A stretch of DNA of 64,000 bases from Pseudomonadota bacterium (GTDB taxonomy: Bacteria > Pseudomonadota > Gammaproteobacteria > JAKAQQ01), in the NCBI GenBank assembly GCA_027320085.1, contig DAHVLZ010000005.1, positions 1 through 64,000 on the forward strand. The letters run 5' to 3'. Below are positions 1 through 64,000 of the stretch, piece by piece. The translations under genes and the position numbers were made by a program. Below the pieces are notes generated by a model. It saw only the letters and a list, made by a program, of their open reading frames with translations. It had not been told where the DNA came from and ran no database searches. How positions within the stretch are numbered: the first letter of the stretch is position 1; every line of letters begins with the position of its first letter.

Positions 1-1116
1 GCCCCGGACCGGTGACTGGACGAGCGCATCGGTGGTCGCACAGTTCGTCCCGTTGCCGAGCGCCGGAACCGATGAGGTGATCTGGGAACCCACACTGCCC
101 GAAGCACGGCTGTTGCCCGCAATCAACGCCCCCGGACCCACCGCGACGGCCATGGGGTTTGTGCCAACGGTCACCGTCGCCACCACCGTGTTGTTCGCGG
201 TATCGAGCACCGAAACGGTAGTGCCACCTTCGTTTGCGATATAGACCCGGCTGCCATCCGGACTCACCGCAACGCCATAAGGGCTATACCCATCGCCCAC
301 ATTCACCACCACGGTGTCATTCGCGGTGTCGATCACCGAAACGTTACCGCTGGTAGTGTTTGCGACATAGGCCCGGCTGCCATCCGGACCCACCGCGACG
401 CCATAGGGGTTTGTGACAACGGGCACCGTCCCCACCACCGTGTCGGTGGCCGCATCGATTACCGAAACGGTGCCGCTGCCATTGTTTGCGACATAGACCC
501 GGCTGCCGTCCGGACTCACCGCGACGCCAAAGGGGCCTGCACCCACTTTCACCGTCGCCACCACCGTGTCATTCGCGGTGTCGATCACCGAAACGGTGCT
601 GCCACTGCCAGCGCCAAAGTTTGTGACATAGGCCCGGCTGCCGTCGGGACTCACCGCGACGCCAGCGGGGCCAGAGCCAACGGTCACCGTCGAGACCACC
701 GTGTCATTCGCGGTGTCAATCACCGAAACGGTGCCGCTGCCATTGTTTGCGACATAGGCCCGGCTGCCGTCGGGACTCAGCGTGACGCCAGCGGGGCCTG
801 TGCCGACGGGCACCGTCGCGACCACCGTGTCATTCGCGGTGTCGATCACCGAAACGGTGCTGCCACTGCCATTGTTAAAGTTGGTGACATAGGCCCGGCT
901 GCCGTCCGGACTCACCGCGACGCCATAGGGGCCTGTGCCAACCGTCATCGTCGCGACCACCGTGTTGTTCGCGGTGTCGATCACCGAAACGCTGTTGCTG
1001 CCATTGTTTACGACATAGGCGGATGGGGCGGCCCCGGCCGTGCTGGCCATCAGGCCCGACAGCAACACCACCACGGGCAAAAGCCCCCGATACAGAGAAA
1101 ATAGACGAGATTTCAT
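1..1116 (-). CDS. Secreted YVTN-type 7-bladed beta-propeller repeat protein (3' end runs off the window)
   Basis: Not in the ORF track. Read by hand from ATG 1116 (RBS GGGAGGGG): signal peptide MKSRLFSLYRGLLPVVVLLSGLMASTAGA, then seven AYVxNxGSxxVSVIDTAxxTVVATxxVGxGPxGVAVSPDGSR repeats; frame open to base 1. Confidence 0.93.
   Translation of the reverse strand, partial: MKSRLFSLYRGLLPVVVLLSGLMASTAGAAPSAYVVNNGSNSVSVIDTANNTVVATMTVGTGPYGVAVSPDGSRAYVTNFNNGSGSTVSVIDTANDTVVATVPVGTGPAGVTLSPDGSRAYVANNGSGTVSVIDTANDTVVSTVTVGSGPAGVAVSPDGSRAYVTNFGAGSGSTVSVIDTANDTVVATVKVGAGPFGVAVSPDGSRVYVANNGSGTVSVIDAATDTVVGTVPVVTNPYGVAVGPDGSRAYVANTTSGNVSVIDTANDTVVVNVGDGYSPYGVAVSPDGSRVYIANEGGTTVSVLDTANNTVVATVTVGTNPMAVAVGPGALIAGNSRASGSVGSQITSSVPALGNGTNCATTDALVQSPVRG
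130..1020. repeat. Seven tandem intragenic repeats of about 126-135 bp encoding the YVTN blades
   Basis: Recurring blocks such as CCACCGTGTCATTCGCGGTGTCGATCACCGAAACG and GACATAGGCCCGGCTGCCGTCCGGACTCACCGCGACGCC. Confidence 0.9.
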
Positions 1117-1543
1117 ACGCTTCCCCTCCCTTGATCTACTGGCTTGCAAGAGCCGACTTCTTTTCCAACTTCTCTCATACCCCTTTGTGGTCAGGGTGTC
1201 AAATGGCAATTGTCAATGCAATTCACGGATGTCACCTTTTGTGCAAAGCTGAAATGTCCCTTGGGGGAGGAGGATCAGGGGCTGTTTTGCGGCATGAGGC
1301 GAGAATGAGCGCGATGGGAGTCTGGCCCCATGCCCGCTCGCCGGGGCAACTCGAGTGCTTTATTGACTGGCCCGCGGCCGACTTGAACCCGTCGGTGTCT
1401 TCCTCCCCCGACCCGGCGAGGGCCGCACTCTCGGTCTGCCCGGAGACTGGAGGCCGTGTCACGGAAATACGGAGGGTGGCGTTTCCTGCAACGGGTGAGG
1501 GTGACGGTTTGGGGCCAAGCTCACTGGGGTCGCCCGTCTCTTC

Positions 1544-2176
1544 TCACCCCCCAACCGTGCAGGCCGCAACCAGATCCCGCGTCGCGGCCAGGGGATCGGG
1601 TGCATCCCAGACCGCGGAAATGACCGCCGCCCAGTCCGCCCCGGCGGTCATGACGGAGCGGGCATTATCCGGCCGGATGCCGCCGATGGCGCAGACCGGC
1701 CGCTCGAGCGTCCGGCGGGCTTCCCGGATGAGGTCCAGGCTCGCGCGGGGGGCGTGGGGCTTGGTCACGGACGGGAAGAGGCTCCCCAGGGCCACGTAAT
1801 CGGCCCCTTCGCGGATGGCTTCCCGGGCGCGATTGAGATCGGCGTATGCGGAGGCCCCGATCCAGGCGTCCGGCCCGAGCAGTGCGCGGGCTTCGCGGAT
1901 CGCGCCATCATGCGCTCCGAGATGGACACCATCGGCGCCGAGGTCGCGGGCCCAGACGGGATCGTCATTGACGAGGAGGGGCACACCCCGGGCCCGGCAG
2001 AGTGCGAGCAGACGGCGGGCAAAAGTTGTGGAACGAGCCGGGATCCGCTCCTTGTCCCGCAGTTGCACAACGCGCACGCCCGCGTCCAGCAAGCGCTCGA
2101 GGAGGTCGTCCTGGCCGTGGCGGTCATGCCCGGCCGGATCGACAATCAGGTACACCCCGCGCGGCGGCGCATTCAT
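1544..2176 (-). CDS. thiE: Thiamine-phosphate synthase
   Basis: MNAPPRGVYLIVD, VQLRDK, LLVNDD, GADGVHLG, DYVALGSLFPSVTK, AIGGI; start overlaps the thiD stop. Confidence 0.93.
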   Translation of the reverse strand: MNAPPRGVYLIVDPAGHDRHGQDDLLERLLDAGVRVVQLRDKERIPARSTTFARRLLALCRARGVPLLVNDDPVWARDLGADGVHLGAHDGAIREARALLGPDAWIGASAYADLNRAREAIREGADYVALGSLFPSVTKPHAPRASLDLIREARRTLERPVCAIGGIRPDNARSVMTAGADWAAVISAVWDAPDPLAATRDLVAACTVGG

Positions 2177-2970
2177 CGGGGTGGGGAAAGCCGGAACGGG
2201 ATCCGTCCGCCCCGTCCGAGAGCCGGGGCGTGGAGGAGGGTGCCGTGGGTCCAGTGCAGGGCCGTCCGGATGGCCCGCTCGAGGGGAAAGTCGCGCGCCA
2301 GAAGGCTCGTGATGGCGGCGGCGAGCGTGCAGCCCGAGCCGTGGAAGGCACCCGGGAGCCGCACGTCGTGCCAGATCTTGGGGGGGTGCGAATCGAGGTG
2401 GAGCGAGACTGTGACCTCCGGTGAGCCGGGCGCCTGGTCCGCCCCGGTGACGAGGACGGCATGGACGCCCTGGTCCAGGAGCGATCGTGCCGCCGCATCG
2501 GGTGTCGCGGCACCGGGTGCGAGCTGCGCGAGTTCCGCCTGGTTCGGGGTGAGCAGCGTGATGTGCCTCAGCAAATCGTGGCGGATGGCCTCGACCCATT
2601 CCGGGATCCGCCCGAATTCGAATCCCCCGCTGGCACGCAGGACGGGATCGAAAACCACGGGAAGCTCCGGATGCCCGGCGAGGAGGCGGGCCAGGGTTTT
2701 GACCAGCGCGGGGGATCCGATGAGCCCGATCTTGAGGCAGGCGGGAGGGCAGTCAGCCAGGATCCGGGTGAAGGCGGTCTCGAGGAAGCCGGGATCCACG
2801 GGCCGCATCTCGAAAACGTTTTCCGTATCCTGGTCCGTCAGTGCGGAAACCAGGGTCAGCGGGTGGACCCCGAGCTGGGTTGCGGTCTGGATGTCGGCCA
2901 CGAGCCCGGCGCCGCCCGAAGGGTCGTGACCACCGATGAAGAGGGCGACGGGTGGGACAGCGGCAGGCAT
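2173..2970 (-). CDS. thiD: Hydroxymethylpyrimidine/phosphomethylpyrimidine kinase
   Basis: GGHDPSGGAGLVADI, KIGLIG, VFDPVL, LTPNQAE, FHGSGCTLAAAI. Confidence 0.92.
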   Translation of the reverse strand: MPAAVPPVALFIGGHDPSGGAGLVADIQTATQLGVHPLTLVSALTDQDTENVFEMRPVDPGFLETAFTRILADCPPACLKIGLIGSPALVKTLARLLAGHPELPVVFDPVLRASGGFEFGRIPEWVEAIRHDLLRHITLLTPNQAELAQLAPGAATPDAAARSLLDQGVHAVLVTGADQAPGSPEVTVSLHLDSHPPKIWHDVRLPGAFHGSGCTLAAAITSLLARDFPLERAIRTALHWTHGTLLHAPALGRGGRIPFRLSPPR

Positions 2971-3090
2971 GCGGCGGAGATCCGGAATGCGACCCGGCAG
3001 GCTGTCTCCTGGACAGACTGTCTTTTGGCAGGCGAATATGGAATACTAATTGAGATCTTTTGAAAGTGCAAATTTCTCGAACAGGCGGGC

Positions 3091-3255
3091 ATGAAAACGT
3101 ATATGTGCGTGATTTGCGGGTTCATCTATGAGGAAGAAAAAGGCCATCCCGGATCCGGGATTGAACCGGGAACCCCCTGGGGGAATGTTCCCGAGACCTG
3201 GGCCTGCCCGGACTGCGGTGCCTGCAAGGAAGATTTCGAGATGATCGAAATTTAA
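3091..3255 (+). CDS. Rubredoxin (54 aa)
   Basis: Hand translation [54 protein letters not shown] with two CxxCG motifs. Confidence 0.95.
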
Positions 3256-3351
3256 CGTGGATCCCGACCCCGACCCCCACTCGAAGTCCCGTTTCCGGGT
3301 TTTGACCCCCGGGCGCTTTCCCGGGGCGACCCGCCGCGCAGGAAGACCGGG

Positions 3352-4695
3352 GTGATTACGCTTCTCATCCTCGCCCTCCTGATCCTCCTGAACGGGTGGT
3401 TCTCACTCGCCGAGATGGCGATCGTGGCCTCGCGGCGGCATCGGCTGGAACGGATCGGCCGCGGGGACCGGCGGGCCCGTCCCGCCATCGCGCTCGTCAC
3501 CGAACCCGGGCGGTTTTTCCCGGCCATCCAGATCGGGATCACCGCCATCACCATCCTGGTGGGTGCCTTCGGGGAAAGCGGACTGGCCAACCGGGTGACG
3601 GGGCTCCTGCTCAGGCTTTCCTGGGTGGCCCCCGTGGCCCACAGTCTCGGCCTTGCGCTCCTCATCACCGGAATCACCCTCCTGTCGATTCTTTTCGGCG
3701 AACTCATCCCGAAGCGCCTGGCCCTCCTCAACCCGGAACGGGCCGCGCTCTGGGTGGCCCGGCCGCTTCATCTTCTGGCACGGCTCGTCTCCCCGGTGGC
3801 CAGTGCCCTGAACCGCGTGAGCAACCTCGTCCTCTACTGGACCCTGCCCAAGGGGCGGGTCGCGGATCCCGGGGTCAGCCCGGAGGAACTCCGTTCCCTC
3901 CTCGAGCAGGGCAGTCTCGCAGGCGTGTTCGCACCCTTCGAGCCGGCGCTCGTGGCCAGTGTCCTCCGGCTCGACGACGAGGACCTGACCCCGATCATGA
4001 CCCCGCGCGTCGACATTGCGGCGATCGACCTCAACGTGCCCTTCGAGCTCTCGCGCGAGACCCTGATGGAGTCCCGCCACAACTCCTTTCCCGTCTGCCG
4101 GGACGGCCTCGGGCACATCCTGGGCATCCTCGACCGGCGCGATTTCGTGCGACGGGGGCTCCCGGTCGAGGCGGCCTCCATCCCCCGCCTGTTGCGGCCG
4201 GCACTCTACCTCCCGAGCACGGCCTCGCCCCTGAACCTCTGGGAACTGCTCGAACGCGAGCAGCAGCATGTGGCGCTCATCGTGGACGAGTACGGGGACA
4301 TCGAAGGACTCGTCACCCGCTACGACCTGCTCAAGGCCATCGTCGGGCTCCTGCCCTCCCATGCCGCGCGCATCGGGGAGGCCGTCGAGGAATCCCCCGG
4401 CGTCTGGGTGCTGGGCGGACAGCTGGCGCTCGAGCGGGTCGCCGAACTGCTCAAGACGCCGGGCTTTGCCCCCCGGCCGAACAGTGACTACCGCACCCTG
4501 GCCGGTTTTCTGTTGCAGACGTTCGGACGGATCCCGGAGGCCGGAGACAGCTGTCGGGTGATGGGCTTCCACTTCGAGATCCTAGCCATGCAGAAACACC
4601 GGATCGTCCGGGTCCGGGTCCGGCAGGAGGCGGCGGACGCGGCCGAGCCCCCGCCGGACAGGCCACCGAACCGGGAAGGGGAAGAGACCGGCTAG
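3352..4695 (+). CDS. Hemolysin-family/CNNM (DUF21-CBS-CorC_HlyC) membrane protein
   Basis: NGWFSLAEMAIV, IQIGIT, FGELIPKRLAL, IMTPRVDI, IVDEYGDIEGLVT, YRTLAGF. Confidence 0.9.
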   Translation: MITLLILALLILLNGWFSLAEMAIVASRRHRLERIGRGDRRARPAIALVTEPGRFFPAIQIGITAITILVGAFGESGLANRVTGLLLRLSWVAPVAHSLGLALLITGITLLSILFGELIPKRLALLNPERAALWVARPLHLLARLVSPVASALNRVSNLVLYWTLPKGRVADPGVSPEELRSLLEQGSLAGVFAPFEPALVASVLRLDDEDLTPIMTPRVDIAAIDLNVPFELSRETLMESRHNSFPVCRDGLGHILGILDRRDFVRRGLPVEAASIPRLLRPALYLPSTASPLNLWELLEREQQHVALIVDEYGDIEGLVTRYDLLKAIVGLLPSHAARIGEAVEESPGVWVLGGQLALERVAELLKTPGFAPRPNSDYRTLAGFLLQTFGRIPEAGDSCRVMGFHFEILAMQKHRIVRVRVRQEAADAAEPPPDRPPNREGEETG

Positions 4696-4781
4696 GGGGA
4701 GGTCCCGCCCGCAGGGCACCCACGGGAGAGGATCGCTCCCGACCCCAAGTCGCGCTAAGATAGGGCGCTTATCCCGAGGTC

Positions 4782-5684
4782 GTGACCATGATCCACCCCG
4801 TTCCCTCCAAGCGTTCCCAGATGACGGCCTTCTGGCTGTCGGTGATTACCCTGGTCCTGGCCCTCCTGGCCGCCGCCCTCACCATCCTGCCGGGACCGCT
4901 CTACCGAGCCCATTGGCTGTCTCTCGGAGCGGCGTTCCAGTCCATCCGTGATGGAGCCTACCTGGGAGTCCTGACACTCGTTTTCGGCATCATCTCGGTC
5001 ATTGCCTCGGTCTATGCCCATCGCACCAAGCTCCTTCTGGCCAACGTGGTTCTGGCCATCGCCGGGATTTTTTGCTTCGCTGTGCCCTTTTTCTGGTTGC
5101 TCAAGGCCGAATCCGTCCCGCCCATCCATGACATCACGACCGATCCCTTGCACCCGCCGGCCTTCACCGCGCTCCTGCCGCGCCTCCAGCACGTGCCGAA
5201 CAGCCCGATTTATGGCGACGGCAACCCCCAGGCCCGGCGGATCGAACGGGAAGCCGTGGTGGCTTTTGCCACCCGGGGACACGGACGGATAAACCCGCAC
5301 GCGGCCCAGGTGGTCCAGAGCTGTGTGCACTGGAATGCCCGTTGCCTGTTTACGGTCCAGGAAGTCTACTACCCGATGGTCCGTCCCCTCATCCTGAACG
5401 GCGTGAGCCGGTCGAAGGCCTATGCCAAGGCCCTCGCCCTGGTCCGGAAACGGGGTTGGCAGGTGGCCTTTGCCAGTCCCGGAACCGGACGGATCGAGGC
5501 GGTCGCCCGCACGGCCTGGTTCGGTTTCAAGGACGATGTCGCGATCCGGATCGAGAAGGTGCCCGGCGGGGTGCGGGTCGACATGCGTTCGGAATCACGC
5601 ATCGGCCTGTCGGACATCGGGCACAATGCCTCCCGCGTGGAACACTATATGCGGCAGCTCAAGACCCGGCTGCATCACGGCTGA
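4782..5684 (+). CDS. DUF1499 domain membrane protein
   Basis: N-terminal TM helices, PPIHDITTD, IEAVARTAWFGFKDDVAIRI, VDMRSESRIGLSDIGHNASRV. Confidence 0.85.
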   Translation: MTMIHPVPSKRSQMTAFWLSVITLVLALLAAALTILPGPLYRAHWLSLGAAFQSIRDGAYLGVLTLVFGIISVIASVYAHRTKLLLANVVLAIAGIFCFAVPFFWLLKAESVPPIHDITTDPLHPPAFTALLPRLQHVPNSPIYGDGNPQARRIEREAVVAFATRGHGRINPHAAQVVQSCVHWNARCLFTVQEVYYPMVRPLILNGVSRSKAYAKALALVRKRGWQVAFASPGTGRIEAVARTAWFGFKDDVAIRIEKVPGGVRVDMRSESRIGLSDIGHNASRVEHYMRQLKTRLHHG

Positions 5685-5733
5685 TGCCGGATCGGTCCGC
5701 CCGCCCACGGGGCGGGAGCGGGACATCCCGTCC

Positions 5734-6447
5734 ATGAACCGGCGTCTCGCCACCCGTGTGGGGGTGGTTGTCGCACTGGTCCTTTTGATTTTGGGTGCGT
5801 GGCGAGTGGGTCTTCTGGAAAGGCTGGATGCCCTCCACCCCGCCCGGTTCCTTTCCGGACTTCACGCGGCCGTCCGCCAGCACACCATCCGTTCCGCCTT
5901 TTTCCTGGGCGGGCTCTACGCGCTGGTCACGGTCCTGAGCCTCCCGGTCGCGGTGTACCTGTCGATCCTGAGCGGCTTTCTCTTTGGCCCCTGGCTCGGG
6001 ACCGTGATCGTCGTCTGTTCGGCCACGGTCGGGGCCTTTGTGCTCTTCGCCTTTGCGCGCTGGCTCCTGGGTCGCTGGGTGCGGGGACGGCTGGAGGGCA
6101 GACCCCAGGCGGCAGTTCTGGCCCGCGGGTTCGAGGGTCATGCCTTCCACTATCTCCTCCTGTTGCGCCTGATTCCCCTCTTCCCGTTCTGGCTGGTCAA
6201 CTTGGTGCCGGCCGTGACCACGATCCGGAGCCGGGATTACCTCGTCGCCACCTTTCTGGGGATCATCCCGGGCAGTTTCGTGTTCGCGAACTTCGGTGCG
6301 CACCTCAGGCACTTCCGGCTGGGTGATCCGTGGACCGCGGGGAACATGACCGCACTCGGCCTGGTGGTCCTGGTCACACTTCTGCCCCTGGCCCACCGGA
6401 CCTGGAAGGCCCGCTCCGCATCCCGCAAGGGACCGGCTGCCGGATGA
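5734..6447 (+). CDS. TVP38/TMEM64 (DedA/SNARE-associated) family membrane protein
   Basis: SGFLFGPWLG, ATVGAFVLF, LRLIPLFPFWLVN, TFLGIIPG. Confidence 0.88.
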   Translation: MNRRLATRVGVVVALVLLILGAWRVGLLERLDALHPARFLSGLHAAVRQHTIRSAFFLGGLYALVTVLSLPVAVYLSILSGFLFGPWLGTVIVVCSATVGAFVLFAFARWLLGRWVRGRLEGRPQAAVLARGFEGHAFHYLLLLRLIPLFPFWLVNLVPAVTTIRSRDYLVATFLGIIPGSFVFANFGAHLRHFRLGDPWTAGNMTALGLVVLVTLLPLAHRTWKARSASRKGPAAG

Positions 6448-6830
6448 GCCCCCCCGTCCTCTCCGCGAACACGATTCGAGTTCCTGATCTGCCTCATGAG
6501 GATTTTCCAATTCCAGGCGTTGCGACTACGCACTGTGGCTTGCCGTGTCGCCAAAAGTGAGACCCGATGTACACCATCTGCCGTGGGGCTCTGTATCACT
6601 TTTTCCGCAAGCGACCGGACTGTTTTCGTGGGTCGGAGATTATCCTGTCCTTTTGTTCAAGCCCGTGAGCAGGAATCCCTACCTCGCTGAACTATTTTGG
6701 TGTTCCGAACCTCTCTGCGCGGATACGGCCTGCATGATGTTCCGGGCACAACCCAAACGCTTCATTCCGTTCAGAAAACGTCAAAAACCCTCCGGACGCC
6801 TCATTGGGCTAGCAGGTATTCACGAATCAA

Positions 6831-6864
6831 TTGCGTAAAGCATCATAAAATGATACTTTGCGCA
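6831..6864 (+). promoter_or_regulatory. AbiE promoter with inverted-repeat operator; probably leaderless
   Basis: TGCGTAAAGCATCAT-AAA-ATGATACTTTGCGCA (13/15 arms) over -35 TTGCGT, 17 bp, extended -10 TGaTACTTT ending 6 bp before the ATG. Confidence 0.7.
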
Positions 6865-6865
6865 C

Positions 6866-7669
6866 ATGAGTACGGATCCTCCTCCCCTGCGCGCTAGGGG
6901 CTACATAGAGGCCCTCGCCTCCCGCGGACGCTATCAGTTCAGCTCTGAAGAGGCCCGCAAGGCACTTGGGGCTTCGGGAGCTGCGGTCAAGCTGGCGCTG
7001 AACCGGCTCGCCCGGCGGGGCCTGATCGCCAGCCCGGCCCGCGGCTTCTATGTCATCGTTCCACCGGAATACCGTCGTCTCGGCTGTCTCCCGGCCGACC
7101 AGTTCATTCCGTCCCTGATGCAGCGGCAGGGCCTTGCCTACTATGCCGGGCTGCTTTCAGCAGCCCAATTTCATGGCGCCGCCCATCATCGGCCACAGCA
7201 ATTCCAGGTGATGCTCGCCAAGGCGCGCCGCCCCATTCACTGCGGGCAGATGCGCGTCACCTTCCATGTCCGCAAGCGCCTCAAGGACGTGCCGGTGCAG
7301 ACCTTCAACACGCCGCGCGGCACGGTCCTCGTCTCCACGCCCGAAGCGACGGCTCTCGACTTGGTTGGCTATCATGAACAGGCGGGTGGACTCACTGTGG
7401 TTGCGACCGTGCTTGCGGAGCTTGCCGAAAAGATCGATCCGGCAAAACTGGCGGCGGCGGCGCAGACGGCGCCGCTGCCGTGGGCACAAAGGCTCGGCTA
7501 CCTCCTGCAAAAGATCGGCGCCGCAGACAAAGCCGCCGCATTGAAAGATTACGTCAGGCGGCATGCACGGCAGAGCGCCGCGCTGCTGCCGGGAGCGCCT
7601 GCCAAAGATGCGCCGCGCGATGAGGCGTGGAAGGTGATCGTCAATGCCGATGTGGAGGCGGAACTGTGA
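6866..7669 (+). CDS. abiEi: Type IV TA AbiEi-family antitoxin
   Basis: N-terminal wHTH-like region, YYAGLLSAAQFHGAAH, VSTPEATALDL; stop overlaps the toxin start (GTGA). Confidence 0.88.
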   Translation: MSTDPPPLRARGYIEALASRGRYQFSSEEARKALGASGAAVKLALNRLARRGLIASPARGFYVIVPPEYRRLGCLPADQFIPSLMQRQGLAYYAGLLSAAQFHGAAHHRPQQFQVMLAKARRPIHCGQMRVTFHVRKRLKDVPVQTFNTPRGTVLVSTPEATALDLVGYHEQAGGLTVVATVLAELAEKIDPAKLAAAAQTAPLPWAQRLGYLLQKIGAADKAAALKDYVRRHARQSAALLPGAPAKDAPRDEAWKVIVNADVEAEL

Positions 7670-8485
7670 TTCCGCGCGACTACATCACGGAGTGGCGGGC
7701 GCAGGCGCCATGGGTGCAGGACTTGCAGGTCGAGCAGGACCTCGTCATCAGCCGGGTGCTCGTCGCGATCTTCACCCATCCGCTGCTTGGGCGCTCGCTC
7801 GCCTTCCGCGGCGGGACGGCACTTTACAAGCTGCACCTGACGCCGCCGGCGCGGTACTCCGAGGATATCGACCTCGTACAGGTCAGCGCCAAACCCGCGG
7901 GTCCGATCATGGACGCGCTCCATGAAGCGCTCGATGGCTGGCTTGGCAAGCCGCGGTACAAGCAAAGCGAAGGCCGGGTGACGTTTTTCTATCGCTTTGA
8001 CTCGGAAGACATGCCGCCGATCCCGCTCAGGCTCAAGGTCGAAATCAATTCGCGGGAGCATTTTGCGGTTTACGGCTACGCGCGCCTCCCGTTCGCCGTG
8101 TCCTCGCGCTGGTTTGAAGGCGGCTGCGAGATCGCGACCTATTCGCTTAATGAACTGCTCGGCACGAAGCTGCGCCCTTTATCAGCGCAAGAAAGGCCGC
8201 GACCTTTTCGATCTTTCCACCGCGCTCAAAGAACCGTCCGCCGATCCTGATCGCGTGATCGATGCGTTTTCCCGATACATGGCGCATGGCGGCCACCCGG
8301 TGTCGCGCGCCGAGTTCGAACAGAATTTCGATGCCAAACTGCGCGACCGACAATTCACCGCTGATATCGGCGCACTACTTGCTACGGGTTACGCTTGGGA
8401 CATTGACGATGCCGCCGGAATTGTATCCTCGCGCCTGATCGCGCACCTGACGGGCGGGCCGTGGAAGGGCAGAGGAAAAAAATGA
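7666..8485 (+). pseudogene. abiEii: AbiEii nucleotidyltransferase toxin, frameshifted
   Basis: QVEQDLVISR, AFRGGTALYK, RYSEDIDL, KVEIN; GTKLR|ALYQRKKGRDLFDL is split at 8172-8177 (CTGCGCCCTTTAT, 2 nt short of CTGCGCGCCCTTTAT). Confidence 0.85.
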
Positions 8486-8599
8486 CGCGGTGGAAGGATT
8501 GGCCCGTACATCGCCGGCCGCGCCGACGTTGAATTGCTCATGGACGAAATCCGCCGCCTTGATCGTGGACAGGGGGATGCCCTGCGGCGGGGGCACGGT

Positions 8600-8716
8600 G
8601 GCTCTCTCCTCCTCGGCTTTGGATTCTGCGGTCTCCGCCTTCGGCTGCAAGCCGTGTAGGAAGGCGGCGGCGCGCTCGGCGGCCGTAAAGATCGCCCGCT
8701 TGTCATTCCGAAGGAC
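8600..8716 (-). pseudogene. C-terminal remnant of ArdC-like antirestriction protein
   Basis: Minus strand reads VLRNDKRAIFTAAERAAAFLHGLQP, resembling the ArdC C-terminus (LKxDKRAIFxAAxxAxxAADFL). Confidence 0.6.
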
Positions 8717-8866
8717 CCGGCTCCGGAACTTTCAATATAGCTGGTGTGATCGCGACCGAGAGAGGCATCCTGATTTCGCCCTGATCACGCCCCCGCCGTC
8801 CTGCGCGTTAACTCACGGGGGCGCTATGGGAATCGAGGCGAGCCCAGCAATGGCGAATGGACAATT

Positions 8867-9940
8867 TTGTGGTACAACAAACTCGGGCACTTTGGGGGGG
8901 CAGGGATCTTGTCGAAAATACGTCCGACCCGAGTCATCGTCCTGCTGGTCCTCCTGGTAGCAGGAGTGGGGGTGATCCTCCTCGTCCGGACGCACCGGAC
9001 GAAGCGTTCGGCATCCCCAGTCCGGTCTGCCACGCACCCCGCTCCCTCCAGCAGGGCTCGGCCCTATACACCTTCTGGTTTTGCCCAAAGGCGTGTTTCT
9101 GCCGGTTTCCATGACTACGATCCGCTGCGTGACCCACCACCGCCACGACCGTCCAGGATCGAGGATCTCAAGCTCTGGGGCCCAATGCTCAGCGGTATTC
9201 CCCAACCGGATCTCACGGGTCCCTCCCTGGCCCGTCTCGTTCAAACCGAAGCGGCTCTCGCCAACCAGGGCAATACGCAGGCCGCGGCAATGCTGTTCAA
9301 GGGATTTGACTATTGTCTCCACAATAACCCCGATCTTCCTGCGGATCCACAAGCGCTGCAACAGAAAATGGCCCAGATGAAGGCTACGCACGAGGATATG
9401 CACGGCTTGCCGACTTCACGTCTGGCTGCGGCGATTACCCGCTTCAAGGAAAGCGAACATTTTTGTGCCGGAGAAACAGTAACGAACAACCCCCAGCAAG
9501 GCAAGATCGAAATAGCCACGACTGAACACTGGGCCCGGATTGCGGCCTGGAGCCTCAATCCCCGGACCCTGTGGGAGGTCTTAAGTTTCGGGGTTGCCCC
9601 CTTTTTGGGGAAGAAGAAGCCTACGCAGGCTGAACTGAACCGGTTGGAACGAACGCTCACCGACTGGGCCGCCCGTGCGGGTGTCGTGAGTGCTTTGGTA
9701 ATGGGGAGCAGCATGTATAGTGGTGGCTGGTATGGCGTTCAAAAGAATCCGACGCGAGCCTTTGCCGACATGTACACGGCCTACCTGCTCACCCGGTCGC
9801 CCGTTATGGCTTACAAGATTTGGAAGATGAGCCAAGGGCCGTTCACCGTGATCACCGTGAACGAGATCCAGGAGGGTGAGGCCATGGCCCGCCGCAACTA
9901 CCAGGAGATCCGGGAAAGGCAATCCTCCATTTCTCATTGA
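8867..9940 (+). CDS. Hypothetical exported/membrane-anchored helical protein with a Sel1-like segment (start uncertain)
   Basis: 357 aa ORF with TM segment VIVLLVLLVAGVGVILLV, Pro-rich linker, LANQGNTQAAAML, and MYSGGWYGVQKNPTRAFADMYTA. Confidence 0.65.
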   Translation: MWYNKLGHFGGAGILSKIRPTRVIVLLVLLVAGVGVILLVRTHRTKRSASPVRSATHPAPSSRARPYTPSGFAQRRVSAGFHDYDPLRDPPPPRPSRIEDLKLWGPMLSGIPQPDLTGPSLARLVQTEAALANQGNTQAAAMLFKGFDYCLHNNPDLPADPQALQQKMAQMKATHEDMHGLPTSRLAAAITRFKESEHFCAGETVTNNPQQGKIEIATTEHWARIAAWSLNPRTLWEVLSFGVAPFLGKKKPTQAELNRLERTLTDWAARAGVVSALVMGSSMYSGGWYGVQKNPTRAFADMYTAYLLTRSPVMAYKIWKMSQGPFTVITVNEIQEGEAMARRNYQEIRERQSSISH

Positions 9941-9953
9941 CACGTAAGGAGTT

Positions 9954-10110
9954 TTGACGATCCCGGAGATCGCGCATCGCGTCGGGCGCGACATCAAGGC
10001 CGTCCACTCGGATGTCAAGGCCCTGCAGATGGCAGGCGTGCTCGAGAAGAGCACGGAAGGTCGTGCGATCTTTCCCTACGATGAAGTGCAGGTCATTTTC
10101 ACCTGGCATG
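9954..10110 (+). pseudogene. 3' remnant of an HVO_A0114-like HTH antitoxin
   Basis: TIPEIAHRVGRDIKAVHSDVKALQMAGVLEKSTEGRAIFPYDEV aligns by eye to the C-terminal half of 47809..48180. Confidence 0.7.
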
Positions 10111-10281
10111 GGCAGCCTCGCGCGAAACGGTGCGCGCGGTTGACCTCCTCCCGCGCATGCTCACGCAGTTCATCCTGTGCGGCAAAGCGTTCAAGGCGGT
10201 GATGCGGCGGGAGCACGCACGAGAGAGACGCCACTTGATCAGACATGACAGCGAGACCTTTCACGGTGAATGATCGGTCAG

Positions 10282-11264
10282 TCATCCTCCGGCCGTCACC
10301 CACACGTCTGCGAAGGCAATAATCCGCCCCATCACCTCCTCAAAGGACGGAACCACGCCGTACACCATCTCCGTCGTGAAGCGCTCATACCACTGCCGGG
10401 CTTCGGCACTGACGGCGAGATCGCCGAGCGCTTCCCGTGCCCGCTCGATTGGAGCATCCCTGAACCCCGGATCCTGGTTGCCGAATTCCTCGGCGTCCTG
10501 AAGCAGGAGCTGTCGCGCCAGGCAACCCGCTTCCCGATCGGTCATCTCTTGAGGGGATTGCTCGAAGATGCGTCCGAGATCGTAGAGGTGTCTGACGATA
10601 TCCTCGTCGCGGGTATTGCCCGGCGCGAACACCCGGCCAATACCCCGCAGGCGGGCCGACCATCGCCGCAGCAAGGCGGCGTTCTTGCCGGCGATCGTCT
10701 CGCGGATGTCGAGACAAGCGATCCTGCCGCGTCGCTCGGCGCGCCCGAGCAGCTCGTTGACGGCGGTGTCGTATCCGCACACAACGGGGGCGAGGATCGG
10801 CGGGCGTGCGCTGATCTCGATCAGGAGTTCTGGGCGAAGCGCCTGGTCCGGCGGATAGAGGGAGTCATAGGACAGGAGGATCGCGATGTAGTGATTCCCG
10901 TTGCCCGCTTTGACGGCCTCGTCCGAGATGTCGAACCCCGGCTGCGCAGACGGTCGAGCACTTGGGATTTGACGAGGCTCAGGAGTCGCTTTTGGGCCGA
11001 GCGGCTCATCCTGCTCGGGACAACGACTCGCAGGTCGATGTCCTCGGAGATGCGTTCGGTGAGGTGGTGTGCCTTGGATACCGCCGTGCCACCGCAGAGC
11101 ACGAATTTCGCCTCGTGCTCGCGGTACACGACCGGCTCGGTGAAGACCGAGAATACCTCGGAGATGAGCAGGTCTTTCTCGATCTGCGCCGTGGAGATGC
11201 GCTCGGCGCGCTTGGCGAGGAAGGCGTCGATGAGCTCGGCTTGCGCTTCCGTCAGCCGCTTCAA
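10282..11264 (-). pseudogene. AbiEii/AbiGii-family nucleotidyltransferase toxin, frameshifted
   Basis: IEKDLLI, LCGGTAVSKAH, RISEDIDL, ETIAGK, RHLYDL; one extra G in the G4 run (plus CCCC 10936-10939) would join both ORF pieces via FDISDEAVKAGNGNHYIAILLSY. Confidence 0.82.
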
Positions 11265-11674
11265 GTGTATTCGATGACGCGCGGCCCGAAAGCGATCTTG
11301 CGCTTCACGCGCGCACCGCTCACGGCGATGCGATCACCGGCCGGCACCTGCGTGGTGCGCCCCGCGATGTAATCCATCGCGGCCTGGCTCGGCTTTGGCG
11401 AATAGCCCAGCCGGCGCAGCGCCTGGTAGCCGATGTCGATGAGGGGGGTTGCCGGAATCGGCTTGCCTGACAGTACCGAGGGCTTGGCGCGTGCGTAGAG
11501 GCCATAGCCCACCTGGACGAGGAGTCCTTCGCCCACCAGTTTGCGCAGCGCCCGGCCGACGACATCGTAGGTCCCGAACGATGCGAAATCCTCGCGCATG
11601 AAGACATCCGTCTTACGCGTGCGACGGATGCGCTCGGCGATGCGATCCCGGATGGTAGGAGGCTTTCTGATCAT
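11261..11674 (-). CDS. DUF6088-like (AbiEi-type) antitoxin
   Basis: VFMREDFASFGTYDVVGRALRKLVGEGLLVQVGYGLYARAK, YIAGRTTQVP; overlaps the toxin start. Confidence 0.8.
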   Translation of the reverse strand: MIRKPPTIRDRIAERIRRTRKTDVFMREDFASFGTYDVVGRALRKLVGEGLLVQVGYGLYARAKPSVLSGKPIPATPLIDIGYQALRRLGYSPKPSQAAMDYIAGRTTQVPAGDRIAVSGARVKRKIAFGPRVIEYT

Positions 11675-11710
11675 GATGCAAACATACGACCTTAATACTA
11701 AAATAAGTAT

Positions 11711-11852
11711 GGTGGATTCAACTCTGAAGTGCAACTTCGATTGACAGGCTGAGCGGGCAAGCTGCGGTAGCATCGTGGCTTTTCCGACCGGCAAGTCGAA
11801 GGAGCACCGATGAAGCGCTACACACTGCTGACCCGTGAACAACGATACCAGA
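11711..11852 (+). mobile_element. IS30-family left-end remnant
   Basis: End sequence GGTGGATTCAACTCTGAAGTGCAAC, RBS AAGGAG, then MKRYTLLTREQRYQ (IS30 transposase N-terminus) truncated. Confidence 0.7.
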
Positions 11853-12513
11853 ACTATCGTCCCGGGGAATCTTCCATTTCGAAGCGGGTTGGCGCCAATG
11901 GGTATCCCCGCTTCCCTTTGGGAACCGGAAACCGCCAGGAGGTCCAGCGTCATGCCACCGGATAGCGGTGGCCATCGATGAGCGCATTCGATCCGGGCAG
12001 GAGAAGTTGGAGTGGCCCTGTCCCCAGTACCGGACAAGGAGAACGGCCCCGTAGGGGTCATCCTCCAAGACATCTTTTTCCCTGAAAATTGAATGTGGGT
12101 GTACTTGGACGAAGAGTCCCTCCCCGGCAGGTGGTGTGGCCACTTCAAATCGTCATGGGTCGGTCTGACAGAGGCTGGCAGGAAGCTCTTGCCACAGCCG
12201 ACGACTGTGACATCCGGCCGCTACTGGAATTTGTGCGCTCCTGAAAGGTTCAGGGGCTACTTAATCAACACCACAAGAGATCGGTTTGGGGTGCCGTGGG
12301 TTCTTTTTGTTACACCTCATGGGAATACCACGAAGCCGGTCGGTGTCACAGTAGATGCTCAAGGGGCTCAAGGTTCCTCTTGGCGGGGAGGGCGGGGATC
12401 TGCTATGGTTCTGGCCATCACGGGCACCGGTTTTGCCACTTGCGGTGATCACGATGTGGCCCACCGAAAATTGTGTAATCCATTGAATGGAAGATGGTGA
12501 TTGGGGTGATCGG

Positions 12514-13215
12514 GTGAATCCGCCGCTCTCGATCGTCGTTCCGGTCCGGAACGACGGGGCGGCCCTGGCCGGGCTCGCCCCCGCCCTCCTGGCCTGGCGG
12601 GACCGGGGCTGCGAGATCATCGTCGTGGATGGCCAGAGCCGGGATGACAGCGCGGCGGTGGCGCGTCGCTGTGCCACCCATTTCATCGAATCCCCCCCGG
12701 GCCGGGCCCGCCAGATGAATGCAGGGGCCCGAAAGGCCCGATCCGAATGGCTGTGTTTCCTGCACGCCGATGCCCGCCTGCCCGTGGGAAGCCTCGAGGG
12801 CTGGTTGGGAGGAAGGCCGTTCCCGGAGCAGGCGGAATGGGGTTGCTTCAGTCTCCGTTTCGACTCCGACCGCCTGGCGTACCGCCTGATTGCGGCCGGG
12901 ATCAACGGCCGGACCCGCCGGACCGGGATCGTGAGCGGCGACCAGGCGCTCTGGGTCCGGCGCGAGTGTTTCGAACGGGTCGGGGGATTCCCCGAAATTC
13001 CCCTCATGGAGGATATCGAGATCTCGAAGCGTCTCCAGGCGCTCGGCCCGCCCCTCATCCTGCCCGGACCGGTCCTGACGACCACCCGGCGGTTCGAACA
13101 GGTTCGCCCCCTCCGGCTCGTGCTCCGGATGTGGAGACTCAGGATCGCCTATGCGATGGGGGTCTCGCCCGCCCGTCTCGTCGCGCAGTACGATCCGGAC
13201 TACCCGCGCGAGTAG
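12514..13215 (+). CDS. TIGR04283-family GT2 glycosyltransferase (arsenosugar/rSAM-selenodomain-associated)
   Basis: LSIVVPVRND, IIVVDGQSRD, GRARQMNAGA, FLHADARL, SGDQALWVRR, GGFPEIPLMEDIE. Confidence 0.85.
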   Translation: MNPPLSIVVPVRNDGAALAGLAPALLAWRDRGCEIIVVDGQSRDDSAAVARRCATHFIESPPGRARQMNAGARKARSEWLCFLHADARLPVGSLEGWLGGRPFPEQAEWGCFSLRFDSDRLAYRLIAAGINGRTRRTGIVSGDQALWVRRECFERVGGFPEIPLMEDIEISKRLQALGPPLILPGPVLTTTRRFEQVRPLRLVLRMWRLRIAYAMGVSPARLVAQYDPDYPRE

Positions 13216-13224
13216 GGGTTTGGC

Positions 13225-14040
13225 ATGAACGGGCTCACCCTGATCCGGATCGGTGTTTTCCTGGGTGCACTGGTGGTTTTCTCCTTTCTGGAGTGGCGGT
13301 ATCCGAGACGCCGGAACCGCCGGCCCGGAAACCGGGTGGCGAACCTCTGTCTTGCGCCCGTGGGTTCGCTTTTGACCCGTCTCCTCGTTCCCGCCGGGCT
13401 TGTCGTCTTCGCGGCGGAGAGGTCGGGGGGATTGTTTCCCTGGCTGGGCGTGCCCCGCCTGCCGGCGCTGCTCGCGGGGATCCTCGCCCTCGACCTCGCG
13501 ATCTACCTGCAGCATCGCCTGTTCCACCGCTGGCCCTGGCTCTGGCGGCTGCACCGGGTCCACCATACCGATCTCGATCTCAATACCACGAGCGGGGTCC
13601 GTTTCCATCCGGGGGAAATCGCCCTCTCCGCGCTGATCAAGCTCGCCGTGATCGCGGCCCTGGGCCTGCCGGCCCTGGCCGTCCTCCTGTTCGAGCTTCT
13701 GCTCAATGCCACGACGCTTTTCAATCACAGCAACCTCGGTCTCGGCCCCGTGGCCGACCGCTGGCTCCGGTGGCTCGTGGTCACCCCGGACATGCATGAA
13801 ATCCACCATTCCGCCTGGCCGGGCGAGCTGGATTGCAATTTCGGTTTCAGCTTTCCCTGGTGGGACCACGGGTTCGGGACCTACCGGGCCCGGTCAGACG
13901 CCCCGGGAGAGATCCCGATCGGGCTGCCGGGACAGGGGCGGACGCATCTCGGGTTCTGGGCACTTTTGATCGAACCGCTTCGCCGCCGTGCGGCGGGGGG
14001 ATTCCGGATCCTCGGGGCCGGGCCTCCACCGGAGGCCTGA
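13225..14040 (+). CDS. Sterol desaturase/fatty acid hydroxylase family protein
   Basis: His boxes QHRLFH, LHRVHH, RFHPGE, FNHSN, MHEIHH. Confidence 0.9.
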   Translation: MNGLTLIRIGVFLGALVVFSFLEWRYPRRRNRRPGNRVANLCLAPVGSLLTRLLVPAGLVVFAAERSGGLFPWLGVPRLPALLAGILALDLAIYLQHRLFHRWPWLWRLHRVHHTDLDLNTTSGVRFHPGEIALSALIKLAVIAALGLPALAVLLFELLLNATTLFNHSNLGLGPVADRWLRWLVVTPDMHEIHHSAWPGELDCNFGFSFPWWDHGFGTYRARSDAPGEIPIGLPGQGRTHLGFWALLIEPLRRRAAGGFRILGAGPPPEA

Positions 14041-14723
14041 TGGATCCGGTTCCGATCCTGCTCTTTGCCAAGGCCCCGGTGCCGGGCCGGGTCAAAACCC
14101 GGCTCATTCCCACACTCGGTGAGGCGGGAGCGGCCTTGCTGGCCCAGGAGCTTGCAGAGACCTGTATCGCGGCGGCCGTGACGTCCGGGACGGGCCCGGT
14201 TTCCCTCTGGGGGACGCCCGACTGTTCGCATCCCTTCTTTGTCCGCATGCGCCGGCGTCACGGCGTGACGTTGCACACGCAGGAAGGAGGGGACCTGGGC
14301 GAGCGGATGGATCATGCCCTGGGGGAGATCCTGCACCAGCATTCGGCTGCACTCCTTGCGGGAACCGATCTCTGTCATCCCACACCCGGGCTTTTCCGCG
14401 CGGCGGCCGAAGTCCTTTGCGGCGCCCGTGTGGAGGCCACTCTGGCGCCGAGCATGGACGGCGGTTACGTGCTGATCGGGCTCCGGCACCCGCGTCCCGG
14501 ATTGTTTCGGGAGATCGCCTGGGGCACGGCCCGGGTCTTTTCCGAGACACTGAGACGGATGGAGGCGCAGGCCATCTCCTATCGACTCCTCCCCGCCGAA
14601 CGCGATCTCGACACCGAAGCCGACTATGTCCTCTGGGCCGGTCAAAAATCCGGGATGTCCGATCCCGTGGGACCGTATCCTTGCGAATCGACCATTGAAC
14701 GGCTGAATTGCAAGGATGGTTGA
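14040..14723 (+). CDS. TIGR04282/DUF2064-family glycosyltransferase-like protein
   Basis: FAKAPVPGRVKTRL, QEGGDLGERM, AGTDL, DGGYVLIG, IAWGT, DLDTEAD. Confidence 0.85.
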   Translation: MDPVPILLFAKAPVPGRVKTRLIPTLGEAGAALLAQELAETCIAAAVTSGTGPVSLWGTPDCSHPFFVRMRRRHGVTLHTQEGGDLGERMDHALGEILHQHSAALLAGTDLCHPTPGLFRAAAEVLCGARVEATLAPSMDGGYVLIGLRHPRPGLFREIAWGTARVFSETLRRMEAQAISYRLLPAERDLDTEADYVLWAGQKSGMSDPVGPYPCESTIERLNCKDG

Positions 14724-15412
14724 ACGAGCGCTCGCAGCCGAACTGTCGGGTGCCTTGATCCGGTTCCCGGTCGTCGCGCTGGTCGGCCCGCGTCAGGCGG
14801 GCAAGACCACGCTGGCGCGGGCGCTGCAGAAGCTGCGCGGGGATACGGAGTATCTGGATCTGGAGCGGCCTTCCAATCTGGCGCGGTTGTCCGATCCGGA
14901 GCTTTATCTCACGGGGCGCGAGGATCGCCTGGCCATTCTGGATGAAGTCCAGCAATTGCCGGGACTGTTCCCGGTGCTGCGCTCGCTGGTTGATGAGCAC
15001 CGCAGGCCGGGGCGTTTTCTGCTGCTGGGTTCAGCCTCTCCGGATCTGCTCAATCGCTCCTCTGAGTCACTCGCCGGGCGGGCTTTCCCTGGATGAAGCC
15101 AGGACCGATCGCGAGCTCTGGGGGCGGCTTGCCGAATCCGCAGTGGGCGCGCATCTGGCCAACGCGGCCCTGGCGGGCGAATGCGAGGTGTTTTACTGGC
15201 GGGAGCGCAACCAGGAGGTGGACTTCGTCGCGCGCGCGGGGCGGCAGCTCGTCGACATCGAGGTCAAGAGCGGGCACAAGCGTGCAATGCCCGCGGGCAT
15301 GGCGGCATTCACACAGGCATTCAAAGGGAAGCGTTCGCTGCTCGTTGGTGACAACGGCGTCCCGATGGGAGATTTTCTTTCGCGACCGGTGCAGGACTGG
15401 ATCAAGGCATGA
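14716..15412 (+). pseudogene. AAA_14 + DUF4143 ATP-binding protein with large internal deletion
   Basis: GPRQAGKTT, ILDEVQ, FLLLGSAS, ESLAGR joined out of frame at about 15085 to C-terminal FYWRERNQEVDFV and IEVKSG; imperfect IR upstream at 14679-14715. Confidence 0.8.
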
Positions 15413-15567
15413 GCACGATAAAGATGGGTCGCACGCTGTTGAATTCCGGCGGATGGATGCCATGGGGACGGGTGGGGGTGACGGGCGGGGGGGCCGTGTA
15501 CACATCCGCCTCGAGCTTCCCCTTCGTGCGGCCCATCAAATCCAGCCCCGGCACAAAGGATGGGATT

Positions 15568-15596
15568 TTGCAAATCCGGCCCGATCCACGTACAGT
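15568..15596 (+). promoter_or_regulatory. Sigma70-type promoter of rnpB
   Basis: TTGCAA-17 bp-TACAGT just upstream of the RNA 5' end. Confidence 0.6.
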
Positions 15597-15608
15597 GGGA
15601 CCGGGAAC

Positions 15609-15963
15609 GCAGAGCGGGCCAGGCAGTCGCTCCATTCGTGGAGAGGAAAGTCCGGGCTCCGCGGATCAAAGCGCCAGGTAACACCTGGGGGGCGCGAGCC
15701 CACGGAAAGTGCCACAGAGAACAGACCGCCGAAGCCATCCGGCTGGCAAGGGTGAAAAGGTGCGGTAAGAGCGCACCGCGCGGCTGGTAACAGTCCGCGG
15801 CACGGAAAACCCCGCTTGGAGCAAGACCAAATAGGGGAGCATGTCGCGCGAGCGACGCGTGTGATCCGCACGGCTCCCGGGTCGGTCGCTAGAGTGCATC
15901 GGTGACGATGCATCGAGAGGCATGACTGCCCTCGACAGAACCCGGCTTATCGGCCCACTCTGC
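15609..15963 (+). ncRNA. rnpB: RNase P RNA, bacterial type A
   Basis: GAGGAAAGTCCGGGC, GGAAAGTGCCACAGA, GGTGCGGTAAGAGCGCACC, GAGCAAGACCAA, ACAGAACCCGGCTTAT; terminal helix GCAGAGCGGGCC/GGCCCACTCTGC. Confidence 0.97.
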
Positions 15964-15999
15964 GTTTCCTCTGATCCTGAAATTGATATGAAAAAACAC

Positions 16000-16073
16000 G
16001 GCGGTTTCAAGTTTGAAGTGCAACAGGTTTGCGGAAACAGGACTCGTCGTTGAAGGGCTCGGGCATGAAGAGC
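16000..16073 (-). mobile_element. IS30-family right-end remnant
   Basis: GGCGGTTTCAAGTTTGAAGTGCAACA end; minus strand LFMPEPFNDESCFRKPVALQT* resembles an IS30 transposase C-terminus with the stop inside the IR. Confidence 0.7.
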
Positions 16074-16174
16074 TATTGATCAGTTGAATCCGCACATATG
16101 ACGGGTCAACCCGCTTGAAATTCGACAGAGCCCAATTTGTGAACTCACCCCATGTCGTCACGGATATGGAGTCT

Positions 16175-16589
16175 CTCTTCACGCTCATTGCGCCCAACTG
16201 TGGCCTGCGGAATGGATGCGCATCTCGAGAACTTCGGCATCGTCTATGACGAGGTTCAAGGCGAGGCACGGCTCGCTCCCGTCTATGATCTTGTCACAAC
16301 AACGGTCGAACTCCCGAAAGACAGCATGGCGCTCACGTTGAACGGCTCGACGCACTGGCCGACCGTCAAGGACCTTCAACGATTGGGCGGAACTCATATG
16401 GGCGGCTCGCCTGCCAGAATTCATGCGATCCTCGAACGCATCGCCGATGCGATATCCCGGGTTGCGTCAGACGTGAGGCAGTACGTCAAGACCCATCCTG
16501 GATTTGCCGAGATCGGCACTCTGATGCTGGATCAATGGCAGGTCGGAGTTGAATCCTCCATCAAGGGACGGGCTCCCGGCATGGGGTAG
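16175..16589 (+). pseudogene. hipA: C-terminal fragment of a HipA-family kinase toxin
   Basis: LRNG|DAHLENFGIVY, RLAPVYDLVTT, MALTLNG; N-terminal part absent, frameshift in the NGDAH motif. Confidence 0.78.
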
Positions 16590-16649
16590 GAGGATGCCCA
16601 ATCCGAGGTGATCCCCTGGGTCCGGTTTGGACGCGAGTCGAGGTGCATC

Positions 16650-16881
16650 GCGTTCGATCTCCCCCAGACCCGGATACGCGTACCGATCGCCAGCGGCCCC
16701 CCTGCACTCGACCCACGCCCACTTCCGCGGCGATCTGCGTGTTGTCCATGCCATCTGCAGAAAGCAGTACCATCTGCCCCCGTCGCACCAATCGCACGCT
16801 GGACATGTTCGATCGCGCCGGGTCCGTCAGCACGTTTCACTCGTCCGTACTCAGGACTACTATCGCAGTGGCAATTCGCAT
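16650..16881 (-). mobile_element. IS630-family transposase N-terminal remnant
   Basis: MRIATAIVVLSTDE*NVLTDPARSNMSSVRLVRRGQMVLLSADGMDNTQIAAEVGVGRVQGGRWR, with an internal stop and a frameshift. Confidence 0.72.
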
Positions 16882-17062
16882 CGTCAGGCGGTGGCGCGAG
16901 AGGAGTGGCTACGGCAGCAACCGGAAGCGGGCACCGGCCCTGCTGACGGACCCACGGGAGGGGGAAATCCCAAGCCTTGGGGTGGTGGTTCTGGTGTTTG
17001 CTGCAAGACCGACGACTTGGCGCAAGGTGCAGGCAGGTAAGAGTTTGGTTTGCGCCGTTCCG

Positions 17063-17080
17063 TGATATATTTGTATATCA
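17063..17080. promoter_or_regulatory. Palindromic operator upstream of relBE
   Basis: TGATATA-TTTG-TATATCA, 25 bp before the antitoxin ATG. Confidence 0.65.
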
Positions 17081-17105
17081 ATTGGCTTTTTGCAGGAGTG
17101 TATCC

Positions 17106-17330
17106 ATGCTTGCTATCCGCCTGCCTCCCGAAATCGAGGAGCGACTGGAGGCCTTGGCGCAGGCTACAGGCCGCACCAAGACCTTTTACGCACGTCAGGC
17201 CATCTTGGAGCACCTGGAGGACCTGGAGGACCTGTACCTGGCCGAGCAACGGCTGATTGAACTTCGCGCCGGGCGGAGTCGCACCTATGCGCTGGACGAG
17301 GTAGAGCGCGATCTTGGCCTGGCAGATTGA
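17106..17330 (+). CDS. relB: RelB/StbD-like RHH antitoxin
   Basis: [47 protein letters not shown]; RBS AGGAG. Confidence 0.88.
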
Positions 17331-17589
17331 GTTCGGGGAAGGAGCCAAGAAAGAACTGGCCAAGCTCGACAAGCCGGTGGCCGGGCGCATCACCTCATTC
17401 CTGCGTGAACGGGTGGCCCCGCTCGATGACCCGCGTAGCATTGGCGAGGCCCTCAAGGGCTCTCAGCTCGGGGATTTTTGGAAGTACCGGGTAGGAGACT
17501 GGCGAATTATTGCCAGCATCGAGGACGTTGCCCTACGGGTTCTTGTGGTTCGCATTGGAAATCGTAGAGAGGTGTACCGAAAGCAGTAG
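17314..17589 (+). CDS. relE: RelE/StbE-family mRNA interferase toxin
   Basis: [44 protein letters not shown]. Confidence 0.9.
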
Positions 17590-17872
17590 GCCACCGGAAG
17601 CACGGGAGCGGTCATCCCTGTGTACCCTCCGACACGCGGTCTCGTCTGCAAGCCAGCAAGAAGGTGCAGACCGGCGCTACAGAGAACCCGCTCTTACCAA
17701 GGCACAGCCGACGGAATCCCGGTACCGGCTACTCGAGCTGAAGGCGTGGATGCGGGAAATCAGCCATGCTGGGAATCGCGGGGCGCAGGGATGGCCGCCC
17801 AGCGTGAGGAAACCGATGAGTCAATCAGTGCGCCGTGGAAACCCAGGTCAGTCATGACCCAAAACAAAATAT

Positions 17873-17908
17873 TGCAAATAGATATACATTTAAGTATATT
17901 TGTTTGTA
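17873..17908. promoter_or_regulatory. AT-rich inverted-repeat operator/promoter of the AbiEii-first operon
   Basis: TGCAAATAGATATAC-ATTTAA-GTATATTTGTTTGTA (12/15 arms). Confidence 0.6.
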
Positions 17909-17928
17909 GTTAGGTCGGGGGTCAAACC

Positions 17929-18807
17929 GTGCAGCGCACGACACCAGAGGAGATCCGTTCCTGGAGCACGGCCGTTCAATTTGCTTTCATCGAGGCTTTG
18001 CCCGCAATCTCGGGGTGGACACCGCGGCAGATGGCCTTTCAGGGAGGCACCTCGCTCAACATGAGCTGGGGTTCCCCGAGATTCTCTGAGGACATCGACC
18101 TGCTGCTCAGCCAGCCGGAATCCGGGCAACTCGAGACGGTCATGGGGCGATGCGTGAACCGGATCAACCAATCACTCGCAATCGATCACCCTGAACTCAC
18201 CGTCAGCCTGCACGGGGGACGGGGTGCCGGCGAGACCGGGGGCCTCGCTGCCTTCGAGCTTCGCGCAGCCCACCCGGATCGCCTGGGCAAGGTCCGCGTC
18301 AAGGTGGAGTTCTGGCGCGTGGACCCATCCTATCTTGATCGCTACGAGACAGAGTTCCGGCTTCCGGTCCGCCAGGGCGAGATCATCACCCGCTCCAGTA
18401 TCCCGATCCCGGCTGCAACCCGGGAGGCAGCTTACGCGGACAAGATCACGGCCTTTGCCACGCGACCCCGGTTCAAGGCCCGGGATGTGTTTGATTTCTG
18501 GTGGCTTGGGAAACAGGTGGCGCTTTCTCCGGAAGCGGCGGCCGGGCGTTTCCTGGATCAGGTCGTGGCCTACACGACCGTGGGCAAATGTGCCCCGGCC
18601 GATGCCTTGCGCGTCTTCCTTCAGACTTACGATCGGGCGCGGATGCTCGATACCGTGAAAAAAGAGCTTCCGCGCTGGCTACCCGAGGAAACGTGGAAAA
18701 GCCTGGGCGATGCAGCCGCGGAGCAGATGGTGGACTATACCCGGCGCACGCTGGAGGCTGTCGCCCAAGCCGCAGAACAGATCGGGGATGGAGCGCCATA
18801 CCCATGA
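17929..18807 (+). CDS. AbiEii/AbiGii-family nucleotidyltransferase toxin (intact)
   Basis: AFQGGTSL, SPRFSEDIDL, KVKVEF-like KVRVKVEF, ADKITAF, KARDVFDFWWL. Confidence 0.85.
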   Translation: MQRTTPEEIRSWSTAVQFAFIEALPAISGWTPRQMAFQGGTSLNMSWGSPRFSEDIDLLLSQPESGQLETVMGRCVNRINQSLAIDHPELTVSLHGGRGAGETGGLAAFELRAAHPDRLGKVRVKVEFWRVDPSYLDRYETEFRLPVRQGEIITRSSIPIPAATREAAYADKITAFATRPRFKARDVFDFWWLGKQVALSPEAAAGRFLDQVVAYTTVGKCAPADALRVFLQTYDRARMLDTVKKELPRWLPEETWKSLGDAAAEQMVDYTRRTLEAVAQAAEQIGDGAPYP

Positions 18808-19409
18808 GCCGACAAAACGCCCGGGATTCCCTCATGGCACTGCCCGCCGTGTTTTCCCTGCCCATGCTCCAGGCTTGTCTGGGCGGAGACGCCAGCAAGG
18901 CAGCGATCTACGCGACCCGATGGCACACCCGCGGCCTGCTCAAACGAGCCGGCCCACGCCTCGGGATCTACTACAACCGGGTCCGCGATCCGCAAGGCTC
19001 GCAGGCCAGCCGTCCCGAGGCAGCGAGGCTCGCCTTCCCGAGCGCCGTGCTGACCGGATCAACCGTGCTTCACGATGCCGGTTGGACTACCCAGATCCCC
19101 CAGGTGATGGAAGTGGCGGTGCTCGCCCGCCGCAGCTACCCGGCCGTGGACGGCCTGTCTTTCCACGGTCGTACTCGGGCCTGGTATGGCCAGGTGCACG
19201 ACTGGATCATCCGTGGCGGGGTCGTGCCCGCACTGAAACCGGCAATGGCCCTGGCCGACGCCTGGGCTGATCCCGAGCTTTGGCACCCGGATCCCGACGA
19301 TCTGGAAGCCCAAGACGTGGACTGGCCCGCGGCCCGGGAGGCCTTCGAGGTCCTGGGCTTGGCCTGGCCGGCAGACTATCCGGAGGTGGGGGTGCCACCT
19401 GCGCCGTAG
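18804..19409 (+). CDS. Putative AbiEi-like antitoxin encoded downstream of its toxin
   Basis: ATGA overlap; LPAVFS...RWHTRGLLKRAGPRLGIYYN (wHTH-like) and SAVLTGSTVLHDAGWTTQIP. Confidence 0.65.
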   Translation: MSRQNARDSLMALPAVFSLPMLQACLGGDASKAAIYATRWHTRGLLKRAGPRLGIYYNRVRDPQGSQASRPEAARLAFPSAVLTGSTVLHDAGWTTQIPQVMEVAVLARRSYPAVDGLSFHGRTRAWYGQVHDWIIRGGVVPALKPAMALADAWADPELWHPDPDDLEAQDVDWPAAREAFEVLGLAWPADYPEVGVPPAP

Positions 19410-19436
19410 CGGTGCCTGCGGGCGAAAGCTTTCGTT

Positions 19437-19594
19437 GAGCAAGACCAGATCGGGGAGCATGACGCGCGAGCGACGTGTGTGATTCGCACGGCTCCCGGGC
19501 CGGTCGTGAGCGTGCATCGGTCATGATGCATCGAGCGGCATGACGGCTCCCGACAGAACCCGGCTGATCGGCCCACCCCGCGTTTCCCCTATCC
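19437..19594 (+). repeat. Degenerate direct copy of the rnpB 3' segment (15819-15977)
   Basis: Hand alignment: 19 mismatches in 154 ungapped nt (about 88%). Confidence 0.95.
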
Positions 19595-19605
19595 CGGTTG
19601 CTTGA

Positions 19606-20367
19606 TCAGTGATGGGCTCCGCTGCAGCGGACCTGCGCCGCGAGCGCCACCTGCACCCGGAGCGAGTGATGGAGGCCCGGGAGAGGAGCGGATACCGGAT
19701 TGGCCACTCCCGCGAAGCTGACGAAGGGTCGCGGCCCGGAAGAATGCCCCACTCGGGTGATCCGGATGTCGAGGAGGTGAGCCCGCGTGTCCCCGAGTGC
19801 GGTGCACGCTTGACGGGCCAGGCCGGCCAGTTCATGGAGTCCCCTGAGCATGAGCCCATGGCGGACCTTCTCACTGCCGGCCGGTTGGTACCGGATGTCG
19901 GAAACCACGAGCCGTTTCTCGAGACGCGTGAGCAGGGCCCCCATCCGTGTGCCGTTCGCGGATTCCAGCGTGAGAACATCGGTGGTCTGCCACTCTGTGA
20001 TTTGTCCGTGCGCCCAGGCCACCGGCCGGGAGGTGATCCCGCTCGTGTGAAAATGAAGCCAAGCTCTTCCCAGATGCCGGATCGTGTCGACCGCCCAGAC
20101 GAACTTGCGGTTCGCAAGGTTTTCGGCCTCCACGGGATTTCCCGCGCGACCGGAGGCATGGAGGTCCACCCGCATGCTGGAGTGGATCCGGGTTGTGACA
20201 TGGATTGAAAAGTGGAGGAGCACTCCCTTTCCGGAGGCTTTGGAGACGGCCGCCCCCGCCACCGGAATGAGGAAAAACGCGGACAGGAAGGCGGACAAAA
20301 GCAGGCACCGCACCCTCCGGCCCGTCGCCGTGCGCCGCCCGAGACTCCCGGCCCGATCCCATCCCAT
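19606..20367 (-). CDS. SIMPL (DUF541)-like periplasmic protein (start uncertain)
   Basis: Signal-like LLLSAFLSAFFLIPVAGA; MRVDLHASGRAGNPVEAENLAN...WA, ITEWQTTDVLTLES, QACTALG. Confidence 0.6.
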   Translation of the reverse strand: MGWDRAGSLGRRTATGRRVRCLLLSAFLSAFFLIPVAGAAVSKASGKGVLLHFSIHVTTRIHSSMRVDLHASGRAGNPVEAENLANRKFVWAVDTIRHLGRAWLHFHTSGITSRPVAWAHGQITEWQTTDVLTLESANGTRMGALLTRLEKRLVVSDIRYQPAGSEKVRHGLMLRGLHELAGLARQACTALGDTRAHLLDIRITRVGHSSGPRPFVSFAGVANPVSAPLPGLHHSLRVQVALAAQVRCSGAHH

Positions 20368-20572
20368 GGTCCCAGTCTAGCCGATTCCACATCCTGAAAC
20401 ACGACCCGCGCAGGCTTCGCGCAATTTTTGCCCTTTCCTGTCCGGATTTTTGTAGTCCTTATTTAGGAACGGGGCGGGCTAATTTTCAAATTACTGATTT
20501 ACAAAAGAAAAAATAAAATAACCCCGAGCCTTGCCCCAATCGGGGTGGATTCCCGTTTCAAGGACTTGCGCT

Positions 20573-20597
20573 GTGGTAAAAAGTGGTAAAAACTGGG
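20573..20597 (+). promoter_or_regulatory. MraZ-binding direct repeats in the dcw promoter
   Basis: GTGGT-AAAAA-GTGGT-AAAAA-CTGGG with 10-bp period upstream of mraZ. Confidence 0.7.
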
Positions 20598-20622
20598 CGC
20601 AGAAGATCTCAGGAGCCGGCTT

Positions 20623-21078
20623 TTGTATCGGGGTGTCAATCAGGTTGCGCTGGACGAGAAGGGGCGGTTTTCGATCCCGACCCGTTACCGTCGGATTCTG
20701 GCCGAGGCCTGTAGCGGTCATTTCGTGTTCACGGTCGATCGTGACGAGTGCCTTTTGCTCTACCCCCAACCCGAGTGGGAGGCCGTCGAAAGCCAGCTCG
20801 CGAACCTGCCCAATCTCGCTCCCCAGACCCGACACCTGCAACGACTGCTCCTCGGTCATGCCACGGAGGTGAGCATGGATTCCCATGGACGTCTCCTGGT
20901 TCCCCCGCCGTTGCGCGCCTTTGCCCGGCTGGACCATCGCACGGTCCTGATCGGTCAGGGCAACAAATTCGAGCTGTGGGACGAGACGCGATGGGATGAT
21001 CACCGCCGGATCTGGCTCGCCGAGGCGCCGGAAGCGGGATCCGAACTCCCCACCGAACTGCTCAACCTCCGGCTATGA
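20623..21078 (+). CDS. mraZ: Transcriptional regulator MraZ
   Basis: LDEKGRFSIP, LLYPQPEW, MDSHGRLLVP, IGQGNKFELWD. Confidence 0.95.
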   Translation: MYRGVNQVALDEKGRFSIPTRYRRILAEACSGHFVFTVDRDECLLLYPQPEWEAVESQLANLPNLAPQTRHLQRLLLGHATEVSMDSHGRLLVPPPLRAFARLDHRTVLIGQGNKFELWDETRWDDHRRIWLAEAPEAGSELPTELLNLRL

Positions 21079-21090
21079 GGCAAGAGGCGC

Positions 21091-21987
21091 ATGGAGACCC
21101 CGCATGTTCCGGTCCTCGCCGACGAGGTGGTCCGCTGGCTCGTGCAAGAGCCCAACGGCATCTATGTCGATGCCACCTACGGCCGGGGCGGCCATGCCCG
21201 GATCCTCCTGGGATCCCTGGGACCGGCCGGGCACCTCATCGTGGCCGACCGCGATCCCGAGGCTGTGGCCCATGCCCGGTGCGAACTGGGTGCCGAGAGG
21301 CGGTGCTCGATCTGCGAAGGGCGGTTCTCGCAGCTCGGGCACTGGCTCCAGGCTGAACACGTGACCGGCCAGGTGGATGGGATCCTGTTCGACCTCGGTG
21401 TCTCCTCTCCGCAACTCGATGATCCCCGTCGCGGCTTTTCATTCCAGTCCGAAGGTCCTCTCGACATGCGGATGGAGGCCGTGGGTGTGACCGCCGCCGA
21501 GTGGCTCATGCGGACCCCCGTGCCGGAAATCGAACGTGTGCTCGCCGAGTGGGGAGAGGAGCGCTATGCGCGGCGCATTGCCCGGGCCATCGGCGAGGAA
21601 CGGCGCCGGTCCGGATCCTGGACCACCCGCCGGCTCGCGGATCTCGTGGGCCGTGTGGTGCCGCACCACGAGCGGCGCCGGCACCCGGCGACCCGGACGT
21701 TTCTGGCCTTGCGCATCGCGGTCAACCACGAACTCGATGAACTCCGTTCGGCCCTGCCCCAGGCGGCCCGGGCGCTGCGTCCGGGCGGCCGTCTCGCTGT
21801 CCTGAGCTTTCATTCACTGGAGGACCGGATCGTCAAGCGCTTCATGAAGGGAACCCACCGTCCCTCACCGGATCCCGCCCCCGCCCTGCGCCCGCTCATG
21901 GATCCCCTTCGTCCGACCCCGGCCGAGTGTCGGACCAATCCCCGTGCCCGCAGTGCGCTCCTGCGGGTGGCCGAGCGGCTCCCGTGA
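21091..21987 (+). CDS. rsmH: 16S rRNA m4C1402 methyltransferase
   Basis: HVPVL, VDATYGRGGH, DLGVSSPQLD, GPLDMRM, SFHSLEDRIVK, NPRARSA. Confidence 0.96.
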   Translation: METPHVPVLADEVVRWLVQEPNGIYVDATYGRGGHARILLGSLGPAGHLIVADRDPEAVAHARCELGAERRCSICEGRFSQLGHWLQAEHVTGQVDGILFDLGVSSPQLDDPRRGFSFQSEGPLDMRMEAVGVTAAEWLMRTPVPEIERVLAEWGEERYARRIARAIGEERRRSGSWTTRRLADLVGRVVPHHERRRHPATRTFLALRIAVNHELDELRSALPQAARALRPGGRLAVLSFHSLEDRIVKRFMKGTHRPSPDPAPALRPLMDPLRPTPAECRTNPRARSALLRVAERLP

Positions 21988-22256
21988 CGGTGCCCCGACT
22001 CGTCACCGCCGCGCTCGCGCTCCTGCTTTTGGCCAGCGCGCTTCTCGTGGTCCAGGCGACCTACGAGCACCGGAGCCGGCTGGCCCGCCTGTTCCAGTTG
22101 AAAAGCGTCCACCACATCGGGGAAGCCCGACGCATGCAGCTCCTCTTGCAGCAGGGCACGCTCACCAACCATGCGCGCATCGCCCGTCTGGCCCGTCTCA
22201 AGTTCGGCATGCATCCCCCCCATCACGTCCAGCTCATCATCGTGGGGCACCGGTGA
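21984..22256 (+). CDS. ftsL: Cell division protein FtsL
   Basis: Single TM helix plus coiled coil, HARIARLARLKFGM; position between rsmH and ftsI. Confidence 0.85.
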   Translation: MTVPRLVTAALALLLLASALLVVQATYEHRSRLARLFQLKSVHHIGEARRMQLLLQQGTLTNHARIARLARLKFGMHPPHHVQLIIVGHR

Positions 22257-23968
22257 AAACATCGCCGCCCCCGCAACCGGGCCTCCTGCGCTGGCTCTGC
22301 GTGGTCGGGCTGTTCGCCCTGGCCACGGGCGGACTCTTTCTCCGGGCCGCCTGGCTCGACGGCGCGGATCGCCGGTTCCTGCTGCGGCAGGCCATGAACC
22401 GGTCGCTCCGGATCCTGACGCTCCCGGCCCATCGCGGCATGATCGTGGACCGCAACGGTCACCCGCTGGCGGTGAGCGCTCCGGTGGACGACCTCTGCCT
22501 CGATCCGCGGGTGTTCATCCACGAGCAGGCGGACTGGCCACGGCTCGCGGGACTGCTCGGCTGGCCGGAATCGCGCCTGGCCCAGAAGGTCGACTCCGCC
22601 CGGCACCTCTATTTCCTCTACCTCCGGCGGGACATGGACCCCTTTGAGGCCGAGACCCTCCTGAACCAGGGCATTCCCGGGGTTTTTCTCGTTCCGGCCG
22701 ACCAGCGTTTCTATCCCGCGGGGGCGATCGCCTCCCAGCTCGTCGGCTATACCAACATTGATGACCACGGGGCGGGCGGTCTCGAGCTCGAGTTCAACCG
22801 CTGGCTCGAGGGCCATGACGGGCGCATGGAGGTGATCCAGAACGGCTTGGGCCAGACCGTGAGTGTGGCACGGCTCATGCGCCGACCGGACCCCGGGCAC
22901 CGCTTGCGGACCAGTATCGACCTGAGGCTCCAGTACCTGGCGTACCGGGCCTTGCACCGGGAGATCCGGAAGGAGGGGGCCCGCTCCGGTTCGGTGGTCG
23001 TGGTCAGTCCGCAGACCGGCGAGATCCTGGCCATGGTGAGCCTGCCGTCCTTCAATCCGAACAACCGGGCGGACTACCTTCCGGACGACATGCGGGCGCG
23101 GGCTGCGACCGACATGTTCGAACCCGGTTCGTCCTTCAAACCGTTCACCATTTCCGCCGCCCTGGCGAGCGGCCGCTATGAGCCCTGGAGTCTCATCAAT
23201 ACCGGGGGCGGGGTGTTCCGGGTCGGCAACTACACCATCCGCGACGATGCCGACTGGGGAACCATCGATCTCACCACGCTGCTCGAAAAATCAAGCAACG
23301 TCGGGGCCGCCAAGATCGCCCTCTCGCTGCCGCGCCATTTCCTCTGGCAGGCCTACCGCGATTTCGGATTCGGGCAGACCACGGGAACGGGATTTCCCGG
23401 CGAGGCTTCGGGTATCCTGCACCGCTGGTTCGAATGGCCGCCCGCCGCGCATGCGGCCATCGCCTACGGATACGGCGTCTCGGTGACGGTGCTTCAGCTG
23501 GCGCGCGCCTACTCGGTTTTGGCCGACGGCGGGATCCGCCGGCCGCTCACTTTTCTTGCGCTGAGGCGCCCCCCGCGGGGCCACCGCGTGATCAGCTCCC
23601 GTCTCGCACGCACCCTGCGGACCATGCTCGAGACCGTGGTCTCCCCGGCCGGTACGGGATTCCTCGCCCAGATTCCTTACTACCGGGTGGCCGGAAAGAC
23701 GGGCACGGCGCGTCTTTTCATCCACGGCCACTACTCGCGCCGGGTTTACAACTCGGTCTTTGCGGGCATGGCACCGGCCGGTCATCCGCGTTTTGTCGTG
23801 ATCGTGATCGTCAAGCACGCGCTCAAGGCCTACTTCGGCGGACTGATCGCCGCACCGGTCTTCGCGAAGGTGATGCAGAGTGCGCTCCGGCTCTACGGGG
23901 TTTCACCCTCCCACTGGCCGAAGCGGACCCCCCCCATCCTTTTGTCGTCCGCAAGACCGGTGACCTGA
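22253..23968 (+). CDS. ftsI: Penicillin-binding protein 3
   Basis: RGMIVDRNG, FEPGSSFK (SxxK), SSN, KTGTA. Confidence 0.95.
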   Translation: MKTSPPPQPGLLRWLCVVGLFALATGGLFLRAAWLDGADRRFLLRQAMNRSLRILTLPAHRGMIVDRNGHPLAVSAPVDDLCLDPRVFIHEQADWPRLAGLLGWPESRLAQKVDSARHLYFLYLRRDMDPFEAETLLNQGIPGVFLVPADQRFYPAGAIASQLVGYTNIDDHGAGGLELEFNRWLEGHDGRMEVIQNGLGQTVSVARLMRRPDPGHRLRTSIDLRLQYLAYRALHREIRKEGARSGSVVVVSPQTGEILAMVSLPSFNPNNRADYLPDDMRARAATDMFEPGSSFKPFTISAALASGRYEPWSLINTGGGVFRVGNYTIRDDADWGTIDLTTLLEKSSNVGAAKIALSLPRHFLWQAYRDFGFGQTTGTGFPGEASGILHRWFEWPPAAHAAIAYGYGVSVTVLQLARAYSVLADGGIRRPLTFLALRRPPRGHRVISSRLARTLRTMLETVVSPAGTGFLAQIPYYRVAGKTGTARLFIHGHYSRRVYNSVFAGMAPAGHPRFVVIVIVKHALKAYFGGLIAAPVFAKVMQSALRLYGVSPSHWPKRTPPILLSSARPVT

Positions 23969-23969
23969 G

Positions 23970-25454
23970 ATGCCACTCCCCCGGCTGATCGACTGTCTGG
24001 ACGGGTTCACGAGGGACCCCCTCCCCGACCTCACGGTGGCCGGGCTGTCCCTGGACAGCCGGTCGGTCGGCCCCGGGTCGGTTTTCCTCGCGGTGCAGGG
24101 CAGCCGCGAGCATGGCTTGGCGTATCTCACCGAGGCCCGTGCCCGGGGAGCCGTGGCCGTGGTGTACGAGCCGGTCCCGGGGCAGGAGCGCCCCTCCGGT
24201 TTGCCGGCGCTCGCGGTGGAAGGACTCGGTCGTCACGTGGGTGAGATCGCCGCCCGCTTCTACGGGCATCCGAGTTCGGCGCTCTGGCTCGCGGCCGTGA
24301 CCGGGACCAATGGCAAAACCTCGGTCGCCTGGTTTCTGGCCCAGGCACTCGAGGCATTCGGCGTCCGTTCGGCCTATCTCGGTACGCTGGGTGCCGGCCC
24401 GGTGGGCCGGCTTGAGCCGCACGACCGGACGACGCCGGATCCGGTTTTCCTGCAGGCCACCTGGGCCCTCTGGCGCGATCAGGGCCTTGAGGCCGTGGCC
24501 CTCGAGGCGTCCTCCCATGCCCTGGACCAGGGCCGGCTGGCCGGAACCCGCCTCGATCTCGGGCTCTTCACGAATCTCACCCCGGAGCATCTGGATTACC
24601 ACCGGGATCTGGCGGCGTATCGCGCGGCCAAATCGCGCCTGTTCACGGACTTCCCCCTGCGCGGAGCCGTCTTCAACGTGGGCGATGAAACGGGAGGCGA
24701 GTGGGCCCGGACACCCCTCGGCCCCGAGCGCCGGCTTCGCGTGGCGTGCGATCCGGAACCCGGGTTGGCGGTGGATCTCTCGATCTGCCGGGGAATCCGC
24801 CAATCGCCGGAGGGACTCAGTTTTGATCTGGCCGAAGGCCCGCGGACGGTCCGGGTCACAACCACCCTGTGGGGACGTTTCCACCTGGAGAACCTGCTCG
24901 TCGTCGCGGGCGCCCTGCGCCTCAGGGGCTTCGGTCTGGCCGAGATTGCCGCGCAACTGGGCCAGCTGCGTGCGCCGCCCGGCCGGTTCGAGCGCTTTGA
25001 GGCGCTGGGACGACCGCTCGTGATCGTCGACTACGCGCATACCGAAGATGCCCTCCTCAAGGCACTCACGTCACTGCGGGGATATGTGTCAGGTCCCCTC
25101 ACGGTCGTTTTCGGGTGTGGTGGCAACCGGGACCCGTACAAGCGTCCGGTCATGGGACGGGTCGCGGCAGCCCATGCCCAAAGGATCATCGTGACCGACG
25201 ACAACCCGCGGGAGGAATCACCGGAGGCCATCGCGGCCGAGATCACCCGCGGGGTGCCTCAGGGGCACTGGCTCCGCGTCGAGCACGATCGCCGGGAAGC
25301 CATCCGGCTGGCGCTCGCCGTCACGGATCCGACCGGAGCCGTGCTCGTGGCCGGCAAGGGACATGAGACGGTCCAGGTCGTGGACGGGCGGGAATTCCCC
25401 TGTTCCGACCGGAAAAACGTGAGCGAGCTGCTCTACGGGGAGGGTCGGCCATGA
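23970..25454 (+). CDS. murE: UDP-MurNAc-tripeptide synthetase
   Basis: VTGTNGKTS, EASSHALDQ, VDYAHT, DDNPR, AGKGHE. Confidence 0.96.
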   Translation: MPLPRLIDCLDGFTRDPLPDLTVAGLSLDSRSVGPGSVFLAVQGSREHGLAYLTEARARGAVAVVYEPVPGQERPSGLPALAVEGLGRHVGEIAARFYGHPSSALWLAAVTGTNGKTSVAWFLAQALEAFGVRSAYLGTLGAGPVGRLEPHDRTTPDPVFLQATWALWRDQGLEAVALEASSHALDQGRLAGTRLDLGLFTNLTPEHLDYHRDLAAYRAAKSRLFTDFPLRGAVFNVGDETGGEWARTPLGPERRLRVACDPEPGLAVDLSICRGIRQSPEGLSFDLAEGPRTVRVTTTLWGRFHLENLLVVAGALRLRGFGLAEIAAQLGQLRAPPGRFERFEALGRPLVIVDYAHTEDALLKALTSLRGYVSGPLTVVFGCGGNRDPYKRPVMGRVAAAHAQRIIVTDDNPREESPEAIAAEITRGVPQGHWLRVEHDRREAIRLALAVTDPTGAVLVAGKGHETVQVVDGREFPCSDRKNVSELLYGEGRP

Positions 25455-26839
25455 TGGAATGGCCGCTGTCCGAGATCGCCCGCTTGACCTCCGGCCGGTT
25501 ACTGGGATCGGATGGACGGTGCCGGGGGATCTCGATCGACAGCCGCACCCTGGTCCCCGGCAACCTGTTTGTCGCGCTCGGCGGTCGTGCGGCCGATGGG
25601 CATGACTTTGCGGCGCCGGCGCTGGCGGATGGGGCGGGCGGGGTTCTCATCGCCGAACGGGCCGGGCTCACCCTGGAGCCGGCGGTTGTGGTTCGGGATC
25701 CGCTTGAGGCCATGGGCGAACTGGCCCGGGCCTGGCGCCGGGGGCTCCGGGCACCGGTTGCCGCCATCACCGGATCCAATGGCAAGACCACGGTCAAGGA
25801 AATGCTGGTCGCGATCCTCGAGACCCGGGGCCGGGTGCTTGCCACCGCGGGCAACTACAACAACCAGATCGGTGTCCCGCTCACCCTGCTCAACGGGGAG
25901 GAGGCGCCGGATTTTGTCGTTCTCGAGTTCGGAACCAGCCGGCCGGGCGAGATTGCCTGGCTCGGTGCGCTCGCGAAACCCGACCTCGCGCTCGTGACCA
26001 ACGCGCAGGCGGCCCACCTCGAGGGGCTGGGCACGATCGAGGCGGTGGCCCGGGAGAAGGGATCCCTGTACGAGGCATTGGCGCCGGAGGGTGTGGCCAT
26101 CCTGCCCGAGGAAGACCCGCAGGCTCCCGGATGGCGCCGCCGGATCGGGCCTCGAACGCTTTTGAGCTTCGGTTGGGAGCGGGGGGATTTTCACTTCGCA
26201 GCCCCGCCCCGCTGGCGGCGGGAGGACGGCTGCTGGGAAGGGCGGGTCTCGACTCCCGGGTCCTCCTGCCCCCTCACGCTGCACCTGCTCGGTCGGCACA
26301 ATCTCTTGAACGCACTGGCTGCCACGGCTGCGGCCGCCGCCTGGCATGTCCCGCCGGAACAGAGCCTGGAGGCCCTGGGCCGGTTTTCGGGGGTGCCGCA
26401 TCGGCTCGAACTCCGCCCGGGACCCGGACAGAACCGGGTTCTCGACGATTCCTACAACGCGAACCCCCATTCCCTCCTGGCCGGCATCGAGAGCGCGCTC
26501 ACCCTGGGGATGCCGGTCTGGCTTGCGCTCGGAGAGCTGGCCGAACTGGGGCCGGGGGGGGCGGAGTGGCATGACCGGCTCGGACGCGAGGCCCGTCGCC
26601 TCGGTGTGGACCGGGTCTATGCCACGGGCGGACTCATGCAGTCCTTCGTCCAGGCCTTTGGTCCGGCGGACGGGGGATGGTTCGCGGATGCGGACTCGCT
26701 GATCCGGGTCCTGATGCGGGATCTCGAGGGTCGGGCGGCCCTGGTCCTGGTCAAGGGCTCGCGCAGCGCCCGGATGGAGCGGGTCGCCGACGCACTGGGC
26801 CGACCCACGGGGAGGGGCGATGCTCGTCTGGTTCACTGA
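25451..26839 (+). CDS. murF: UDP-MurNAc-pentapeptide synthetase
   Basis: [34 protein letters not shown]. Confidence 0.96.
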
Positions 26840-27905
26840 CTGGCTCATGCACTGGGTTCCGGGGTTCCGGGTCTTCCATTACCTCACCTTCAGGATCCTT
26901 TTGGCCACCCTCACGTCCCTCAGCCTGAGCCTCTTGATCGGGCCCTGGACGATCCGCCGTCTGGACCGGCTCGGTGTCGGGCAGGTCATCCGGACCCTGG
27001 GTCCCGAACAACACCAGAGCAAGGGGGGCACGCCGACCATGGGGGGCACGCTCATCCTCCTGGCCACCCTTCTCGCCACCTTGCTCTGGGCCAATCCGGG
27101 AAACCGCTACGTGGCGCTCGCGCTTGCAACCCTCTTCATCTTCGGGCTCATCGGCGGGATCGACGACTACCTCAAGCTCGCCCGGCACTCGAGCCGGGGA
27201 CTCCGGGCACGGGATAAATTCCTCTTCCAGGGGCTTGCCGCGCTCGGCATCGTGATCGCGCTCGATCTCACCGACCGGAATCCTTTGGCCAAGACGCTCC
27301 TCATCCCGTTCGTGAAGCATGCGGACGTTCCGCTCGGCACGGCGGGTTTCATTCTCTTGGGCTGGCTCGTGATCGTGGGGACGAGCAATGCCGTCAACCT
27401 GACCGACGGGCTGGATGGACTGGCCATCATGCCGACCGTGCTGGTGGCGGGTGCCCTGTCGGTCTTTGCCTATGTGACCGGCAATTTCAAATTCGCCGCA
27501 TACCTCGAGATTGCCTATCTCCCGCATGTGGGTGCCCTCGCGGTTTTCTGTGCGAGCCTCATGGGCGCGGGTGTCGGTTTTCTCTGGTTCAACACCTATC
27601 CCGCGCAGGTCTTCATGGGCGACGTGGGGGCCCTCGCCCTGGGCGCCGCCCTCGGGATCGTGGCCCTCTCGGTCCGCCAGGAACTCGTGCTCGTGCTCAT
27701 GGGGGGACTCTTCGTCATCGAGACGCTTTCGGTGATCATCCAGGTCGCCTCCTTCAAGCTCACCGGACAGCGGGTCTTCCGCATGGCGCCCCTGCACCAT
27801 CATTTCGAGCTCAAGGGCTGGGCCGAACCCAAGGTGATCGTCCGGTTCTGGATCATCTCCCTCATGCTGGTCCTCCTGGGCCTGGCCACGCTCAAGGTGC
27901 GTTGA
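26820..27905 (+). CDS. mraY: Phospho-MurNAc-pentapeptide transferase
   Basis: [37 protein letters not shown]. Confidence 0.97.
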
Positions 27906-27906
27906 G

Positions 27907-29241
27907 ATGGGGGACGGACGGGATCTGGTTCTGGGGTTGGGACGAAGCGGTCGGGCGACGGTCGACTGGCTCTGTGCCCGCCATCGCGAGGTGGTCGCGG
28001 TGGATGATCGCGCGGGACCCTCCCCCGGCGAGGCCGGACCCTCGTCCCCTCCGGGGCTGGAAATCCATTGGGGGGGGGCCGGGGAGGCGGTGCTTGAGGC
28101 CACAACCCGGATCATTCCCTCCCCCGGGGTGGCCGATGACCATCCGCTGCTCGTGGCCGCTCGCCGCCGCGGACTTGAAATCGTGAGTGACGTCGAGTTG
28201 TTCCTGCGCGAATGCGAGACCCCGGTCGCGGCCATTACCGGCACTAACGGCAAGAGCACGGTGACGACGCTCGTGGGCGAGATGGCCCGCCGGGCCGGGC
28301 GCCGGGTCGAATGTGGCGCCAATCTCGGACCCCCGGTCCTGGCCCTTGCGGCAAAGCCCCCGCCCGACCTCTACGTGCTCGAACTGTCGAGCTTCCAGCT
28401 CGCGCGCACGGCTTCGCTCAGGGCCCGGGCGGCGGTCGTGCTCAACATCAGCCCGGACCACCTGGATTGGCATCCGTCGGAAGCGGACTATGTGCGGGCC
28501 AAGGCCGTGATCTATCAGGGAGCGGAAGTCCGGGTCGCCAACCGGGATGATGCGCGGGTCATGGCGCTCCCCGGCCTCGGCCGGCCGGAGTGGACCTTTG
28601 GCGGGCAGGCACCGGTGGCCGATCACGAGTTCGGCATCCATACCGACCGGGGGGGGGCGTCCCTGGGCCGGGGCCGGGACCGTCTCCTGCCGTTGTCGGA
28701 GGTGACCCTGACCGGTCACCACCAGCTCATGAATCTTCTGGCTGCCCTCGCCCTGGGCGAGGGGCTTGGTCTCGACCGCGAGGCGGCAGTGGATGCGGTG
28801 CGGAGCTTCCGCGGTCTGCCGCACCGGCTGGAGTTTGTGGCCGAGGTGGCCCAGGTGCGGTTCTTTGATGACAGCAAGGCCACGAATGTGGGGGCCTCGC
28901 TCGCCGCCGCCCGGAGTTTCGATGCACCCCTCCGACTGATCGCGGGAGGCGTCGGGAAGGGACAGGATTTCGGGCCGTGGGCCACGGGGTTGCCACCCCA
29001 GGTCTCCATGGTTTACCTGATCGGGGAGACTGCCCCCCGCCTGGGACGTCTGCTCGACGGGCGGCGACCCTACCGGATCGTGGGATCGCTCGATGTCGCG
29101 GTCCGGGAGGCCTTCCAGGATGCCCGGCCGGGCGAGGTCGTGCTTCTGGCACCGGCCTGTGCCAGTTTCGACCAGTTCCGGGATTACGCGCACCGGGGGG
29201 AGGTGTTTCAAAAACAGGTGCGGGAGTTGCGTCATGACTGA
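27907..29241 (+). CDS. murD: UDP-MurNAc-L-Ala:D-Glu ligase
   Basis: GLGRSG, ITGTNGKST, ELSSFQL, DDSKATN, APACASFDQF. Confidence 0.96.
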   Translation: MGDGRDLVLGLGRSGRATVDWLCARHREVVAVDDRAGPSPGEAGPSSPPGLEIHWGGAGEAVLEATTRIIPSPGVADDHPLLVAARRRGLEIVSDVELFLRECETPVAAITGTNGKSTVTTLVGEMARRAGRRVECGANLGPPVLALAAKPPPDLYVLELSSFQLARTASLRARAAVVLNISPDHLDWHPSEADYVRAKAVIYQGAEVRVANRDDARVMALPGLGRPEWTFGGQAPVADHEFGIHTDRGGASLGRGRDRLLPLSEVTLTGHHQLMNLLAALALGEGLGLDREAAVDAVRSFRGLPHRLEFVAEVAQVRFFDDSKATNVGASLAAARSFDAPLRLIAGGVGKGQDFGPWATGLPPQVSMVYLIGETAPRLGRLLDGRRPYRIVGSLDVAVREAFQDARPGEVVLLAPACASFDQFRDYAHRGEVFQKQVRELRHD

Positions 29242-30400
29242 CGCCCCGGAACGCCGGGCGATCCGGAGTCCGGACGGGCTGCTGCTCGGCCTGTCCGGGA
29301 CCCTGCTCGGCTTCGGCCTGGTGATGGTTGCCTCGGCTTCGGTGTTCTGGTCGGCGGCCGTCTCGGGCGGGGCCTGGCACGTGTTCGAGCGGCAGCTCCT
29401 GTTTTCGGGCCTGGGCCTGATCGCCGGTTTCGTCGTCCTCAACCTGCCGCTCCGGCTCTTGCTGAGAATGCGCCACCTCGCACTCGTGGGGGCGCTCTCC
29501 CTCCTGGCCCTGGTCCTCGTTCCGGGCGTGGGACGCGCGGTCAACGGATCGATGCGCTGGCTCCCCTTCGGCCTGTTCCGGATGCAGGCCTCGGAGCCGG
29601 CCCTGCTTCTCATCGCCATCTATCTCGCGGGCTACGGGGCCGAGCAGGGCGGCCGGCTGGCGTCCGGACTCGGTGGAGTCGTGGTTCCGCTCCTGCCGGT
29701 GGGACTCGCCGCCGTGCTGCTCCTGCTCGAGCCCGACTTCGGCGGCGCGGGGGTGCTTCTGGCCATGGCCTTCACCGTCTTTTTCCTGGCCGGGGCCCGG
29801 CTTCAGGATCTCCTCGTCCTCTTTCTCGTGGGTTTCGTCGTCATGATCCTGGTGGCGGTGGCGGCCCCGTACCGGGTCATCCGTCTCACCACCTTCCTCG
29901 ATCCCTGGCACCACGCCCAGGGCAGCGGGTACCAGCTCGCGCAGTCCCTGATCGCCATCGGTCACGGCGGCTGGTTCGGGACGGGGCTCGGCCGCGGCAT
30001 CGAAAAACTGTTCTACCTGCCGGAACCCGAATCGGATTTCATTTTCGCGGTGATCGGGGAGGAGCTGGGCTTTGTCGGCATGGTCGCCGTGCTCGTCGGA
30101 TTTGCCGCGCTCACCTTCCGGATCTTCTGGATCGGGCGGAGCGCGGAAAAAACCGGCCGGCGTTTCGAAGGCCTGCTCTGTTACGCGGTCGGATGCTGGA
30201 TCGGCTTCGAAGTGCTGATCAATGCCGGTGTCAACCTGGGTGCCCTGCCGACCAAGGGCATCACCTTGCCCCTCATCTCCGCCGGTGGCTCGAATCTGAT
30301 CATGACGCTGGTCGCTCTCGCACTCGTGCTCAATGTCTCGCTCTGGGTCTCGGCGAACGAACCCCGGTACCGGGCGGGGGGGTGGCGTGAACCGGCCTAG
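29234..30400 (+). CDS. ftsW: SEDS peptidoglycan polymerase FtsW
   Basis: GLVMVASAS, NGSMRW, EPDFG, GYQLAQS, LPTKGITLPLISAGGS. Confidence 0.95.
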   Translation: MTDAPERRAIRSPDGLLLGLSGTLLGFGLVMVASASVFWSAAVSGGAWHVFERQLLFSGLGLIAGFVVLNLPLRLLLRMRHLALVGALSLLALVLVPGVGRAVNGSMRWLPFGLFRMQASEPALLLIAIYLAGYGAEQGGRLASGLGGVVVPLLPVGLAAVLLLLEPDFGGAGVLLAMAFTVFFLAGARLQDLLVLFLVGFVVMILVAVAAPYRVIRLTTFLDPWHHAQGSGYQLAQSLIAIGHGGWFGTGLGRGIEKLFYLPEPESDFIFAVIGEELGFVGMVAVLVGFAALTFRIFWIGRSAEKTGRRFEGLLCYAVGCWIGFEVLINAGVNLGALPTKGITLPLISAGGSNLIMTLVALALVLNVSLWVSANEPRYRAGGWREPA

Positions 30401-31484
30401 GCGACCGGTTGTGGCTCTCGTGGCCGGGGGGACCGGTGGCCATGTCATGCCCGCCCTGGCCATCGCGAGCGCCCTTCAGGGATCCGGATTCCAGGTGCAC
30501 TGGATCGGCACCCGTCGCGGACTCGAAAACGAGATCGTGCCGACGCGCGGTTATCCCATGACCGCATTCGAGCTCAGGGGTTTCCGGGGCCAGAGCGGCG
30601 GGTTGCGTGTGATGGCGCTGGTCGAGTTCGTGCGGGCATTCGTGGCGAGTCTCCGTCTCCTGCCCCGTCTCGACGTGGTGGCGGTGGTCGGCATGGGGGG
30701 CTATGCGAGCCTGCCCGCCGGCTGTGCCGCCTGGTTTGTCCGGCGGCCGCTTTTGATCCATGAGCAGAACGCGGTTCCCGGCTGGGCCAACCGTCTGCTC
30801 TATCCCCTGGCCCGGCGTGTGCTCCTGAGCTTTCCCGGCGCATTTCCGGACCGGGTGCGGGTCCGGGTCGTGGGGCTCCCCGTCGCCCCGGCGATTGCCG
30901 CCCTGCCCCCGCCGGCCGATCGCTGGCGGGACCGGAAGGGTCCGGCCCGACTGCTCGTCCTCGGCGGCAGCCAGGGGGCCCGGCGGCTCAACCGGCTGGT
31001 TCCCGAAATCCTGGCCGGCTGGCCGGCCGACTTGCCCCTCCTCGTCCGGCACCAGACCGGGCGGGGGGACTGGGAGGCGACCCGGGAGGCCTGCGCGTCC
31101 TATGGCGACCGGGTCGAGCTCGTCCCCTTTTTCGAGGACATGGCCCCGGTCTACGGCTGGGCGGATTGTGTCCTGGCCCGCTCGGGCGCATCCACCGTGG
31201 CGGAGCTGGCCTGCGCCGGTCTGCCCGCACTCCTCGTGCCCTATCCCCATGCGGTCGATGACCACCAGACGGCCAATGCCCAAACGCTGGTCGACGCGGG
31301 CGCGGCGTGGCTCCTCCCCGAACGGAATCTCGATCCACCCCGGGTCCGGGACCTTCTGGCCGGGCTCCTCTCCGACCGGACCCGGCTCCTCGCCATGGCC
31401 GAGTCTGCACGGCGGCTGGCCCGTCCGGGCGCGGCCGATGCCGTGGTGGGCGAGATCCGTGCCGTGACCGGGAGGCTCCCATGA
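30387..31484 (+). CDS. murG: Lipid II GlcNAc transferase
   Basis: GGTGGHVMP, HEQNAVPG, GGSQGA, RSGASTVAE, DDHQTANA. Confidence 0.96.
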   Translation: MNRPRRPVVALVAGGTGGHVMPALAIASALQGSGFQVHWIGTRRGLENEIVPTRGYPMTAFELRGFRGQSGGLRVMALVEFVRAFVASLRLLPRLDVVAVVGMGGYASLPAGCAAWFVRRPLLIHEQNAVPGWANRLLYPLARRVLLSFPGAFPDRVRVRVVGLPVAPAIAALPPPADRWRDRKGPARLLVLGGSQGARRLNRLVPEILAGWPADLPLLVRHQTGRGDWEATREACASYGDRVELVPFFEDMAPVYGWADCVLARSGASTVAELACAGLPALLVPYPHAVDDHQTANAQTLVDAGAAWLLPERNLDPPRVRDLLAGLLSDRTRLLAMAESARRLARPGAADAVVGEIRAVTGRLP

Positions 31485-32887
31485 TGCGGGGCGAGCGCAT
31501 GGGACGAATCCGGCGCATCCACTGTGTCGGGATCGGCGGCACCGGCATGAACGGCATCGCCGAACTCCTGTTCAACCTGGGCTACGAAGTGAGCGGCTCG
31601 GATGCCCGGAAGAGCAGCGTCACCGACCGGTTGGCCGCGCTGGGCCTCCGGATCAGACAGGGCCATCACGCCGAGGCGGTCCGCGGGGCGGACGTGATCG
31701 TGGTCTCGAGTGCCATCCGCACCGACAATGTCGAACTCGCCGAGGCCCGCAAACTCCTGATCCCGATCATTCCCCGGGCCGAGATGCTGGCCGAGCTCAT
31801 GCGCTTCCGGTACGGGATCGCCGTGGCCGGAAGCCACGGCAAGACAACCACGACCGCCTTGATCGCGAGTCTCCTGGTCGAGGCCGGGGAAGATCCGACA
31901 TTCGTGATCGGGGGACGCCTGAACAGCCTCTCGGCCAATGCCCGGCTCGGCGGAGGACGCTATCTCGTGGCCGAGGCGGACGAGAGCGATGCCTCCTTCC
32001 TTTTATATCAGCCGCTCCTGGCCGTGGTGACCAACATCGACCGTGATCACCTCAATGCCTATCAGGGTGATTTCGACCGCCTGCGCCAGGCCTTTTCCGA
32101 CTTTCTCCACCACCTGCCGTTCTACGGTTACGCCGTGGTCGGTATCGATGATCCCGAAGTGGCCCGCCTGGCACCGGCCATCGGCCGGCCGACCCTCCGG
32201 TACGGTTTCTCCGAGGCGGCCGAGGTGCGGGGAGTGGGAGTCGTCTCCGAAGGCTTGAGAACCCGGATCCGGGTCGCCCGGAGCGGGCGACCCGAAACCG
32301 AGTTCGTGGTCAACCTGGCCGGGCGCCACAATGCGCAGAATGCGCTCGCGGCCATCGCGGTGGCCGGGGTGCTCGAGCTTCCCGACCCGGCTCTCAGCCG
32401 TGCCCTGGAGCGCTTCCAGGGCACGGGGCGACGCTTCCAGTTGCACGGTGAGGCCCATTTCGGGAAGACCCGGTTCCTTCTCGTCGAGGATTACGCGCAC
32501 CATCCACGCGAGATCGAGGCCACGCTCGAGGCGGCCGAACAGGCCTGGCCCGAGCGGCGCAAGGTCGTGGTTTTCCAGCCGCACCGCTACAGCCGGACCT
32601 TCGACCTGCTCGAGGACTTCAGCCGCGTGCTGTCGGCCGTGACCGTTCTGGTCCTGACCGAGGTGTATCCCGCCGGGGAACGACCCATTCCGGGGGCCGA
32701 TGGCCGGGCGCTGTCCCGGGCGATCCGGGCCCGCGGACCCGTCGTGCCGGTCTTTGCCGACCGGCTGGGCGATCTGCCGGACCTGCTCGGCCGGCTGGTC
32801 AAGCCGGATGACGCCGTGCTCCTGCTCGGTGCCGGCGACTGGGGTGAACTCATTCCGATCCTGATGAACGGGGGGGCGTCGTCATGA
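31481..32887 (+). CDS. murC: UDP-MurNAc:L-Ala ligase
   Basis: GIGGTGM, AGSHGKTTTT, EADESDASF, EDYAHHP, FQPHRYSRT. Confidence 0.96.
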   Translation: MMRGERMGRIRRIHCVGIGGTGMNGIAELLFNLGYEVSGSDARKSSVTDRLAALGLRIRQGHHAEAVRGADVIVVSSAIRTDNVELAEARKLLIPIIPRAEMLAELMRFRYGIAVAGSHGKTTTTALIASLLVEAGEDPTFVIGGRLNSLSANARLGGGRYLVAEADESDASFLLYQPLLAVVTNIDRDHLNAYQGDFDRLRQAFSDFLHHLPFYGYAVVGIDDPEVARLAPAIGRPTLRYGFSEAAEVRGVGVVSEGLRTRIRVARSGRPETEFVVNLAGRHNAQNALAAIAVAGVLELPDPALSRALERFQGTGRRFQLHGEAHFGKTRFLLVEDYAHHPREIEATLEAAEQAWPERRKVVVFQPHRYSRTFDLLEDFSRVLSAVTVLVLTEVYPAGERPIPGADGRALSRAIRARGPVVPVFADRLGDLPDLLGRLVKPDDAVLLLGAGDWGELIPILMNGGASS

Positions 32888-33828
32888 CGATCCGGCCTCC
32901 GTCGCGCGCCCTGGACGGCATCCGCCGCATCGCCGTGCTCGCGGGCGGTCGTTCCGGGGAACGGGCGGTTTCGCTTGAGAGTGGACGGGCGGTGGCCGGG
33001 GCTCTGGCCGGGGCCGGTTTTGATGTCTTCCCCCTCGATCCGGCCGAACCCGGTTTCGTGGAGCGCCTGCTTGCGGATCGGGTCGACTGTGTGTTCAACA
33101 TCCTCCACGGGCCGGGCGGGGAGGATGGCACGATCCAGGGGCTCCTCGAATCCCTCCATCTGCCCTATACCGGGAGCGGGGTTTTGGGCTCTGCGCTCAG
33201 CATGGACAAGTACCGCGCGAAACTCCTCTGGCAGGCGGCGGGGCTCCCGGTTCCCGCCGGTGTGCTCTGTCCGGAAGACCGCCCGGCGGAGCCGCCATTC
33301 CCGCCACCCTGGTGTGTCAAGCCGGCGGACCAGGGCTCCAGTCTGGGCGTGAGCCGGGTCGCGGATCCGTCCGGGCTCGAGGCGGCTTTCATGGAGGCCC
33401 GGCGCCACTCATCCCAGATCCTGATCGAACCGTGGATCGAGGGCGGGGAGTATACGGTGGCGCTCGTGGGCCCGTTCACCCTGCCCTCGATCCGGATCGA
33501 GACCGCCCGTGACTTCTATGACTACGAAGCCAAGTACAACGATCCCCAAACCCGCTACCACTGCCCCTCCGGCCTGGACGCGCAACGGGAGGCCGCCCTC
33601 GGGGATCTGGCCCGGCGGGCCGCCGCCTGCCTCGAGGTGAGCGGATGGAGCCGGGTCGATTTCCGGCTCACCACGGATCAATGGCCCTACCTGATCGAGG
33701 TCAATACCCTTCCGGGCATGACGGGACACAGTCTCGTCCCCATGGCGGCACAGGCCCGGGGCTGGGACTTCACCCGGCTCTGTCTCGAAATCCTCGCCCA
33801 TCGGCGGGGCGGGGGAGGCCAGCCATGA
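32884..33828 (+). CDS. ddl: D-alanine:D-alanine ligase
   Basis: GGRSGERAVSLESG, LHGPGGEDG, GSSLG, YDYEAKY, EVNTLPGMT. Confidence 0.96.
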   Translation: MTIRPPSRALDGIRRIAVLAGGRSGERAVSLESGRAVAGALAGAGFDVFPLDPAEPGFVERLLADRVDCVFNILHGPGGEDGTIQGLLESLHLPYTGSGVLGSALSMDKYRAKLLWQAAGLPVPAGVLCPEDRPAEPPFPPPWCVKPADQGSSLGVSRVADPSGLEAAFMEARRHSSQILIEPWIEGGEYTVALVGPFTLPSIRIETARDFYDYEAKYNDPQTRYHCPSGLDAQREAALGDLARRAAACLEVSGWSRVDFRLTTDQWPYLIEVNTLPGMTGHSLVPMAAQARGWDFTRLCLEILAHRRGGGGQP

Positions 33829-34586
33829 ACCGGCGCCGCTCCCGCGTCGCGGCCCACCCGTTCCGTCTCCGCCGGATCGCCGGAGGCGCTTTCGGTCTCC
33901 TGCTCGCCGGATTGCTCGTTTTCGGGATCGCCGATCACCGTCTGCTGCTGCCGCCCGGACCCCCGCTCACCCACCGGATTGTCCGGATCCGGGGACGCGA
34001 GATCACGGTCGCCCAGGTGAAAGCCGCCCTCCAGTCCGACTGGACGTCCGGATGGCTCGACTTTCCGCTCAACCAGGCCGTGCGCCGGCTCGAGCGCATG
34101 CCCTGGGTGGCCCACGCGGCCATCACCCGCATCTGGCCCGATACGCTCGTGGTCACCGTCCGGGAGCAACGGCCCATCGCCCGCTGGCATGAGGAGGCCT
34201 TGGTCAATGCCCGGGGTCGGCTTTTCTACCGGGGCCCCATTCCCGGCCGCTTCCGCGCTCTCCCCGAACTGTCCGGCACAGCCGGCAGCCTCGTCACCCT
34301 CGTGCGGATGGAGCGGACCTGTGCCCGCCGGCTGGCCCGGGCCGGAGAGCGGCTCCATTCATTGATCGAGAACCGGCGGGGAGGGTTCCGCTTGCGCCTC
34401 GCGGACGGTCTGGAACTCCGTCTCGGTCGCAGGGTCGCCCGGGCGCTCGGGCGGCTCGATCGCTTCCTCGAAGTGGTCCGCCCGGCCCTGGGTCCCCGCC
34501 TGCCCCAGGCGGCCTACGTCGACCTTCGGTACATCAATGGCTTCGCCGTCGGTTGGCGCCACTCCACCCTTTCCGAAACGAACTGA
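33825..34586 (+). CDS. ftsQ: Cell division protein FtsQ
   Basis: TM helix then POTRA LERMPWV...RIWPDTL, YVDLRYINGFAVGW. Confidence 0.9.
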   Translation: MNRRRSRVAAHPFRLRRIAGGAFGLLLAGLLVFGIADHRLLLPPGPPLTHRIVRIRGREITVAQVKAALQSDWTSGWLDFPLNQAVRRLERMPWVAHAAITRIWPDTLVVTVREQRPIARWHEEALVNARGRLFYRGPIPGRFRALPELSGTAGSLVTLVRMERTCARRLARAGERLHSLIENRRGGFRLRLADGLELRLGRRVARALGRLDRFLEVVRPALGPRLPQAAYVDLRYINGFAVGWRHSTLSETN

Positions 34587-34601
34587 ACCGAGGATTTCCG
34601 C

Positions 34602-35840
34602 ATGGCGAAAAAGTCCGACAAGAACCTGATCGTGGGACTCGATATCGGGACCTCGAAGGTGGTGGCCCTCGTGGGCGAGCGCACGGCCGAGGGTCGGATC
34701 GAGGTGATCGGCATCGGGTCCCACGCCTCCCGGGGGCTCAAGCGGGGAGTGGTCGTGAATATCGATTCGACGGTCCAGTCGATCGACCAGGCGGTGCGTG
34801 AGGCCGAACTCATGACGGGCTGTTCGATCAGCGAGGTCTATACCGGGATCGCGGGCAGCCACGTGCGCAGCCTCAACTCCCACGGGATTGTCGCGATCCG
34901 GGACCAGGAGGTCACACTCGAAGATGTGACGCGGGTCATCGATGCCGCCCGGGCGGTAGCCATTCCAGCCGACCAGAAGGTCCTGCATGTGGTGCCCCAG
35001 GAGTTCATCGTGGATCAGCAGGGGGACGTGCGGGAGCCGATCGGCATGTTCGGGGTGCGGCTCGAGGCCAAGGTGCACATCGTGACCGGGGCGGTTTCGG
35101 CGGCGCAGAACATCGTGAAATGCATCGAGCGTTGCAACCTCTCGGTCCGGGGCATGGTGCTCGAGCAGCTGGCCTCCGGGGCTGCCACCTTGACCGACGA
35201 CGAGAAGGAGCTCGGGGTGGCGCTCGTGGATATCGGCGGGGGGACCACCGATCTCGCGGTCTACGCCCACGGCGCGATCCGTCATACCGCCGTGATCCCG
35301 ATCGCCGGGGACCAGGTCACGAACGACGTCGCCATCACGCTCCGGACCCCGACCCACCATGCTGAGGAGATCAAGCTGAAATACGGTTGCGCACTCGCCC
35401 AGCTGGCGAGCCCCGAGGAAACCATCGAGGTCCCGGGGGTGGGTGAACGGGCCCCGCGCAAGCTGGCCCGCCAGGCCCTGGCCGAGGTCATCCAGCCCCG
35501 TTACGAGGAGTTGTTCTCGCTGATCCAGCATGAAATCCAGCGCGCCGGTTACGAGGATCTCATCCCGGCCGGAATCGTGCTGACGGGGGGTGCGGCCAAG
35601 ATGATGGGTGCCTCCGAGCTCGCGGAGGAGGTGTTTCATGCCCCGGTGCGCTGCGGTGCGCCGAAGGCGGTGAGCGGCCTCCGGGAGGTCGTCTCCAATC
35701 CGATTTACTCAACCGCGGTCGGGCTGCTTTTGCATGCCGTGCGCGACGAGACGCAGGGGCCGGGCGAACGCGCACACCTGCGGGACGATCTTGAAGGAGT
35801 CTGGGTCCGGATGAAACAGTGGTTTCAGGGCAATTTCTGA
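34602..35840 (+). CDS. ftsA: Cell division protein FtsA
   Basis: GLDIGTSKV, VDIGGGTTD, VLTGG, C-terminal WFQGNF. Confidence 0.97.
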   Translation: MAKKSDKNLIVGLDIGTSKVVALVGERTAEGRIEVIGIGSHASRGLKRGVVVNIDSTVQSIDQAVREAELMTGCSISEVYTGIAGSHVRSLNSHGIVAIRDQEVTLEDVTRVIDAARAVAIPADQKVLHVVPQEFIVDQQGDVREPIGMFGVRLEAKVHIVTGAVSAAQNIVKCIERCNLSVRGMVLEQLASGAATLTDDEKELGVALVDIGGGTTDLAVYAHGAIRHTAVIPIAGDQVTNDVAITLRTPTHHAEEIKLKYGCALAQLASPEETIEVPGVGERAPRKLARQALAEVIQPRYEELFSLIQHEIQRAGYEDLIPAGIVLTGGAAKMMGASELAEEVFHAPVRCGAPKAVSGLREVVSNPIYSTAVGLLLHAVRDETQGPGERAHLRDDLEGVWVRMKQWFQGNF

Positions 35841-35909
35841 TGCAAACCACGATGCGGGCAAAGGAGCGGAAGTGCGGTTCAAATCCATGTCAACAATGAG
35901 GTACAGGTC

Positions 35910-37079
35910 ATGAGTCATTTCGAAATGGTGGATGGGGTGACCCAGGACGCGGTCATCAAGGTGATGGGGATCGGGGGGGGGGGTGGAAATGCGGTCCACC
36001 ACATGCTGGCCATGGGGATCGAAGGGGTCGAGTTCATCTGCGTGAACACCGACGCCCAGGCCCTGCGCCATACCGAGGCCCGGCTGCCCTTGCAGATCGG
36101 CTCCAACCTGACTCGCGGGCTCGGGGCCGGATCCAATCCGGACATCGGCCGGCAGGCGGCACTCGAGGACCGGGAGCGGCTCCAGGAAGTGATCCGCGGG
36201 ACGGATCTCCTGTTCGTGACCGCCTGCATGGGCGGAGGGACCGGAACCGGTGCGGCACCCGTCATCGCGCAGATCGCGAAGGAGATGGGGGTTTTGGTCG
36301 TCGCGGTCGTGACCAAGCCCTTTGCCTTTGAGGGGGCCCGCCGCATGACCATTGCGCAGAAGGGCATCAGCGAGCTGGCCAAGACGGTCGATTCCCTGAT
36401 CACGGTGCCGAATGAGAAACTCCTGAGCGTGGTCGGAGCCCAGATCCCCCTGCTCGAGGCCTTCAAGATCGCAAACGGGGTCCTGGTGGGCGCGGTCCAG
36501 GGGATTGCGGAACTGATCACCCGGCCCGGGACGATCAACCTCGATTTCGCCGACGTGCGGACCGTCATGTCGGAGATGGGGACCGCCATGATGGGCACCG
36601 GACGGGCCCAGGGCGAGAAGCGGGCCCGGGAAGCCGTCGAGCAGGCGGTGGCGAGTCCTCTCCTCGAGGAATGCGATCTGTCCGGGGCGAAGGGGTTGCT
36701 GGTCAACGTGACCGTGGGTGAGGAGCCCGGACTCAGCCTGGGCGAGTTCCAGGAAGTCGGCGACTACGTCCGCCATCTCGCCTCGGATGATGCGGTGGTC
36801 AAGATCGGGACCGTGGCGGATCCCGCCCTCGGCGGTGAACTCCGGGTCACGGTGGTCGTGACGGGCATCAATGCGGTTCGCCAGAAAGGCCCGGTGGCCG
36901 TCGAGATCTCGAAAGAGCAGGAACCCCGCGTCGTGAACGGACCCCGGCAGCCGGTGAACTACTCCGACCTCGATCCGCCGACCATCAAGCGCAAGAAGCC
37001 ACTCGCGATTCCGCCGACCCTGTACGAGGAGGAGGCCCTGTCGGACATTCCGGCGTTTCTGCGCAGGCAGGCGGATTGA
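35910..37079 (+). CDS. ftsZ: Cell division protein FtsZ
   Basis: GGGGGNA, NTDAQAL, GGGTGTG, NLDFAD, DIPAFLRRQAD. Confidence 0.98.
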   Translation: MSHFEMVDGVTQDAVIKVMGIGGGGGNAVHHMLAMGIEGVEFICVNTDAQALRHTEARLPLQIGSNLTRGLGAGSNPDIGRQAALEDRERLQEVIRGTDLLFVTACMGGGTGTGAAPVIAQIAKEMGVLVVAVVTKPFAFEGARRMTIAQKGISELAKTVDSLITVPNEKLLSVVGAQIPLLEAFKIANGVLVGAVQGIAELITRPGTINLDFADVRTVMSEMGTAMMGTGRAQGEKRAREAVEQAVASPLLEECDLSGAKGLLVNVTVGEEPGLSLGEFQEVGDYVRHLASDDAVVKIGTVADPALGGELRVTVVVTGINAVRQKGPVAVEISKEQEPRVVNGPRQPVNYSDLDPPTIKRKKPLAIPPTLYEEEALSDIPAFLRRQAD

Positions 37080-37121
37080 CCGGATCGTGGGTCCGTTTGC
37101 GTTCAACCGATCCGGGCACCT

Positions 37122-37403
37122 GTGGCCGGGCGGTTCGTGCCGGGCCGCTCAAGCGAGCATCCACGCGACATGAATCCGCCTGCCAGGTTCGTCACAGAGA
37201 CCGCCCGGGAACAGGCTGAGCCTCCCGGGACCGATGACGGGAAAGACCCGGCGACGGTCGCGCTCGGCTGGAAGGGTGGCCTTGAGGGTGACAATACGAG
37301 GGCCGGTACGTTATCAAATCAGCAATCAGCGGCAAAAACTCGTGCAGACTTCGGCCAGTGCCAGGTGGGGAAATCAGCAATCACCGTGACCCCTCTTTCA
37401 TGA
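37122..37403 (+). pseudogene. Degenerate small basic protein of the KDPAAVALGRKGGLKGG type (often annotated histone H1-like, IS-associated)
   Basis: HPRDMNPPAR...GKDPATVALGWKGGLEGDNTRAGTLS; recalled family resemblance only. Confidence 0.5.
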
Positions 37404-37834
37404 AGCGTAGCGGACTACCCTAGCCACCCCTTGCAAGGCGATCCTGCCGAGAAGTGTCGTTCCTCTCGGCACATCTGCGCCAGCGCAACGAATTCGCACT
37501 GTCGGCAGAATCAACCATGGAATTGGGATACCCAAGGAGGGCAGGGCGCACCCCCGCGCCATCGTTCTATCGGTGCTCGGCCACCGGGCGCGGAAAGTCA
37601 TGGTCCTTCCCCCAACACACTGTCCACTCCCGCGAGCTGAAGACATCTCGGGATCCCGGCGACCCCGTAGCGCTCGGGACTCGATTTTGAGCGCTCAGGA
37701 GTCATAGTCACCGAGGCGAATGAACTCGTGTGGCTCAATCCCCGTACCCTCTATCGGGCTTTCACGCCGGTTGGATGCAGTACCTTTGATCGGTGGCAGT
37801 GATGTGGAACGTGCAGTATTATTAATACCGTGCC

Positions 37835-38752
37835 ATGCGGATACGAATGCCCATGAGTGACCTGGTCTCGCAAGCCGCTGCTCCCGGTTTCGAGGCTCGC
37901 GCTATCCAGCCGGCCCGGGAGTTGGGAGCCTACGAGGCCCTGTGGGCTCAGGAAGGCACATCCTTCAAGAAACTTGCGGATGTGTTCCAGAAGCATCCCG
38001 GATCGGTGCCGTCGGATTTTGTCCCCAGGTCGGACGCGGAGCAGTACGCCCAACGGGCGCTTGTGGCCATCCGGGCGGAGGGTGCCAGACACTTTGGAAT
38101 CCGGGTCCACGGCGGGGGTGAGTACCCGGAGAAGCTGCGTGACGCGCAACACCCCATCGAACTGCTCTACTTTCAGGGGAACTGGGATCTGACCAATTCA
38201 CGCTGCATCGCCATTGTGGGCGCCCGCAAACCGAGTGAGGAAGGTTTGCGTCGAGCGGCGAAGCTGGCTCGCAACTTCGTGAGGGCTGGCTTCACGATCG
38301 TTTCCGGATTGGCACAGGGTATCGATACGGTGGCGCATACGACGGCCATCAAGGCTGGTGGACAAACCATCGCGGTATTGGGCACGCCGATTACCAAGTA
38401 CTACCCATCCGAGAACAAGGCGCTCCAGCGGCGCATCGCGGATGACTACCTGGTCATCAGCCAGGTGCCTATCGTTCGTTACTCCCGTCAGACATTCAAC
38501 GGCAACCGTTTCTTCTTCCCTGAACGCAACGTGACCATGTCGGCACTCACGGAAGCGACAGTCATTGTGGAGGCGGGTGAAACCTCGGGGACGCTGGTTC
38601 AGGCGCGTCATGTGCTCCAGCAGCGACGCAAGCTGTTCATTCTGGATAGCTGTTTCCGCAACCCGGCGTTGACATGGCCGGCGAAGTATCTGGAACGCGG
38701 TGCAATTCGCGTCATCGACTTTGACGAAGTCATGCAACACCTTGCTTCCTGA
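37835..38752 (+). CDS. DprA/Smf-like protein of accessory type (ShosA-like antitoxin)
   Basis: YPEKLRDA, IAIVGARKPS, IVSGLAQGIDTVAH, FPERNVTMSAL, VEAGETSGTLVQA; lacks the C-terminal domain of competence DprA. Confidence 0.85.
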   Translation: MRIRMPMSDLVSQAAAPGFEARAIQPARELGAYEALWAQEGTSFKKLADVFQKHPGSVPSDFVPRSDAEQYAQRALVAIRAEGARHFGIRVHGGGEYPEKLRDAQHPIELLYFQGNWDLTNSRCIAIVGARKPSEEGLRRAAKLARNFVRAGFTIVSGLAQGIDTVAHTTAIKAGGQTIAVLGTPITKYYPSENKALQRRIADDYLVISQVPIVRYSRQTFNGNRFFFPERNVTMSALTEATVIVEAGETSGTLVQARHVLQQRRKLFILDSCFRNPALTWPAKYLERGAIRVIDFDEVMQHLAS

Positions 38753-38835
38753 CCGACTGACGCTGATTGACGAGACCAGTCGAGGGGATCATGTTTACCT
38801 TGAAGAGGGCGATCAATGCTACTTCATCGGGAGGT
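38742..38835 (+). pseudogene. N-terminal stub of a ShosT-like PRTase toxin
   Basis: LPDRLTLIDETSRGDHVYLEEGDQCYFIG overlapping the dprA stop; similarity (from recall) ends after about 30 codons. Confidence 0.6.
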
Positions 38836-39161
38836 GTACTTGTAACCTCGGAGCGTTCAGTTGGGGCGGAATTCTCGCGATTGCCACCATTGCGGGGACC
38901 GCTTTCGGGGTCCGTATTCTGGATACGCCAGTAAAGGTGGACACACGGGGTTTTCGTTTGGGCTGGACGTGGGGTTGCCGGTCCTGCTAGGAGCCTATTG
39001 AGGAAACACCTCCTGTGGCCCCCCCCGGACCAGAGCCCATGGGCTTCCGCCAGTGGGTGTGATAACATTCAAAACCCTGCCCGGAAGAGGCGGGAACCGC
39101 CTGGGTCCTGCTCCGCCCGGTCGGGTCACAGGGCCTTTCGATCCGTTCGAGGACCACACGC

Positions 39162-40076
39162 ATGCTTCAGCAACGTACGCTCCGCAACAGCATCAAGGCC
39201 ACCGGCGTCGGGCTTCATACGGGAGTCAAGGTCTACATGTGCCTCAGGCCCGCCGCGCCCAATACCGGGATCCGCTTCCGGCGGGTTGACCTCCCGGAAC
39301 CGGTCGAAATTCCGGCGAGCGGCTTGCAGGTCGGCGAGACGACGCTCGGGACCACCCTGGTCCACGACTCCGCCAAGGTTGCCACGGTGGAGCATCTCAT
39401 GGCGGCCTTTGCCGGTCTCGGGATCGACAATGCCTATGTCGATCTCAGCGCGCCCGAAGTGCCGATCATGGACGGCAGCGCCGGACCCTTCGTTTTTCTG
39501 ATCCAGTCGGCCGGGATCGAACTCCAGCCCGTGCCCAAGAAGTTCATCCGCCTGCTCAAGCCCCTCGAAGCCCGCCAGGAGGACAAGTGGGCGCGTCTCG
39601 AGCCCTACGACGGCTTTCGCGTGAGTGTCGAGATCGACTTTGACCATCCGGTTTTCCGCCGGCACTCGCAGCAGGCCACCATCGATTTTTCAACGACCTC
39701 GTTTGTGAAGGAAATCAGCCGGGCCCGGACTTTCGGCTTCCTCCGGGATCTCGAGCTCCTGCGCATGCGCCAGCTCTCGCTCGGGGCCTCACTGGACAAT
39801 GCCATTGCCATTGACGACTACCGGGTGCTGAACGAGGACGGGCTGCGTTACGAGGACGAGTTCGTCAAGCACAAGATTCTCGATGCGATCGGGGACCTCT
39901 ATCTTCTGGGGCATGGCCTGATCGGTGCGTATACCGCCTACAAGTGCGGACACGGCATCAACAACGCCATGGTTCGCACCCTCCTGGCAGCACCGGAGGC
40001 CTGGGAGGAGGTGACCTTCGAGGACGGCGAGCGTGCCCCCATCTTTTACCTCAACCCGGCGCACGCGGTGGCTTGA
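39162..40076 (+). CDS. lpxC: UDP-3-O-acyl-GlcNAc deacetylase
   Basis: [39 protein letters not shown]. Confidence 0.97.
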
Positions 40077-40107
40077 AGGGCCCCCGGTTGCATTCCTTGG
40101 ATCCGGC

Positions 40108-40452
40108 TCAGAGAAACCCGAATGGCCCGGCGGATGAGGGAGGGACGATCATGACCCGCAACTGGCGGAGGACGGAGCCCGTCGAGTGGGAGGCCTTCTC
40201 GAGAAGGCGGTTCTGCTCGAAACGGAACCGGGTCGCCCAGGCCGAACTGTCCGTGACCACGATGAGTGTCTCCCCGCTCCCGGCGGCCCACAGGCAGTGG
40301 GGGGCGAGTTCCGTCGCGAGACCGCTCCTGAGCTCCTGGGTCAGGCGGAAGGCGTGGTTCCCGAGGTCTACGAGAGAGTGGCCTCCGAGCTGGATTTCCC
40401 GAAGGACCTGGGTCAGGTCGGTAGGCGTGGGTTTTTCGCCGGATGGATCCAC
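40108..40452 (-). CDS. DciA/DUF721 family protein (start uncertain)
   Basis: LAPHC...LIVVTDSSAWATRFRFEQ; typical antisense position between lpxC and the M23 gene. Confidence 0.7.
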   Translation of the reverse strand: MDPSGEKPTPTDLTQVLREIQLGGHSLVDLGNHAFRLTQELRSGLATELAPHCLWAAGSGETLIVVTDSSAWATRFRFEQNRLLEKASHSTGSVLRQLRVMIVPPSSAGPFGFL

Positions 40453-40480
40453 GGGAACGGTTCGTTGAGGGGCATGGGAT

Positions 40481-41404
40481 ATGCACATCATACTGGTCCG
40501 ATCGAATGCCCGCTCCATCACCCTCCGGTGGAGTCGGCGGGCGGGTGCACTGGGGGCTCTTGCCGGCCTGGTTTTGATCGGCGGTTTCCTCGGGGTGGGC
40601 TACGAATGGGCCCGCTCCGGTGGATCCGTCTCGCCGGTGATCGTCGCCCACTGGCGCGGACACCTGGCTGCCGAGGCTGCCACGCTCCGGACCCTCAGGC
40701 GGGAGAACCGGTCGGAGATTGATGCCCTGGCCCAGCGGGTGGCCGGGCTTGAGGCCCGCATGAGCCAGCTCGACGCGCTCGGCGCGGTCCTCACCCAGCG
40801 TGCCGGGATCAGCCCGAAACTTTTCAACTTCAACGCTCCGGTTCCCGAGGGAGGACCCTCGAATCGATCCCGGGAGATCCCGCTTTCGGCCCACGAGCTG
40901 TCCGGACGCATCGACCGGCTGGCCGACCAGATCGGCGCCCAGCGGCTTGCGCTCCGCTCCCTCAACCGGCGGGTCGCGGAGACCCGTCTCCGGCGTCAGA
41001 TCGTCCCCGAGGGACACCCGGTCCGGAGCTTTTGGGTCTCCTCGCCCTTCGGCTGGCGAATCGACCCCATCACCGGGCGGCTCGAGTTTCACGAAGGCAT
41101 CGATCTTGCGGCACCGCAGGGCGAACCGATCCATGCAGTGGCCGCCGGGGTCGTGACCTGGGCGGGTCCACGCTACGGTTTCGGCAATATCGTGATCGTG
41201 AACGACGGGCAGGGTTACACGACTTATTACGCGCATTGCGAGAAGGTCTTTGTCAAGGTGGGGCAGGTGATCCGGCGGGGGTCCGTCATCGCCCTGGTCG
41301 GGGATACCGGCATGTCGACCGGCCCCCATGTGCATTTTGAAGTGCTGCGCAATGACCGGCCCCTCAATCCGGCTCCCTTTGTCTTCGCGTCGCGCGGTGG
41401 TTGA
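40481..41404 (+). CDS. M23 family metallopeptidase
   Basis: SSPFGWRIDP, FHEGID, YAHC, STGPHVHFEV. Confidence 0.93.
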   Translation: MHIILVRSNARSITLRWSRRAGALGALAGLVLIGGFLGVGYEWARSGGSVSPVIVAHWRGHLAAEAATLRTLRRENRSEIDALAQRVAGLEARMSQLDALGAVLTQRAGISPKLFNFNAPVPEGGPSNRSREIPLSAHELSGRIDRLADQIGAQRLALRSLNRRVAETRLRRQIVPEGHPVRSFWVSSPFGWRIDPITGRLEFHEGIDLAAPQGEPIHAVAAGVVTWAGPRYGFGNIVIVNDGQGYTTYYAHCEKVFVKVGQVIRRGSVIALVGDTGMSTGPHVHFEVLRNDRPLNPAPFVFASRGG

Positions 41405-41479
41405 GGGCCGGTCTTCCCTCGGGTAGCGCTTCAGTCGTCCATCGGGAGGTACGGAGACCCGGGAAAGCATTTCTTTCTT

Positions 41480-41693
41480 CTTACAAGGCCTCCACCCCTT
41501 GCGAGCGGGCGGCGTATGTTTGCGCAGCGTTCCCTTGACCCATCCACGACCCTTCTCATGGGTCTCTTTCTTCAGCCGGGCAATGAGCGTCGCTCGGCGC
41601 ACGCCCGACCGTCGCGCGGTCTCGCGGACGCGCAGGCCTCGATGCTTGATCTCAACGGCCTCGAGGAATTTTTTTGGCTTCTTCCTGCTTCAT
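41480..41693 (-). pseudogene. Probable transposase N-terminal HTH remnant
   Basis: MKQEEAKK|FLEAVEIKHRGLRVRETARRSGVRRATLIARLKK...GRGWVKGTLRKHT, frameshifted in an A7 run. Confidence 0.4.
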
Positions 41694-41818
41694 TGCAAAT
41701 ATCCCCCGATCCTCGCGTGCTAAGATGAAGCTGTCATGCCGGCCACAAAAGTAAACACCGTCATGCCGCCCGCGGACGCGGGGGTGGTCCGGTTTCATTC
41801 CCAACCCGGCCTTTACCC

Positions 41819-42115
41819 ATGGCAGCAAAGACGACATCTCATCTGGAAATGATCACGACGCACCTCAACGCGCCGTATGGGGAGGGGGTTGCCCCGTCTG
41901 ATCTGGAGCTTGCATTGTGCGCGGGGTCTCTCGCCAGCATCAAGCCTGGTCTGGGCCGGGCACTATTGATGACGTTGTTTATCGAGTGCTCACCCAAGAC
42001 CATATTGTCAGCCGCCCTGGAAGCGGGGGGCTCCTGGCGCACCGTGCGGTCCCTGTACGAGGAGACCGTGGCCAGCGGAATGCAGCGCGTGAAGGATTGG
42101 GAAACCGCAGCATGA
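41819..42115 (+). CDS. Small hypothetical protein, candidate antitoxin
   Basis: 98 aa with HLNAPYG and LFIECSP; ATGA overlap with the downstream AbiEii-like gene. Confidence 0.7.
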   Translation: MAAKTTSHLEMITTHLNAPYGEGVAPSDLELALCAGSLASIKPGLGRALLMTLFIECSPKTILSAALEAGGSWRTVRSLYEETVASGMQRVKDWETAA

Positions 42116-42813
42116 CGACCCATCAGGAAATCCAGGACTTCAAGGATCATGGCCCGTGGCGCGCGCTCGTGGCACTCGCGGCGGATATGGCTGCTGATGC
42201 TGAACGGCGTGCGGGTGGAGTTCACATGAACCCGCTGATCGGTGGCGGCACACGGATCATGCTGGCCATCGAGCATCGAATCAGCGACGATGTTGATTTA
42301 TTTGTCCACGATGCGCAGTGGATCGGATTTCTAACGCCGCGACTCAACGAGAAGTTCGACGACCGCCTGAGTGGCTATGAGGAAGATGCCACATGGATAA
42401 AACTCAAACACCGGGATGGGGAGATCGACTTCATTGTGAGTGGTTCATTGCTGGACCGGAAGCCGGATTGTGATCCCGCGTTGCCGTTTGCCCTCGAGCC
42501 CGTCGAAGAAGTCATCGCGAAGAAACTCTTCTACCGGGGATGGGCATTGACGGCACGGGATCTGTTCGACTGGAAGGCGGTCAGTGAGCATCCACGCTAT
42601 CGACACATCCCGGATGTGATTGCTGCTGTGTTGACTGCTGATCGCCGTGCGCTGCTTGCTGCCTCCATTGAAAAATTGAGCCTTTTGCCGGAAGCGACAA
42701 GGCAATGGGAGGGTATCCGCGCTGCCGCACTCGTCCCGCTGTCCGATGCGCTTGCATGGGCCCAGGCCGAGATTCAGGCGATGACGGTTCTCCAAACAAC
42801 TGCACGCGGCTGA
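42112..42813 (+). CDS. AbiEii/AbiGii-family nucleotidyltransferase (intact)
   Basis: IGGGTRIML, HRISDDVDLF, EIDFIV, EVIAKKLFYRG, ARDLFD. Confidence 0.85.
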   Translation: MTTHQEIQDFKDHGPWRALVALAADMAADAERRAGGVHMNPLIGGGTRIMLAIEHRISDDVDLFVHDAQWIGFLTPRLNEKFDDRLSGYEEDATWIKLKHRDGEIDFIVSGSLLDRKPDCDPALPFALEPVEEVIAKKLFYRGWALTARDLFDWKAVSEHPRYRHIPDVIAAVLTADRRALLAASIEKLSLLPEATRQWEGIRAAALVPLSDALAWAQAEIQAMTVLQTTARG

Positions 42814-42901
42814 GAAGGGGATGAAGCGAGCGGAGGACGGACAGTAATCCGGCCTCCATCTTGGCCGGTGAGTTCTCGCATGCGGCTCTGCAGAGCTGGA
42901 T

Positions 42902-42994
42902 GCGCGGGTGGCTCAGGGGGTGGAGCGGCGGCCCGCGCCCTGCAAGGGTCTCCCAAAGCGGCCGGTGGGGGGTTCAAGCCCCTCTCGGCGTGCC
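42902..42994 (+). ncRNA. tRNA-like element or degenerate tRNA with an elongated anticodon arm
   Basis: Acceptor GCGCGGG/TCGGCGT, U8, D stem GCTC/GAGC, T arm GGGGG-TTCAAGC-CCCTC, 3' G-CCG. Confidence 0.5.
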
Positions 42995-43690
42995 GATCGG
43001 AGATGCGGTATCCGGGTGCTCCGTCCACCCCCGTCGGTAGACGCCACGGAGGGACTTGCGCCCTTCAAGGGAATTGCCCGCAATGGCAGCCCCCTCATGG
43101 GCCACGGCGATACAGAGGATGCGTACCCGTTCCATGACGAGTGCTGGAGCAGCCTGTACGAGACGATACAAAGGGGGAAAACCCGCAGATCCACCAGCCG
43201 ATTGCGCATCAGGGCGTAGAGATACCGGAATATCGGCGCCCAGTCCTGTCGAAGAGGGCAGGCTGTCTATAAGGCCCTGATCGGCGCATGCGGGATCCGT
43301 GTGCCTTTCGATGGCTGGCCCTGAAAACGGGTAGCGATCCTGCGCTTGGCGTCCCGTCGGCTCCGCCCCGTGGGGTGGAACCCCCCGTGGCCTTGCTCAG
43401 GGGCTATACTTTCCGCCATCTACGGGAATGTTTCCTGAAACCCAAGCGCCTCTGTGGCCGGGAACCGCTTTGGACGCAAGCATCCCAGGGGGGAATGGTG
43501 GGTGCGGTATACCCAGCGGTCGTCCGTCGCCATCTTGAGGAATGCCAGGGACCACGGCCCCCTTCCGGGCGGCGGCGCTTTCGTCCCATGCCCTGAAGAA
43601 GGTGGGGGTTCCCGTGCCGTTCTATAATTCACCGTTTACCGGGAGCGGCGGCTTTCCGCCCGACCCGGAATCAGCCCGGAGCCCCGAGAG

Positions 43691-46396
43691 ATGATGCGAA
43701 CGCTTGCCCACAAGGTTTTTGGCAGCCGCAACGAGCGGGTGATCCGGCGTCTGCGCCGACAGGTGGTGGCGATCAACGCGCTCGAATCCCGCTGTCAGGC
43801 CCTGGCTGATGGCGACCTGCCCGCCGAGACGGCCGCGCTCAAGGCCCGCCATGCCGCGGGGGAATCCCTGGACCGGCTCCTGCCCGAGGCCTTCGCGCTC
43901 ATGCGCGAGGCGGCGCGGCGGACGATCGGCCTGCGCCCGTTCGATGTCCAGCTCATCGGGGGCATGGTGCTCCACGACGGGCGGATCGCCGAGATGGCCA
44001 CGGGTGAGGGGAAAACCCTGATGGCGACACTCCCGGTCTATCTCAATGCGCTGACGGGCAAGGGGGTCCATCTCGTCACCGTGAACGAGTATTTGGCGAA
44101 CCGCGATGCGGAATGGATGCGTCCGGCCTATGAGGCCCTGGGACTTTCGGTCGGCATCATCCACTCGGATCAGCCGCTCGAGGGGAAGCAGGCAGCCTAT
44201 GCCGCCGATGTCGTCTACGGAACCAACCACGAGTTCGTATTCGACTACCTGCGGGACAACATGGCCTTTGAAGCCACGGAACGGGTGCAGCGGAAGCTCC
44301 ACTACGCGATCGTTGACGAGGTCGATTCCATTCTCATCGACGAGGCACGGACCCCGCTCATCATCTCCGGCCCGGTGGAGGAGGACACCAACCTCTATGC
44401 CGTGATCGACCGGCTGGCCCGCCGGCTGGTCCCGCAGCGGGAGAAGGACGGCCCGGGCGACTTCGAGATCGACGAGAAGACCAAGCAGGTCTATCTTACC
44501 GAAAGCGGGCATCATGCCTTCGAGCAGCTTCTGCTCGAGGCCCGGCAGATCGCCCCCGGCGAAAGCCTCTACGAGCCCCAAAACCTGAAGTTCATGCACT
44601 ACGTCCAGGCGGCGCTCCGTGCCCAGCATCTGTACAAGCGCGAGGTGGACTATATCGTCCGGGATGGCGAAATCGTGATCGTGGATGAATTCACGGGCCG
44701 GACGATGGAGGGACGGCGCTGGTCCGAGGGGCTGCACCAGGCGATCGAGGCCAAGGAGGGACTCCGGGTCCAGGCGGAAAACCAGACGATGGCGTCGATC
44801 ACCTACCAGAATTTCTTCCGTCTCTACGAAAAACTGTCCGGGATGACCGGTACGGCCGATACCGAGGCCTATGAATTTCTGGACATCTACCGTCTCGAAG
44901 TGGTGGTGGTCCCGACCCACCGGCCCATGATCCGGAATGACTATCCGGACCTGGTCTATCTGGGCAAGAAGCGCAAGTTCGAGGCCATCGTCGAGGACAT
45001 CGTGGAGCGCCATGAGCGGCAACAGCCGGTTCTGGTCGGCACGACCTCGATCGAGAACTCCGAGTACCTGTCCGAAATGCTCAAGCGCCGGCGGATTCCG
45101 CACGCGGTGCTCAATGCCAAGCAGCACCAGCGCGAGGCCGAGATCATCGCGCAGGCCGGACGGCCGGGCACCGTGACGATTGCGACCAACATGGCCGGAC
45201 GCGGAACCGATATTGTCCTGGGTGGCAACCTGAATGCGGAACTGGCGGAGCTTCAGGGCCGTCCCGAGGAAGCCCAGCGAGCCCGGGCCGACTGGGCGAC
45301 CCGTCACGCCAAGGTGTTGTCAGCAGGCGGACTGGCCATTGTCGGCTCGGAGCGCCATGAATCCCGCCGGATCGACAACCAGTTGAGGGGCCGCTCGGGG
45401 CGTCAGGGCGACCCGGGAGACAGCCGGTTCTACCTGTCCCTCGAAGACGACCTCATGCGCATCTTCGCGGCCGACCGTCTCAAGGGGCTCATGGGCAAGC
45501 TCGGCATGCAGGAGGATGAGGCCCTGGAACACCCATGGGTCACGAAGACCATCGAGAACGCACAGCGCAAGGTCGAGGCGCACAACTACGACATGCGGAA
45601 GCAGCTGCTCGACTACGACGACGTGTCCAGCGAGCAACGCCGGCTGGTCTACCAGCAGCGCAATGCCCTGCTCGATGCCGACAACGTGATGGACTCGGTG
45701 CACGAGATGCAGGTCGGGGTCATCGAGCGGCTGCTCGATCCCCTGATCCTGCCCGGAACCCAGGCGGAGCATTGGGACTTGGGCACCCTGGAGGAGGACC
45801 TCAAGCGCGATTTCGACCTGCGTTTCCCGCTCGCGGCCTGGGTCGAGGCCCATCCGGAGGACGGTCGGGAAGCGTTGGCCCGGGATCTCGTGACCGGGTT
45901 GGAGCGAGCCTGGCAGGAGAAGGTGCGGGTCCTCGGAACGGAGGAAATGAACCGCTTTGCCCGCCAGGTCATGCTCATGACGCTCGACGAACTCTGGAGG
46001 GAACATCTGGCCGCCATGGAATACCTGCGCCAGGGTATCCACCTCCGGGGCTATGCCCAGGTTGATCCCAAACAGGCCTACAAGAGCGAGGCCTTCTCGA
46101 TGTTCACCCAGCTCCTCGACCGGATCCAGTTCGATACCGTGAGTGTGCTCGCCAAGGTCGAGATCCGGGCACCGGACGAGGTGGCGGAGCGGGAACGGAA
46201 GCGCCGGCGGTCACAGAACTTGCAACTGGAACAGGCCCGCCTGGAGGGAGGGGTGGCCGGGGAGCCGGACGGTCTCCCGCCCGCGGCGCAGATGCCGTTT
46301 GTCCGCACCGGCCGCAAGATCGGCCGCAATGAACCCTGCCCCTGCGGGTCGGGGCTCAAGTACAAGAACTGTCACGGACGCATCCAGGATTTGTAA
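43691..46396 (+). CDS. secA: Preprotein translocase ATPase SecA
   Basis: [52 protein letters not shown]; TATAAT at 43623. Confidence 0.98.
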
Positions 46397-47408
46397 GGAT
46401 CCCGGCGGAGCGAAAGCGGGTTCTCCCGTCGATTCAGCGGGGGAGGCGGGGAGCCCCGACACGCCCGCCCCGCCGGAGCCCCCCGCAATCGTCGCCCTTT
46501 GTCTCTCGGATGATGAGGGACGATTCCTGATCCAGAAACGTCCGGCCGGCCGCTCCTGGGCAGGGTTCTGGGAATTTCCCGGGGGCAAGGTGCAGTCCGG
46601 TGAACGGCCCGAGGAGGCCCTCGTGCGGGAGGCCAGGGAGGAACTCGGGATCGAGGTCGGTGAGTGCAGGCGCTTTTGCCGGCAGGCCGGACCGACGGCC
46701 CACGGGCGGGTATCGATCGCTTTTTATGCCGCGCATGTCTTTGCCGGAACCCCCGAGCCCCGGGACGGCCAGACGCTCGCGTGGTCGGGGCCCGATCAAT
46801 TGCGGGCTCGGTCCTGGTTGCCCGCGGATCAGCCCCTGGTGGATGCTCTGGCGGCCGGACCCTGGTGTGGTCTCACTCCCCGGCTCGACCATCCGGATCC
46901 GGATCGCATCGCCACAGGCTTTGCCCGGGCCATCGCCTCGGGTGTGGGCTTTTTCGTGATCCGTCCGGCTCCCGGGACCCGGTGGACCCCCTCCGAGCGG
47001 GAGCCGCTTCGTCTCTGGGCCCGAAGGGAAGGCGTGCGTCTTGCCTTCGGGCACCCGGGAGGAGCCCCCGACGGAGAAGAGGATCTTCACCTCACGTCCG
47101 AATCCGCCCGCTGTCTGGATTGGCGTCCCGTCCCGCACGGGATCCGGCTCGGGATCTCCTGCCATGATCCCATGGAGATCGGACGGGCGAATCGGCTCGG
47201 TGCCGACTATCTCTTCCTGGGTCCGCTCCGACCGACGCCGAGCCATCCCGGGTCATCCGGGCTGGGTTGGGCATGCTGGTCGGAGTGGGCGAGCGCGGCA
47301 CTTTGCCCGGTCTATGCGATCGGGGGCCTCGGCCCCGATGACCTGGATGGGGTCCGTCGGGCCGGCGGTTTCGGGGTGGCTGCGATCCGGGCCTTCTGGG
47401 ACGAGTGA
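46329..47408 (+). CDS. mutT: Nudix (MutT-like) hydrolase fused to a ThiE-like domain (start uncertain)
   Basis: [27 protein letters not shown] Nudix box; [23 protein letters not shown]. Confidence 0.85.
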
Positions 47409-47808
47409 ACGACACACAGGGTGGATGCAGGAGCGGATGGCACCGTGAAAGGCCGATACCTGGCGAATCGGGCAATCTGCACGTTGGGCTGGCCGGGAAA
47501 CCCCACACAAGGCGCCCGGCAGTTCCTGCAAACAGCCTGCCCCCCGCCACACACTGGTCCTCAAACTCTGGGCACAGCCAAGCAAAACACTCCCGACATG
47601 GCCCTGTCTTTGCACCGTCTTCTACCGGATTGACCGGCCTGTCAACCCGGTGGCACAAAAATCGCCTCGGTCTGTCTCACCTGTGCCCCTGAACAACCAC
47701 GATAACCCACCTGGGTCTTCGGCAGGGCCGCCGGCTTACTGTGCTGCGTGACCGAGCAGCTGTTTCACCCGAAAAGCAGGTCTGATCGATCCAGCCCCGA
47801 GCGACCCC

Positions 47809-48180
47809 TCACGCAGCCGCAGCCTTCATGACGAAGTCAGCGCGGATCTCGTCGAACGGTACGCAAAGCTTGCCGTCAGGGGTCTTCTCGACCAGGCTGT
47901 ACTTGATCATGGCAGCCGCGTCGTCGTGCACGCGCCGCACGTCGCGTTCGAGCTCGCGCGCCAAGGCGCGCACTCCGATGGGCCCGGTGCGCTGCAGGCA
48001 CTCAATGAGCTCCCATCGCTTCGGGGTCAGGATCCGAAAGAGCGCCGCCGGGGATTCAAAATCGAAGTGCTCGCCGGCGTATTTGCCGCTCTTCCACGCC
48101 GAGAGAAATCCTGCCCGGGCAGCCTCAAGGCCCTCGTTCGCCTTTCGGATATGGATGATGGCGATGCGTCGCTGGGTCAT
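47809..48180 (-). CDS. HVO_A0114-like HTH protein, antitoxin candidate
   Basis: FESPAALFRILTPKRWELI, GVRALARELERDVRRVHDD, VPFDEI. Confidence 0.8.
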   Translation of the reverse strand: MTQRRIAIIHIRKANEGLEAARAGFLSAWKSGKYAGEHFDFESPAALFRILTPKRWELIECLQRTGPIGVRALARELERDVRRVHDDAAAMIKYSLVEKTPDGKLCVPFDEIRADFVMKAAAA

Positions 48181-48461
48181 CGGTTCCTCCTCTGCGCCAC
48201 GTCGCGCAGAAAATCATTGAGCAGTTTCTCCGGGTTCTCGAATCGGTAGGGTTCCTCGCGGGAACCCTCGTGTCGATGATCGCCCTTCGGGCGCTCGTTG
48301 TCGTAGCCAACCTCACGCCGGCCCGCCTGCCCGTAGAACAGACGGTACTTGTATGGATGCCGCGAGCCGGTGACAGGTTTCGGCACCCGCCAGATCACCA
48401 TCTCGAGGATCGCACCATCGTCGAAGTCTTCGCGATAGTGATACACGAGGATGGCAAGCAT
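48177..48461 (-). CDS. DUF6516 (TumE-like) toxin
   Basis: IWRVPKPVTGSRHPYKYRLFYG, GYDNERPKGDHRH, LLNDFLRDV. Confidence 0.8.
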   Translation of the reverse strand: MLAILVYHYREDFDDGAILEMVIWRVPKPVTGSRHPYKYRLFYGQAGRREVGYDNERPKGDHRHEGSREEPYRFENPEKLLNDFLRDVAQRRNR

Positions 48462-48467
48462 ATTGTC

Positions 48468-48508
48468 GATTGTGCCAACGCAGCGGGGGGGTTGTCAAGC
48501 ATGACAAC
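48468..48508 (-). promoter_or_regulatory. Promoter/operator of the DUF6516 operon
   Basis: Palindrome GTTGTCA-AGCA-TGACAAC (48491-48508) containing -35 TTGACA on the minus strand; CACAAT -10 ends 6 bp before the ATG. Confidence 0.6.
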
Positions 48509-48677
48509 ACAGGTGTTAGCGCAAAGCCGTCATGTCCCTTTTCGGTTTCAGGAGAGGTCATGGCGAGGCGGGGCATTTAAGAGGTCAAGGGCCGAGTGGA
48601 CGAGACGCAGGATCCGTGGAGCTGCGGTACGGTCGGCCAGGCCCGCTGTTAATATGACCATGGCCCGGCGTTTTGCC

Positions 48678-48706
48678 AAGACATTTAATTGACATTGTTT
48701 TGACAC
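48678..48706 (+). promoter_or_regulatory. Pho-box-like 11-bp direct repeats
   Basis: AAGACAT-TTAA-TTGACAT-TGTT-TTGACAC upstream of a phosphoesterase gene. Confidence 0.5.
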
Positions 48707-48746
48707 GGCGCCGCGTTGCTGTACGCGTCTGGGCCAAGCCTCCTGT

Positions 48747-51728
48747 GTGAGGAAAATCCACCGAGGAAACTTTCCGTCGAGCATCAACGAACGGCTCACA
48801 GGAGGGTGCATGTTGGGAAATCAGAAAGCTTGGTTGAGGCACGGCTCGAGACGAGTCAGAATACGGCTGGTCCTTGCCGCATTAACTGTGGTGTTTTTCT
48901 ACCCGGGCGCGTCCGAAGCGGTGCCCGGGCCCGCTTTGGTGGCACAGCCCGTAACGGTGACCCCTTTGCTGCGCAAACGATACACCGGTACGCTTCCGAC
49001 TTGGCGTGAGGTCACCCCGGTTGGGACCCTGGTCAGCACCCCGAACTTCCCCACCCGGGTGGCCGTCCGGGGGAGGCGGATTGCGGTCTTGGCCAATGGT
49101 GCAACCCCCTTTCAGACGATTACCTGGTATTCCCTCCATCTGGATCGCCTCACGCGCATCGCGGCATTTAGCAAGGTTGCCCCCTCCCACCCGGTGGTTC
49201 GGGCCAGTTCGGGCACGAGTGGAGTGGCCCTGAATCCCCGGCATACGGGCCCGGCGGGTACCGTTTACACGACCAACCAGTCAGCCGCCATCCGCAAACG
49301 CGAGGCCCAAGCCACCTTGCGTGCTGAGGCCAACCCGAAGACGGTTCCCACCACGATCGTCTCACAGAGTGATTGGTTCCAGGGTCTCGTGGCGGGTCCC
49401 CAGGGCCTCTGGTATGCCGCCGGAGGTGCCTCGGATCAGGTCATGGCCCTGCGCGTCAGGGGAAGTCGGGTCTCCATCGTCCATCGCTATCCCCTCCAAT
49501 GGCAGCCTTTCCCCCCAAGCCAATACCCCTATACCTATCAGGGCGATCATGAACAGAGGCCATGGCTCTACTACCCTGACTCCTTGGTGGTGGGACCGCA
49601 TGAGCAGCACCTCTATGTCACGGGGATGCTGGCCAACAGCCTTGCACGGATCGATTTCGCCGGTGGCAAAACCCAGTACCTCAATGTCGGCCCGTATCCT
49701 TTTGCGGTCACGCTCGCAGATCTTGGCCGCCGTCTCGTTGTGAGCGACTGGGCCGGCAGTGGAGTCACGGTTGTGGATCGGCGGAGTTTCCAGGTTCTGG
49801 GAAGGATTGCCAGTGGGCCGCCCGTAGGTCCCCAGAGCGTCGCGGCGGGCGTGCATCCGACGGCTCTGGTTCCCGTCCCGGGAACCCCGGATGTGTGGGT
49901 CGCTGATGCCAATGATGATGCCGTGGTGGAACTGGATGTCCGGACCCTGCGACCTGTGCGGGTCATCGACGATGCGCCCTATCGAGGAGCCCCTCCCGGG
50001 AGCTATCCGGATGGCTTGGCCGTCTCCCAGGGCAGGCTTTTCGTCGCGAATGCGGGCAACGATGATGTGGCTGTGTATGACGAGAAGACCGGGAAGCGCC
50101 TGGGCCTGATTCCGACCGCCTGGTACCCGACGGCCCTCACCCTTGTCCGCGACCGGCTTTATGTCACCGCTGGCAAGGGCTTTGGGACCGGCCCCAACCT
50201 CGAGTGGCAATATATCGGAAACATGATGCATGGCCTGCTGCAGCAGGTTTCCCTGCGACATCTCGCAGCCCGTCTCCCCCACTGGACGCAGAGGGCCTTG
50301 CGGGACGATGGCTTCACCCCGAGGCAGCGGGAGCGGTTGCAGGCGGAGAATGCCCAAACCACCCGGTTCCTGCGCAAACATATCCACTACGTGGTATTCA
50401 TCCTGCGGGAAAACAAGACCTTTGATGAGGATCTCGGGGACTACCGGGCGGCGGGTCGGTGGGCCGATCCCCGCCTCGATTTGTATGGTCCCAAGGAGCT
50501 CCCCAATCTCTACTCCTGGGCCGCCCACAATGTCCTCTTCGCCAATTTCATGGTCGATGGGGAGGTCACGGCCCAGGGGCACCAGTGGGTGGACGGGGCC
50601 TCGGATTCTGATGTCGTGCAGCGTCTCTGGTCGGAGTACTACTCCAATCGAGGATTGCTCTGGAACGCGGGACCCGGCGGAAATGCCAGCCTCGATCCGA
50701 AGGCTCCCGGCAGTCACGACCCCTACCAGTACCGCGGCAGGAACCTGGGAGATTTCACCAACCCTTGGATCAGCTATCCAGAACGCCTCTATCTCTTCAA
50801 CGATTTTCTGCAGCACCAGGTGAGCTTTGAGGACTTCGGGGAAGATCTCGCCCGTCGGCGGGATGGCGTGCTCCGCAGTGCGCTATTGGCCCACGTCGAT
50901 CGCACCTATCCCGGCTGGAATCTGATGTTGCTCGACAAAACCCGGGTCGCCGCGGCCATTCGCTGGCTGAAAGCGCATCCCGGCAAGGCTTTTCCGCACT
51001 TTATCTACATCTGGATTCCGGACGATCACACCGCCGGCTTGGCTCCTTGCTATTACACGCCGGACTACTATGTTGCACAGAATGATCATGCAACAGCCGT
51101 GTTCCTCCACTATCTGTCGACCACTCCCCAATGGAGGCATATGGTTGTTTTCCAGACGGAAGACGATGCCCAATCCGGGGCGGACCATATCAATGCCCAC
51201 CGAAGCTTCGCACTCGCCATGGGGCCTTGGGTGAACCCCGGGGATCTGGACACGGCCCCCGACTCGCAGGTCAACATCGTCCGCACCATCGAGAGCATCT
51301 TTGGGTTACCACCCATGTCCCAGTGGGATGCCAACGCCCGGATTCTCTCCGGCATCTGGAGAAACACGCCCCGGCCCGATCCTGTTCCGGTGTATCCCAT
51401 CGGGGTCCCCGTACAGTTCAATCCGGGGATCTGCAGCCGGCATCTCCTCCTTCGGAGGGAGGCAGGCGTGACCGGGCATATCCTGACACCGGCCTGGCTC
51501 AGGGCGCATACCGATCCCCATGGGAAAACCTTCCATCTGGCATCCGATGAGCAGTACACCCCCACCACCCTGCTCAAGGTCGCAGGACCCGAACAACTCA
51601 AGCAGGAGTGGATCGCCAGCAAAGGGGTGAAGAGCTACGAACGGTTCATGGCGTACCTCCAGCACTACGCGGCTGCACATGGCAGGACTCTCGCGAGCTA
51701 TGAGGCAAACGAGGGGAAGCTCAAATGA
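48747..51728 (+). CDS. Exported YVTN/YncE beta-propeller plus phosphoesterase (alkaline-phosphatase-like) protein; true start may be 48810
   Basis: Signal-like RRVRIRLVLAALTVVFFYPGASEA; LFVANAGNDDVAV, GLIPTAWYPT, ILRENKTFD, PDDHTAG, EDDAQSGADHINAHRS. Confidence 0.88.
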   Translation: MRKIHRGNFPSSINERLTGGCMLGNQKAWLRHGSRRVRIRLVLAALTVVFFYPGASEAVPGPALVAQPVTVTPLLRKRYTGTLPTWREVTPVGTLVSTPNFPTRVAVRGRRIAVLANGATPFQTITWYSLHLDRLTRIAAFSKVAPSHPVVRASSGTSGVALNPRHTGPAGTVYTTNQSAAIRKREAQATLRAEANPKTVPTTIVSQSDWFQGLVAGPQGLWYAAGGASDQVMALRVRGSRVSIVHRYPLQWQPFPPSQYPYTYQGDHEQRPWLYYPDSLVVGPHEQHLYVTGMLANSLARIDFAGGKTQYLNVGPYPFAVTLADLGRRLVVSDWAGSGVTVVDRRSFQVLGRIASGPPVGPQSVAAGVHPTALVPVPGTPDVWVADANDDAVVELDVRTLRPVRVIDDAPYRGAPPGSYPDGLAVSQGRLFVANAGNDDVAVYDEKTGKRLGLIPTAWYPTALTLVRDRLYVTAGKGFGTGPNLEWQYIGNMMHGLLQQVSLRHLAARLPHWTQRALRDDGFTPRQRERLQAENAQTTRFLRKHIHYVVFILRENKTFDEDLGDYRAAGRWADPRLDLYGPKELPNLYSWAAHNVLFANFMVDGEVTAQGHQWVDGASDSDVVQRLWSEYYSNRGLLWNAGPGGNASLDPKAPGSHDPYQYRGRNLGDFTNPWISYPERLYLFNDFLQHQVSFEDFGEDLARRRDGVLRSALLAHVDRTYPGWNLMLLDKTRVAAAIRWLKAHPGKAFPHFIYIWIPDDHTAGLAPCYYTPDYYVAQNDHATAVFLHYLSTTPQWRHMVVFQTEDDAQSGADHINAHRSFALAMGPWVNPGDLDTAPDSQVNIVRTIESIFGLPPMSQWDANARILSGIWRNTPRPDPVPVYPIGVPVQFNPGICSRHLLLRREAGVTGHILTPAWLRAHTDPHGKTFHLASDEQYTPTTLLKVAGPEQLKQEWIASKGVKSYERFMAYLQHYAAAHGRTLASYEANEGKLK

Positions 51729-51826
51729 GGAGGAATCCCGCCCCCACCCAAGGAGCCGGTGGCTCCGGTCCCTTATGGCGGGTGCGATTCAAACTGATGT
51801 GGAGTAGGCTCAATGGATACCCCCTA

Positions 51827-51930
51827 TCCTGGGTCCGCTCCAACCGACGCCGAGCCATCCCGGGTCATCCGGGCTGGGTTGGGCATGCTGGTCGGAGGGG
51901 GCGAGCCGTGCGCTTTGCCCGGTCTATGCG
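51827..51930 (+). repeat. Direct copy of a 3'-proximal segment of the MutT-like gene (47215-47318)
   Basis: Hand alignment: 98/104 identical, ungapped. Confidence 0.95.
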
Positions 51931-52102
51931 CTCCCGCCTCGAATTCTTGCCGGCCCCTCCCGCCGGCAACTTCGCCCAAAGCCGCCGCAGCCGGTTCGGA
52001 TCCACGAGATGCACCGGGTCCGGCTCGATCTCCTGGAGCTCCAGCGGACCCCGAATCGTGCTGCCCCATTTGCGTCCGGTTTTATTGAAGATGGCGGCCA
52101 TG

Positions 52103-52125
52103 CTTGCATTTTGATAAAATGCAAG
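52103..52125. promoter_or_regulatory. Palindromic operator of fitAB/vapBC
   Basis: CTTGCATTTT-GAT-AAAATGCAAG with perfect arms. Confidence 0.7.
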
Positions 52126-52153
52126 AGTCTATATCAATACGAGGTCTTGAAAG

Positions 52154-52408
52154 ATGCCATCGGTGACCGTCCGGAACGTGCCCGACGAGGTCCATCGCGC
52201 CATCCGCGTGCGAGCCGCCCAACATGGCCGCAGCATCGAGGCCGAAATGCGCGACATCCTGGAATCTGCGGTGAAGCCGGAAGGCCGGCTCAAGCTGGGT
52301 TCGCTCTTGGCCGAGATCGGCCGCAAGGTCAAGCTGACCGATGAAGAGTTCGCTCTCTTCGAGAGCGCGCGAAACAAAACCCCGGCCCGTGCTGCGAGCT
52401 TTGAATGA
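52154..52408 (+). CDS. FitA-like Arc/RHH antitoxin
   Basis: VTVRNVPDEVHRAIRVRAAQHGRSIEAEMRDIL. Confidence 0.88.
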   Translation: MPSVTVRNVPDEVHRAIRVRAAQHGRSIEAEMRDILESAVKPEGRLKLGSLLAEIGRKVKLTDEEFALFESARNKTPARAASFE

Positions 52409-52833
52409 TCCTGCTCGATACCAACGTGATTTCAGAGCCACTGCGCCCGGTGCCCGAGGCCCGCGTTGTCGAATGGATCGACGCGCAAATCCTGGAAACG
52501 CTCTACCTGTCGGCCATGAGCGTGGCCGAACTGCGCGCCGGCGTGGCGCTGCTGCCGGCTGGAAAGCGCCGGTCCCACCTGCATGAGCATCTCGAAAAAC
52601 GGGTGTTGCCCATGTTCGCCGGTCGCGTGCTGCCGTTCGACCTGGCTTGCACGGATGCCTATGCCGGACTGCTCGCGAAGGTTCGCGCAGCAGGTCGGGG
52701 CATCGAGACGGCCGATGCCTGCATTGCGGCCGTTGCCATCGCCAACCGGTTTATCCTTGCGACACGTGACATACGCCCCTTCCAGGTGGCTGACCTGAAC
52801 CTGACCCTTATCGACCCCTGGGAGGACGCATAG
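52405..52833 (+). CDS. vapC: VapC/FitB PIN-domain toxin
   Basis: MILLDTNVISE, AELRAG, ADACIAAVA, LATRD, IDPW. Confidence 0.92.
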   Translation: MILLDTNVISEPLRPVPEARVVEWIDAQILETLYLSAMSVAELRAGVALLPAGKRRSHLHEHLEKRVLPMFAGRVLPFDLACTDAYAGLLAKVRAAGRGIETADACIAAVAIANRFILATRDIRPFQVADLNLTLIDPWEDA

Positions 52834-53647
52834 GGCTCCGGACACCCCATCAGGATCGGGAAAACACCCACCAGAGTCCGGTCCCCGGTGCCCAAAGAGT
52901 TGACGCACGGAAAACCCGTCGGTAGGGTTGGCCGGGATTGGCCAGCTACTTCTGATGCTGATGCTGGGGTTGGCAGGGGGCGAGGTTGCCATCGATTCAG
53001 TGGATTTTGTTGGTAGATGAACCCGGGTGTTTTGCAGGCGGCCAGCCGGATGTCCCGGTAGCTTCGACAATCGGGCCGAGACACAGCCGTCGCGCACCCG
53101 CCCGGACCTTGAGTGCGATTAGGAGACCCGCCGGGCTCTCCCGCCAAAAAGGGAACCGCACCCCGTTTGCCGAACGGTTCAAGTTCAATAGGGGATCCGG
53201 GAACCCCGATACCGACTGGAAAGTCTGTACGGGAGTTGTGCGCCATACCGCCTGTAGGCCACCCCGGCAAAAGTGCTTGGGTGGCGGAACCCGTCTGGAG
53301 AAAACCTCGTGCCCATCGTGGAGGGTCCTGCACCTGATGACAATGAACGGATACTCTACTGCAAGCGCATCCACGATACCGAGGCGGATAACCCGGCGTT
53401 TGACCTTACTTCGTGAGCCGCATTTTCGTGAGATCCGGCTGATGATGTGCCTCCTCTTCCTGTAGACGATGTCGCCCCGCAAAAGCGCCGGATCGCCCGG
53501 AGGAGGTAGCGAATCCAGCCACGCTCAAATCTGAGGGCTGCCGTGAAGAAGGGCATCGGCTTGCCGGGCCCCACTTTGGGAAAGGAGTTTGAGAAACCAC
53601 GGCAGGATCCGGAGCGAGCCAAAGCGCTCGAGTGAATGCCATCCTTC

Positions 53648-54181
53648 TCAGGGCCTGCCCTTGAGCAGTTTCAGCTCACGCTTGAGATCCCGCTTCTTCC
53701 AGTGTGGGACCTCAATCGCTTCGATCACGCTGATCCCCGGCCATCGGGGAGCGAACGGGCCATCCAGTGAACCCGTAGCTCCTCTAGGTGCTCTCGGTCC
53801 GTGTAGCACACACGCATGGGGTCCCCACCACGGCGTGCAACGCTTCACTTTCCGCCTTCTCAGCTTCAACATCGCGCTCGGGATCCGCGAGTGCCCGAAA
53901 GGCACGAGCAAGAGCCCGTTGGCTCCGAGCCGGGCCGCCTCGCGGCGCAGTTTCCGGAGGAGCGAGCTGTCATACGACAAGTCCGAGTACCCACCGAAAC
54001 CGCTCCCATCCAGCTTCGCGACCACCACGTAATGCTTGGGGACGAGCGGCGGCGTAAAGATCATGACCTGGTTCGCCCGGATCGCCGGCCGGACCGGTCC
54101 CACGATGCGGGGCGTTGAGGCACAGCCCGCAAGCACCAGCAGGATGCCGTACCGGCCCAGGCTCGCGAAGCGCCGGATCAT
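53648..54181 (-). CDS. Hypothetical lipoprotein
   Basis: Lipobox LLVLAG-C; KLRREAARLGANGLLL resembles YbjQ-like folds. Confidence 0.7.
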   Translation of the reverse strand: MIRRFASLGRYGILLVLAGCASTPRIVGPVRPAIRANQVMIFTPPLVPKHYVVVAKLDGSGFGGYSDLSYDSSLLRKLRREAARLGANGLLLVPFGHSRIPSAMLKLRRRKVKRCTPWWGPHACVLHGPRAPRGATGSLDGPFAPRWPGISVIEAIEVPHWKKRDLKRELKLLKGRP

Positions 54182-54188
54182 GACCCAC

Positions 54189-55145
54189 TCACCGGGGCAG
54201 GTCTCCGGCCACAAGAAGCCGGAGCGTCAGGGCAACGGCCCGGGCAATGTCCGGGGTGGGTTGGTCCTTGGCCAATGGGCCATAGGTCAGCCGGGCCGCC
54301 AGCGGGTGATGGCCGTGGATATGATACAAAAGCCAGGACGGCATTTGATGATTCCTCTCCAGAGTTCGACAATACACCCACCAGGACGGATCACGAGACC
54401 GATCTACTATAGACTCCCACCAATAGACCTCCACGATCCGGAACCAGGTGGGGTGCCCATCCCTCCGGAGGGGGGAGAACCGGTCCCCGCGAACGGACTC
54501 CACACTCTTCTGGATCATGCTTTTATTTGAGTCGGTACGCAGCACCGTTACCGAAACAACCCGCCCCGAGCGGCCGACCCGGCCCACGAGCCAGACATAG
54601 GAGTTCACGGGACCGAACTCGCGACCACACCACCCCCGATGGAGTTCTTTCACCCGATCAGTTGTGGCCGGAAAACCGCCGGAACCGGGGATCAGAAAAC
54701 GGACCGCAATGCCCCGACCGGGAGACCCAAAGCCCGCCCCCTGAGCCGCATGGATCCCGGACAGACGCAAGGTCCCCACTTGAGGCACCGGTACCCCCAC
54801 CGCCCGAGCCAGAAGGGATCCTCCGGAGATCCTGAGCCGTGGGGGGTGGACCACACTTTCCGCACGTTGGATGACCGGCCCGACCGGATGCTCGCGCGAG
54901 ATCTTCGGCCGATGTGCAAGCCAGTGGACCGGGGTCGGACGGGGAAGCACTTGAGGCCGTGCCGAAGGACGCGAACTCCAGAGCCAAAGGCCAAAAGCCC
55001 CGAGCAAGAGGACTTCCACCCCGGCCGCCATGGCCCATTGAACCGCCAGCCTGCCCAATCCTGATCCCAACGGAGGCCCGGCCGAATCAGACCCCTCCTC
55101 GATCCCACGAGGAGGAATGACCAACTCTCTCTTCCTTCCCGGCAA
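54189..55145 (-). CDS. Membrane-anchored protein with a TonB-C-like domain (start uncertain)
   Basis: TM WAMAAGVEVLLLGAFGLWLW, Pro-rich linker, VGRSGRVVSVTVLRTDS...VRGDRFSPLRRDGHP. Confidence 0.55.
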   Translation of the reverse strand: MPGRKRELVIPPRGIEEGSDSAGPPLGSGLGRLAVQWAMAAGVEVLLLGAFGLWLWSSRPSARPQVLPRPTPVHWLAHRPKISREHPVGPVIQRAESVVHPPRLRISGGSLLARAVGVPVPQVGTLRLSGIHAAQGAGFGSPGRGIAVRFLIPGSGGFPATTDRVKELHRGWCGREFGPVNSYVWLVGRVGRSGRVVSVTVLRTDSNKSMIQKSVESVRGDRFSPLRRDGHPTWFRIVEVYWWESIVDRSRDPSWWVYCRTLERNHQMPSWLLYHIHGHHPLAARLTYGPLAKDQPTPDIARAVALTLRLLVAGDLPR

Positions 55146-55169
55146 GGGGATGTGACATTCAGGTAATCC

Positions 55170-56072
55170 TCAGCCGCCCGAACACTTCTTGGTAAGAGCA
55201 CAGAAGGTTTCTGACTTCAAGATTTGCCAGCCTGAGTTGCCCCCTTGGCTCAAATCTAGACTCACCATACCAGCCTTAAAACCGCCCAAAGAAACTCCGA
55301 CATCTGTAACACCGGCTTGACCCAGTCTCTGATTACCGATTATCGCCGCATCAAGCTTTTGTTCCAAGGTAGTGGTTGTGGCAATTTGCTGCTTCACGTT
55401 GAAGCTGGCCGGTGGTGTCAGGAAATCGACCGCCGTCGTGCTGACCGGTTCTCCCGAGTCGTTCTCTGGCTCGCCATTGGCACCATATCCGCTGTCCAAG
55501 ACAAAAGAAAAAACCAGTGGATTGGTTCCCGTGACCTGATATTCGGCGCTTGATCCGTCAGGGAAAGCCACGATCGTCACAAAGCCAAGCGGAGGATTTG
55601 CGGATGCCAGGTTGCTGTTGAGCCAAGTGCTCACAGCCGAGGCCTGGGAGGTGCCGGTAAAGGTGTTGGCCACGCTCGTAGGGATGTGAACCAGCAACGA
55701 GGGTGCCAGTCTTGAAAAGGTATTCTGTTCCTCACCGGTCGTCCCCGTCAGGTTGTCCCAGCTGATATCCCAGGTACAGGGGGCCCCATCCGCAGTCGAA
55801 ATGCAGGGGCCGTGGGCGGTGATCATCGAAGCCAGTAACTCATCCGGATTGAAGATCAAAAACATCACCTCCATTTTTTCTCCCGTCGAGGTATCGAAGT
55901 AGGCTCCCGATGGAATATTGCCCTGGGCATAGTCCTGGAACTGGGGCTCGGTCGAGCAGCTGGTACAAATGTCGGTAGCGACGTTGTCGGCCGCTTGGGC
56001 TGAGCTGATCGACCAGAGGGCCAGGATCAGGCCGAAGAGGGAAATCAGAGAAAAAATCACGTGCTTTTTCAC
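55170..56072 (-). CDS. Hypothetical secreted protein
   Basis: Signal peptide ending SAQA, RBS AAGGAG, CTSC, Ser/Thr-rich, VAFPDGSSAEY; visibly lower GC. Confidence 0.8.
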   Translation of the reverse strand: MKKHVIFSLISLFGLILALWSISSAQAADNVATDICTSCSTEPQFQDYAQGNIPSGAYFDTSTGEKMEVMFLIFNPDELLASMITAHGPCISTADGAPCTWDISWDNLTGTTGEEQNTFSRLAPSLLVHIPTSVANTFTGTSQASAVSTWLNSNLASANPPLGFVTIVAFPDGSSAEYQVTGTNPLVFSFVLDSGYGANGEPENDSGEPVSTTAVDFLTPPASFNVKQQIATTTTLEQKLDAAIIGNQRLGQAGVTDVGVSLGGFKAGMVSLDLSQGGNSGWQILKSETFCALTKKCSGG

Positions 56073-56214
56073 GACATAATCTCCTTTTGGTCCAGTGACA
56101 TTTTCTGTCTTGAGGCCGCTGCCTCAACCATTCGCTCGACCATACCCCCGAGCTTTTGTCAAACGGTCGGGAGACGGTGCTTCCCTCCACAATCGCGCGC
56201 ACTGGGGCTGCGCT

Positions 56215-56262
56215 TCATGCCTCATCAACCCGGGTGGAAATGGGACGTGCTCCTAGTTCATC
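56215..56262 (-). repeat. Degenerate direct copy of the yacG 3' end (57539-57586)
   Basis: 16-nt identical core ATCAACCCGGGTGGAA, 32/39 over the aligned block, stop codon at the same offset (STRVDEA* vs STRVDRR*). Confidence 0.75.
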
Positions 56263-56386
56263 TGCGCACTGTCTATGGGCCGAAGTCCGGCGGCTATGTC
56301 TTCTTCCGGTTTGGTCGATCCAGCTGACCTGTGGGGGACTCTCCGATCCATTGGGTCTTGGCCACTTGATAATTGATATCAAAAAA

Positions 56387-56421
56387 GCCACAATTGTGAT
56401 CAGGATGAATCCAATTGTGGC
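56387..56421. promoter_or_regulatory. Inverted-repeat operator at the start of the MNT gene
   Basis: GCCACAATTG-N15-CAATTGTGGC with perfect 10-bp arms. Confidence 0.6.
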
Positions 56422-57022
56422 CAAAGCCCCTGATCCCTCCCCCCTGCGGGTCCTGCTGGGCGAATATCATTTGCGCCTGCTTGGGCTTCTGCTGTTGCGG
56501 CCTGAAGAGGATTTCCACCTCAGGGAGATCGAACGGCTAACGCGGGTGCCGGCCAGCTCCGCCCGCCGTGAGTTACAGCGGTTCGCCGCTGCCGGATTGG
56601 TGCAGTCGCGTCGGGTCGGAAATCAGGTCCGTTATCAGGCGGTTCGCAGTTGCGTTGTTTATCACGAATTGGCCAGCATGTTGCGCAAAACCGTCGGCAT
56701 GGCTGATTTGCTACGCGAGGCCTTAACCCCCCTGGAGGGGAAGATCAGGACCGCGTTTCTGTTCGGTTCGGCTGCACAAGGCAGAGAAGGACCGTACAGC
56801 GACATTGATTTGATGGTGATTGGCAATGTGAGCTTTGATGACGTCGTGCAAGCCGTACATGGAGTACAAGGAAAGCTGGGCAGGGAGGTGAATCCGGTTA
56901 TCTTGCGGCAGCGGGATTTCAAGGCGAAACTCGAGCGCCAGGACGCTTTTATTCACCGCGTGATGGCCGAACCCAAAATCGCGATCTTCGGAGTACCAGG
57001 TGAGTTTGGAAAACCTGCTTAA
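56405..57022 (+). CDS. HTH plus minimal nucleotidyltransferase (MNT) antitoxin
   Basis: FHLREIERLT, RVGNQVRYQA, FLFGSAAQG, SDIDLMVIG, LGREVNP. Confidence 0.85.
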   Translation: MNPIVAKAPDPSPLRVLLGEYHLRLLGLLLLRPEEDFHLREIERLTRVPASSARRELQRFAAAGLVQSRRVGNQVRYQAVRSCVVYHELASMLRKTVGMADLLREALTPLEGKIRTAFLFGSAAQGREGPYSDIDLMVIGNVSFDDVVQAVHGVQGKLGREVNPVILRQRDFKAKLERQDAFIHRVMAEPKIAIFGVPGEFGKPA

Positions 57023-57443
57023 GACCGGCCAGATCAAGGGGCAGGCTCCAAATAAACAGCAGGTCGCCAAGCTGCTGGCTGCGGCTGCTCGAAATCTCCG
57101 CGACGCTCATGTGAAGGCAAACAGTCCCGAGACGCGCTTCGACGTTGCCTATAAGGCCATGATGCAATCTGCGCTCACTGCCATGCAGGCATGCGGTTAT
57201 CAACCGGATGCAAAACGTCCAGGTCACCATGCAACCGTGATCCAGTCCTTGCCCCTGACTTTGGGGATCGACAAAGAGCGCATCCTCGTGCTCGACAAAT
57301 TGCGCATGAAACGCAATGCCTCTGACTATACCGGCGATGACCTGGATGAAGTGTCCGTAAAGGCCTGTATCACCGAAGCTCAAAAGTTGTTGGCTGGGGT
57401 GAAGGTCTGGCTCAAAATGACCCACCCAGATCTTGTTGATTGA
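57000..57443 (+). CDS. HEPN-domain protein, toxin candidate
   Basis: AARNLRDA, RFDVAYKA, GHHATVIQSL, RMKRNASDY (Rx4Y variant of the HEPN motif). Confidence 0.78.
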   Translation: MSLENLLKTGQIKGQAPNKQQVAKLLAAAARNLRDAHVKANSPETRFDVAYKAMMQSALTAMQACGYQPDAKRPGHHATVIQSLPLTLGIDKERILVLDKLRMKRNASDYTGDDLDEVSVKACITEAQKLLAGVKVWLKMTHPDLVD

Positions 57444-57538
57444 AAGTGCATCCAGCGAATATTCTTTGACCCTATGTGAAGGAAACGGCAGGTCTCTTTT
57501 CTCGCAAGGTCAAGAGTCTGCACTTTGGGAGAATCCCC

Positions 57539-57769
57539 TCAGCGGCGATCAACCCGGGTGGAAGGGGGGCTTGCTGCCGGTTCATCCGGCGTGTCCTCCC
57601 CAGTGGATGCAGGATCCGGCTCGACGGGAATGCGGTGGGTTTCGGAGAACCACCCCCAGAGATCAACCAGGCGGCAGCGCTCGGAACAGAACGGCCGGGC
57701 CGCGGGATCCGTCGAATCGCCGGGTGCTTTTCCGCAGGTCGGGCAGCGGGGGTGGAGGGAGTCGGCCAC
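57539..57769 (-). CDS. yacG: DNA gyrase inhibitor YacG
   Basis: CPTCGK...RPFCSERCRLVDLWGW..E.HRIP. Confidence 0.9.
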   Translation of the reverse strand: MADSLHPRCPTCGKAPGDSTDPAARPFCSERCRLVDLWGWFSETHRIPVEPDPASTGEDTPDEPAASPPSTRVDRR

Positions 57770-57773
57770 GGGC

Positions 57774-58568
57774 TCAGAGCTGGCAGTGCTGGAGATTCCA
57801 GCGAACCTCACGCCGGAAGGGCTCCGGTCGTTCGCAGGGATCGGGTTGCGTGAGGAAACGGACGAACAGCCGGTGGCGGCTGGCGCTGACTTCGGGAAAG
57901 CAGGGCAGTGCCGCGGGCAGGCCGATCCGGATCAGGCTCACCGAACTGAGCGCGCCCAGGTCTTCCTCGAACCCCCCTACGGGGGACTCTTGCGGTGTGA
58001 AGGGGGCGCTTTCCCGGAGGAGTTTGAGATAGAAACGGACGGCATCCGCGATCGGTTCGAGTTCCATGTACCAACCGGCCAGGAGCTCCTGCCGTCTTTG
58101 TGCTTCCGTCTGGATCCAGTGGGCATAGGCGGGCACTTCGAAGGGAGCGGCGCCGCCCGGAACCGCAGAGCGGCTTTTCACGAGATTGAGCAGTTCGCAA
58201 CGACGCAGGCTCTCGCCCATCCGGGTCTCGTTTTCGAGCAGTCGCCGGCTTTTTTGGGAAAACTCGCCCAAGAGGCGTTCGAGACGGGCCGCATCGACCA
58301 GAGGCCGCGTCCGGAGCGGATTCCAGGCCTGCTGGACGCGTTCGAACTCACGCAGGATCTCCTTGCGGACGTCTCCCCGGAGCAGGAGATTCTCGATCTG
58401 GAGCAGGTTGTCCAGGCGGGCATGATCCATCGCCACCCCGGGGGTTCCGCTCTCCTCCTGGCCGAGGATGAACAGCCACTCCAGGCGCAGGAACAGCCGG
58501 ATCCTTTCGTTCAGCGGATGCTCGAAGACGCAAGCCCCGCCGGGGGCGGGGTCAGCCGGCTGGGACAT
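57774..58568 (-). CDS. zapD: Cell division protein ZapD
   Basis: FEHPLNERIRLFLRLE, RSAVPGG, FPEVSASRHR; synteny coaE-zapD-yacG. Confidence 0.9.
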   Translation of the reverse strand: MSQPADPAPGGACVFEHPLNERIRLFLRLEWLFILGQEESGTPGVAMDHARLDNLLQIENLLLRGDVRKEILREFERVQQAWNPLRTRPLVDAARLERLLGEFSQKSRRLLENETRMGESLRRCELLNLVKSRSAVPGGAAPFEVPAYAHWIQTEAQRRQELLAGWYMELEPIADAVRFYLKLLRESAPFTPQESPVGGFEEDLGALSSVSLIRIGLPAALPCFPEVSASRHRLFVRFLTQPDPCERPEPFRREVRWNLQHCQL

Positions 58569-59202
58569 CGGGGGATTCCAGGGGCCGGTTCCGGGCGCGT
58601 TGGGTATAGTCACCCACAAGCTTCCGTGCGGATTCAGCGAGCTCACCGAGCCCGGATTCGTTGACCACGAGGTCGTCGGCCCGCCTCAGTCGCGTCTTTC
58701 TTGACGATTGAAGTGCGAGAAGCCGTTCGGCCTCGGCCTGCTCCATCTGGTCACGGACCATGAGCCTCCCGATCTGGAGGTGTTCACAGCAGTCGACGAC
58801 GAGCACCCGGTCGAGCGTCAGGGAGGCTGGAGGCGTTCCGATTTCGGTGAGCAGCGGGATCACACAGAGCACCCAGTCGGCCTCCGGGTAGGAGGCCATC
58901 TCGGATTCGAGCCGCGCCCAGATCAGGGGATGGAGGAGGGATTCCACGCGGTGGCGGAGGCCGGGATCGTCCGTCATCGCGAACCGCAGCTGTCGCCGGT
59001 CGAGCCGGCCGTCCGCATCGAAAAACCCCCGATCCAGGTTTTCCCGGAGACGACGGTCGCCGGGCTCATTCGGAAGCGTGAGCTCGCGGGAGATCCTGTC
59101 GCTGTCCACGACCGGAATCTGGTGTCCGGCCATGAGGGCGGCCAGTGTGGTTTTCCCGCTGGCGATCCCCCCGGTCAGGGCTACGGTCCAGGGCCGCCTC
59201 AT
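58552..59202 (-). CDS. coaE: Dephospho-CoA kinase
   Basis: ALTGGIASGKT, LDRRQLR, LLHPLI, IPLLTE, RADDLVVN. Confidence 0.93.
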   Translation of the reverse strand: MRRPWTVALTGGIASGKTTLAALMAGHQIPVVDSDRISRELTLPNEPGDRRLRENLDRGFFDADGRLDRRQLRFAMTDDPGLRHRVESLLHPLIWARLESEMASYPEADWVLCVIPLLTEIGTPPASLTLDRVLVVDCCEHLQIGRLMVRDQMEQAEAERLLALQSSRKTRLRRADDLVVNESGLGELAESARKLVGDYTQRARNRPLESPDVPAG

Positions 59203-60065
59203 GCCGGGTGGATCAGGTGGAGCCAGAACTTGAGGAGGAATCCTCCGTAGGCCAGGCTGACCAGTCCGGCACCGGCCAGGAAAGGGCCGAAGGGCATGGG
59301 TTGGCCGCGCCGGTGGTGCCCGGTCAGGATCAGGAGGATGCCGGTCAGGGCACCGATCACGGAGGCCAGCAGGATCACGACGATGAGGCTTTCCGCACCC
59401 AGCCAGGCGCCGAGCAGGGACAGGAGCTTGAAGTCGCCGTAACCCAGGCCCTCCTTTCCGGTGAGGAGCCGGAAGCTCTGGTAGACCACCCACAGGAAGA
59501 CGTAGCCCAGGATGGCGCCCCAGAGCGCCGATCTCAGGGGGACGAACAGCCCCCCGCTGTTCAGGGCCAGTCCGAGCCAGATCCCCGGCAGGGTGATGGC
59601 ATCCGGGAGGATCTGGTGGTCGAGATCGATGAGCGCGAGGGTGATGAGCATCCAGAAGAGCAGCATGGCGCCGATGGCCTGGAGCGGAGCGGCGAAACCC
59701 AGGGCGCAGAGGACGGTGCCTGCCCCCGAGGCGAGTTCGACCAGAGGATAACGGAGGCTGATCCGGGCCTTGCATTCATGGCAGCGACCGCCCAGAAGAA
59801 TCCAGCTCACGACCGGGATGTTGGCCCACGGCGGGATCGGCCGCCCGCACACCGGGCAATGGGACCCCGGCCGGGCCAGATTGTAGGGCGGGGCCGTCTC
59901 CGGAGGGAGGGTTCCCGAAGCCTCGGCGCATTCCCGGTGCCACCGCCGTTCCAGCATGCGGGGCAGGCGATGGATCACGACGTTGAGAAAGCTGCCCACC
60001 ACGAGGCCCACGAGGCCCGCCGAGACGAGGTACCACACCCGGAGCGCGCTCTCTCCGGACATCAC
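59199..60065 (-). CDS. pilD: Prepilin peptidase/N-methyltransferase
   Basis: GSFLNVVIHRLP, SHCPVC, GRCHEC, IDLDHQILPD, GYGDFKL, PFGPFL. Confidence 0.95.
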   Translation of the reverse strand: MMSGESALRVWYLVSAGLVGLVVGSFLNVVIHRLPRMLERRWHRECAEASGTLPPETAPPYNLARPGSHCPVCGRPIPPWANIPVVSWILLGGRCHECKARISLRYPLVELASGAGTVLCALGFAAPLQAIGAMLLFWMLITLALIDLDHQILPDAITLPGIWLGLALNSGGLFVPLRSALWGAILGYVFLWVVYQSFRLLTGKEGLGYGDFKLLSLLGAWLGAESLIVVILLASVIGALTGILLILTGHHRRGQPMPFGPFLAGAGLVSLAYGGFLLKFWLHLIHPA

Positions 60066-60111
60066 GGGACGAGGGGGGATCGGGCGGGAGACCGGTGCAT
60101 GAGGAGCGGGT

Positions 60112-61329
60112 TCAGACGACGGAGCCCAGCTTGAAGATCGGCAGGTACATGGCCACCACGAGTGAGCCCACGATGATCCCCAGAACCACGATGATGATGG
60201 GTTCGATGAGCGTGCTCAGGGATTCGACGGCGTTGTCGACCTCGGCCTCGTAGATGACCGCCACCTTGTTCGCCATCTCCTGGATCTTGCCGGACTGTTC
60301 CCCGATGGCGATCATCTGGATGACCGCGTTGGGAAAGAGATCGGTCTGCTTCATCGATTCGTTGAGCGCGCGCCCCGTGGCCACCTGGTCGTGGATCATC
60401 CGGATGCCGTTCTCGTAGACCCGGTTTCCGCTCGTGCCGGCGATGGTGTCCAGGGCCTCGACCATCGGGACCCCGGCACCGTACATGGTGGCCAGCGAGC
60501 GGCAAAACCGGGCGATGATGGCCTTCTGCAGGATGCCGCCCATGACGGGAATGCGGAGCAGCGTCCGGTCCACCCACAGGCGGAAATCATCCGACCGCCG
60601 GTAGAGGGCCATGATTCCCGCCACGATCCCGCCGATCACGAGGAGATAGACCGGCGCATAGGTGCGCACGCTCTCGGACAGGTCGATCACCATGCGGGTG
60701 TAGGCGGGCAGGGAGGCGCCAAAACCGTTGAAGAGCTTCTGGAACTCGGGAATCACGAAGACCAGCATCACGGTCATCACGAGGATGGCCACGGCGATCA
60801 CCGAGGCCGGGTAGATCATGGCCTTCTTGATCTTGGCCTTGATGTATTCCATCTTTTCCTTGTAGGTCGCGATGCTGTCGAGCAGCTGCTCCAGCTTGCC
60901 GGAGCCCTCGCCGGCGGCCACCAGGTTGACAAACAGGTAGTCGAAGTACTTGGGATGCTGTTCCATGGCCTTGGCCAGGGAAACCCCGCTCGTCACCTGG
61001 TTCTGGATCGCCTCGACCATGCGCCGCATGCGGGGGTTGTCGTCGCTCGTCGAGATGATGCCGAGCGCCTGGACCATCGGCACGCCGGCGCCCGTGAGTG
61101 TGGCCAGCTGGCGGGTGAAGTTGGCGATGTCCCGCGGCCGGATCCGCCGCCCGCGGTGTTTGATGGTCCGCTCCCGCCGGATACGGGTCACGGTGATGCC
61201 CTGGTTGCGGAGCTGGCTGCGCAGCAGGGCTTCCGCCGATGAGGTGTCGCGACCGCGGACGGACCGGCCCTGCCGGTCGCGGCCCTCCCAGCGGAATCTC
61301 ACGGGCTGGATGCTTGGTTTGGTCGCCAT
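60112..61329 (-). CDS. pilC: Type IV pilus platform protein
   Basis: FTRQLATL, AGEGSGKL, KKAMIYP, IGEQSG, AMYLPIFKLG. Confidence 0.95.
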   Translation of the reverse strand: MATKPSIQPVRFRWEGRDRQGRSVRGRDTSSAEALLRSQLRNQGITVTRIRRERTIKHRGRRIRPRDIANFTRQLATLTGAGVPMVQALGIISTSDDNPRMRRMVEAIQNQVTSGVSLAKAMEQHPKYFDYLFVNLVAAGEGSGKLEQLLDSIATYKEKMEYIKAKIKKAMIYPASVIAVAILVMTVMLVFVIPEFQKLFNGFGASLPAYTRMVIDLSESVRTYAPVYLLVIGGIVAGIMALYRRSDDFRLWVDRTLLRIPVMGGILQKAIIARFCRSLATMYGAGVPMVEALDTIAGTSGNRVYENGIRMIHDQVATGRALNESMKQTDLFPNAVIQMIAIGEQSGKIQEMANKVAVIYEAEVDNAVESLSTLIEPIIIVVLGIIVGSLVVAMYLPIFKLGSVV

Positions 61330-61336
61330 CGGTCGC

Positions 61337-63097
61337 CTAAGTGCTGATCACCCGGTCGATTTCCTCGAGGGTGGTGATGCCCTGGATCACTTTCTCGAGT
61401 CCGGACCGCCGGAGATCCCAGATGCCTTCCTTGCGCGCCTGGGCCGCCAGGGCGATGGCATTGGCCCCCTCCATCATGAGGGCGGACATGTCCTCGGAGA
61501 TCGGGAAGACCTGGTAGACACCGGTCCGGCCACGGTAGCCCAGCTGGCAGTCCTCGCAGCCGGCCGGGTTGGCGTGGTAGAGCTTCTGCACCCGGGTCGC
61601 CACATCCTCCGGCAGATGCGCCTCCTCCAGCATGGCCGGGGTCGGCGCATACGGTTTCCGGCAATGCTCGCACAGGCGGCGGGCCAGACGTTGCGAAATG
61701 ATGAGGCAGATGGAACTCGCGACCGAGTAGGCGGGAACCCCCATGTCGAGGAGCCGGGTCAGGGTCTGCGGGGCGTCATTGGTATGCAGCGTGGACAGGA
61801 CGAGATGCCCGGTCTGGGCCGCCTTGACGGCAATTTCGGCCGTTTCCTGGTCGCGGATCTCGCCCACCAGGATCACATCCGGATCCTGGCGCAGGAAGGC
61901 GCGCAGGGCCTCGGCAAAGCCGAAATGCAGACGCGGCTGGACGTTGACCTGGTTGATCCCGACCAGCTGGATTTCCACGGGATCCTCGGCGGTGCTGATG
62001 TTGCGCTCGATCGTGTTGAGCTGGTTGATGCCCGCATACATGGTCACGGTCTTGCCGCTGCCGGTCGGTCCCGTCACCAGGATCATCCCCTGGGTCCGGG
62101 CCAGGGCACGGAGGTAAGCCTGCTCCTGGTGGGGTTCGAAGCCCAGGGCTTTGATGCCGACCTGGGCCATGCCGGGATCGAGGACCCGCATCACGATCTT
62201 CTCGCCATGCACGGTGGGGATGCTGCTCACGCGGAAGTCGAGGGCCCGGTTGGCGCTCACGTGGATCCGGACCTTGCCGTCCTGGGGCATGCGACGCTCG
62301 TCCGTCCGGAGCTGTGCGCGAACCTTGAGGCAGGCCACGATCCGGTCCTTCGACTGGATGGGGGGATGGTTGTAATCGGTCAGGATCCCGTCGATCCGGA
62401 GCCGGACCCGGTAGAAGGTCTCGTACGGCTCGAAATGGATGTCGGAGGCGCCTTTCTGGATGGCATGGAGCAGGGTTTTCTTGACGAAGCGGACGATCGG
62501 TTCCTCATCCGTGACTTCCTGTCCCACATCGAAGTTCGGGGTCGCCAGCTCCGCGTTCGAATCGAAGTCCACATCGTCCAGGAAGTTGCCCTCATCGGGC
62601 GAGAGATTGGATCCGAAGGAACCGGCATCGGCATAGGCCCGCTCGAGTGCCTTGATGAGCTTGTCGTGTTCAACGAGAACCGGAACCACCTCGAGGCTCG
62701 TCCGGAAACGGATCTCGTCGATCCCGCGGTGGTGGGTGAGATCGGAGACCGCGACGTACAGGCGCTTTCCGCGCCGGAAGAAGGGGAGGGAGAAGGTCGC
62801 GCGGATGACGCGTTCCTCGCCCAGCTGGAGGCACTCGGGATCGACCACGAGGGCGGAGGCGTCCAGAAGCGGCGTGTCGAAATGCTGGGACAGGGCGAGC
62901 GCCAGCTCGGCGGGAGGAACCTTGACCGTCTCCACGAGGCTCGCGATGAGCGTCATGCGTCGACGCCGTCCGTCCCCCTCGACCTGCCGGGCCTGGGTCT
63001 CGGTCAGAAGACTGCGCGCAATCAGGAACTGCAGGAACGGACCCAGGCCGGATTCGTTCGGGTGGGGTGTGGATTGCGGTGCGGTTTGAGTGACCAT
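61337..63097 (-). CDS. pilB: Type IV pilus assembly ATPase
   Basis: ASDIHFEP, TGPTGSGKT, TAEDPVE, LRQDPD, TGHLVLSTLH. Confidence 0.95.
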   Translation of the reverse strand: MVTQTAPQSTPHPNESGLGPFLQFLIARSLLTETQARQVEGDGRRRRMTLIASLVETVKVPPAELALALSQHFDTPLLDASALVVDPECLQLGEERVIRATFSLPFFRRGKRLYVAVSDLTHHRGIDEIRFRTSLEVVPVLVEHDKLIKALERAYADAGSFGSNLSPDEGNFLDDVDFDSNAELATPNFDVGQEVTDEEPIVRFVKKTLLHAIQKGASDIHFEPYETFYRVRLRIDGILTDYNHPPIQSKDRIVACLKVRAQLRTDERRMPQDGKVRIHVSANRALDFRVSSIPTVHGEKIVMRVLDPGMAQVGIKALGFEPHQEQAYLRALARTQGMILVTGPTGSGKTVTMYAGINQLNTIERNISTAEDPVEIQLVGINQVNVQPRLHFGFAEALRAFLRQDPDVILVGEIRDQETAEIAVKAAQTGHLVLSTLHTNDAPQTLTRLLDMGVPAYSVASSICLIISQRLARRLCEHCRKPYAPTPAMLEEAHLPEDVATRVQKLYHANPAGCEDCQLGYRGRTGVYQVFPISEDMSALMMEGANAIALAAQARKEGIWDLRRSGLEKVIQGITTLEEIDRVIST

Positions 63098-63239
63098 GAC
63101 CCCCCATTTCGGCCGGTCCGCGTCGGTTGAGCCCGGCCCTTTCAGCCCGGGATCATAGCACGCCTCGACCGGGGGGCGGGCGGACCACGTGCGGCCCGTA
63201 TTTCCCCTATCATGCGGGGAACTCCACACGGAGTCTGCC

Positions 63240-64000
63240 GTGGGCGGATCGTCGAACTTCCGGCTGAGCATCATTCTGCCGGCCCGCAATGAAGCCCCGG
63301 TGCTGGCGGAACTCCTGCCCCGCATCCGGACGCTCCATCCCGCAGCCGAGCTCCTCGTCGTGGACGACGGATCGACGGACTCGACCGCGGCCGTGGCGGC
63401 CGATGCGGGGGCCCGGGTGATCCGGCATCCGCATTCGCTCGGCAACGGGGCCGCCGTCAAGTCCGGTGCCCGCGCGGCCACGGGCAGCCACCTGGTCTTT
63501 TTGGATGCCGATGGACAGCACCCGCCCGAGGACATCTCCCGTCTCCTCGAATCCCTGGAGGAGGGTTATGCGATGGCCGTGGGCGCGCGTGACGCCGGGT
63601 CCCAGCAGAACGGATTGCGGGCGGTGGCCAACCTCGTCTACAACTGGCTCGCGAGCAGGATGGTCGGCCAGAGGGTCCGGGACCTCACCTCCGGTTTCCG
63701 GGCCGTCCACGCCGAGACCTTTAGGCGCTTCCTGTACCTCCTGCCGAACGGTTTTTCCTATCCCACGACCATCACGATGGCCTTCTTCAGGGCCGGCTAC
63801 CCGGTGGACTACGTGCCCTTCCATGCCCCGTCCCGCAAGGCCAACCGGAGCCATCTGCGCCCGTTCCGCGACGGGGCCAAGTTCTTCCTGATCATTTTCC
63901 GGATCGGTGTGCTCTACTCCCCGCTCAAGCTCTTCCTGCCCGTGAGTGCCATCCTGTTTCTCCTGGGCTGTGCCCGTTATACCGACACCTACCTCACCTC
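63240..64000 (+). CDS. Glycosyltransferase family 2 (runs off the window)
   Basis: Hand translation from GTG 63240: LSIILPARNEA, VVDDGSTD, GNGAAVKSG, FLDADGQH, DLTSGFRA. Confidence 0.88.
   Translation, partial: MGGSSNFRLSIILPARNEAPVLAELLPRIRTLHPAAELLVVDDGSTDSTAAVAADAGARVIRHPHSLGNGAAVKSGARAATGSHLVFLDADGQHPPEDISRLLESLEEGYAMAVGARDAGSQQNGLRAVANLVYNWLASRMVGQRVRDLTSGFRAVHAETFRRFLYLLPNGFSYPTTITMAFFRAGYPVDYVPFHAPSRKANRSHLRPFRDGAKFFLIIFRIGVLYSPLKLFLPVSAILFLLGCARYTDTYLT

Follow-up and report, generated by a model that had tools for sequence, protein, structure and literature searches.

How does a block of accessory genes come to lie between an intact housekeeping gene and a decayed second copy of that gene's 3' end, when no integrase accompanies it? 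The question is raised by a stretch of 64,000 nucleotides (C21:1-64000, hereafter the window) from the genome of a mine-drainage bacterium, G000. A first-pass annotation had described this geometry at rnpB, at a 'MutT-like' gene and at yacG, with fainter versions at ftsZ and an M23 peptidase gene, and had proposed a general route of cassette acquisition that restores gene 3' ends.

The source genome is a metagenome bin (47 contigs, 2.1 Mb, 96%-complete), which we compared with its congeners G001, G002 and G003 and with the family relatives G004, G005 and G007. Gene calls came from a crude custom caller, protein domains were assigned by Pfam and NCBIfam and rnpB by Rfam, and repeat significance was judged from Smith-Waterman scores against 300 dinucleotide shuffles; the genome-wide repeat scan used a threshold of E<=1e-4. 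Read evidence was taken from Logan contigs of four runs from a single study, one of which may be the source of the bin.

A partial second rnpB copy behind the intact gene

The rnpB locus contains the following features:

15611..15965, plus strand: intact rnpB gene (bacterial class A RNase P RNA), matched by Rfam RF00010 over the full model (1-367) with 307 bits
15819..15977, plus strand: repeat copy A, made up of the last 147 nt of rnpB and 12 nt downstream; native-like, close to rnpB of G002
15978..19436: rnpB islet of 3.46 kb, not present in G002
16212-16589: HipA_C fragment (Pfam)
16624-16885, minus strand: IS630/DDE_3-type transposase gene fragment
17106-17330 and 17314-17589: RHH antitoxin and ParE toxin (Pfam)
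18031-18807: AbiEii (Pfam)
18804-19409: ORF
19437..19594, plus strand: repeat copy B, decayed 3' part of rnpB, continuous with the native downstream flank; the G002 flank aligns from here on

The rnpB repeat lies where it had been placed, its copies being 87.4% identical over 159 bp with a score (117) that none of the 300 shuffles matched. Over the same part of rnpB, copy B scores 49 bits against the Rfam model versus 93 bits for copy A, and its changes, as read from the alignments, hit conserved single-stranded positions, while a GCGA loop that is lineage-specific relative to the congeners is common to both copies. The corresponding site in G002 (contig C14) is empty, with one target copy. 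In the family relatives G004, G005 and G007 rnpB lies 0.3-1 kb from mraZ, and among 151 genomes of the class a second partial rnpB copy occurs in one, which is G000 itself.

The NUDIX/ThiE-yacG hot spot

The two other repeats lie in one hot spot, with these features:

46590..47408, plus strand: NUDIX and TMP-TENI (ThiE-like) gene, the earlier 'MutT-like' gene (Pfam); start codon uncertain
47215..47321, plus strand: NUDIX/ThiE repeat copy A, within the 3' part of the gene
47409..51826: NUDIX/ThiE cargo block, absent from G002
47809-48180 and 48177-48461, both minus strand: HVO_A0114 antitoxin-like gene and TumE toxin (Pfam, NCBIfam)
48888-51728: 946-aa beta-propeller/phosphoesterase-like ORF (Pfam, NCBIfam)
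51827..51933, plus strand: NUDIX/ThiE repeat copy B, an orphan 107-bp gene piece truncated at both ends
51934..52065, minus strand: 3' fragment of a gene family with full-length copies on C44 and C9
52154..52833, plus strand: FitA-like RHH antitoxin and PIN toxin; G003 has the pair in the same hot spot
56224..56263, minus strand: yacG 3' end, decayed copy B
56417..57443: yacG cargo
56417-57022, plus strand: MarR-like and nucleotidyltransferase (MNT-type) ORF (Pfam)
57000-57443, plus strand: second ORF of the yacG cargo, for which no Pfam family match was found
57539..57811, minus strand: yacG, intact (Pfam YacG, 2e-18); repeat copy A is 57548-57587

The distance from the NUDIX/ThiE gene (orthologues of 320 aa in G001 and 304 aa in G002) to yacG is 10.2 kb in the window versus 412 bp in G002, and the cargo of the spot differs among G000, G001 and G003, with almost none in G002. 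The NUDIX/ThiE repeat was again found at its claimed place (93.5% over 107 bp; score 93, matched by 0 of 300 shuffles). Its copies share G000-specific states relative to the congeners, the seven sites that differ between them occupy codon positions 2, 1, 1, 2, 3, 3 and 1 (mostly 1 and 2), and no homology was found past the repeat edges. The repeat at yacG proved real, though shorter than had been claimed, with 32 of 40 positions identical (80%); its score of 25 was reached by none of the 300 shuffles (mean 14.1, SD 1.5), and it missed E<=1e-4 in the genome-wide scan. In all three cases the described order of intact gene, cargo and decayed far-side copy is present.

Insertions behind ftsZ and the M23 peptidase gene

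The window holds two further islets:

37084..39034: islet that follows ftsZ; neither G001 nor G002 has it
41412..43623: islet that follows the M23 peptidase gene, missing from G002 and partly present in G001; weak AbiEii-like ORF at 42112-42813

Both are true insertions relative to G002; the former holds the genome's only dprA (37847-38752), and for the latter, Logan contigs of runs X2-X4 link 41411 directly to 43670. The fainter repeats ascribed to them did not withstand the chance test: no target duplication was detected at ftsZ (score 17, matched by 6 of 300 shuffles) or at M23 (score 14, matched by 85 of 300). With no duplication detected at two of the window's five islets, target-duplicating insertion is not the sole route in.

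Recurrence in the genome and in congeners

The same footprint was found at other loci:

Nramp/DUF255 locus, G000: Fic gene; empty sites in G002 and G003
ABC/ppa locus, G000: PIN TA (toxin-antitoxin) pair (HTH_17/PIN_3); empty in G001, G002 and G003
murB locus, G000: HigBA-like pair; empty in G001 and G003; the duplicated stretch is possibly the whole gene
G003:C15: related PIN TA cassette, flanked by a duplication of its own target (60 bp, 85%); the site is empty in G000
G001:C59: related Fic cassette, likewise flanked by a duplication of its own target (about 122 bp, 81%)

At least five loci with an empty-site control thus occur in this 2.1-Mb genome, with inserts of 1.3-4.5 kb and repeats of 40-233 bp whose copies have diverged by 6-20%. 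Every empty site seen in the congeners holds one target copy, and what the relatives offer at these loci is empty sites rather than integrase-bearing elements. Homology between related cassettes is confined to the genes and does not extend to the insert ends, and the two copies of a repeat show no homology outside its edges. Apart from a brnA fragment, no third copy of any repeat was found elsewhere in the genome, and the earlier impression that the targets have no core in common held in a k-mer check of the repeat edges, which yielded no shared motif (best 6-mer in three of eight cases).

Genome-wide, repeat matches within 20 kb were direct in 91 cases versus inverted in three, a bias that persisted after filtering (32 versus 3) and after tRNA pairs, the tRNA-Leu family and two repeat-gene contigs were also removed (14 versus 2). 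A TA or Fic gene was recognized by Pfam in eight of the 12 remaining repeat-bounded intervals, a proportion for which there is no genome-wide TA census as baseline. These further cases and the strong direct bias bear out the recurrence of the pattern, which depends neither on any single target nor on a cis-acting recombinase.

At the Nramp locus, even a poorly conserved intergenic stretch carries states that copy A and copy B have in common and that set this lineage apart from the congeners. Such shared states, seen also at rnpB and NUDIX/ThiE, identify the repeats as duplications of the host target and not as foreign att arms; the duplicated sequence is the host lineage's own, and the first-pass comparison with attL/attR of a foreign element falls accordingly.

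How the footprints may have formed

We think it probable that the footprints reflect insertion with long target duplication, without a site-specific recombinase, immediately beyond the 3' ends of housekeeping genes, by cassettes that consist mostly of addiction-type genes (type II/IV TA pairs, Fic/Doc); the events would have duplicated 40 to more than 180 bp of host target. If an illegitimate insertion had its two junctions staggered on the target, the sequence between them would come to flank the insert on either side; template switching during replication, or a two-ended join that bridges sister copies, would have this effect. Selection would then retain only events that leave both flanking gene ends whole, and this would account for the preference for 3' ends and for convergently oriented genes; the copy adjoining each gene would stay functional and the other would decay. 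Direct repeats of 50-200 bp would invite RecA-mediated loss of the insert, and cassettes that kill cells losing them would persist until the repeats diverge, which could explain the TA/Fic enrichment. Copy B of NUDIX/ThiE, truncated at both ends, needs a later deletion to fit this model; the shortness of the yacG repeat and the transposase fragment in the rnpB islet are further counterpoints. No Ku was found in the genome.

Alternative origins of the repeats

The repeats could instead be attL and attR of decayed or trans-mobilised integrative elements that supplied a replacement gene end, the integrase having been lost or residing elsewhere. We regard this as unlikely, even though the geometry is that of tRNA-, tmRNA- and icd-type integration and some of the cargo (HipA, transposase fragments) is decayed. 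The genome has classical tRNA-targeting islands, at tRNA-Val with an integrase and at tRNA-Leu with four partial tRNA copies, so integrative-element decay also occurs in G000; at tRNA-Leu(CAA) on C45 the partial copies (93.5% over 77 bp) begin within the anticodon loop and are spread across 23 kb, and the contig has a weak integrase-N-like ORF (C45:92007-92969) and no PF00589 match. Tyrosine recombinase genes lie on C30, C27, C18 and C7, but the window, as the first pass had noted, has no integrase (none of the genome's 11 PF00589 and three PF00239 matches), and no integrase remnant was found in the inserts, which are small. Nor would a foreign attP arm carry host-lineage states, among them those of the intergenic stretch, and unrelated targets without an edge motif, a second rnpB copy confined to G000, and related cargo that recurs at distinct loci, each time with another duplication and no conserved ends, all argue against such elements. 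Host-lineage repeats would, on the other hand, be expected of a Campbell-type single crossover, in which a circle carrying the cassette and a piece of the host locus integrates by RecA-dependent homologous recombination; the circle would be a plasmid, or one excised in a conspecific, and the homologous piece would then flank the cassette. The repeat lengths are within the working range of RecA, TA modules are typical of plasmids, and C45 encodes a relaxase and a coupling protein, yet this origin is improbable: how the first circle acquired its host piece is unexplained at at least five unrelated loci, related cassettes carry locus-specific duplications, and third repeat copies are lacking but for the brnA fragment. 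ComEC was not found in the 96%-complete genome, which makes uptake of free DNA doubtful and weakens the earlier candidate of a competent host.

That the 3' ends of genes were already duplicated in short tandem arrangements and served as landing pads, another earlier candidate, is close to refuted, given single target copies at all empty sites seen and the nature of the 93 direct-repeat matches spaced <500 bp (88 within one gene, two in adjacent paralogues, three short and non-coding). An assembly or binning artefact is scarcely credible, although the bin comprises 47 contigs and Logan contigs break at a 55-bp exact run inside the NUDIX/ThiE repeat. The copies are too diverged to be collapsed or duplicated k-mer paths, and the cargo-to-repeat junctions are reproduced with 0-3 differences in contigs assembled separately for each of the four runs; 94-99% of words sampled from 15400-19900 are found in these contigs, 38001-58000 is tiled by them with 0-3 differences per long piece, and the same footprints occur in separately assembled congeners. 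Of the general acquisition route, then, recurrence and independence of a recombinase in cis are supported, foreign att sites and landing pads are not, and insertion with long target duplication is the reading that we carry forward.

Comparison with known systems

Oliveira, Touchon and Rocha reportedly described, in 2017, hot spots of horizontal transfer between core genes. The NUDIX/ThiE-yacG spot resembles these in its variable cargo, but target duplications are not predicted by the hot-spot concept. A further class is that of integrase-mediated islands in which the target gene regains its 3' end; integrase-less derivatives of these include CIMEs and the cargo-only elements of tycheposons. 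They share with the loci described here the order of intact gene, cargo and displaced partial gene-end copy, and their arrays can likewise accrete; the present loci differ in having no integrase, no shared core, unrelated targets and host-lineage repeats. The TIGER/Islander resource requires an integrase gene and a length of >=2 kb, and thus excludes such islets by design (PMC12424338).

Very small TA-only islands with no mobile-element genes have been described by Belot et al. (2026), who attribute their spread to homologous recombination at the core genes on either side, a process that leaves no duplication (PMC13617665); the phrase 'direct repeat' does not occur in that text. Those islets resemble ours in occupying high-turnover spots between core genes, in addictive behaviour and in later erosion, and differ in that a subset here carries long target duplications.

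Insertion with long target duplication itself was reportedly described by Nobusato and colleagues in 2000 for restriction-modification (R-M) genes. The footprint is already named, and the mechanism of the known process is still unexplained. Furuta, Abe & Kobayashi (2010) report the same footprint at R-M units found 'with no other mobile elements'; they note that a start or stop codon is frequently included in the repeats, such that the target gene stays intact, and suggest DNA double-strand breakage by the restriction enzyme as the common property of the cargo (PMC2853133). The term 'toxin-antitoxin' does not occur in that paper. Both systems have small inserts without a mobility gene, direct repeats >30 bp of variable length that both align to a single-copy target of a related genome and often span the stop codon with the target whole, and an addictive, selfish cargo. 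Here, by contrast, the cargo is TA and Fic/Doc, one target is an RNA gene (rnpB), and the density of loci with an empty-site control is high. Most of the toxins encoded here (PIN, HepT, HigB-like, Fic, AbiEii) are not DNA cutters. The TA/Fic cargo suggests that what these cassettes share with R-M units is addiction and not the cutting of DNA.

Repeats bracketing accessory blocks in the window

Our analysis shows three insertions with long target duplication in the window, and at least eight in the genome, with a cargo of toxin-antitoxin (TA) or Fic genes and not of restriction-modification (R-M) genes. Here copy A denotes the repeat copy within the intact gene, and copy B the displaced, decayed copy beyond the cargo. 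The window is the start of contig C21 in a genome bin (G000) of 2.14 Mb, 47 contigs and ~62% G+C; its genes were called with a simple custom hexamer caller and named from Pfam and NCBIfam. TA and other accessory genes sit between the following blocks of core genes.

Early part: lipid and glycosyltransferase genes, rnpB, mraZ-rsmH and the dcw cluster up to ftsZ
Middle: lpxC, an M23 peptidase gene, secA and a NUDIX/ThiE-like gene
Opposite strand: yacG-zapD-coaE-pilD-pilC-pilB

Repeats of core-gene ends (copy A versus copy B)
15819-15977 versus 19437-19594: rnpB, 87.4% identity over 159 bp, score 117, reached by 0/300 shuffles
47215-47321 versus 51827-51933: NUDIX/ThiE gene, 93.5% over 107 bp, score 93, reached by 0/300 shuffles
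57548-57587 versus 56224-56263: yacG, 32/40 positions, score 25, reached by 0/300 shuffles

The first two repeats are as the first-pass annotation had described them (the NUDIX/ThiE gene being its 'MutT-like' gene). The third is real but short, falling below the E<=1e-4 cut of our genome-wide scan, while the fainter repeats claimed behind ftsZ (score 17, equalled by 6/300 shuffles) and the M23 gene (score 14, equalled by 85/300) fail the chance test. A single full rnpB was found (15611-15965; 307 bits, Rfam), against whose model copy B scores 49 bits and the matching part of copy A 93 bits. Copy B is a decaying pseudo-copy, since its changes hit conserved unpaired positions and the GNRA loop.

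In all seven pairs tested, similarity breaks off abruptly at the edges of the repeats, with no homology beyond them. A cmscan match between 19400-19436 and the 5' terminus of the rnpB model was put down to a chance hairpin, given that no similarity exists between the left flanks. Cargo starts and ends have no motif in common, and the genome-wide scan revealed no terminal inverted repeats at E<=1e-4. The reported lack of a recombinase was borne out in that neither a tyrosine (PF00589) nor a serine (PF00239) recombinase domain occurs in the window. In the rnpB islet, an IS630/DDE_3-type transposase gene and HipA are each represented by a fragment; no intact transposase is found among the Pfam-annotated cargo of the inserts. 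Inserts are 1.3-4.5 kb in size, duplications vary from 40 to 233 bp, and the cargo comprises ParE/RHH, AbiEii, TumE/HVO_A0114, MNT-like, Fic, PIN and HigBA-like types.

A gene at 55170-56072 (-) was considered as a hidden recombinase and ruled out: its product, 300 aa long, has a signal peptide, matches no known family and belongs to a multi-copy family of secreted proteins with paralogues on other contigs (C22:19505-20336, C8:118082-118731, C44:8419-8687) and many in congeners. Members have their N-terminal 60 residues in common and diverge after that. Directly beside copy B of the NUDIX/ThiE repeat lies a fragment, 51934-52065 (-), from the 3' part of a related gene.

The runs that contain this DNA are mine-drainage metagenomes. 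In Logan contigs (per-run assemblies) of four runs, all from one study and one of them possibly the source of G000, 94-99% of sampled words of 15400-19900 are present. Logan contigs cover 38001-58000 as tiles, with 0-3 differences per long piece, and end within the NUDIX/ThiE repeat, in a run of 55 exactly matching bp, as expected at k=31. That the repeats are artefacts of assembly is thus a negligible prospect. Three runs (X2-X4, depth 6-12) each have a contig that joins 41411 to 43670, so a population variant or close relative lacking the M23 islet coexists in those samples.

Empty sites and a hot spot in relatives

A congener, G002, is collinear with the window apart from four blocks.

Blocks of the window absent from G002
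15970-19436: behind rnpB; single target copy in G002
37084-39034: behind ftsZ; absent from the congener G001 as well
41412-43623: behind the M23 gene; partly present in G001
47409-57576: between the NUDIX/ThiE gene and yacG; only 412 bp in G002

The comparison with related genomes proposed in the first-pass annotation thus yielded single-copy targets, for rnpB in G002 and for loci elsewhere in G000 (see below), and no integrase-bearing element was found at these sites in the three congeners G001-G003. A stretch of 150 bp at the end of the single G002 rnpB aligns to both window copies, and its downstream flank resumes from copy B. Among the family relatives G004, G005 and G007 the rnpB-mraZ distance is 0.3-1 kb. 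The stretch just upstream of rnpB (14716-15412) holds ORFs for an AAA_14 ATPase (126 aa) and a DUF4143 tail (89 aa), apparently the halves of a single split gene. In G002 (contig C14) the interval with these flanks spans ~10.6 kb and includes IS remnants, a PIN pair and Mrp/complex-I/hydrogenase-like genes, so this spot is variable too.

The NUDIX/ThiE-yacG interval is a hot spot, occupied in G003 by HipBA-like genes and a FitAB pair and in G001 by unknown genes and IS remnants. In G001, the end of contig C46 and the start of C12 overlap by 141 identical bases, and the two therefore join across the hot spot with ~3.9 kb of cargo. No NUDIX/ThiE duplication was found in G001 or G003, which carry other cargo at the spot, and no native intergenic sequence there is conserved between the window and G002 or G003. 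The evidence for a single target is partial at the NUDIX/ThiE gene, where copy B is an orphan fragment although the site in G002 is almost empty; at the yacG site, relatives carry other cargo.

Recurrence across the genome

The whole-genome self-BLASTN suggested as a check confirmed that the pattern recurs, with 91 direct versus 3 inverted matches at distances of up to 20 kb; scanning in chunks at higher sensitivity gave 182 versus 7. After removal of matches in one gene, those with both copies gene-interior, gaps <150 bp and identities <70%, 32 direct versus 3 inverted matches remained, one of the three inverted being a tRNA pair.

Composition of the 32 direct matches
1: tRNA-tRNA pair
9: repeat-gene contigs C12 and C23
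8: tRNA-Leu family on contig C45
14: others, amounting to ~10 loci

A Pfam TA or Fic gene lies in 8 of the 12 remaining repeat-bounded intervals; enrichment of such genes between repeats, judged without a genome-wide TA census, is only an impression. One candidate island (C7, 31495/41486) was rejected, the two positions being tRNA-Thr and tRNA-Ala. A gene for a 719-aa Sel1-repeat protein (G000:C45:114498-116762) has a 65-bp direct repeat on both sides (75% identity) and may be a further single-gene insert with target duplication.

Several loci outside the window have the same architecture. Between the convergent Nramp and DUF255 thioredoxin-like genes lies a 1.5-kb Fic insert, with a 181-bp duplication that covers both stop codons; this site is empty in G002 and G003. 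Between ppa and a convergent ABC ATPase gene lie HTH_17/PIN_3 and DUF5615 genes, flanked by a 51-bp copy of the ppa end; no insert is present there in G001-G003. Beyond a HigBA-like pair lies an internally deleted second copy of murB (3' and 5' pieces, 185+250 bp), and G001 and G003 are empty there. On C21, hicAB is flanked by a deleted brnA copy on one side and a 3' fragment of brnA on the other; neither this locus nor an MNT/HepT locus on C45 has a clean empty site in relatives. We take hicAB, with repeats 97% identical, and the C15 pair, at 94%, to be the youngest of the inserts.

Related cassettes occupy other places in congeners. A relative of the PIN pair in G003 lies at a different locus, which is empty in G000, and has its own 60-bp repeat (85%); a relative of the Fic cassette in G001 lies at a third locus with its own ~122-bp repeat (81%). 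These cassettes are homologous across their genes only and not at the insert ends. Because related cargo at other loci has its own repeats and the ends are unshared, the duplication is made anew with each insertion, at many targets and in several genomes.

Origin of the duplicated sequence

In all three cases examined, comparison of the two copies with congeners shows that the duplicated sequence is the host lineage's own target and not a foreign att arm. Copy A of rnpB is about as close to G002 as is the remainder of the gene, and copy B is divergent throughout; a derived GCGA loop is common to both, where G002 has TTCG. The two NUDIX/ThiE copies have many states in common that are unlike those of G001, G003 and G002. 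They differ from each other at 7 sites (codon positions 2,1,1,2,3,3,1), with the derived changes in copy A at third positions and those in copy B at first or second positions. At the Nramp/DUF255 locus (C30), both copies have G000-specific states in common even in a poorly conserved intergenic stretch.

Classical islands and host functions

Classical tRNA-targeting arrays also occur in G000, so decay of integrative elements takes place in this genome as well. At G000:C45:91380-114419, four partial tRNA copies that start in the anticodon loop are spread over 23 kb behind tRNA-Leu(CAA); unlike those of the insertions described above, these repeats are tRNA-borne and start at the canonical sublocation. 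They bound a defence array with Fic, Schlafen/AlbA, a type III-like Res/Mod pair, SMODS with an S_4TM effector, and AbiEi/AbiEii. It has no PF00589 match; a weak integrase-N-like ORF (92007-92969) lies beside the tRNA. A tRNA-Val with an integrase match was also detected in G000.

The idea of rnpB as a common integration target was rejected: with the class sampled at one genome per family (151 in all), only G000 has a second, partial rnpB, a result independent of two genomes (G047 and G149) with one ordinary rnpB match each, and we found no relevant literature report of rnpB as an integrase or genomic-island integration site.

G000 has pilB, pilC and pilD. Its only dprA/Smf (37847-38752) is inside the 37084-39034 islet between ftsZ and lpxC, which is absent there from G001 and G002. 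Neither a ComEC domain nor Ku was found in the bin, which is rated 96% complete, so that free-DNA uptake by a competent host, one of the routes first proposed, and Ku-dependent end joining are poorly supported.

Entry and persistence of the cassettes

How TA islets without mobility genes enter chromosomes is the question that these footprints address. We favour, as the probable explanation, integrase-free illegitimate insertion with staggered junctions, followed by two selective filters. The insertion step, whose chemistry we infer, would leave a duplicated target; the ends of the flanking genes would have to survive, and addiction would then block loss via the repeats. The decay of integrative elements in G000 lends something to the alternative of att sites that have decayed or are served in trans; a foreign origin of one arm, as in attL/attR pairs, whose geometry the first-pass annotation had pointed to, is contradicted by the host-lineage-specific states common to copies A and B, and we consider this alternative unlikely. 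Campbell-type integration of a circle bearing host DNA seems a little less likely still. Pre-existing duplications acting as landing pads are very improbable, as close, cargo-free tandem duplications are essentially absent from the genome.

On the favoured reading, newly inserted cassettes should have staggered junctions, and repeat-flanked inserts should be guarded from loss by active toxins. More speculatively, and with considerable doubt, a general recombinase-free duplicative pathway might be a main entry route of addiction cassettes (TA, Fic, R-M) into small genomes, with persistence through post-segregational killing and not DNA cleavage. A candidate would be template switching during replication, at the 3' ends of genes or where convergent genes meet; if the pathway is general, the decaying second copies would form a datable record of each acquisition. 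Because most toxins in these cassettes are not known to cut DNA, the property common to R-M units and these cassettes would be addiction.

Comparison with known systems

Insertion with long target duplication was reportedly described by Nobusato et al. in 2000; this route, described for R-M genes 25 years ago, has never been explained. The islets differ from integrase islands or CIMEs in that no recombinase domain occurs in the window, no edge motif is shared, no integrase-bearing counterpart was found at these sites in G001-G003, the rnpB target does not recur across class genomes sampled one per family, and neither repeat arm is element-derived, with host-lineage states in both. Unlike transposon insertions, they have long and variable duplications (40 to 233 bp) and no intact transposase. 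Because TIGER/Islander requires an integrase and >=2 kb (PMC12424338), such islets are excluded from it, and island finders dependent on integrase and size miss them by design.

The R-M units of Furuta, Abe and Kobayashi (2010) are closer. In the available portions of that paper, they are defined by repeats >30 bp around inserts <20 kb, with the site unoccupied in a relative; the repeats often cover start or stop sites, so that the target gene is kept whole, DNA double-strand breakage is suggested as the common property, and the term 'Toxin-antitoxin' does not appear (PMC2853133). Likewise, direct repeats here exceed 30 bp (159, 107 and 40 bp; elsewhere 181, 51 and 185+250 bp), relatives have a single-copy target at rnpB, Nramp, ABC/ppa and murB, and the inserts are <20 kb and carry no mobility genes except the transposase fragment in the rnpB islet. 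The cargo differs in lacking the R and M genes that their screen required. In the papers examined that pair toxin-antitoxin with 'long target duplication', the latter phrase stands in reference lists only. Belot et al. (2026), in the accessible parts of their text, attribute TA islets free of mobile elements to homologous recombination in the core genes on either side, with no mention of direct repeats (PMC13617665). Because long host-target duplications occur at many unrelated genes in several congeners, our comparisons show that a subset of TA/Fic islets entered by a route other than core-gene homologous recombination, namely the one already described for R-M genes.
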